A stretch of 43,322 nt of DNA from the NCBI GenBank assembly GCA_977017575.1, contig CDRNVI010000215.1:1-43322 (forward strand). The letters run 5' to 3'. Shown one piece after another: positions 1-43,322 of the stretch (positions within the stretch are counted from its first letter, which is position 1; every line of letters begins with the position of its first letter). Source of the stretch: Paramoeba atlantica. Its lineage: Eukaryota; Protista; Discosea. The notes beneath the pieces were generated by a model. The model searched no databases and was not told the origin of the DNA. It saw only the letters and a list, made by a program, of their open reading frames with translations. The translations under genes were made by a program, and so were the position numbers.

Positions 1-2060
1 TTCAATATCCATCACTTGAATCCGATGATTCAAAGTATCAGAAATAACAATATTCCCATCTCTATCAACTACAACACTGTAAGGTTCATCAAATTGACCT
101 TCAGAAGAACCTTTTGAACCAAAAGAACGAAGAAAAGATCCATCATTATCAAACACTTGAATTCGATGATTGTAAGTATCACAAACAATAATTCTACCTT
201 CTTCATCCACATCCACACCACATGGTCCCTCAAACTGACCATCTTCAGAACCTTTTGATCCAAAAGATTTGATCAATTTTCCTTCTTTGTTTAATATTAC
301 AACTCGGCGAAAACCTTGAGACCAATCAAGAACAACAATTTGATCATTCAATCCAATTGAAACATCAGAAGGTTTCAACTGAAGCGAATCAATTGTTTTC
401 TGAATTGTTGATTCAATCATCTCATTTCCTTCTTTATCTCTCACTCTCAATCCACCTGCCAACCCTTCACAAATAAAAATATTCCCATCACTGTTCACAC
501 TCACTCCAAAAGGTTGATTCTTCAAAGGAAAAGAAGAAACAACACGAAAAGAATCACCACCACCATCACAACAAATCACTCCTTTCTTTGGTTTTGAGAA
601 TAACCCAACAACACCTCCTTCAGAAACAATATCATTTGCAGTTTGAAGAAGAATTAAAAAAAGTTGATCATCAAAAAAGAGAGAAACATCACAATCAGTT
701 GTTTTTGTTGTTGTTGTTGTTGTTGTTGGTGTGTTGGATAAACGAATAATTGAATCTTTTCTTATTCTCAAATCTTCTTTCTCCAATTCTATTTCTTTCT
801 TTTCAATTCTTTTCTTTTCTAATTTCTTTTCTAATTCTTTCATTTCTTTTTCAATCCTTTTTTTTTTCTTTTCAATCAAAATCAATCTTTTCTCCAATTT
901 ATCTCCCACCTTTACAACTTCATTTCTCTTCTCTAAAATACTTTCTTCAATCGATTTCACTTTCTTTCTGTAATCATCATGAGTTTCAAGAACACAACAA
1001 ATACAAACAAAAGAAGAACATTCAAAACAATATCCACAAATTGTTTCAGATGGGTGTTTTGAACATTCTCTCTTCTTCAAATTCTCCAATCCCATCACTC
1101 CCACCACCCCTCCCTCCTCTTCCAATCTTCTTCTTCCACCTCCTCCCTCAACACTATTTCTTTCAGATCGTTTGTGATTTCGAGAGAAAATAGAAGAAGA
1201 GTGAGATGGATCACAAGAATCACAAAGAAAGACTTTACAATCAGAACAAAACATTTGAATTTGTTCTCCACACGTTTTGAAATTCACACATCTTCTTTGA
1301 ACTTCTCCTGATTTGTTTTTTTTGTTGTTTCAAAAAAAAGAAAATAAATTAGTGAAGGTGGGAGGGGGTGGGTGGGTTGAATTCCCCAAAAAAGAAAAAA
1401 GAAAGATAAAAAAAAAGAAAAAAAGAAGAAACCTGAAGTTGATTGATTGGAGAAAGAGATCAAATTTGAAGAAAGAAGAATATCAACCGTTTCTGGAATC
1501 AAAAAATTCATCGAAAATGCTTCAACGCTTTCACATTCGTTCATTTCGCGACACACTGGACATTTCACTCCTTTCAAAGAAGGGAAAAAAGGGGAAGAAG
1601 AGGAAGAGGAAGATGAGGGAGAAGAAGGAGAAGAAGAGGGAGAAGAAGAAGAAGAAGAAGAAGAAGAAGGAGATGAAGAAGGGTTTTGAAGAAGTAAGAG
1701 TTTGTTAAGGCAAAGAGAACAAAAAGAAAGACCACAACAAGGTAACAATCTTGGTTCTTTTTCCCAATTCATCAATTCCAAACATATTCCACATTCAAAT
1801 CTTTTCTTTTTCTCTTCTTCTTCCTTTCTTCTCCTTTTCATCATCTCTTCTTCTTGTTCTCTTTCTCCTTCTTCCTCTCGCTCTTTTCTTTGTTGTTCTT
1901 GATCTTCTATTTCTTGTTCTTCTCCAACATCACTTTCATCATCATCACCAGATTGTTCTTCTTTCTTTTCTTTTCTTGTTTTTCGTTTCTCTTTCTCATT
2001 CTCACTCTCCACAATCTCTATTCCTTCTCTCTTTTTCTCTCCTTTTTTTCCTTCACTCAT
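1..2060 (-). CDS. G1: TRIM-NHL-like protein (RING-Bbox1-Bbox2-CC-NHL), 3' end runs off the window
   Basis: ATG at 2060 (MSEGKK). Exon 1 is 2060-1433, intron 1432-1308, exon 2 1307-<1. Exon 2 was hand-translated as open for the whole length (CVNFKTCGE...CSKHPSE...GQFEGPCGVDV...DTLNHRIQVMDIE). The last B-box2 His is replaced by Tyr (HDDY). Confidence 0.9.
1308..1432 (-). other. G1 intron (125 nt, phase 1)
   Basis: TCAG|gt...cactaat...aaaaacaaatcag|GA; splicing restores the frame. Confidence 0.85.
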
Positions 2061-2676
2061 TTTGTTTTCACGTCCCACCCAACAACAAAAAAGGAAACAA
2101 CTTTTGAAAAGAGAAGAACAAAAACACAAGTAAAATAGATGAAAGATCTCTGGGTGAAACAATAAATAATCAATAACCACAACACACACACAAACAAAAA
2201 GAGAACAAAATGATAAAACACACACACATAAAAACAAGAAAAAAGAAGGATTCAAAGATAAAAATAAAAATCAAAACCTTTTTCTCAAAATTTCCAAAAA
2301 AAAAAAAGAGAGAGGATACAAAAAAAACAAGCAGTATTTAGAAGAGGGAGAAGAAGAAAACGAAAATGTCCAGAGACTCCTCCTAACTCACAATCCACAA
2401 CACCCCCACAACAACAACAACAACAAAAAAAAGCCTGAATAATTCACAAAAGAGAGAGAGAAAAACCTTGTCAACAAAAGATCCAAAAAAAAGACAAAGA
2501 GAGAAAGAGAGAAAGAGAAAAAGAGAAAAAAAAAAAACACAAAAATGAAAAATGGCAAGAGGAGAGAAGAGGAGGGACAAAAAAATGGATAAAAAAATGA
2601 GAAAAAAGAAGACTCTGAAAGAAATCAAAACTGTGAGGCAAATCAGAACCAAAATGAAATGTCCAAATGAAATACA

Positions 2677-2709
<33 letters not shown>

Positions 2710-2953
2710 GAGTGCAAAACAAAATCTCAGCAAAGAAGAGAAACAACAGAAAGATGGGAAGAAGAGAAGAAACAAAAATAAAAGAGGATGTTGTCCAAAA
2801 AGAGGAACAACAAAAACTCAAAAAAAGAGATTCAACGAGAACTGAAATCAAGAGAGAGACAGACAGAACAAAAGGAAAAAAAAAACAGAAAGAAAGAAAG
2901 AACAAGAGAAGAGACAAAGAAAAAACGACAGAAAAAAAGGAAGGATACGAAAA

Positions 2954-2978
2954 GAGGATTCAAAACTTTTTAAACCTC
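2954..2978 (-). promoter_or_regulatory. Conserved 25-nt hairpin-like element of head-to-head spacer, copy P1
   Basis: GAGGTTTAAAAAGTTTTGAATCCTC on the minus strand; one copy per divergent gene pair. Function is inferred, not shown. Confidence 0.45.
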
Positions 2979-3639
2979 TGAAAAAAACACACCAAAAACT
3001 TTTTCTTTTTCGTTTCCTCTCTTTTCTCTTTTCTCTTCTCTTCTTTCTTGTTCTTGTTCTTCTCCTTCTTCTTCTCCTTCTTCTCCTTCTTCTCCTCCTT
3101 CTCCTTCTTCTTCTCCTTCTTCTCCTTCTTCTTCTTCTCTCAACAATTTCTTTTCAAGATCCTTCTTTTGAATCCTTCTCTTTTGGATCTCTCCTTCTCT
3201 CATTTTTTCGTTTGTTTGGAGATCTCTTTCTTTCTCTTGGTGTTTCATATTTTGGACCCCTTTTTGGATTATCTTGTTTTTGTCTCTTTTCTTCTCTTCT
3301 CTTCACTTTGCATTCGTGACTTTTTGGGAGATGTTTGTATTTTTACTTTCTTTCTTTTTTCTCTTTGTCCCATTTTTGAAAAATTTGTTAGAACCTTTCT
3401 CTCTCTCTTCTTTCTCTCTCTCTCTCTCTTTGTAGGACATTCTCTAAGAATTGGTTCTCTCTCCATTGTTCCTCTTTTTATTCCTTTTGTTTTTTTTTTG
3501 GGGGGGGGGTAGTACCAGTCTCTTTTGTGTGTGTGTGATAGTTTTTTGGTTTGATTTTTTCTTTTTCCTTTTTTCCTTTTTATTTCTTATTTTTTGTTGT
3601 ATTGATTTCTTTTTCCTACACAGAGAGAAGAGAGACAAA

Positions 3640-5953
3640 ATGAGTGAAAAAAGAGGAAAGAGAAAAAGAGGAGGAGGAAAACAAGGAATGGAATTAGAAA
3701 GTGAGAAAAAGAGAAAAACCAAAAGAGGAAAGAAAGAGAAAGAAGAAGAAGATGTTGTTGTTGTAATTGAAGATGACAATGATGATGAAATAGAACAAAG
3801 AGAAAGAAGAAATGAGGATGTTCTTGGAAAGAGAGAACAACAAGTGGGACAAAATGAAGGAGAAGGAGAAGGAGAAAGAGAAAGAGAAGAAGAGATGATG
3901 AAAAGAAGAAGAAAGGAAGAAGAAGAGAAAAAGAAAAGATTTGAATGTGGAATATGTTTGGAATTGATGAATTGGGAAAAAGAACCAAGGTTGTTACCTT
4001 GTTGTGGTCTTTCTTTTTGTTCTCTTTGTCTCCACAAACTCTTTCTTCTTCAAAATCCTTCCTCCTCTTCCTCTTCTTCTTCTTCTTCTTCCCCATCTTC
4101 TCCCTCTTCCTCTCCCTCTTTGAAAGGAGTGAAATGTCCAGTTTGTAGAGAAATGAACGAATGTGAAAGCATTGAAACACTTTCGATGAATTATTTGATT
4201 CCAGAAACAATTGATGTTCTTCTTTCTTCAAATTTGATCTCTTTATCCCAACAATCAACTTCAGGTTTCTCCATTTTGATTTTTTTTTTCTTTCTTTTCT
4301 TTTGCTGCTTTTGAACTGAGCCCAAGACCACTCCTAAACCCAATTCGACCCACCCACCCTCCACCTTCACTGATTTAGTTTCTTCTTTTTTGAACAAAAA
4401 AAACAGGATGTGTGAATTTCGAAACGTGTGGAGAACAAACTCGAATGTTTTGTCCTGATTGTAAAGTCTTTATTTGTGATTCTTGTGATCTGTCTCACTC
4501 CTCTTCTATTTTCACTCGAAATCACAAACGATCTGAAAGAGATGGTGTTGAGGGAGGAGGTGGAAGAAGAAGATTGGAAGAGGAGGAGGGAGGGGTGGTG
4601 GGAGTGATGGGATTGGAGAATTTGAAGAAGAGAGAATGTTCAAAACACCCATCTGAAACAATTTGTGGATATTGTTTTCAATGTTCTTTTTTTGTTTGTG
4701 TTCGTTGTGCTCTTGAAACACATGTTCAACACAATGAGAAAGTGAAATCGATTGAAGAAAGTATTTTAGAGAAAAGGAATGAAGTCGTAAAGATTGGAGA
4801 TAAATTGGAGAAAAGATTGATTGAGATTGAAAAGAAAAGAAAAAGAATTGAAAAAGAAATGAAAGAATTAGAAAAGAAATTAGAAAAGAAAAGAATTGAA
4901 AAGAAAGAAATAGAATTGGAGAAAGAAGATTTGAGAATCAGAAAAGATTCAATTATTCGTTTATCCAACACACCAACAACAACAACAACAACAACAACTG
5001 ATTGTGATGTTTCTCTCTTTTTTGATGATCAACTTTTTTCAACTCTTCTTCAAACTGCAACTGATATTGTTTCTGAAGGAGGTGTTGTTGGATTTGGAAA
5101 GAAAGGAGTGATTTGTTGTGATGGTGGTGGTGATTCTTTTCGTTTTGTTTCTTCTTTTCCTTTGAAGAATCAACCTTTTGGAGTGAGTGTGAACAGTGAT
5201 GGGAATATTTTTATTTGTGAATGGGAGGGTGGATTGAGAGTGAGAGATAAAGAAGGAAATGAGATGACTGAATCAACAATTCAGAAAACAATTGATTCAC
5301 TTGAGTTGAAACCTGTTGATGTTTCAATTGGATTGAATGATCAAATTGTTGTTCTTGATCATTCTCAAGATTCTCGGAGAGTTGTAATCTTAAACAAAGA
5401 AGGAGAATTGATCAAATCTTTTGGATCAAGAGGTTCTAAAGATGGTCAGTTTAATATTCCATATGGTGTGGATGTGGATGAAGAAGGTAGAATTATTGTT
5501 TGTGATACTTTGAATCATCGAATTCAAGTATTTGATAATGATGGATCTTTTCTTCATTCTTTTGGTTCATTTGGTTCTTTTGAAGGTCAATTTAATATAC
5601 CTTCTGGTGTTGCAGTTGATCGAGATGGGAATATTGTTATTTCTGATTGTAAAAATCATCGGATTCAAGTGATGGATATTGAAGGGAATTTTATTCGATG
5701 TTTTGGAACAAAAGGTTCAGATGATTCTCAATTTGATTATCCAAAAGGTGTTGATGTGGATGGGGAAGGTAGAATTGTTGTTTGTGAGCAAGGAAATAGA
5801 AGAGTGAGTGTGTTTGAGAAAGATGGAACATTTCTTTTTTCATTTGGTCAATCTCACATGGGAGATCCTTATGGGGTTGTTATTGATTCATTTGGAACAA
5901 TTATTGTTTCAGATTGGGAGAAAAAGTCAATTGAATTTTGGAAATCATTTTGA
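3640..5953 (+). CDS. G2: TRIM-NHL-like protein, 723 aa spliced
   Basis: Exons 3640-4264 and 4407-5953 join in frame (STS-G-CVNFETC). RING CGIC...PCCGLSFCSLC...CPVC; B-box1 CPDC..CDSC...H..H; B-box2 CSKH..CFQC..CVRC..HVQH; E/K coiled coil; NHL repeats (GQFxxPxGV.VD..G.I.V.D..NHRIQVF). Confidence 0.92.
4265..4406 (+). other. G2 intron (142 nt, phase 1)
   Basis: TCAG|gt...cactgat...aaaaaaaacag|GA; splicing restores the frame. Confidence 0.88.
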
Positions 5954-6613
5954 AAAGAGGAGGTTTTTTCATTTTCTTTTTTTTTGTTTCTTTTTTTGAG
6001 AGAAGTGAAAGGTGTGTTCTTTGTTTGTTTATTTTTTTTCTTTTTTCTTTTTTTGATTTTCATTTAATTTTATTTTTTTATTTTTGTGTACTTTTTTTTC
6101 TTGTTCTTTGGAGGAAAATGAAAGAAATTAATTTTTTTTTTCTCTTTCCCCCTCTTTTTAGTTTTAGTCTCTGTTGTGGTGTGGTGTGGTGTGGTGTGGT
6201 CTTCTTCTTTTCCAATCACCTTCTTCTTCTTCAATTTCGATCCGATTTTTATCTCTTTCGTTCCCTCCCTTTTCTTTTCTTTTTAGTCTCTTCTGGTGCA
6301 CAAAATGTTGGGGTGTTCTTTTTGTTCCAATTTTTCGCTTTGATTTTATTCTCCTTCTTTCAAACCTTTTTTTTCTGATTTGCTCCACAGACCAATCATG
6401 ACTCTCTCTTTCTCTCTCTCCTCTCCTCCTCTCCCTTACTTCACTCTCCCTCTCTCTGTTTCTTATATCTCTTTCTTATTCTCTCTCATTCTTTTCTTTC
6501 TCAATTTTCTTTGGTTTTGGTTGGGATGGGTGAGAATTTTCTCAATTTCTTGATCCTTTTGTGGAATACTATTTTTCAATTTTTTTGTTAATTAAAATTT
6601 CGTTTTTTCCAAA

Positions 6614-6780
6614 AATTGTGTTTCTCTCATTCAATCAACCAAAAAAAAATGAATTCCTCCTCTCCCCACTCCCAACAACAACCAAAAAAAAGAAAAAAAA
6701 AGGTTGTTTTTGAGATTTGAAAGAGTGTTGTTGAGTTTGGGTATTATTTATTCAACCAAATAAAAAAGATGAATCAACAA
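6614..6780 (+). repeat. Conserved asymmetric core of tail-to-tail spacer, copy T1 (approximate bounds)
   Basis: aattgtgtttctctcattcaatcaacc...gaattcctcctctc...gagtttgggtattatt...gatgaatcaac. Homologs at about 12885-13020 (-), 20350-20505 (-), 27505-27630 (+) and 33330-33505 (-). Confidence 0.85.
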
Positions 6781-7392
6781 AAAGAACATAAAACAAAAAA
6801 CAAGGTACAAAAAAAAAAGGAACAAAAATTTCAACAAAAAGACAGAGCAACAGAAGAATATGCAAAAAAATATTGCAAAAAAGAATCATTTCTTTTTCAC
6901 AAAAACAAAATTTTGAAGAAAACAAAAAAAAAGAAAAATAATTTAAATCAAAAAAAGAGAAGAGGAAGAGAAAGAGAGAGAACACAAAAACATAAAACAC
7001 ACACAACAACAATAAAACACAAAAATGAAGAGGAGAAACAAAATCAAAGAAAAGTGTTTTTGAAGAAGAATAAGGATCAAAAATTGAAACAAAAATTGAA
7101 GAAGAATGATGATGATTTTGGGGGGAAGAAGAAGACCACACCACAACAGAGACTAAAAAGGAGAAAAGGGAGGAGGGGAGGAAGGGGAGGGGAGGAAGGG
7201 GAGGAAGGAGGGGAAAAGAGGAGAGAAGAGAAAAAATATTAATTTCTTGTTTTTAATTTTCTTCAAACAAAAAAGGAAACAAAAAGAAAAAATAAAGAAA
7301 AAATGATACAAAATAATAAAATAAAACAAATCAAAATCAAAAAAAGAAAAAAAGAGAAAAAAAAGAGAAAAGAAAAAAACCTCCATCTCTTT

Positions 7393-9584
7393 TCAAAATA
7401 ATTTCCAAAATTCAATTGACTTTTTCTCATAATCTGAAACAATAATTGTTCCAAATGAATCAATAACAACCCCAATAGGAGTCTTCATGTGATGTTTACC
7501 AAATGAAAAAAGAAATGCTCCATCTTTCTCAAACACACTCACTCTTCCATTTCCTCCATCACAAACAACAATTCTACCTTCCCCATCCACATCAACACCT
7601 TTTGGATAGTCCAATTGAGAATCACCTGAACCTCTTGTTCCAAAACATCGAATAAAATTCCCTTCAATATCCATCACTTGAATCCGATGATTCAAAGTAT
7701 CAGAAATAACAATATTCCCATCTCTATCAACTACAACACTCTGAGGTTGATCAAATTGACCTTCAGGAGAACCAAATGAACCAAAAGAACGAAGAAAAGA
7801 TCCATCATTATCAAACACTTGAATTCGATCATTGTAAGTATCACAAACAATAATTCTACCTTCTTCATCCACATCCACACCACATGGACTCTTAAACTGA
7901 CCATCTTTAGAACCAACTGATCCAAAAGATTTGATCAATTCTCCTTCTTTGTTTAAGATTACAACTCTCCGAGAATCTTGAGACCAATCAAGAACAACAA
8001 TTTGATCATTCAATCCAATTGAAACATCAACAGGTTTCAACTCAAGTGAATCAATTGTTTTCTGAATTGTTGATTCAGTCATCTCATTTCCTTCTTTATC
8101 TCTCACTCTCAATCCACCCTCCCATTCACAAATAAAAATAATCCCATCACTGTTCACACTCACTCCATAAGGTCCGTTCTTCAAAGGAAAAGAAGAAACA
8201 ACACGAAAAGAATCATCACCACCATCACAACAAATCACTCCTTTCTTCCGAAATCCGACAACTCCTTCAGAAACAATATCAGTTGCAGTTTGAAGAAGAA
8301 TTGAAAAAAGTTGATCATCAAAAAAGAGAGAAACATCACAATCAGTTGTTGTTGTTGTTGTTGTTGTTGGGGTGTTGGATAAACGAATAATTGAATCTTT
8401 TCTGATTCTCAAATCTTCTTTCTCTAATTCTATTTCTTTCTTTTCAATTCTTTTCTTTTCTAATTTCCCTTCTAATTCTTTCATTTCTTTTTCAATTCTT
8501 TTTCTTTTCTTTTCAATCAAAATCAATCTTTTCTCCAATTTATCTCCAATCTTTACAACTTCATTTCTCTTCTCTAAAATACTTTCTTCAATTGATTTCA
8601 CTTTCTCATTGTGTTGAACATGAGTTTCAAGAGCACAACGAATACAAACAAAAGAAGAACATTGAAAACAATATCCACAAATTGTTTCAGATGGGTGTTT
8701 TGAACATTCCCTCTTCTTCAAATTCTCCAATCCCATCACTCCCACCACCCCTCCCTCCTCTTCCAATCTTCTTCTTCCACCTCCTCCCTCAACACCATCT
8801 CTTTCAGATCGTTTGTGATTTCGAGAGAAAATAGAAGAGGAGTGAGACAGATCACAAGAATCACAAATAAACATCTCACATTGGGAACAATACATTCGAG
8901 TTTGTTCTCCACACGTTTCAAAATTCACACATTCTGATCCATCTCCTGTTGTTTTGTTTTTCAAAAAACAGGTTTTTTCAACTTTGAAATAACTTTCTCA
9001 CAATAAAAGAAAGAATGAATGAAAGAAAGAAAACCTGATTGATTGGAGAAAGAGATCAAATTTGAAGAAAGAAGAACATCAATCGTTTCTGGAATCAAAT
9101 AATTCATCGAAAGTGTTTCAACTCTTTCACATTCGTTCACTTCTCTACAAACTGGACATTTCAGTCCTTTCAAAGAAGGGGGAGAAGAAGAAGAGGAAGA
9201 AGAAGGAGAGAAAGAAGAAGAAGAAGAAGAGGAAGGATTTTGAAGAAGAAAGAGTTTGTGGAGACAAAGAGAACAAAAAGAAAGACCACAACAAGGTAAC
9301 AACCTTGGTTCTTTTTCCCAACTCATCAATTCCAAACATATTCCACATTCAAATCTTTTCTTTTTCTCTTCTTCTTCCTTTCTCCTTCTTTTTATCATCT
9401 CTTCTTCTTGTTCTCTTTCTCTTTCTTCCTCTCTTTCTCCTTCATTTTGTCCCACTTGTTGTTCTCTCTTTCCAAGAACATCTTCATTTCTTCTTTCTCT
9501 TTGTTCTTTTTCATCAACATTGTCATCTTCAATTACAACAACTTCTCCCCCTCCTCTTTTTCTCTTTCCTCTATTTTCACTCAT
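7393..9584 (-). CDS. G3: TRIM-NHL-like protein, 700 aa spliced
   Basis: Exons 9584-9035 and 8945-7393 join in frame; same domain motifs as G2. Confidence 0.92.
8946..9034 (-). other. G3 intron (89 nt, phase 1)
   Basis: TCAG|gt...aaaacaacag|GA; splicing restores the frame. Confidence 0.85.
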
Positions 9585-10382
9585 TTTGTCTCTCTCTGTG
9601 TGGGAAAAAGAAATCAATCAACAAAAAATAAGAAATAAAAAGGAAAAAAGAAAAAATCAAACCAAAAAACTATCACACACAAAAGAGACTGGGACCACCC
9701 CCCCAAAAAAAACAAAAGGAATAAAAAGAGGAACAATGGAGAGAGAACCAATTCTTAGAGAATGTCCTACAAAGAGATAGAAGAGAGAGAGAGAGAGAGA
9801 GAAGTAGAGAGAAAGAGGTTCTACCAATTTTTTTAAAAATGGGACAAAAAGAGAAAAAGGAAAGAAAGTAAAAATACAAACATCTCCCAAAAAGTCACGA
9901 AAGATTTTCTTCTTTTGCAAAGTGAAGAGAAGAGAAGAAAAGAGACAAAAACAAGATAATCCAAAAAGACTCCAAAATATGAAACACCAAGAGAAAGAAA
10001 GAGATCTCCAAACAAACGAAAAAAATGAGAGAAGGAGAGATCCAAAAGAGAAGAAGAAATCCTCAATCCAAAAATCTTCAAAGATGGTGACACGAAAGAT
10101 CCCCAAAATGAAAGGAGAGAGAGAGAGAGAGAGAGTCCAAAACAAGAGGTCGAAGAGAGCCCAAATGAATGAGAGAGAGAGAGAGAAGGGAAGAAGAGGG
10201 ACAAAAAAAAAAAGGAATGAAAGAGATTAAAAACGAGGTCTCTCCTTTCCAAAAAATGAAACAGGAGAAGGAGAGAAGATAAGGGAGAGAAACAAAAACA
10301 AATTGAGAGAAAGAGGAAGAAGAGAAGAGAGAGAGAAAAGAGGGGAAAAAGTTTTTGGTGTGTTTTTGTGATATTTTTTTCA

Positions 10383-10407
10383 GAGGTTTAAAAAGTTTTG
10401 AATCCTC
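10383..10407 (+). promoter_or_regulatory. Conserved 25-nt hairpin-like element, copy P2
   Basis: Identical to P1, opposite strand. Confidence 0.45.
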
Positions 10408-11298
10408 TTTTCATACCCTTCCTTTTTTTTCTCTTTTTTTTTTCTTTTTCTGTTTTTCTTTGTCTCTTCTCTTGTTCTTTCTTTCTTTCTGTTTTTTTTT
10501 TCCTTTTGTTCTGTCTCTCTCTTGATTTCAGTTCTCGTTGAATCCCTTTTTGAGTTTTTGTTGTTCCTCTTTTTGGTTCTTCCCATCTTTCTGTTGTTTC
10601 TCTTCTTTTGTGAGATTTTGTTTTGCGCTCCTATTTCATTTGGACATTTCATTTTGGTTCTGATTTGCCTCACAGTTTTGATTTCTTTCAGAGTCTTCTT
10701 TTTTCTCATTTTTTTCTCCATTTTTTTTGTCCCTCCTCTTCTCTCCTCTTGCCATTTTTCATTTTTGTGTTTTCCTCTCTTCTCTTTTTCTCTCTTTCTC
10801 TCTTTCTCTCTTTCTCTTTTTTGGATCTTTTGTTGACAAGGTTTTTCTCTCTCTCTTTTGTGAATTATTCAGGCTTTCTTTTGTTGTTGTTGTTGTTGTT
10901 GTTGTGGGGGGTGTTGTGGATTGTGATTTAGGAGGAGTCTCTAGACATTTTCGTTTTCTTCTTTTTTTCTTCTTCATTTTGTTGTATTGTTCCCCTCTTT
11001 TGTTTTTTGGAGAGAGTCTTCTCTTCTCTTTTCTCTTCTCTTTTGTATGTGTGGATTTGGGTGGGAGTCGTTTTGGTTTGATTTTTTTCATTTTTATACT
11101 TTCATTTTCCTTTATTTTCTTTTTCTTTTTCTTTTTATTGAAAAATGTGTGGTTTTAATTGTTTTTCCTCCCCTCACATTCTCTTCTTTGTTTTTTTTTT
11201 TGAATTGTTTCACTTCTCACTCTTGTTTTTTGCTCTCACTTTTCTTCCTTTTTTATGCTGTTGATGTTGATTTCTTTTTCCTTCCACAGAGAGACAAA

Positions 11299-12450
11299 AT
11301 GAGTGAAAAAAGAGGAAAGAGAAAGAGAGGAGGGGAAGAAGGAACAACAGAATTAGAAAGTGAGAAAAAGAGAAAAACCAAAAGAGGAAAGAAAGAGAAA
11401 GAAGATCAAACAACAGATCGTGATGTTGTTGCTGTTGTGATTGAAGATGATGATGGTGATGAAAAAGAAGAAAGAGAAAGAAGAAATGAGGATGTTCTTG
11501 GAAAGAGAGAACAACAAGTGGGACAAAATGAAGGAGAAGAAGAAAGAGAAAGAAAAGAAGAGACGATGAAAAGAAGACTAAAAGAAGAAGAAGAGAAAAA
11601 GAAAGGAGTGATTTGTTGTGATGGTGGTGGTGATTCTTTTCGTGTTGTTTCTTCTTTTCTTTTGAAGAATCCACCTTGTGGAGTGAGTGTGAACAGTGAT
11701 GGGAATATTTTTATTTGTGACTGGGAGTGTGGATTAAAAGTGAGAGATTTTGAAGGAAATGAGATGATTGAATCAACAATTCAGAAAACAATTGATTCAC
11801 TTCATTTGAGACCTGTTGATGTTTCAATTGGATTGAATGATCAAATTGTTGTTATTGATTATGCACAAGATTGTTGTCGAGTTGTAATATTAAACAAAGA
11901 AGGAGAATTGATCAAATCTTTTGGATCAAAAGGTATTCATGCTGGACAGTTTCGTGCTCCAAATAGTGTGGCTGTGGATGAAGAGGGTAGAATTATTGTT
12001 TGTGATACTTTGAATAATCGAATTCATGTGTTTGATAATGATGGATCTTTTCTTCATACTTTTGGTACAAGAGGTATTTATGAAGGTCAATTTGATGGAC
12101 CTTATGGTGTTGGAGTTAATCAAGATGGGAATATTTTTATTTCTGATTATGGACATCATCGGATTCAAGTGTTTGATATTGAAGGGAATTTTATTCGAGG
12201 TTTTGGAACAAGAGGCCTAGGTGATTCTCAGTTCAATTGTCCAAGAGGTGTTGATGTGGATGGGGAAGGTAGAATTGTTGTTTGTGATTCAGACAATGGA
12301 AGAGTGAGTGTGTTTGAGAAAGATGGAACATTTCTTTTTTCATTTGGTAAATATCGCATGCAGCCGACTAGGGTTGTTGTTGATTCATTTGGAACAATTA
12401 TTGTTGCAGATTATAACAAAAAGTCAATTGAATTTTGGAAATCATTTTGA
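11299..12450 (+). CDS. G4: NHL-only paralog (N-terminal basic/acidic region fused directly to NHL propeller), 383 aa, intronless
   Basis: Open ORF reads ...KEEEEKKK|GVICCDGGG...; RING, intron, both B-boxes and coiled coil are absent. Confidence 0.88.
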   Translation: MSEKRGKRKRGGEEGTTELESEKKRKTKRGKKEKEDQTTDRDVVAVVIEDDDGDEKEERERRNEDVLGKREQQVGQNEGEEERERKEETMKRRLKEEEEKKKGVICCDGGGDSFRVVSSFLLKNPPCGVSVNSDGNIFICDWECGLKVRDFEGNEMIESTIQKTIDSLHLRPVDVSIGLNDQIVVIDYAQDCCRVVILNKEGELIKSFGSKGIHAGQFRAPNSVAVDEEGRIIVCDTLNNRIHVFDNDGSFLHTFGTRGIYEGQFDGPYGVGVNQDGNIFISDYGHHRIQVFDIEGNFIRGFGTRGLGDSQFNCPRGVDVDGEGRIVVCDSDNGRVSVFEKDGTFLFSFGKYRMQPTRVVVDSFGTIIVADYNKKSIEFWKSF

Positions 12451-13351
12451 GGAAGGGTTTCATTTTCTTCTTTCTCTTCTTTCTTTTCTTTTTTTTAATC
12501 CCTCCCTTTTCCTTTCCTTTTAGTCTCTGGTAGCACAAAATGTCGAGGGTGTTCTTGTTCCCAATTTTTCTCTTTGATTTTATTCTCCTTCTTTCGAACC
12601 TTTTTTTCGAGATTTCCGCCACGAACCGCTCTTCTTTCTCTCCTCTCCTCCTCTCCTCCGAAAAAAAAACTTCACTGTTTTTCTGTTTTTCTGTTTTCTT
12701 TGTCTTTCTTTCTTTCTCTTTTTTCCTTTTGTTTGCTCTCTCTCTCTCTTGTGTCTTATTTCCCGTTTGTTGAATCTCTTTTTGAATTTTTTTTTGGACA
12801 ACAACCTCTTCCTTTTTTGTTTTCTTTGTTGTTGGTTGTTAAAAAGAAATGATTTTTTTTGTTCCTTCTTCTTTTTTGTTTTGTCTTTGGTTCAATGAAA
12901 ATAATACCCAAATTCAAAAAACAACTTTTTTTTTTCTTTCTTTTTTGTTGTTGGGGAGAGAGAGGAGGAATTCATATTTTGGTTGATTGAATGAGAGAAA
13001 CACAATTTTGGGAAAAAAGAAATTTTAATGAGAAATCGTATTCCACAAAAGGATCAACAATTTGAGACACATCAAAGAAAGAAAAGAAACAAACAAGACC
13101 AAGGGAGAGTGAAGTGAGGAAGAGGAGGAGAAGAGGAGAAAGAAGAGTCATTATATTAGTCTGTGGAGGAAATCTCGGAAAAAAAAGGGTTCAAAAGAAG
13201 GAGAAGAAAATCAACCCCCAACATTTTGTGTTTTGTGCGACCAGAGACTAAAAGGAAAAACACAAAACACACACAACAACAAAGCGCAAAAATGAGAAGA
13301 AGGATAAATATCGAAAAATTGGGAATGAGGATGATTTGGGGGGGAAAGTGA

Positions 13352-13566
13352 GAAGAAAAGATCCATCATTATCAGACACTCGAATTCGATGATTCCATCA
13401 GCAACAATAATTCTACCTTCTTCATCCACATCCACACCATATGGTTCTTTCAACTGACCAACTTTAGAACCACTTGCTCCAAAAGATTTGATCAATTCTC
13501 CTTCTTTGTTTAATATTACAACTCGACAAGAATTTTGGGAACAATCAAGAACAACAATTTGATCAT
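13352..13566 (-). pseudogene. Orphan internal NHL segment (end of blade 2 to blade 3) inside a tail-to-tail spacer, frameshifted
   Basis: Translates DQIVVLDCSQNSCRVVILNKEGELIKSFGASGSKVGQLKEPYGVDVDEEGRIIVAD, then shifts frame to NHRIRVSDNDGSFL; flanked on both sides by spacer sequence. Confidence 0.85.
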
Positions 13567-14123
13567 CAAAACGAAAATTGGAAAAGAAGAACACCTCCGA
13601 CATTTTGTGCTAAAGAGAAGGGAGGGAGGAGAAATCGAATCGAAATCGAAAAAGAAGGTGATTGGAAAAGAAGAAGACCACACCACACCAGAAAACTAAA
13701 AAGAAGGGGAGGGAAAGGGAGGAGAAAAAGAAGGTGTTTAATAAATTGATTCTGAATGAAAAAATAACAAAAATAGTCAAAATGAGAACAATTTTTAAAA
13801 CAACAACAAAAATATTTTTGAAAGAACAAAAGAAAAAAAAACCATTTTTATTGATCTCATCCATAAAAAAAACAAAAAAAATAATTGGAGGCAAAGAAGA
13901 GAGAAAAAGAAAAATAAGAAACTAAAAAATCATTTTTTTTCATTTTTCACAAACAACAACAGCAGAGAAAACACACACCTCAAAAAAACAAGATGAAAAA
14001 TCAAAAATGAAAAAAAAACCAAAAACAGTGAACAACTCTCATTCGTTGGAGGGAAAAGAATAAAAACAGATAAAAAAAACAAAATATCAAAAAAAGAGAA
14101 AAGAAAAAAACCTCCATATCTTT

Positions 14124-16408
14124 TTAAAATGATTTCCAAAATTCAATTGACTTTTTCTCATAATCTGAAACAATAATTGTTCCAAATGAATCAACAACAA
14201 TCCCAATAGGATATTTCATGTGATGTTTACCAAATGAAAAAAGAAATGTTCCATCTTTCTCAAATACACTCACTCTTCCATTTCCTCTATCACAAACAAC
14301 AATTCTACCTTCCCCATCCACATCAACACTTGTTGGATAATCAAATTGAGAATCATGTGAACCTTCTGTTCCAAAAATAAAATTCCCTTCAATATCCATC
14401 ACTTGAATCCGATGATTCCCATAATCAGAAATAACAATATTCCCATCTCTATCAACTACAACCCTGGAAGGTCGATCAAATTGACCTTCTGCAGAACCCT
14501 TTGAACCAAAAGAACGAAGAAAAGATCCATCATTCTCAAACACTTGAATTCGATGATTCCAAGTATCACAAACAATAATTCTACCTTCTTCATCCACATC
14601 CAAACCATTTGAATTATTCAACTGACCATCTTTAGAACCTCTTGATCCAAAAGATTTGATCAATTCTCCTTCTTTGTTTAATATTACAACACGAAAAGAA
14701 TCTTGAGACCAATCAAGAACAACAATTTGATCATTCAATCCAATTGAAACGTCAATAGGTTCCAACTGAAGTGAATCAATTGTTTTCTGAATTGTTGATT
14801 CAATCATCTCATTTCCTTCAAAATCTCTCACTTCCAATCCACCCTCCTCTTCACAAAGAAAAATATTCCCATCACTGTTCACACTCACTCCAGAAGGTTC
14901 ATTCTTCAAAGGAAAAGAAGAAACAAAACGAAAAGAATCACCACCACCACCATCACAACAAATCACTCCTTTCTTTGGTTTGAGTAATCCAGCTTCAGAA
15001 ACAATATCATTTGCAGTTTGAAGAAGAGTTGAAAAAAGTTGATCATCAAAAAAGAGAGAAACATCACAATCAGTTGTTGTTGTTGTTGTTGGTGTGTTGG
15101 ATAAACGAATAATTGAATCTTTTCTGATTCTCAAATCTTCTTTCTCCAATTCTATTTCTTTCTTTTCAATTCTTTTCTTTTCTAATTTCCCTTCTAATTC
15201 TTTCATTTCTTCTTCAATCTTTTTTCTTTTCTTTTCAATCTCAATCAATCTTCTCTTCAATTTATCTCCAATCTTTATAACTTCATTCCTTTTCTCCAAA
15301 ATACTTTCTTCAATCGATTTCACTTTCTCATTATGTTGAACATGAGTTTCAAGAATACAACAAACACAAACAAAAGAAGAACATTCAAAACAATATCCCC
15401 TAATTGTTTCAGATGGGTGTTTTGAACATTCTCTCTTCTTCAAATTCTCCAATCCCATCACTCCCACTCCCATCATCACCCCCTCCTCTTCCTCCAATCT
15501 TCTTCTTCCACCTCCTCCCTCAACACCATCTCTTTCAGATCGTTTGTGATTTCGAGAGAAAATAGAAGAAGTGTGAGATGGATCACAAGAATCACAAATA
15601 AACATCTCACATTTGGAACAATACATTTGAGTTCGTTCTCCACATGTTTCAAAATTCACACATTCTGATTCACCATCTCCTGTTGTTTTGTTTTTCAAAA
15701 AACATGTTTTTCAACTTTAAAAAAAATACCTTTCTCTCAAAAAAAAAGAAAAAAAAAACTTGATTGGTTGGAGAGAGAAATCAAATTTGAAGAAAGAAGA
15801 ACATCAATCGTTTCTGGAATCAAATAATTCATCAAAAGTGTTTCAATGCTTTCACATTCGTTCATTTCTCTACAAACTGGACATTTCACTCCTTTCAAAG
15901 AAGAGGAAGAAGAAGAGGAGGGAGATGATGAAGAAGAGGGAGAAGAAGAAGAAGAGGAAGAGGGAGATGAGGAAGAAGAGGGAGAAGAAGGATTTTGAAG
16001 AAGAAAGAGTTTTTCAAGACAAAGAGAACAAAAAGAATGAGCACAACAAGGTAACAACCTTGGTTCTTTTTCCCAACTCATCAATTCCAAACATATTCCA
16101 CATCCAAATCTTTTCTTTTTCTCTTCTTCTTCCTTTCTTCTTCTTTTCATCATCTCTTCTTCTCTTTCTCTTTCTCCCTCTCCTTCTCCTTCATTTTGTC
16201 CCACTTGTTGTTCTCTCTTTCCAAGAACATCCTCACTTCTTCTTTCTCTTTGTTCTTTTTCATCATCACCATCTTCTTCAATCACAACAACATCAACATC
16301 ATCTTCTTTCTCTTTTTTTCCTCTTTTGGTTTTTCTCTTTTTCTCTGTTTCCAATTCTGTTGTTCCTTGTTCTCCTCCTCTTTTTCTCTTTCCTCTTTTT
16401 TCACTCAT
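14124..16408 (-). CDS. G5: TRIM-NHL-like protein, 734 aa spliced
   Basis: Exons 16408-15760 and 15679-14124 join in frame. It is the only copy with a canonical C-x-H RING (CCAHSFC) and has a 2-codon in-frame deletion in blade 5 (NFIFG). Confidence 0.92.
15680..15759 (-). other. G5 intron (80 nt, phase 1)
   Basis: TCAA|gt...aaaacaacag|GA; splicing restores the frame. Confidence 0.85.
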
Positions 16409-17021
16409 TTTGTTTCCTTAAGGAAAAAGAAATCAATCAACAACATAAAAAAGGAAGAAAATGAAAACAAAAAAAAACAAGAGGGAGAAGTGAAACAATT
16501 CAAAAAAGAACAAAAGAAGAGAATGTGAGGGAAGGAAAAACAATTCAAACCACACATTTTTCAATAAAAAAAAAAAGAAAAAGAAATTAAAGGAAAATGA
16601 AAGAAAAAAAATGAAAAATCAAACCAAACCAACAAAAAGAGAGGACTCCCACCCAAACCCACACAGATTCTCCCACAAAGATAGAGAGAGGAAGAGAGGA
16701 AGAGAGAAGAGGTTCTGATAAAAAAAAATTAGACAAAAAGAAAAAAGAAAAAATGGAAAAACAAAGAAAAGGAAAAAAAAAGAAAATACAAGAGAAGAGA
16801 AAAAAAAAACAAAAGAGGGGAACAAAATGAAGAAGAGAGAAACCAAAACAAAACAAAAGAGATGGAAGAGGTCCAACAAAAACAAACCTAAAAAGAGAAA
16901 GAAAAATGGACACTCAAATCACAGAGGACAGAGAGAAGAGAGAAGAGAGAAGAGAAGAGAGAGGAGAGGGAAAACGAAAAAAGAAAAAGGTTTTGGGTGT
17001 GTTTTTGTGGTTTTTTTTTCA

Positions 17022-17046
17022 GAGGTTTAAAATGTTTTGAATCCTC
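17022..17046 (+). promoter_or_regulatory. Conserved 25-nt hairpin-like element, copy P3
   Basis: One substitution, in the predicted loop. Confidence 0.45.
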
Positions 17047-17626
17047 TTTTCGTACCCTTCCTTTTTTTCTCTCTGTTTTTCTTTCTTTCTTTCTCTTTTT
17101 TCCTTGTTTGCTCTCTCTCTCTCTCTTGTTTTTGGACCTCTTTTTGAATTTTTTTTGGACGACAACCCCTTTTATTTTTGTTTTTCTTCTCTCTTCCCAT
17201 CTTTCTTTTGTTTCTCTTCTTTGCTGAGAGTTTGTTGTTTTGCGCTCCTCTCTCTTTCTCTTTCTCTCTCTCTTAGTGAATTATTCAGGGTTTCTTTGGT
17301 TGTTGTTGTTGTGGGGTGTTGTGGTGGATTGTGATTTAAGGAGGAGTCTCTGGACATTTTCGTTTTCTTCTTCTTCTCCCTCTTCTACTCCTTGTTTTTT
17401 TTTTGGAGATTTTGAGAAAAAGGTTTTGATTTTGATTTTGATTTTTATCTTTGAATCTTCTTTTTTCTTGTTTTTATGTGTGTGTGTGTTTACCAGTTTG
17501 TTCTCTTTTAGTTTGTGTGTGTGTATTGATTCTTGATTGTTCACAGAGATCTTCATTTACTTCCCGTGTTTTTGTTCTCTTTTCAAAAGTCGTTTCTTTT
17601 TTGTTTGTGGGCGGACGTGAAAACAA

Positions 17627-19856
17627 ATGAGTGAAGGAAAAAAAGGAGAGAAAAAGAGAGAAGGAATAGAGATTGTGGAGAGTGAGAATGAGAAAAATAA
17701 GAAAAAAAAAAGAAAAGAAAAGAAAGAAGAACAATCTGATGATGAGGATGAAAGTGATGTTGGAGAAGAACAAGAAATAGAAGATCAAGAACAACAAAGA
17801 AAAGGGAGAGAAGGAGAAGAAAGAGAAAGAGAACAAGAAGAAGAGATGATGAAAAGAAGAAGAAAAGAAGAAGAAGAGAAAAAGAAAAGATTTGAATGTG
17901 GAATATGTTTGGAATTGATGAGTTGGGAAAAAGAACCAAGGTTGTTACCTTGTTGTGATCTTTCTTTTTGTTCTCTTTGTCTCAACAAACTCTTTCTTCT
18001 TCAAAATCCTTCTTCTCCCTCTTCTTCATCATCATCTCCCTCTTCCTCCTCCTCTTCTTCCTCTTCTTCCTCTTTGAAAGGAGTGAAATGTCCAGTTTGT
18101 AGAGAAATGAACGAATGTGAAAGTGTTGAAACACTTTCGATGAATTATTTGATTCCAGAAACGATTGATGTTCTTCTTTCTTCAAATTTGATTTCTTTCT
18201 CCCATCAATCAGGTTTTTTCTCCATTTTTTGAGAGAAAGGCATTTTAAAGTTGAAAAACATGTTTTTTGAAAAACAAAACAACAGGAGATGGTGAATCAG
18301 AATGTGTGAATTTTGAAATGTGTGGAGAACGAACTCGAATGTATTGTTCTGATTGTAAAGTATTCATTTGTGATACTTGTGATCCATCTCACACTTCTTC
18401 TATTTTCTCTCGAAATCACAAACGATTTGAAAGAGATGGTGTTGAGGGAGGAGGTGGAAGAAGAAGATTGGAGGAAGAGGGGGGAGTGATGGTGGGAGTG
18501 GGAGTGGGAGTGATGGGATTGGAGAATTTGAAGAAGAGAGAATGTTCAAAACACCCATCCGAAACAATCAGTGGATATTGTTTTCAATGTTCTTCTTTTG
18601 TTTGTGTTTGTTGTATTCTTCAAACTCATGACCAACACAATGAGAAAGTGAAATCGATTGAAGAAAGTATTTTAGAGAAAAGGAAGGAAGTTGTTAAGAT
18701 TGGAGATAAATTGGAGAGAAGATTGATTTTGATTGAAAAGAAAAGAAAAAGGATTGAAAAAGAAATGAAAGAATTAGAAGGGAAATTAGAAAAGAAAAGA
18801 ATTGAAAAGAAAGAAATAGAATTAGAGAAAGAAGATTTGAGAATCAGAAAAGATTCAATTATTCGTTTATCCAACACACCAACAACAACAACAACAACAA
18901 CTGATTGTGATGTTTCTCTCTTTTTTGATGATCAACTTTTTTCAATTCTTCTTCAAACTGCAAATGATATTGTTTTTGAAGGTGGTGTTGATGGATTACT
19001 CAAACCAAAGAAAGGAGTGATTTGTTGTGATGGTGGTGGTGGTGATTCAATTCGTTTTGTTTCTTCTTTTCCTTTGAAGAATGAACCTTTTGGAGTGAGT
19101 GTGAACAGTGATGGGAATATTTTTATTTGTGAAGATGATGGATTGAAAGTGAGAGATTTTGAAGGAAATGAGATGATTGAATCAACAATTCAGAAAACAA
19201 TTGATTCACTTCATTTGAAACCTGTTGATGTTTCAATTGGATTGAATGATCAAATTGTTGTTCTTGATTGGTCTCGAGAGAGTCGGAGAGTTGTAATATT
19301 AAACAAAGAAGGAGAATTGATCAAATCTTTTGGATCAAAAGGTTCTGAAGATAGTCAGTTTGATGGTCCAAATGGTTTGGATGTGGATGAAGAAGGTAGA
19401 ATTATTGTTTGTGATACTTACAATCATCGAATTCAAGTGTTTGATAGCGATGGATCTTTTCTTCGTTCTTTTGGTTCAAAGGGTTCTGCAGAAGGTCAAT
19501 TTGATCGACCTTCCAGGGTTGTAGTTGATAGAGATGGGAATATTGTTATTTCTGATTATGGGAATCATCGAATTCAAGTGATGGATATTGAAGGGAATTT
19601 TATTCAATGTTTTGGAACAGAAGGTTCACATGATTCTCAATTTGACTATCCAACAAGTGTTGATGTGGATGGGGAAGGTAGAATTTTTGTTTGTGATAGA
19701 GGAAATAGAAGAGTGAGTGTATTTGAGAAAGATGGAACATTTCTTTTTTCATTTGGTAAACATCACATGAAATATCCTGTTGGGATTGTTATTGATTCAT
19801 TTGGAACAATTATTGTTTCAGATTATGACAAAAAGTCAATTGAATTCTGGAAATAA
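17627..19856 (+). CDS. G6: TRIM-NHL-like protein, 718 aa spliced
   Basis: Exons 17627-18212 and 18286-19856 join in frame; all domain motifs present. Confidence 0.92.
18213..18285 (+). other. G6 intron (73 nt, phase 1)
   Basis: TCAG|gt...aaaacaacag|GA; splicing restores the frame. Confidence 0.88.
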
Positions 19857-20723
19857 GAGGAGGTTTTTCTCTTTTTTCTTTTCTTGATTTTGATTTGCTT
19901 TATTTTGTTTGGATCAATTTTTCTTTCTTTCTTTTATTTTTGTTTCCTTTTTTGTTTGAAGAAAATTTAAAAAGAAGAAATTAATATCTTTTTTTCTCCT
20001 CTCTTTTCCCCTTCCTCCCTTTTCTCCTTTTTAGTCTCTGTTGTGGTGCAGTGGTCTTCTTCTTCCCCCCCAAAATGATCATCATTCTTCTTCTTCCAAT
20101 TTTTTATTCGATTTTTTATCCTTCTTCTTCAAAATCAACACTTTTCTTTGATTTTGTTTCTCCTCTCATTTTTGCGTTTTGTGTTTTTTGTGAAAATTCT
20201 CTCTTTTCTCGAGTTTAAATTATTTTTCTTTTTTTGTTTTCTTCAAATTTTGTTGTTGGTTGTTAAAAAAAATGGTCTTTGGTGTTCTCGCTCTGTCATT
20301 TTGGGGAGATTTTTGTTCCTTCTTTTTTGTTCCTTATTCTTTTCTGTTCTTTTTGTTGATTCATCTTTTTTTTTTTGGTTCAATGAAAATAATACCCAAA
20401 CTCAAAACCCAAAAAACAACTTTTTTTTCTTTTTTTTTGTTGTTTGGGGAGAGGGAATTCATATTTTGGTTCATTGGATGAGAGAAACACAATTTTGGGG
20501 AAAAAAGAAATTTAATGAGAAAAACATTTTGAGAAATAGGATCAACAATTTGAGACACATCAAAAAGTGTATCAAAAACAACAAAATTGAGAAATAACAG
20601 AAACAGAGAAAGGGAGAATGAAGTAAGGGAGAGGAGGAGAAAGAAGAGTCATTTTTTATTGGCCTGTGGAGGAAATCGAAAAAAAAAAGGTTCGAAAGAA
20701 GGAGCCAAGAACACCCCTGACAT

Positions 20724-20893
20724 ATGGTAGAGCATGAGCAGAAAGACAATGCACAACATCAATAAAGAACATCTCTCCAACTAGGTTGAACCATTTTGTG
20801 ACACCATTTCGATTGTTTCGAAAGCTAGGCTTCCGATTGTGGGTGATTCGTCACGGCCTGCGATTGAGAAGGCGTAGAGGATTGATTTCCATC
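20724..20893 (-). pseudogene. Exon fragment of a BIG/Sec7-family large ARF guanine-nucleotide exchange factor (C-terminal HDS region)
   Basis: Reads GWKSILYAFSIAGRDESPTIGSLAFETIEMVSQ and, after a 1-nt shift in an A run, WFNLVGEMFFIDVVHCLSAHALPY. This resembles the BIG-family motif recalled from memory (GWKxIFxxFxxAAxD....IVxLAFxT...F.D.V.CL). It is preceded by a pyrimidine tract and cag| acceptor (20896-20894). Confidence 0.72.
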
Positions 20894-21052
20894 CTGGGTT
20901 GGGGGGGGAGAATGAGCAAGAGAGAAGAAAAAAGAAAAGAAAAGAAAAAAGAAAAAGAAAAAAGAAAAGAAAAGAAAGAAAAAGAAAAAGAAAAAAAGAA
21001 AAAAGAAAAAAGAAAAGAAAAAAAAAAAAAAAGAAAAAAACCTCCATCTCTT

Positions 21053-23413
21053 TCAAAATGATTTCCAAAATTCAATTGACTTTTTCCCAGAATCTGAAAC
21101 AATAATTGTTCCAAATGAATCAACAACAATCCCAATAGGATATATCATGTGAGGTTGACCAAATGAAAAAAGAAATGTTCCATCTTTCTCAAACACACTC
21201 ACTCTTCCATTTCCAAAATCACAAACAACAATTCTACCTTCCCCATCAACATCAATACCTTCTGGCTCAAGTAATTGAGAATCACCTGAACCTCTTGTTC
21301 CAAAACATCGAATAAAATTCCCTTCAATATCCATCACTTGAATTCGATGATTCCAAGTCTCAGAAATAACAATATTCCCATCTCTATCAACTACAACACC
21401 AGAAGGTCCCTCAAATGAAATTGACCTTCAAAAGAACCCTTTGAACCAAAAGAATGAAGAAAATATCCATCATTATCAAACACTTGAATTCGATTATTCA
21501 TAGTATCAGCAACAATAATTCTACCTTCTTCATCCACATCCACACTTTTTGGTTCATAAAACCGACCATCTTCAGAGCCAAATGATCCAAAAGATTTGAT
21601 CAATTCTCCTTCTTTGTTTAATATTACAACTCTATCACAATCTTGAGACCAATCCAATCCAATTGAAACATCAATAGGTTCCAACTGAAGTGAATCAATT
21701 GTTTTCTGAATTGTTGATTCAATCATCTCATTTCCTTCAAAATCTCTCACTCTCAATCCATCATTTTCACAAATAAAAATATTCCCATCACTGTTTACGC
21801 TCACTCCAAAAGGTTCATTCTTCAAAGGAAAAGAAGAAACAAAACGAAAATAATCACCACTACCACCATCACAACAAATCACTCCTTTCTTTGGTTTGAG
21901 TCATCCAACAACACCTCCTTCAGAAACAATATCATTTGCAGTTTGAAGAAGAGTTGAAAAAAGTTGATCATCAAAAAAGAGAGAAATATCACAATCAGTT
22001 GTTGTTGTTGTTGTTGTTGGTGTTGGTGTGTTGGATAAACGAATAATTGAATCTTTTCTTATTCTCAAATCTTCTTTCTCCAATTCTATTTCTTTTTTTT
22101 CAATTCTTTTCTTTTCTAATTTCTCTTCTAATTCTTTCATTTCTTTTTCAATCCTTTTTCTTTTCTTTTCAATCTCAATCAATCTTTTCTCCAATTTATC
22201 TCCAATCTTAACAATTTCATTCCTCTTCTCTAAAATACTTTCTTCAATCGATTTCACTTTCTCTTTGTGTTCGACATGAGTTTCAAGAGCACAACAAATA
22301 CAAACAAAAGAAGAACATTGAAAACAATATCCACTGATTGTTTCAGATGGGTGTTTTGAACATTCTCTCTTCTTCAAATTCTCCAATCCCACCGCTCCCA
22401 CTCCCACCATCACTCCTCCCTCTTCCTCCAATCTTCTTCTTCCACCTGCACCATCTCTGGTGTTTCGTTGTTCAGATCGTTTGTGATTTCGAGTGAAAAC
22501 AGTTGAAGTGTGAGATGGATCACAAGAATCACAAATAAACATCTCACATTTGGAACAATACATTCGAGTTCGTTCTCCACATGTTTCAAAATTCACACAT
22601 TCTGATTCACCATCTCCTGTTGTTTTGTTTTTCAAAAAACATGTTTTTTCAACTTTGAAATAACTTTCTCTAAAAAAAAAGAAAGAAAGAAAAAAAACTT
22701 GATTGATTGGAAAAAGAAATCAAATTTGAAGAAAGAAGAACATCAATCGTGTCTGGAATCAAATAATTCATCGAAAGTGTTTCAACACTTTCACATTCAT
22801 TCATTTCTCTACAAACAGGACATTTCACTCCTTTCAAAGAGGAAGAAGAAGAAGAGGAGGAGGAGGAAGAAGTGGAAGAAGAGGGAGAAGGGGATGAAGA
22901 GGGAGAAGAGGAAGAAGAGGAAGAAGAGGAAGAGGGAGAAGAAGGATTTTGAAGAAAGAGTTTGTTGAGACAAAGAGAACAAAAAGAAAGAGCACAACAA
23001 GGTAACAACCTTGGTTCTTTTTCCCAATTCATCAATTCCAAACATATTCCACATTCAAATCTTTTCTTTTTCTCTTCTTCTTCTTCTTTTCTTCTTCTTT
23101 TCATCATCTCTTCTCTTTCTCTTTCTCTTTCTTCTTCTCTTTCTCTTTCTTCCTCTCCTTCTCCTGCACTTTGTCCCACTTGTTGTTCTCTCTTTCCAAG
23201 AACATCCTCCCTTCTTCTTTCTCTTTGTTCTTTTTCATCATCTTCAATCACAACATCAACATCATCTTCTTTCTCAATTACATCAACATCATCACAATCT
23301 GTTGCTTGATCTTCTTTCTCTTTCTTTCCTCTTTTGGTTTTTCTCTTTTTCTCAGTTTCTAATTTTGTTCCTTGTTCTCCTCCTCTCTTTCTCTTTCCTC
23401 TTTTTTCACTCAT
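21053..23413 (-). pseudogene. G7: disrupted TRIM-NHL paralog (could still encode a 476-aa RING-Bbox-CC protein)
   Basis: Exon 1 23413-22699, exon 2 from 22616. In-frame TGA at 21903-21901 where G6 has TTA; 21-nt deletion in blade 2 (SIGL|DWSQ); 5-nt insertion near 21418 (caattt-cattt-gag) shifts blade 4. Confidence 0.88.
22617..22698 (-). other. G7 intron (82 nt, phase 1)
   Basis: TCAA|gt...aaaacaacag|GA; splicing restores the frame. Confidence 0.85.
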
Positions 23414-24300
23414 TTTGTCTCTCTCTGTGGCAAAAGAGATTTAATCAACAAACAAAAACAAAGGAAAGAAAAGAAAAAACAAACATTCTCTTCACCAAAT
23501 TTCAAGAAAACAAAAAGATCAAAGAGAAAGAACAAAAACAAAACACCTTCCCAAAAGAATGAACTCAAAAAGAGATAGAGTTGCGAGAGTGTGAGAGAGG
23601 ATGATCAAAATATGATTGTCCAAGAGAGAGTGGGGGAAAGATATCTCTTTGAAAGAAAGAAAAGGATTGTGAGGGAGGGAAAAAAAACAATAAAAAAATC
23701 ATCACATACAAAATGAAAAAAGTGAAAATGAAAAAATGAAAAAGAAAAAAGAAAAATGAAATGAAAATGAAGAAAATGAAAATGAAACCAAAAGTATCTC
23801 CACTGAAAGAGACTCTGCTGAGACCCAAAACAAAATGAAGTGAGTGTGAACAATCAAGAAAATAGAGATATCTCCACAAAGCCACAAGAAAGAGAGAGAG
23901 AGAGAGAAAGAGGTTTCTGACAATATTGTTTTTTTCAATAAATTGAGATAAAAAAAAGAAAAAAGAACAAAGCTCTCAAGATGAGGAGAAGAAGAAGAAA
24001 GACAAAACAACAACAACAACAACAACCAAGGGAGAGAGCAAGAAACGAGAGACCAAAAACCCAAAGGTGGACAAACAACAACCCTTAAAAGTACACAAAA
24101 TGAAAGATAAAACAACAACCCAAAAACGAAACAGAGAGAGAGAGGGAAGAGAAAGAGAGAAGAGAGAGAGAGAGAGAAGAGAGAGAAGAGAGAAGAAGAG
24201 AGAGAAGAGAGAGAAGTGAGAAAAGAGAGAGAAAAAAGAGGAGGGGAAAAACGAAAAAACGAAAAAGTTTTTGGTGTGTTTTTGGTGATATTTTTTTTCA

Positions 24301-24325
24301 GAGGTTTAAAAAGTTTTGAATCCTC
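24301..24325 (+). promoter_or_regulatory. Conserved 25-nt hairpin-like element, copy P4
   Basis: Identical to P2. Confidence 0.45.
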
Positions 24326-24839
24326 TTTTCGTACCCTTCCTTTTTTTCTCTCTTTTTTTTCTGTTTTTTCTCTTTCTTTGTCTCTCTTGTTCATTCTTGT
24401 TCTTTCTTTCTTTCTCTTTTTTCCTTTTGTCTCTCTTGCTGAGATTTTGTTTTGCGCCCCTCTCTCTCTCTCTTGTTTTGAGTGTCCATTTGACTTTTTG
24501 TCAGTTTTTCTCTTCTCTTCTCTGAACATTTTTCGTTTTTGTGTTTTCCTTTCTTCTTTCTCTTTCTCTCTTTGTCTTTTTTCTCTTGTTGACAAAAGGG
24601 TTTTTCTCTCTTTCTTGGTGATAGATCCTCTCTCTTTTTTTTTGGAGATTTTGAGAAAAAGGTTTTGATTTTTTTTTCTCTTCTTTTTTCTTGTTTTTGT
24701 GTGTGTATGTGTGTATCAGTTTGTTCTCTTTTTGTGTGTGTGTGGTATTAATTACGATTATTTATTGTTCACAAGAGATCTTCAGTTACTTACTGTGTTT
24801 TTTGTTCTCTTTTCAAAAGTCGTTTCTTTTTTGTTACAA

Positions 24840-27077
24840 ATGAGTGAAGGAAAAAACGGAGAGAAAAAGAGAGGAGGAATCAAGATTGATGAGAAAGATA
24901 AACAAAAAACAAAAAAGAAAAAGAAAGAAGAACAATCTGATGATGAGGATGAAAGAAAAGGGAGAGAGGGAGAAAGAGAAGAAGAACAAGAAGAAGAGAT
25001 GATAAAAAGAAGAAGAAAGGAAGAAGAAGAGAAAAAGAAAAGATTTGAGTGTGGGATATGTTTGGAATTGATGAGTTGGGAAAAAGAACCAAGGTTGATA
25101 CCTTGTTGTGCTCTTTCTTTTTGTTCTCTTTGTCTCAACAAACTCTTTCTTCTTCAAAATCCTTCTTCTCCCTCTTCTTCCTCTTCTCCTTCATCCTCTT
25201 CCTCCTCTTCTCAATCTCCCTCTTCTTCTTCTTTGAAAGGAGTGAAATGTCCTGTTTGTAGAGAAATGAACGAATGTGAAAGCATTGAAACACTTTCGAT
25301 GAATTATTTGATTCCAGAAACGATTGATGTTCTTCTTTCTTCAAATTTGATTTCTTTATCCCACCAATCAACTTCAGGTTTCTTCTTTTTCTTCTTCTTT
25401 TCTTTCTTTTTTCTTCTTTTGAGTCATTTGACCCACCCACCCTGCCACTTTCACTGATTTATTTTCTTCTTTTTTTAAACAACAAAAAAAAACAATTCAG
25501 GAGAAGTTCAAAGAAGATGTGTGAATTTTGAAACGTGTGGAGAACAAACTCGAATGTATTGTTCTGATTGTAAAGTCTTTATTTGTGATTCTTGCGATGA
25601 TTCTTCTCACTCTTCTTCGATTTTCACTCGAAATCACAAACGATTTGAAAGAGATGGCGATGAGGGAGGAGATGGAAGAAGAAGATTGGAGGAAGAGGGG
25701 GGAGTGATGATGGTGGGAGTGGGAGTGGGAGTGGGATTGGAGAATTTGAAGAAGAGAGAATGTTCAAAACACCCATCTGAAACAATTTGTGGATATTGTT
25801 TTCAATGTTCTTCTTTTGATTGTCCTCGTTGTGCTCTTGAAACTCATGTTCAACACAATGAGAAAGTGAAATCGATTGAAGAAAGTATTTTAGTGAAGAG
25901 AAATGAAGTTGTAAAGGTTGGAGATAAATTGGAGAAAAGATTGATTGAGATTGAAAAGAAAAGAAAAAGGATTGAAGAAGAAATGAAAGAATTAGAAGAG
26001 AAATTGGAAAAGAAAAGAATTGAAAAGAGAGAAACAGAATTGGAGAAAGAAGATTTGAGAATAAGAAAAGATTCAATTATTCGTTTATCCAACACACCAA
26101 CAACAACAACAACAACAACAACAACTGATTGTGATGTTTCTCTCTTTTTTGATGATCAACTTTTTTCAATTCTTCTTCAAACTGCAAACGATATTGTTTC
26201 TAAAGCTGGGGTTGGTGAAGCACTCAAACCAAAGAAAGGAGTGATTTGTTGTGGTGTTAATTCATGTCGTGATGTTTCTTCTTTTCCTTTGAAGTATTAT
26301 CCTTATGGAGTGAGTGTAAACAGTGATGGGAATATTTTTATTTGTGATGATGGGGGTGGATTGCAAGTGAGAGATAAAGAGGGAAATGAGAATGAGATGA
26401 TTGAATCAACAATTCAGGAAACAATTGCTTTACTCAGGTCGGGCCCTTATGAGGTTTCAATTGGATTGAATGATCAAATTGTTTTTCTTGATTGGTCTCA
26501 AGATTGTCGGAGAGTTGTAATCTTAAACAAAGAAGGAGAGTTGATCAAATCTTTTGGATCAAATGGTTCTGAAGATGGTCAGTTTAATGCCCCAAATGGT
26601 GTGGATGTGGATGAAGAAGGTAGAGTTATTGTTGCTGACTCTGGAAATCACCGAATTCAAGTGTTTGAGAGTGATGGATCTTTTCTTCGTTCTTTTGGTT
26701 CAGAAGGTTCTTCTGAAGGTCAATTTAAGACACCTTATGGTGTTGTAGTGGATAGAGATGGGAATATTGTTATTTCTGATTCTGGGAATGATCGGATTCA
26801 AGTGATGGATATTGAAGGGAATTTTATTCGATGTTTTGGAACAAGAGGTTCAGGTGATTCTCAATTCGATTATCCAACAAGTATTGATGTTGATGGGGAA
26901 GGTAGAATTGTTGTTTGTGATGGAGGAAATAGAAGAGTGAGTGTGTTTGAGAAAGATGGAACATTTCTTTTTTCATTTGGTAAACATCACATGAAATATC
27001 CTTTTGGGGTTGTTGTTGATTCATTTGGAACAATTATTGTTTCGGATCAGGACAGAAAGTCAATTGGATTGTGGTAA
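24840..27077 (+). CDS. G8: TRIM-NHL-like protein, 704 aa spliced
   Basis: Exons 24840-25377 and 25501-27077 join in frame; NHL blades 1-2 are notably divergent (KYYPYGV, LLRSGPYEV). Confidence 0.92.
25378..25500 (+). other. G8 intron (123 nt, phase 1)
   Basis: TCAG|gt...cactgat...aaacaattcag|GA; splicing restores the frame. Confidence 0.88.
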
Positions 27078-28135
27078 TCATTTTGAAAAGAGAGATGGAG
27101 GTTTTTTTCTTTTTTCATTTTGATTTGTTTTATTTTATTATTTTGTATCATTTTTTGTTTATTTTTTATTTTTGTTTCCTTTTTTGTTCAAGAAAATAAT
27201 TAAAAAAAGAAATTAATATTTTTTTTCTCTTCTCTTTTTCCCTCCCTTCCCTTCCTCCCTTTTCTCCTTTTTAGTCTCTGCTGTGGTGCGATGATCTTCT
27301 TCTTTTTCCCCAAATCTTCATTCACCTTGATTCGATTTTTTATCCTTCTTCTTTTTTTCATTTTTGTGTTTTGTGTTTTGTGAAAATTCTCTCTCCTTTC
27401 TCTTCCTCTTTTCTTTTTTTGTTGAGATTTTATTCCTTTTTTTGATCCTTTGTGAATGCTGTGCTATTATTCTCAATTTTTGTTTATTAAAATTTTGTTT
27501 GTAAAATTTTGTTCCTCTCATCCAATCAACCAAAGTATCTGAATTTCCCCAATAACAAAAAAAGAAAAAAAAGTTGTTTTTGAGTTTGGATATTATTCAT
27601 TCAATCAAATCAAAAAGATGAACCAACAACAAGAAGCAACAAAAATCTCAACAAAAAGCAGAGTTCGATGAAAACAAAATTTGAAGAAAACAAAAAACAA
27701 AAAAAGAAAAATATTAAAAAACAAGAGAAGAGGAAGAGGAAGAGAGAGAATTTTCACAAACACAGACAACAACAAAACAACACAAAAATGAGAGGAGAAA
27801 CAAAATCAAGAAAAGTGTTTTTGAAGAAGAAGGATAAAAAATCGAATCAAAAATTGAAGAAAGAATGATGATGATTTCGGGGGGAAGAAGAAGACCACCG
27901 CGCCACAACAGAGACTAAAAAGGAGAAAAGGGAGGAGAGGAGGGGAGGGGAGGAAGAGGAGGGGAGGAGGGAAGGGGGGGAAAGAGAAGAGAAAAAAAGA
28001 GATTAATTTCTTCTTTTTAATTTTCTTCAAACAAAAAAGGAAACAAAAATAAAAAATAAACAAAAAACGATACAAAATAAAATAAATGAAAATCAAAAAA
28101 GAAAAAAGAAAAAAGAAAAAACCTCCATCTCTCTT

Positions 28136-30162
28136 TCAAAACGATTTCCAAAATTCAATTGACTTTTTCTTATAATCTGAAACAATAATTGTTCCAAATG
28201 AATCAACAACAACTCCACTCGGATACTTCATGTGATCTTCACCAAACGAAAAAAGAAATGTTCCATCTTTCTCAAACACACTCACTCTTTCATTTCTTCT
28301 ATCACATACAACAATTCTACCTTCCCCATCCACATCAACACTTGTTGGACAATTGAATCGAGAATCACCTGAACCATATGATCCAAAACATCGAATAAAA
28401 TTCCCTTCAATATCAAACACTTGAATCCGATCATTCCCAGAATCAGAAACAACAATATTCCCATCTCTATCAACTACAACACCATAAGGATAATTAAATT
28501 GTCCTTCAGAAGAACCCTTCGAACCAAAAGAACGAATAAAAGATCCATCTTTATCAAACACTTGGATTCGATGATTGTCGATATCAGCAACAACAATTTT
28601 ACCTTCTTCATCTACATCCACACCAGATGGATCATTAAACTGACCATCTTCAGAACCTCCTGATCCAAAAGATTTGATCAATGCTCCTTCTTTGTTTAAT
28701 ATTACAACTCGACAATGATCAAGAAGAACAATTTGATCATTCAATCCAATTGAAACATCAGAAGGTTCCAACTCAAGTGAATCAATTGTTTTCTGAATTG
28801 TTGATTCAATCATCTCATTTCCTTCTTTATCTCTCACTTCCAATCCACCAGCATATTCACAGGTAAAAATATTCCAATCACTGTTCACACTCACTCCACA
28901 AGGTTGACTCTTCAAAGGAAAAGAAGAAACACAACGAAAAGAATCACCACCACCATCACAACAAATCACTCCTTTCTTTGGTTTGAGTAACCCAACAACG
29001 CCTACAATATTAGTTGCAGTTTGAAGAAGAGTTGAAAAAAGTTGATCGTCAAAAAAGAGAGAAACATCACAATCAGTTGTTTTTGTTGTTGTTGGTGTTG
29101 GTGTGTTGGATAAACGAATAATTGAATCTTTTCTTATTCTCAAATCTTCTTTCTCCAATTCTATTTCTTTCTTTTCAATTCTTTTCTTTTCTAATTTCTC
29201 TTCTAATTCTTTAATTTCTTTTTCAATTCTTTTTCTTTCTTCTTCTTTCTCAATCAATCTTTTCTCCAATTTATCTCCAAACTTCACAATTTCATTTCTC
29301 TTCTCTAAAATACTTTCTTCAATCGATTTCACTTTCTCTTTGTGTTCGACATGAGTTTCAAGAGCACAACGAGGACAATCAAAAGAAGAACATTGAAAAC
29401 AATATCCACTGATTGTTTCAGATGGGTGTTTTGAACATTCTCTCTTCTTCAAATCCTCCAATCCCATCATTACCCCTTCCTCCAATCTTTCAGAACGTTT
29501 GTGATTTCGAGAGAAAATAGAAGAAGAGTGAGACGGCTCACAAGAATCGCAAATAAAGATTTTACAATCAGGACAATACATTCGAGTTTGTTCTCCACAC
29601 GTTTCAAAATTCACACAATCTTCTCCTGATTTGTTTTTTTTTTGTTGTTTCAAAAAAAGAAGAAAATAAGTCAGTGAAAGGTGACGAGGTGAGTTGGTCA
29701 AAGTACTCAAAAAAGAAAAAATGAAAGAAAAAAGAAAAATCATAAAAAATAAAGAAAACCTGAAGTTGATTGTCGGGGGAAAGAAATCAAATTTGAAGAA
29801 AGAAGAACATCAATTGTTTCTGGAATCAAATAATTCACCGAAAATGTTTCGACGCTTTCACATTCGTTCATTTCTCTACAAACTGGACATTTCACTCCTT
29901 TTAAAGAGGATGATGAAGAAGGAGAAGAGGGAGAAGAGGAAGAGGGAGAAGAAGAAGATGAAGAAGAAGGATTTTGAAGAAGAAAGAGTTTTTTGAGACA
30001 AAGAGTACAAAAAGAAAGACCACAACAAGGTAACAACCTTGGTTCTTTTTCCCAATTCATCAGTTCCAAACATATTCCACATTCAAATCTTTTCTTTTTC
30101 TCTTCTTCTTCCTTTCTTTTCATCATCTCTTCTTCTCTTTCTTCTGCTTTTCCTTCGCTCAT
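28136..30162 (-). CDS. G9: TRIM-NHL-like protein, 630 aa spliced, shortened N-terminus
   Basis: ATG at 30162 (MSEGKAEEREEEMMKR); exons 30162-29760 and 29625-28136 join in frame. Confidence 0.9.
29626..29759 (-). other. G9 intron (134 nt, phase 1)
   Basis: TCAG|gt...cactgac...aaacaaatcag|GA; splicing restores the frame. Confidence 0.85.
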
Positions 30163-30858
30163 TTTCACGTCGACCAACAAACAAAAAAAAAGTTTTTCAG
30201 GAACAACAAGAACAAGCAAACAAAAGTTCAGCAAGAGGGGAACTTTTGCACAGCAGAGAAAATGTGATAGCAGTGAAACACACACAAGATGGGAACGAGA
30301 CACCGGCAAAAAGGAATCAAAGATGCGTTTTACTCGAAGGAAAGGACAAAAAAAGCTAAGGTGGTCGGTGTGACGCCTTTCCAAGAAATCGGGACGTTCA
30401 GGTGGATGTCCCACCCTCCTTAACGAAATGATCCAGAGGGAAAGGTGCTAAATCTAGAGCGTCAGAGAGAGAGTTCCAAAAAACACAACCCAACCACGGA
30501 GAAGAGGGACAAACGGAAATGAGAGAGAAAGAGAGGGAGGTAAGAGGGAGAAAACGCAAGAAACCCTGCACCCAGAAGGAGGAAAAGAGAGGAAGAGGGA
30601 GAGAGGAGAGAAGAGAGAAGAAGAAGAGAGAAGATCAGAGAAGATCACAGAAGTTTTTTTTGTTGAGCATCTGAAAGCCTCTCTTTTCTGCATGTGAGGA
30701 GTTGAGAGAACATTTCGAGAGTGAATTTCGGTTTTGTTGCCCTTTAAAAATGGAACATTTTCTTCCTGAATCTCGTTTTTCTTTTTTGTTTTTTGTTTTC
30801 CTCGAGAAAAGAAGGAAAACAAAAAAACAAAAAACAAAAAAAAAAGAAGGTTTTTTCA

Positions 30859-30883
30859 GATGGTTAAAAAGTTTTGAATCGTC
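30859..30883 (+). promoter_or_regulatory. Conserved 25-nt hairpin-like element, copy P5 (variant)
   Basis: GATGGTTAAAAAGTTTTGAATCGTC. Confidence 0.4.
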
Positions 30884-30972
30884 TTTTCGGACCCTTTCTT
30901 TTTTCTTTTTTTTTTTTCTGTTTCCTTCTTCCCTCTCTCTCTCTTTTTTCGTTTGTCCCTCTTCTTGACAAA

Positions 30973-32786
30973 ATGAGTGAAAATAGAGGAAAGAGAAAGA
31001 GAGGAGGAGAAACAGAATTGGAAACTGAGAAAAAGAGAAAAACCAAAAGAGGAAAGAAAGAGAAAGAAGATCAAACAACAGATTGTGAGGATGATGTTGT
31101 AATTGAAGATGATGGTGATGATGAAAGAGAAAGAAAAAGTGAGGATGTTCTTGGAAAGAGAGAACACCAAAATGGAGAGGAAGAAAAAGAAGGAGAAAGA
31201 GAAGAGATGATGAAAAGAAGAAAGAAGAAAGAAGAAGAGAAAAAGAAGAGGTTTGAATGTGGAATATGTTTGGAGTTGATGAATTGGGAAAAAGAACCAA
31301 GGTTGTTACCTTGTTGTGCTCTTTCTTTTTGCTCTCTCTGTCTCAACAATCTCTTTCTTCTTCAAAATCCTTCTTCCTCTTCCTCTTCTTCTTCCTCGCC
31401 CCCTCCCTCTCCCTCTTCCTCTTCTTCTTCCCCTCCTTCCTCTTTGAAAGGAGTGAAATGTCCAGTGTGTCGCGAAGTGAACGAGTGTGAAACGATTGAA
31501 GCACTGGAAAAGAATTATTTAATTCCAGAAACGATTGATGTTCTTCTTTCTTCAAATTTGATCTCTTTCTTCAATCAATCAAGTTTTTTTTCTTTTTTCT
31601 TTTCTTTTCTTTATCTTTGGAACTGACTCCCTTTTTTGAACAAAAAAAATAGAAGAGGAAGTTGTCCCAAGATGTGTGAATTTCGAAACGTGTGGAGAAC
31701 GAACTCGAATGTATTGCTCTGATTGTAAAATGTTTGTCTGTGATTCTTGTGATTCCTCTCACTCTTCAACTATTTTCACTCGAAATCACAAACGATCTGA
31801 AAGAGATGGTGGTGTTGAGGGAGGAGGTGGAAGAAGAAGATTGGAGGGGGAAGTGGGATTGGAGAATTTGAAGAAGAGAGAATGTTCAAAACACCCATCT
31901 GAAACAATTTGTGGATATTGTTTTCAATGTTTTTCTTTTGTTTGTGTTTGTTGTATTCTCGGTCCACATGATGATCACAATAAGAAAGTGAAATCAATTG
32001 AAGAAAGTATTTTGGAGAAGAGAAATGAAGTTGTTAAGATTGGAGATAAATTGGAGAAAAGATTGAAGATTGTTGAAAAGAAAAGAAAAAGGATTGAAGA
32101 AGAAATGAAAGAATTAGAAGAGAAATTAGAAAAGAAAAGAATTGAAAAGAAAGAAATAGAATTGGAGAAAGAAGATTTGAGAATAAGAAAAGATTCAATT
32201 ATTCGTTTATCCAACACACCAACAACAACAACAAGAACTGATTGTGATGTTTCTCTCTTTTTTGATGATCAACTTTTTTCAACTCTTCTTCAAACTGCAA
32301 ATGATATTGTTTCTGAAGGAGGTGTTGTTGGATTACTGAAACCAAAGAAAGGAGTGATTTGTTGTGATGGTGGTGGTGATTCTTTTCGTTTAGTTTCTTC
32401 TTTCCCTTTGAAGAATCAACCTTGTGGAGTGAGTGTGAACAGTGATGGGAATATTTTTATTTGTGAATGGGTGGATGGTGGATTGAAAGTGAGAGATTTT
32501 GAAGGAAATGAGATGATTGAATCAACAATTCAGAAAACAATTGATTCACTTCATTTGAAACCTGTTGATGTTTCAATTGGATTGAATGATCAAATTGTTG
32601 TTCTTGATTGGTCTCAAGATTGTGATAGAGTTGTAATATTAAACAAAGAAGGAGAATTGATCAAATCTTTTGGATCAAGTGGTTCTGAAGATGAAATACC
32701 CTGTTGGGGTTGTTGTTGATTCATTTGGAACAATTATTGTTTCAGATTCTGACAAAAACTCAATTGAATTTTGGAAATCATTTTGA
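30973..32786 (+). pseudogene. G10: TRIM-NHL paralog with internal NHL deletion and frameshift (predicted 558-aa product ending at 32719)
   Basis: Exons 30973-31582 and 31653-. At 32691-32693 blade 3 (ggttctgaagATG) joins blade 6 (ATGaaatac). The native C-terminus ...IEFWKSF* persists out of frame to 32786. Confidence 0.88.
31583..31652 (+). other. G10 intron (about 70 nt, phase 1; NAGNAG acceptor ambiguity)
   Basis: TCAA|gt...ctgac...caaaaaaaatag|AA; an alternative AG at 31654-31655 is also in frame. Confidence 0.75.
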
Positions 32787-34099
32787 AAGAGGTGGAGGTT
32801 TTTTCTTTTTCTTTTTTTGATTTGTTTTATTTTCTTTTTTTGAATCATTTTTTTCTTTATTTCTTTTTGTTTCCTTTTTTGTTTGAAGAAAATTAAAAAC
32901 AAGAAATTAATAGTTTTTCTCTTCTCTTCTCTTTTCCCCCTTTCCTCCCCTTCCTCCCTTCCTCCCTTTTGTCCTTTTTAGTCTCTGTGTTGTGGTGCAG
33001 TGGTCTTCTTCTTCCCCCCCAAAATCATCATCATTCTTCTTCTTCCAATTTTTGATTCAATTTTTTATCCTTCTTCTTCAAAAACAACTTTTCTTGATTT
33101 TGTCTCTCCTCTTCATTTTTGTGTTTTATTGTTGTTGTGTTTTTGTGTTTTGTGTTTTTGTGAAAGTTCTCTCTCTTTCTCTCTTCCTCTTCTCTTTTTT
33201 TTTTTGATTTCAATTATTTTTCTTTTGTTTTCTTCAAATTTTGTTGTTGTTAAAAAGAAATGATCCTTTTTTGTTGTCCTGTCTTTTTGCGGCGATTTCG
33301 TACCTTCTTTTTTGTTTTGTTGTTCTTTTTGTTGATTCATCTTTTTTATATCATTTGGTTGAATAAATAATACCCAAACTCAACAACACTCTTTCAAAAC
33401 TCAAAAACAACTTTTTTTTTCTTTTTTTTGGTTGTTGTTGGGCGGGGGGAGAGGAGGAATTCATTTTTTTTTGGTTCATTGAAGGAGAGAAACACAATTT
33501 TTAGAAAAAAGAAATTTTAATTAACAAAAAAAATTGAAAAATAGTAATTCCACAAAAGGATCAAGAAATTGAGAAATGAAGAAAGAAAAAGAAAGAAAGA
33601 AAAGGATGAGGGAGAGAGAAGAAGAAAGAGATATCAGAAACAGACAAAGGGAGAGTGAAGTAAGGGAGAGGAGGAGAGGAGAGAGAGAAAGAGAGAGTCA
33701 TGATTGGTCTGTGGAGCAAATGGAAAAAAAAGGTTTGAAAGAAGGAGAATAAAATCAAAGCGAAAAATTGGGAACAAAAAGAACACCCCAATATTTTGTG
33801 CACCAGAAGAGACTAAAAAGAAAGGAAAAGGGAGGGAAAGAAAGAGATAAAAATCGAATCGAAATTGAAGAAGAAGAAGGTGATTGGAAAAGAAGAAAAA
33901 CCACACCACACCACACCACAACAGAGACTAAAACTAAAAAGAGGGGGAAAGAGAAAAAAAAATTAATTTCTTTCATTTTCCTTTAAAAAACAAGAAAAAA
34001 AAGGAAACAAAAATAAAAAAATAAAATTAAATGAAAATCAAAAAAGAAAAAAGAAAGAGAAAAGAAAAATGAAAAAAACCAACCCTTTCCTCCTCTCTT

Positions 34100-34498
34100 T
34101 CAAAATGATTTCCAAAATTCAATTGACTTTTTGTCAGAATCTGAAACAATAATTGTTCCAAATGAATTAACAACAACCCCAATAGGATATTCCAGGTGAT
34201 GTTTACCAAATGAAAAAAGAAATGTTCCATCTTTCTCAAACACACTCACTCTTCTTTTTCCTTTATCACAAACAACAATTCTACCTTCCCCATCCACATC
34301 AAGACAGTCTGGAGAGTTCAATTGAGAATCACCTGAACCTCTTGTTCCAAAACATCGAATAAAATTCCCTTCAATATCCATCACTTGAATTCGATTATTC
34401 CCAGAATCAGAAATAACAATATTCCCATCTCTATCAACTACAACACTCATAGGTTCATCAAATTGACCTTCAGAAGAACCTTCTGAACCAAAAGAACA
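34100..34498 (-). CDS. G11: 3' part (NHL blades 4-6) of an array paralog, truncated at the junction
   Basis: CSFGSEGSSEGQFDEPMSVVVDRDGN...KKSIEFWKSF*, followed by the usual array 3' spacer. Confidence 0.9.
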   Translation of the reverse strand, partial: CSFGSEGSSEGQFDEPMSVVVDRDGNIVISDSGNNRIQVMDIEGNFIRCFGTRGSGDSQLNSPDCLDVDGEGRIVVCDKGKRRVSVFEKDGTFLFSFGKHHLEYPIGVVVNSFGTIIVSDSDKKSIEFWKSF

Positions 34499-34499
34499 A
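34498..34499. other. Abrupt eukaryote/bacterium junction
   Basis: GGT ACT TTC AGT (coxA GTFS) | TGT TCT TTT GGT (NHL CSFG). At most about 1 bp of shared sequence; low-complexity tracts vanish to the right. Confidence 0.95.
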
Positions 34500-34828
34500 C
34501 TGAAAGTACCACTTAAACCTGCGGTAAGCACAAAGAATACCATGATGGTCCCGTGCATGGTCACCAAGGCCAAGTAAATGTCGGCATCCATAACTCCATC
34601 TGGAGCCCATTTGCCCAAAAATGCTTCAAAGACAGAAAAAGATTCACCAGGCCATGCCAATTGCATTCTAAATAACAATGACATTGCAATTCCAATGAAG
34701 CCCATAATCAAAACACCTGTAATAAGATATTGCTTTGCAATCATCTTATGGTCTTGACTAAAGATATATTTGGTTATAAAGGTTTCTTTATGATGATGTC
34801 CGTGATCGTCGTGTTCAGTAGCTGACAT
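34499..34828 (-). CDS. coxA: Cytochrome c oxidase subunit I, N-terminal 110 codons only, fused in frame to G11
   Basis: SQDHKMIAKQYL...LVTMHGTIMVFFVLTAGLSGTFS, including the first heme-ligand His; lies directly downstream of coxB. Confidence 0.93.
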
Positions 34829-34868
34829 AATCTTATTTAAATTTTGTTTTAGTTTGTTATGGCCTTTC

Positions 34869-35927
34869 TTACTCTGCTGGTGCTATGGTCTCTTTAAAGC
34901 TAGCCTGTTCTGCAATCCACTTGTTATATTCCTCTTCCGTCTCCACAATAATCTTCATTTGCATGTTGTAATGGGATTTTCCACAAATCTTGTTACAAAG
35001 CAGCACATAGTCGAACTCCCAAGGCTCTGAGTTGGGTTTCCCTTCGGCAGCCTTTTTTGCTCGAATTGCGTTGGTTCTTTTTACTTTATCCACAACATCG
35101 GGATTCAATCTCATCTCCTCTGTTGTGATGGTTGGCGTAAAGGAAAACTGTGTAATCATACCAGGAACGCAGTTCATCTGTGCTCTAAAATGTGGCATGT
35201 ATGCAGAGTGCAATACATCTTGCGAACGCATCATAAAATTGACTTTTCGGCCTACTGGTAAATGCAATTCTTTAACCAAAATATCATCTGCGGAGTTAGG
35301 GTCGGATTCATCCAAACCAAGTACGTTGGCCCTATCAATGTCTATAAGACGAACACTGGCATCCCCAAGTACATTATCTTCACCACCATAACGAGCAGTC
35401 CAGTTAAATTGCTGGGCATACAATTCTACAATTAGTGGATCATCCTCGTCGTTCACATCCATAATATTGGTCCAAGTGTACAATCCCCAAAGAATCAGTC
35501 CGGCCAACACAATTACAGGAATAATGGTCCAAATGAACTCTAACCGATCATTATCAGCGAAGAAAAGGGCTTTTTTACCTTCTTCACCACGGTATTTATA
35601 TCCAAAATAATGCAGCAAAGCTTGTGTGATAAACTGAACAAAAAAGATGATGGCAAACGACACCCACATAAGTTGATCGTATTCACCGCCATGCGCTGAA
35701 GAGGCCTCCGGTAAAAGCACCTTCGAATATTTGGCAAAACTGAATATGGTAATTCCATAAATAAAAATCAGAAAACCAAACAGAAGGTATCCATTATACT
35801 TGTTATCAGCATCTGTAGCTACTCCAGTGTTTTCTGCTTTGAGCTGGGACAATTCAAAAATCTTGGTCATTTGCCAGATTGCAATTGCTACCAGTACTAA
35901 AACAGTCAATGTTAATAATGTAGTCAT
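34869..35927 (-). CDS. coxB: Cytochrome c oxidase subunit II
   Basis: LEFIWTIIP, AQQFNW, DVLHS and the CuA motif CNKICGKSHYNM. Confidence 0.95.
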   Translation of the reverse strand: MTTLLTLTVLVLVAIAIWQMTKIFELSQLKAENTGVATDADNKYNGYLLFGFLIFIYGITIFSFAKYSKVLLPEASSAHGGEYDQLMWVSFAIIFFVQFITQALLHYFGYKYRGEEGKKALFFADNDRLEFIWTIIPVIVLAGLILWGLYTWTNIMDVNDEDDPLIVELYAQQFNWTARYGGEDNVLGDASVRLIDIDRANVLGLDESDPNSADDILVKELHLPVGRKVNFMMRSQDVLHSAYMPHFRAQMNCVPGMITQFSFTPTITTEEMRLNPDVVDKVKRTNAIRAKKAAEGKPNSEPWEFDYVLLCNKICGKSHYNMQMKIIVETEEEYNKWIAEQASFKETIAPAE

Positions 35928-35954
35928 TGTATATTGCTCTAAGACTTAATCGTA

Positions 35955-37314
35955 TTAATAATGAAATTGTCTACTTTCCTCAACAAATGGATTCCGCTTG
36001 GGCTGTAAGGGCTGTTTGGTCAGTGTATTGAACACCCAGAACACAAACAATCCACCAAAGAACAGTATTCCTCCAATTTCAGGAATTCCAAAATGCCATT
36101 GATCACCAACGGTGGCCGGCATAACCATGTTATACACATCCAAATAATGACCAAACAGTACTACAATACCCGCCATAATTACAAACCAATTTATTCTTTT
36201 GTAATCACTGTTCATAAGTACCAACAATGGGAAGATGAAATTCATGGCCAACATGGTAAAGAAAGGTAATTTATAATCTTGGAATCTTGCTATGTAGTAG
36301 GTGACTTCTTCTGGAATGTTGGCATACCAAATCAACATAAACTGTGAAAACCAAAGATAGGTCCAGAAAATACTGATGGCAAACATGAACTTGGCCCAAA
36401 TCATGTATATGACTGTCATTCACACTTTCCAAATATCCTTTGGATTTTAAGTAGATACTAACAATAGCGATTACCGTTATCCCAGAAACAAACATACTGG
36501 CAAATACATACCAGCCAAAAAGGGTGCTGAACCAGTGAGGGTCCAAACTCATAATCCAGTCCCATGACATCATGGACTCGGTTATCAAATAGAACACCAA
36601 GAATCCAGCCGACCATCTAAAATTCTTAACAAAGTTGGTATTGTCATCGGACTTATCTTGGGCCAAGGACAGTTTTCTGGAAATTTCCCTATAGAAAATC
36701 CAACCACCTAAGAAAATGGCAGCCCTTACCAAAAAGAAAGTTGGGTTAAGGTATCCTGCTTTCCCCTGCAGTAACTTGTCATGAGCTACTACATCTGCAT
36801 CCATCCAAACAAACATATGGTTCATATGCATTACGGAAAGTACCAAAATCACAAAAACAATAATACCTCCGGGTATCAAATAAGCGGTAATTCCTTCCAT
36901 CACTCTAAACAATAGGGGCGACCAACCGGCCTGTGCTGCTCGTTGCACAGCGTAGAACGCCAAAACTCCAAGCGCAATCATAAAGAAAAAGAAAGCAGCC
37001 ACATACAATGCAGACCAAGGTCTGTTTTGCAATTGGTGCAATAAATGCTCATCGTGCGATGCATCATGACCTTCTTCGTGAGCAGCTTCTTGTCCATGAT
37101 CTGCAGTTTCAGTGCCATGCGTTTCTTCTACTCCGTGATCTGCTGCTACCTCGCCATGTCCGCCACCATGACCATCATCATGGGCAGCTGCCACAATTGC
37201 CTTAGCCTCTTCCACAGTGCTAGGAGAAGAGATAAAACCGATTGCTAAAAAAATCAGTCCCACTGCCATTGCAATGAAAGATCCTATTTTAAGTCTGTTT
37301 GAAAACGTGTACAT
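35955..37314 (-). CDS. actF: Alternative complex III membrane subunit ActF (+1 frameshift at the G run, 36395-36397)
   Basis: DWIMSLDPHWFSTLFG, HDL|AKFMF...YLWFSQFMLIWYANIPEE; His-rich loop near the N-terminus; operon position between actE and coxB. Confidence 0.88.
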
Positions 37315-37329
37315 AGTATACTTATCCAA

Positions 37330-37899
37330 TTATTTTGTTAGGTCTTCCTTTAACTTCATCACGTACTCCGATACCTGCCACATTTCTTCCTCATTCGTAA
37401 GTTGTGCAGCATATGAACCCATGGAGTTCAAACCATAATATATGGTATGGTACGTACTTCCTACGGTAATATTACGGGCTATGTCATCATAGCTAGGTAC
37501 CCCTAATATTTTTTCGCGCTTTACTAGAGTTCCCTGTCCTTTTCCTTTGGGTCCATGGCAGATTGCACAATAGATATCATACAATTCTTTCCCCTTTGCC
37601 AAATTGGCTTCACTTTGCAAGGAATCCAATGGACTAGGATTCAATCTTGCCAATTCCTTGCCATCCAAGGTATTCTCAAATTTGTAGGGCAAATAGCCTC
37701 TAGAAATTGTGTTTTCTGGTGGAAGGAGTGCTTCAGTTCCTTGCGGAAACAATCCGTTATCCACTCCTTGGTAAGTCTCATAACCAACTGGTTCGTACAT
37801 GTTTGGCATATACTGGTAGTTTGGGCTATTCTTATCCGCACAAGAAGCTATGGATAGCACCAAAATTAAAACAACACCTATTTTCCCTAAATGCTTCAT
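37330..37899 (-). CDS. actE: Alternative complex III monoheme cytochrome c lipoprotein ActE
   Basis: Lipobox-like SIASC, YMPNMY, heme motif CAICH, distal Met (NSMGSY). Confidence 0.9.
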   Translation of the reverse strand: MKHLGKIGVVLILVLSIASCADKNSPNYQYMPNMYEPVGYETYQGVDNGLFPQGTEALLPPENTISRGYLPYKFENTLDGKELARLNPSPLDSLQSEANLAKGKELYDIYCAICHGPKGKGQGTLVKREKILGVPSYDDIARNITVGSTYHTIYYGLNSMGSYAAQLTNEEEMWQVSEYVMKLKEDLTK

Positions 37900-37902
37900 A
37901 TT

Positions 37903-38430
37903 TTAAGACTCCTTTTCAGTAACATTTATTTCCACCGCTCCTGTATCCCACAATAAAGCGGTCAACTCATCTTCGTTATCATGAATCCCGATTTCCATTA
38001 AAAAATGGTCATCTGTTGTTCTCACATCCGGGTTCTCCGCTTTTTTGAACGGCCACATTCTACTTCTAAGGTAAAAAGTGATCACCATCAAGTGAGCCGC
38101 AAAGAACACAGTCATCTCAAACATAATCGGTACAAAAGCCGGCATGTTTTCCAAGTAACTAAAACTGGGTTTACCGCCAATATCCTGAGGCCAATCCGCA
38201 ATCATGATATAGTTCATCATAACGATGGCCACTGCAAGCCCTAAACAGCCATACATGAATGAGGTTATGGCAATCCGGGTGTCTGCTAAACCCATGGCCT
38301 TATCCAATCCATGGACTGGGAAAGGCGTGTATACTTCCTCAATATGATGATGCTCTGCCCTAACTTTCTTCACAGCGTGCATCAACACATCGTCGTCATT
38401 ATAAAGTGCCTGTATAACTTTTGAAGCCAT
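37903..38430 (-). CDS. actD: Alternative complex III subunit ActD (DUF3341 family)
   Basis: EVYTPFPVHGLD, GGKPSFS, FEMTVFFAAH motifs; operon position. Confidence 0.9.
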   Translation of the reverse strand: MASKVIQALYNDDDVLMHAVKKVRAEHHHIEEVYTPFPVHGLDKAMGLADTRIAITSFMYGCLGLAVAIVMMNYIMIADWPQDIGGKPSFSYLENMPAFVPIMFEMTVFFAAHLMVITFYLRSRMWPFKKAENPDVRTTDDHFLMEIGIHDNEDELTALLWDTGAVEINVTEKES

Positions 38431-38432
38431 AA

Positions 38433-40157
38433 CTACTTTTTATCGTTTAATTTTTTTGCTTGTCCTGCCCAATCATCACGCTGTGCCCTTCCTGGGAACG
38501 AACCTGTAATTGAATCCAACAAATCGTATTCTTTTTCGGTCATTTTACCTACTTGAGCAAAAGTAAAAATCCCAATTTGGTTTAAGGTTTCCTCCATTTG
38601 AGGGCCAATCCCCTTTACCTTCTTCAAGTCGTCCGCTGTATCTTTCTCGGCATCAAATGTTCCGATGGCGCCTAACAGTGAGGCAACTTGTTTTTCATCA
38701 GCCTTAGGTTGTTCCTTCTTAGCGGCAGCTTTTTCAACTTTTCCTCCTTTGGAAGGCTTTTCATATAATGGTTTTCCAGCTTCGCGAAGATTTTTGAATC
38801 GTTCTCCGGAGGCTTTCAAAATAGATTTTACCTCTGCCTGAGCAATAACAGGAAATGTTCTTGAGTATAAAAGAAACAACACAAAGAAGAAACCAATGGT
38901 TCCTATGAAGATCCCAACGTCAACAAAAGTTGTCGAGAACATCGTCCAAGAAGATGGTAGATAATCCCTGTGCAAAGAGGTTACAATGATCACAAAACGC
39001 TCAAACCACATTCCTATGTTTACCACAATGGAGATAAAGAATGAGAACATGATACTGGTTCGTAATTTTTTAAACCACATAAACTGTGGAGAGAACACAT
39101 TACAAGTCATCATGGACCAATAAGCCCACCAATAAGGCCCTGTTGCCCTATTCAAGAAAGCATACTGTTCGTATTCCACGCCAGAATACCAAGCAATAAA
39201 CAACTCAGTGATATATGCACAGCCCACAATGGATCCTGTGATCATGATCACAATGTTCATCAATTCTATGTGCTGAACCGTAATATATGCCTCTAGATGA
39301 CACACTTTACGCATAATGATCAATAGGGTGTTTACCATGGCAAATCCTGAGAAAATCGCTCCCGCAACAAAGTAAGGTGGGAAGATTGTGGTATGCCATC
39401 CTGGAATTACCGAAGTAGCAAAGTCAAAGGATACAATGGTATGTACTGAAAGTACAAGTGGTGTAGCCAAACCGGCCAATACCAAGGAAACTTCCTCGAA
39501 TCGCTGCCAATCCTTTGCGCGACCTGTCCAACCAAAGCTCAATAGGCTATAAATTTTCTTCTGGAAAGGTTTTATGGCCCTATCCCTAATCATCGCAAAA
39601 TCAGGAAGCAATCCTGTCCACCAGAATACCAAGGACACGGATAAATAAGTAGAAATTGCAAATACATCCCAAAGTAGTGGTGAGTTAAAGTTCACCCAGA
39701 GGGAACCAAATTGGTTTGGAATAGGCAATACCCAATAGGCCAACCATGGACGACCCATGTGAATAATTGGGAATAAACCAGCCTGGATTACAGAGAAAAT
39801 GGTCATTGCTTCTGCAGAACGGTTAATCGCCATTCTCCACTTCTGTCTAAACAAAAGCAATACGGCTGAAATTAGTGTTCCAGCGTGACCAATACCTACC
39901 CACCAAACAAAGTTTGTAATATCCCAGGCCCAGTTTACAGTCTTGTTAAGACCCCAAACCCCAATACCTGTAGAAATGGTATAAATAATACATCCTATAC
40001 CCCAAAGGAATGCAACCAAAGCAATGGTAAATACAATCCACCAGTGTTTATTGGCCTTTCCCTCTACAGGAGCAGCAATATCCACGGTGACATCATGGTA
40101 TCCTTTATCTCCAAGTACTAAGGGCTTTCGAATAGGTGCTTCGTAATGCGACGCCAT
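38433..40157 (-). CDS. actC: Alternative complex III NrfD/PsrC-family membrane subunit ActC, with C-terminal extension
   Basis: WDITNFVWWVGIGHAGTLISA, HMGRPW, SPLLWDVFAIS, WFERFVII. Confidence 0.93.
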   Translation of the reverse strand: MASHYEAPIRKPLVLGDKGYHDVTVDIAAPVEGKANKHWWIVFTIALVAFLWGIGCIIYTISTGIGVWGLNKTVNWAWDITNFVWWVGIGHAGTLISAVLLLFRQKWRMAINRSAEAMTIFSVIQAGLFPIIHMGRPWLAYWVLPIPNQFGSLWVNFNSPLLWDVFAISTYLSVSLVFWWTGLLPDFAMIRDRAIKPFQKKIYSLLSFGWTGRAKDWQRFEEVSLVLAGLATPLVLSVHTIVSFDFATSVIPGWHTTIFPPYFVAGAIFSGFAMVNTLLIIMRKVCHLEAYITVQHIELMNIVIMITGSIVGCAYITELFIAWYSGVEYEQYAFLNRATGPYWWAYWSMMTCNVFSPQFMWFKKLRTSIMFSFFISIVVNIGMWFERFVIIVTSLHRDYLPSSWTMFSTTFVDVGIFIGTIGFFFVLFLLYSRTFPVIAQAEVKSILKASGERFKNLREAGKPLYEKPSKGGKVEKAAAKKEQPKADEKQVASLLGAIGTFDAEKDTADDLKKVKGIGPQMEETLNQIGIFTFAQVGKMTEKEYDLLDSITGSFPGRAQRDDWAGQAKKLNDKK

Positions 40158-40190
40158 AATTTATCTTCTAGTTACTTCTTTATTTATTGA

Positions 40191-43100
40191 TTAAGCCTCG
40201 TTGGTGTTTCTTACCTTAACATGATAGAACACATTGGGTTTTGTACCTACGTGTTCCAACAGGTGATACATTCTATCATCTTCCTTCAATTCGGCAATCT
40301 TGCTGTGCTCATCGTTAACATCCCCAAATACCATTGCTCCACTGCTACATGCCGATGAACAGGCAGTTTGGAACTCACCATCCTCAACAACACGACCATC
40401 TCTTTTGGCATCCAAAATAGTTTTTTTGGGTCATTTGGATACACATGGAACATTTTTCCATAACTCCTCTGGAACGCACATTAACATCTGGGTTAATGAC
40501 CATTTTTCCAAGGTCGTTGTTCATGTTGAAATCAAACTCATCATTATCGTAGTACAAGAACCAATTGAATCTACGCACTTTATATGGACAGTTGTTGGCA
40601 CAATATCTTGTACCTACACAACGGTTGTAGGCCATTTGGTTTTGTCCTTGTCTACCGTGCGAAGTAGCAGCCACAGGGCAAACTGTTTCACATGGTGCAT
40701 GGTTACAGTGCTGGCACATTACTGGTTGGAAGGCCACTTGAGGATTAGCCGAAGGGTCTTCCATTTGTCCTAAACCACCCAAAGTTCCTTTATCACCAAA
40801 AAGTCCTTCTAAACCATCCTTCTTTTCATTGTCCTGCTCAAAGGTCTCTTCTGAGGAATAATATCTATCAATACGCAACCAGTGCATATCCCTGGAACGT
40901 CTTATTTCTTCTTTACCAACAACAGGTACGTTGTTTTCTGCATGACAGGCAATAACACAAGCCCCACAACCAGTACAAGCATTTAAGTCGATGGAAAGGT
41001 TGAAGTGATGCCCGATGGAACGATCAAACTCCTCCCACAAATCCGCATCTGGTGAGGTCACCGGAATTTCCTGATGATTTAAGCTCACATGTGGCATGGG
41101 ATTCCATTCTTGATGATCTTTGGTGTTGAAAATCTCCAAGGAAGTCTCCTTGATGATATCTCCCCTACCCATCAATGTTTTATGCAACTGAACACAGGCA
41201 AACTCGTGGTCTCCTGATGCTTTTTCCAAAGTGACGGACTGCACATTGGAAAAGTTTTTATACAAGCTATAGGCATTTATTCCTGTAGCCATTTCCGCTT
41301 TCATCCCAGCTTCACGCCCATATCCAAAGGAAAGTCCTACCGTGCCATTTGCCTGTCCTGGCTGAATAATTACCGGAACATTATCTATGATTGTTCCGTC
41401 TACTGTCAATCTTGCATAGCTCCCATTTAGTCCACCATCCGCAACATTGTAGTTTTCCATACCCAAGGCTTCCGCATCAGCTTTGGAAACAGTAACATAG
41501 TTGTCCCAAGAAACTCTGGTAATTGGATCAGGAAATTCTTGCAACCAAGGGTTGTTGGCCTGTTTACCATCACCCATGCCCACTTTGGAGTACAATACTA
41601 ATTCTGTACCTGCACTTGTACTGTTCACCAAAGAACGTACTGCAGCAGAAATTGGGGCAATATTTCCAGTATCATCTCCTTCAGTAGCATTTTCATCAGT
41701 ACTCGTAGGAGCTACTTCAGTATCTTCGGCAGTAGCTGGAACAAAAACACCATCTTGTAGCGCCTGGTTCCAATCCCCCTCTTGCAATAGCGAGGTGCTC
41801 CAATTATCTTTTATGTATTCGTAATAGGTTTGCTCTTTCCCCATCCAGCCCAATAGAGAGGACTGCATTTGCCGTGTATCAAAAAGTTCACGGATAGCAG
41901 GCTGTGTTAAACTGAATTGCCCTTTCTTAAACTCGGCATCTCCCCAAGACTCAAGGTAGTGGGATGCAGCAGCTACAAATTGGGAAGATTGCGCAGTTTC
42001 ATCATTGTTAAATGAAAAAACTAACAGAAACATCCACCTTTCCTAGACCTTCTATAAAATCTGCTGCGTTTGGCAAAGTATAGGCCGGATTAACTCCGTC
42101 CATAATCAAAACTCCAACGCGACCGGCGTTCATATCCGACACCAGTTTGTTCACTTTGGCGGTATCACCTTGACGCACATATTTTGGGCTTTGGGCATCA
42201 AATGCCTCACTGGCCAATAATTTATTGATAGCCAGCACCACTGTTTGTGCGTTTATATCGTTTAATCCAGATACTACAACAGCTTTACTTCCAGCTTTTT
42301 TAATTTGCGCAGCAATACTTTCAACAGCAGGATCCACATCCGAAGTACCACCTCCTACATTACTACCATTTAGCTTACCGTACAATTTGGCCAAGGCTAT
42401 TTTTTGCTCCGAAGGAGTCATCGGGTAACGCTTATCCGCATTAGCTCCTGTTAAAGACATATTGGCCTCCAACTGAACATGCTTGGACATTTTACCATGA
42501 TGCGGAACACGTCCTTTGGCGTAACCATCATCATATCCACCCCCTTGCCAATCTCCTAAGAAGTCGGCACCAAAAGAGACTATCAAATCTGCCTTTTCAA
42601 AATCGTAATCTGCCAAAGCGCGCTCACCATAAGCTGCATTGAAGGCATTTAGGGCAGCATCTTCAGATATAGCATCATAAACGACATGATTGACATTGTC
42701 ACCATATTCCGCCTTAAACTCAGCTATCAATTTATCCGTAGATGGACTCGCATAGGTTTGGGTTAGCAATACAATTTGTCTGCTTGAACCCTTAAGACTA
42801 CCAAGCTTTGCCTTTACATTGGCATCTAATATCTTCCAATCAATAGCTTCTCCATTTTGGGATGGCCCTTGAACTCTCTTACTATCATACAGAGATAAAA
42901 CAGAAGCCTGTACTCTGGCATTGGCGCTTCCATTGATCTTGGCATCTGTATTGTTCTCAATTTTTATAGGTCTTCCTTCCCGGGTCTTTACCAAAATACT
43001 GGCAAAATCAAACCCATCTGCAATGGTTGTGGCATAGTAGTTGGCAACACCAGGAACAATATTATCTGGCTGCACTACATAAGGTATAGATTTATGGACA

Positions 43101-43321
43101 GGCCCCTCGCAAGCGGCAACGGTTGCTGCTGCAGTACTGAAGCCGACATATTTCAAGAAGTCCCTTCTGTTGGTGGTTGAAGCTGACAGATTTTCCTTGT
43201 CACCCAAAAATTCATCAACTGGGATTTGTTCTGTGAATTCGTTTTGTCTTAGCGCCTCAACAATGGAATCGTTCGGATTTAACTCCGCTTCGCTCTTCCA
43301 ATATTTTTTGTTTGATGCCAT
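40191..43321 (-). CDS. actB: Alternative complex III ActB (Tat-exported molybdopterin-oxidoreductase-like plus Fe-S domain), two +1 frameshifts
   Basis: NRRDFLK twin-arginine motif and AAC lipid-attachment Cys; Fe-S motifs CTGCGACVIAC, CQHCNHAPCETVCP, CVGTRYCANNCP, KCSMC. Removing one T (42015-42020) and one A (40421-40427) from homopolymers gives a single ORF. Confidence 0.92.
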
Positions 43322-43322
43322 A

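Follow-up and report, generated by a model that had tools for sequence, protein, structure and literature searches.

The analyzed window (contig C215, 43,322 nt at its full length) includes, between positions 1 and 34497, eleven TRIM-NHL paralogues that constitute one array of a family with at least 84 genes in the 45.7-Mb eukaryotic assembly. The genes follow each other on strands -,+,-,+,-,+,-,+,-,+,-, a strict alternation with a chance probability of 2/2^11 (about 0.001); the resulting layout, with head-to-head and tail-to-tail neighbors in turn, forms chains of up to about 25 units. The gene calls, from G1 at 1(-) to G11 at 34497(-), bear out the alternation described in a first-pass annotation of this DNA. 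The extent given there, 1 to 34498, holds for the array up to 34497, while 34498 is only the position where the homology stops because bacterial DNA begins.

The genes consist of a RING exon, an 80-135-nt intron, and an exon coding for the B-box, coiled-coil and NHL regions, and the eleven paralogues are ubiquitin ligase-like. The RING encoded by exon 1 of G5 scored 25.8 bits with the zf-RING_UBOX model against a cut-off of 25.2, other RING models remaining below their cut-offs, and the B-box reached 41.7 bits with zf-B_box (cut-off 24.1), accompanied by a weaker first B-box. The coiled coil was taken by eye from an E/K-rich heptad stretch of the translation, and the C-terminal NHL propeller (PF01436, 112 bits, at least three repeats) is encoded by a region with internal DNA repeats of 141 nt. 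An identical domain order is found in the expanded B-box/NHL (TRIM2/3-like) families of molluscs and echinoderms, which rank closest when protein-model features are compared (score 0.93), but those families are animal whereas the present array belongs to a 45.7-Mb microbial eukaryote genome.

The features are listed below, with G, P and T designating genes, head-to-head spacers and tail-to-tail spacers, respectively. The copies fall into two N-terminal classes, the A type (basic, NLS-like) and the B type; X and Y designate 3' flanks, and motif refers to a conserved segment of about 100 nt.

1-2062 (-): G1, TRIM-NHL gene truncated at the contig start; N-terminus of B type; motif of P1 directed towards it ("sense")
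2063-3639 (-): P1, inverted with respect to P2-P5; motif at 2920-2999(-)
3640-5953 (+): G2, intact; A-type N-terminus, Y-type 3' flank
5954-7392 (+): T1, Y flank beside G2 and long X flank beside G3
7393-9584 (-): G3, intact; recombinant, combining an A-type 5' end and an X-type 3' flank
9585-11298 (+): P2, motif at 10346-10445(+); upstream regions of A type on both sides and a B-type remnant at 10844-10969
11299-12450 (+): G4, in-frame internal deletion that leaves only NHL (RING end, B-boxes and coiled coil lost)
12451-14123 (-): T2, holding a 215-nt NHL fragment at 13352-13566(-)
14124-16408 (-): G5, intact; reference copy, whose best partner is the adjacent G6 (94.6%)
16409-17626 (+): P3, motif at 16985-17080(+)
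17627-19856 (+): G6, intact; B-type N-terminus, X flank
19857-21052 (-): T3, X flank beside G6
21053-23413 (-): G7, large exon broken, with ORFs at 21901-22635 and 21391-21882
23414-24839 (+): P4, motif at 24262-24362(+)
24840-27085 (+): G8, B-type; stop codon three codons ahead of the usual end
27086-28135 (+): T4, flipped with respect to T3 and T5; X flank at both ends and no Y flank
28136-30162 (-): G9, open frame; shortened B-type N-terminus, X flank
30163-30972 (+): P5, 660 nt unique in the genome followed by the motif at 30851-30919(+), 52 nt from G10
30973-32786 (+): G10, A-type; NHL partly deleted after reference position 1782
32787-34099 (-): T5, X flank beside G10 and Y flank beside G11
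34100-34497 (-): G11, last 396 nt (3' fragment) of a TRIM-NHL gene, ending at the junction
34498-43322 (-): right end, outside the array; bacterial CoxA N-terminus, CoxB, and alternative complex III-like genes

Intact-looking copies are limited to G2, G3, G5, G6 and G9, with G8 nearly so. All window genes with a 5' end (G1-G10) have their own ATG, all but G4, which has lost it by deletion, also have a RING exon of their own, and intron borders could be read in eight. The possibility that G1 and G11 are the two ends of one gene, as in a circular or overlapping contig, was rejected: they are 93% identical over their shared 128 nt and thus represent two different copies. The inverted genes flanking each spacer are 82-95% identical over 1.6-2.3 kb. 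Inverted repeats of about 2.2 kb stand on either side of every spacer, and the palindromes of the array therefore overlap in a chain.

A P module is composed of the upstream regions of both genes and one conserved motif. P1 aligns to P2, P3 and P4 solely in inverted orientation (75-88% over 230-830 nt), and the alignments together with the motif direction reproduce the previously assigned order -,+,+,+,+, where the orientation of P5 is that of its motif alone, its remaining 660 nt being found nowhere else in the genome. On four array contigs a single copy of the motif is present in 25 of the 28 head-to-head spacers, 12 times in (+) and 13 times in (-) direction, and none of the 28 includes a mirrored pair.

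A T module consists of one long X 3' flank and one Y 3' flank, a layout found in four of the five tail-to-tail spacers of the window. T1 and T4 run in one direction and T2, T3 and T5 in the opposite one (68-85% over 360-1400 nt), so that alignment returns the order +,-,-,+,- already proposed; T1 matches T5 in reverse complement at 85% identity along 1.35 kb. The only X-X spacer is T4, made up of an X-proximal flank (about 357 nt) on the G8 side and the reverse complement of the X-long flank on the G9 side. It had been described as flipped on its own, but the change is not a clean one, with X flank on both sides and 660 nt of unique DNA in the neighboring P5. The missing Y flank of T4 and the unique segment of P5 indicate non-homologous change and at least one event other than a clean reciprocal exchange. 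Elsewhere in the family some tail-to-tail spacers (457-707 nt) have no long X core, and the one at C173:37873-39108 shows matches in both directions; deletions or inverted duplications therefore contribute too.

Orientations of the P and T modules are statistically independent across the family. When the orientation of the upstream spacer of each gene (motif direction) was set against that of its downstream spacer (X/Y flank), the four combinations numbered 7:7:6:7 (Fisher p=1). Spacer orientation is comparable only within one contig, where a spacer and its closest relative agree in 15 cases and disagree in 18. The modules keep their integrity, and the uncoupling of their orientations, like the conflict of half-gene trees described next, gives indirect support to breakpoints between modules, inside the inverted-repeat gene bodies.

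The two halves of the genes differ in ancestry. For 45 full-length copies, the tree of the 5' half and that of the 3' half are each rejected by the other half (delta lnL 490 and 326, AU p 3e-7 and 2e-4), and the best-matching partner of a gene shifts window by window along its length. The adjacent inverted pairs G2/G3 and G5/G6 are reciprocal best matches (93.0% and 94.6%), and no other adjacent copies share exact tracts as long as theirs (154 and 122 nt respectively); the longest identical tracts are located mid-gene, between coiled coil and propeller (reference positions ~1090-1570). Distance has a weak effect on gene identity, which is 0.907 for adjacent inverted copies, 0.902 for direct copies two apart, and 0.893 for copies on other contigs. 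No single breakpoint could be located in the gene bodies because these are about 90% alike at any distance.

Direct duplication of a gene pair cannot yield the observed orientations, a point made in the first-pass annotation and confirmed here. We consider it probable that they are the footprint of homologous exchanges that took place repeatedly, on an evolutionary time scale, within the inverted genes on either side. Such recombination within gene bodies, as an intrachromatid crossover or as a conversion tract aligned the reverse way, would have turned the spacers with copy number and alternation kept, and the same exchanges could have re-paired 5' halves (promoter side, N-terminal class, RING/B-box/coiled coil) with 3' halves (NHL propeller and 3' flank). 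Between inverted neighbors an exchange reverses the spacer and no genes are deleted, and in this respect the earlier argument that exchange between inverted copies conserves copy number was upheld. The companion claim, that crossovers between neighbors flip spacers and swap gene halves, agrees with the uncoupling and the trees as an account of the past, but not as a working system; we regard the turning of spacers as history and not as a switch that is programmed or operates often.

We infer that at least two or three events shaped the window. One would be an inversion with one end in G3 and the other outside the contig, past its start; a further one would be a messier rearrangement at T4-G9-P5. 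The segment P1-G2-T1 is, as had been suspected, an inverted T-G-P block, since four HSPs align 2683-6822 collinearly to 12809-17274 read in reverse complement. A single inversion with breakpoints in G3 and beyond the contig start would explain it, and two local flips would be unnecessary.

In mammalian sex-chromosome palindromes (PMC8327919) an asymmetric spacer also lies between inverted homologous gene-bearing arms. Arm-to-arm exchange homogenizes those arms, an intrachromatid crossover inverts the spacer with no loss of copies, and, as in the array, two orientations are found among related loci. On the other hand, the sex-chromosome arms are at least 10 kb long and more than 99% identical, whereas those described here are single 2.2-kb genes, 82-95% identical, each of which serves as an arm of two adjoining palindromes. 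Furthermore, the evidence presented here comes from paralogous copies in one assembly, and that for the sex-chromosome palindromes from orthologues or populations.

It is unlikely, although worth considering, that the mixed orientations arose as the array grew, by inverted (palindromic or ODIRA-type) duplications of gene-plus-spacer blocks followed by decay, with no turning in place. The left 12 kb do read as a large palindrome centered on T1: G2 and G3, including 500 nt upstream, form an inverted match of 92-97%, all of P1 is 79-88% identical to inverted P2, and G1 is 88% identical to G4. In addition, T4 comes close to a palindrome of two X flanks, and C173:896-3946 is an inverted copy of C173:8824-11860 (88%). 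A yeast study (PMC4689423) describes a replication-based path, ODIRA or palindromic amplification, that gives adjacent copies in alternating orientation as in the array. Inverted duplication of this kind would produce mirror-symmetric junctions at short inverted repeats, whereas the spacers of the array are asymmetric with one motif each, and the head-to-head spacers (0/28) hold no mirrored motifs. Moreover, the supposed center T1 is an ordinary asymmetric X-Y module, 85% identical to T5 over its full length and 80-83% identical to spacers on other contigs, and the identity of the arms around it is uneven (97% down to 79%), as expected of patchy conversion.

Errors of assembly, in which the assembler switched between paralogous arrays within conserved gene stretches and mis-joined the spacers, are an improbable source of the orientations. 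C215 is short, begins within a gene and runs at its right end into unrelated bacterial DNA, and must therefore include at least one false or unusual join; arrays are also found at contig ends, C139 ending and C173 starting inside one, and in parts of the gene all copies agree at 95-98%. However, the copies differ by 5-18% and their shared exact tracts of at most 154 nt would easily be spanned by long reads, while five or six genes have long open frames, which indicates a polished sequence. The mix of orientations recurs on four contigs, the 320-kb C139 included, and on four further contigs by motif coordinates, and as no inverted arm pair exceeds about 97% identity none is a fold-back artefact. 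The arrays on C204, C213, C150 and C228 were covered by match coordinates only. The whole analysis covers one assembly, in which the right end of this contig (34498-43322, GC 41%, with no second copy in the assembly), an orphan bacterial respiratory operon, is most likely an assembly chimera.

Neither a haplotig nor a near-identical copy of C215 that might reveal a flip as a polymorphism was found in the assembly, the best other matches being 83% for T1, 78% for P3 and 89% for G1 plus P1. Spacers related but opposite in orientation have diverged from each other by 12-30%. The only recent duplicate, C139:290016-299467 versus C173:37907-28790 (94-96% identical), has a sole informative spacer, which is unflipped.

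There is a slim chance that the chain of palindromes is still active, with recombinase-free flipping between neighbors in growing cells and clones that hold many array isomers. If so, NHL recognition halves would be re-paired with other promoter sides and N-terminal classes (A/B), a eukaryotic, homology-driven counterpart of the shufflon with copy number protected, and ongoing flipping would be a new route for a eukaryote to vary its recognition repertoire.

In a shufflon, a site-specific recombinase joins alternative 3' segments to a single constant expressed 5' part. The bacterial examples (R64 pilV/Rci; PMC9881135) resemble the array in that inverted repeats within coding sequence bound the invertible segments and in that inversion would swap 3' parts of a binding protein with copy number kept. 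They differ by their recombinase and short target sites, neither of which was found in the array, and by their single constant 5' part, where each array copy has its own start and upstream region. The proposal that the array works like a shufflon was not sustained, as start codon, 5' exon and upstream region are present separately for each copy and no recombinase domain was found in the spacer ORFs tested. Very improbable indeed is a working diversity generator in which frequent mitotic or programmed inversions between neighbors reshuffle NHL halves and promoter sides within a clone. The architecture permits inversion, orientation is fully randomized across the family, gene halves are recombined according to the conflicting half trees, and an exchange in the mid-gene identical tracts would swap whole domains. 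Nevertheless, the five spacer ORFs of at least 150 amino acids gave no Pfam domain, that of a recombinase included, the remaining long ORFs of the window are all TRIM-NHL, antisense of TRIM-NHL, or bacterial, no RNA family was matched in the spacers, and no short conserved crossover site other than the genes themselves was found. Each copy can be expressed separately, so that no inversion is needed for a variant to be expressed, and the sole informative spacer of the recent duplicate is unflipped. The flanking repeats, in addition, are merely 82-95% identical with exact tracts of up to 154 nt. Exchange is rare between repeats of such identity, being limited by mismatches.

The array shows how a large receptor-like family can exchange parts without loss of copies. 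With spacer direction randomized family-wide and the spacers whole, it is a clear natural record of inversion exchange outside animals, and such arrays are places where assemblies may break or strains may differ.

A conserved ORF or small gene in the tail-to-tail cores was considered and rejected; tblastx matches are alike in all frames, and the conservation is thus at the DNA level only. A dispersed transposon as the source of the spacer cores was also rejected, strong matches being confined to array contigs; only an A-rich stretch of about 110 nt beside the stop codon matches satellite-like repeats outside the arrays. No Rfam family reached threshold in the spacers, and the two copies of the P motif tested gave no consistent stable fold (z +0.5 and -2.5). 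With 40 copies genome-wide (18 in (+) and 22 in (-) direction), all on array contigs, the motif is 85-97% conserved, better than the coding DNA, and may serve the two genes of each pair as a common control element.

The window spans the full length of contig C215, one of the 248 that make up a 45.7-Mb eukaryotic assembly. Its positions 1-34497, with a GC content of 33%, include 11 copies (G1 to G11, from left to right) of one gene, in which the first exon codes for a RING finger and, after a GT..AG intron roughly 80-135 nt long, a large exon codes for a B-box, a coiled-coil region rich in E and K, and NHL repeats (Pfam). This is the layout of a TRIM-NHL gene, and in protein-model features the gene product comes closest to the B-box/NHL families expanded in molluscs and echinoderms. 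The assembly has at least 84 matches to the TRIM-NHL protein, most of them in arrays on contigs C139, C173, C204, C213, C150, C228 and C175. Gene models obtained by aligning the reference copy, G5, to the window have the strands -,+,-,+,-,+,-,+,-,+,-, bearing out the alternation described in the first-pass annotation; such strict alternation is expected by chance about once in 1000. The state of the copies is as follows.

G1: truncated by the contig start
G2, G3, G5, G6, G9: open frames
G4, 10987-12450 (+): internal deletion, in frame
G7, G10: broken copies
G8: nearly open frame
G11: 396-nt 3' fragment

The deletion in G4 removed the end of the RING, both B-boxes and the coiled coil, and the resulting open frame has an acidic N-terminal region fused directly to an apparently intact NHL propeller. 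Over roughly its first 195 nt, the coding region exists in two versions: class A ('MSEKRGKRKRGG...'), which is basic, and class B ('MSEGKKGEKKRE...'). The class A N-terminus is strongly basic and includes the stretches KRGKRKRGG and KKRKTKRGKK, both absent from class B (3640-3700, 17627-17700 and equivalents); these stretches look like nuclear localisation signals.

The ten spacers of the window, five head-to-head (P1 to P5) and five tail-to-tail (T1 to T5), were compared all against all to call their orientation. P1 matches P2, P3 and P4 in the inverted orientation only. A conserved element of about 100 nt, referred to here as the motif, is common to all five head-to-head spacers.

2920-2999 (-), motif in P1
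10346-10445 (+), motif in P2
16985-17080 (+), motif in P3
24262-24362 (+), motif in P4
30851-30919 (+), motif in P5

T1 and T4 are oriented one way and T2, T3 and T5 the opposite way; the alignments behind this call cover 360-1400 nt at 68-85% identity. The two orientation strings given earlier, -,+,+,+,+ for the head-to-head and +,-,-,+,- for the tail-to-tail spacers, are therefore correct, as is the description of P1-G2-T1 as an inverted T-G-P block: nucleotides 2683-6822 are colinear with the reverse complement of 12809-17274.

The head-to-head spacers comprise both upstream regions and the single motif. The tail-to-tail spacers switch from T-rich to A-rich midway, which indicates that the two halves are the 3' flanks of the two adjoining genes. 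A long flank, X, is colinear over 750-1300 nt in G3, G6, G9 and G10, while a second type, Y, is found in G2 and G11 and, in looser form, in G5 and G7; the orientation of a tail-to-tail spacer is a matter of which convergent gene of the pair carries the X flank. No conserved reading frame was found in the tail-to-tail spacers, and no spacer had an Rfam match. T2 holds a stranded 215-nt fragment of the NHL region (13352-13566, minus strand, 89% identical to G5), probably a relic of a lost gene copy. The A-rich 110 nt or so past the stop codons (7264-7380 and others) match, at 76-83%, tandem satellite-like repeats present on many unrelated contigs (C141, C144, C152, C167, C170, C177, C182 and C184).

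We read 196 kb of other arrays and modelled their genes (C139, 234-320 kb; C173, 1-100 kb; C175, 1-10 kb); arrays on four further contigs entered through match coordinates only. Alternation is also the rule in the C139, C173 and C175 arrays, and the two exceptions among the approximately 25 genes of the C139 array both involve fragments. Of 28 head-to-head spacers searched with a motif profile, 25 carry a single copy (12 in one direction, 13 in the opposite one) and three carry none; no spacer has two. Assembly-wide there are 40 copies (18 plus, 22 minus), all on array contigs, most of them 93-97% and all at least 85% identical, a higher level than in coding DNA (about 90%). With the exception of C175, all contigs that have at least two copies show both orientations. 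Motif direction and X/Y flank were uncoupled in the 27 genes with both adjoining spacers callable, the four combinations occurring 7, 7, 6 and 7 times (Fisher p=1), and a spacer and its nearest in-contig relative agreed in orientation 15 times and disagreed 18 times. The array observation is thus confirmed and extended to the whole TRIM-NHL family. The motif, which yielded no Rfam match or consistent fold, includes the sequence ...CAGAG/GTTTAA... and could be a shared promoter element or leader exon border. N-terminal classes over four contigs numbered 35 A and 11 B, and the motif is faced by 7 of the 11 B-type genes.

Since the spacers are intact and independent in direction, and nothing but gene bodies separates them, the borders of the rearrangements should fall inside gene bodies. 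These bodies are inverted repeats flanking every spacer, and homologous exchange between inverted neighbours would give the observed pattern, through either a crossover inside one chromatid or a conversion tract pairing the spacer flanks in reverse; both routes would preserve copy number and alternation. Trees of the 5' and 3' halves of 45 full-length copies were mutually rejected (delta lnL 490 and 326; AU p 3e-7 and 2e-4), and the best partner of a gene shifts between windows along its length. The adjacent inverted pairs G2/G3 (93.0%) and G5/G6 (94.6%) are reciprocal best matches within the window, and no other neighbouring pair shares exact tracts as long as theirs (154 and 122 nt, respectively). 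The tree conflict, the shifting partners and this reciprocity are consistent with such exchange. The same process is well documented in palindromes of primate sex chromosomes: intrachromatid recombination between arms inverts the spacer, and inversions of this kind frequently distinguish species and also occur as polymorphisms in humans (PMC8327919). The array described here is a chain of such palindromes, where each gene is an arm of two. Homologous recombination is supported as evolutionary history, and in that sense the crossover between inverted neighbours proposed by the first-pass annotation is supported by the whole spacers, the uncoupled directions and the half-gene tree conflict; the comparison with a working shufflon is not.

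When G5-P3-G6-T3-G7 is taken as unrearranged, the pattern would pair a Y-flanked gene, from which the motif points away, with a following X-flanked gene, towards which it points. Against it, G1, P1, G2, T1 and the 3' side of G3 would form a single inverted stretch; G3 combines a native 5' side with an X flank. One inversion with breakpoints in G3 and beyond the contig start would explain this stretch, or, alternatively, two local flips. T4 had been described as flipped on its own. Its orientation is indeed opposite to that of T2, T3 and T5, but it has an X-type flank at both sides and no Y flank. Beside it lies G9, complete and of B-type/X-type but on the "wrong" strand, followed by P5, in which 660 nt have no match elsewhere in the genome. 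The T4-G9-P5 event is not a clean reciprocal exchange. C139 and C173 have tail-to-tail spacers of 457-707 nt that lack the X core, as well as one that matches in both directions, so deletion and perhaps inverted duplication have shaped the arrays too.

Growth of the array through palindromic or ODIRA-type inverted duplication would account for the structure of T4 and for an uneven but real 12-kb palindrome around T1. We consider it improbable: it would give mirror-symmetric junctions, but mirroring is seen in 0 of 28 head-to-head spacers, and the best palindrome is centred on T1, which has the ordinary X-Y make-up also found in T5 and in spacers of other contigs. Assembly error is an unlikely source of the mixed orientations: C215 does contain one false or unusual join, but the copies differ by 5-18%, there is no near-identical inverted arm pair as expected of a fold-back artefact, and the same pattern is found on a 320-kb contig. 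Least supported is a working shufflon-like switch, since shufflons and related programmed inversions depend on a recombinase and usually act on a single target gene (PMC9881135), whereas here five spacer ORFs had no Pfam domain, recombinase or other, short crossover sites were not found, every copy is separately expressible, neighbours are imperfectly homologous, and the sole recent duplicate (C139 versus C173, 94-96% over 9.5 kb) is colinear, with its one informative spacer unflipped.

The homology to the gene family ends at 34497. From 34498 the GC content is 41%, and the first 110 or so residues of a bacterial CoxA continue in frame with the NHL fragment; the rest of this operon, up to 43322, comprises CoxB and alternative-complex-III-like genes. 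C215 ends inside this bacterial DNA, of which the assembly has no second copy. The 34497/34498 junction most likely arose by chimeric joining with DNA from a bacterium in the same culture, and is irrelevant to the array, save as a caution about C215.

Spacers of the C139 array contain a 2.5-kb element twice, in inverted orientation and with 99.2% identity between the copies (C139:259681-262179, or L019:5681-8179, and C139:309137-311636). Its 522-aa ORF includes a piggyBac-type transposase domain (PF13843, E 6e-45), and the element has the look of a DNA transposon that was active recently. Nearly identical copies of cox1, one on each of about 15 contigs (C108-C134), have 10-11 TGA codons in their reading frame; TGA is a sense codon in the mitochondrial genome, of which the assembly seems to include many versions.
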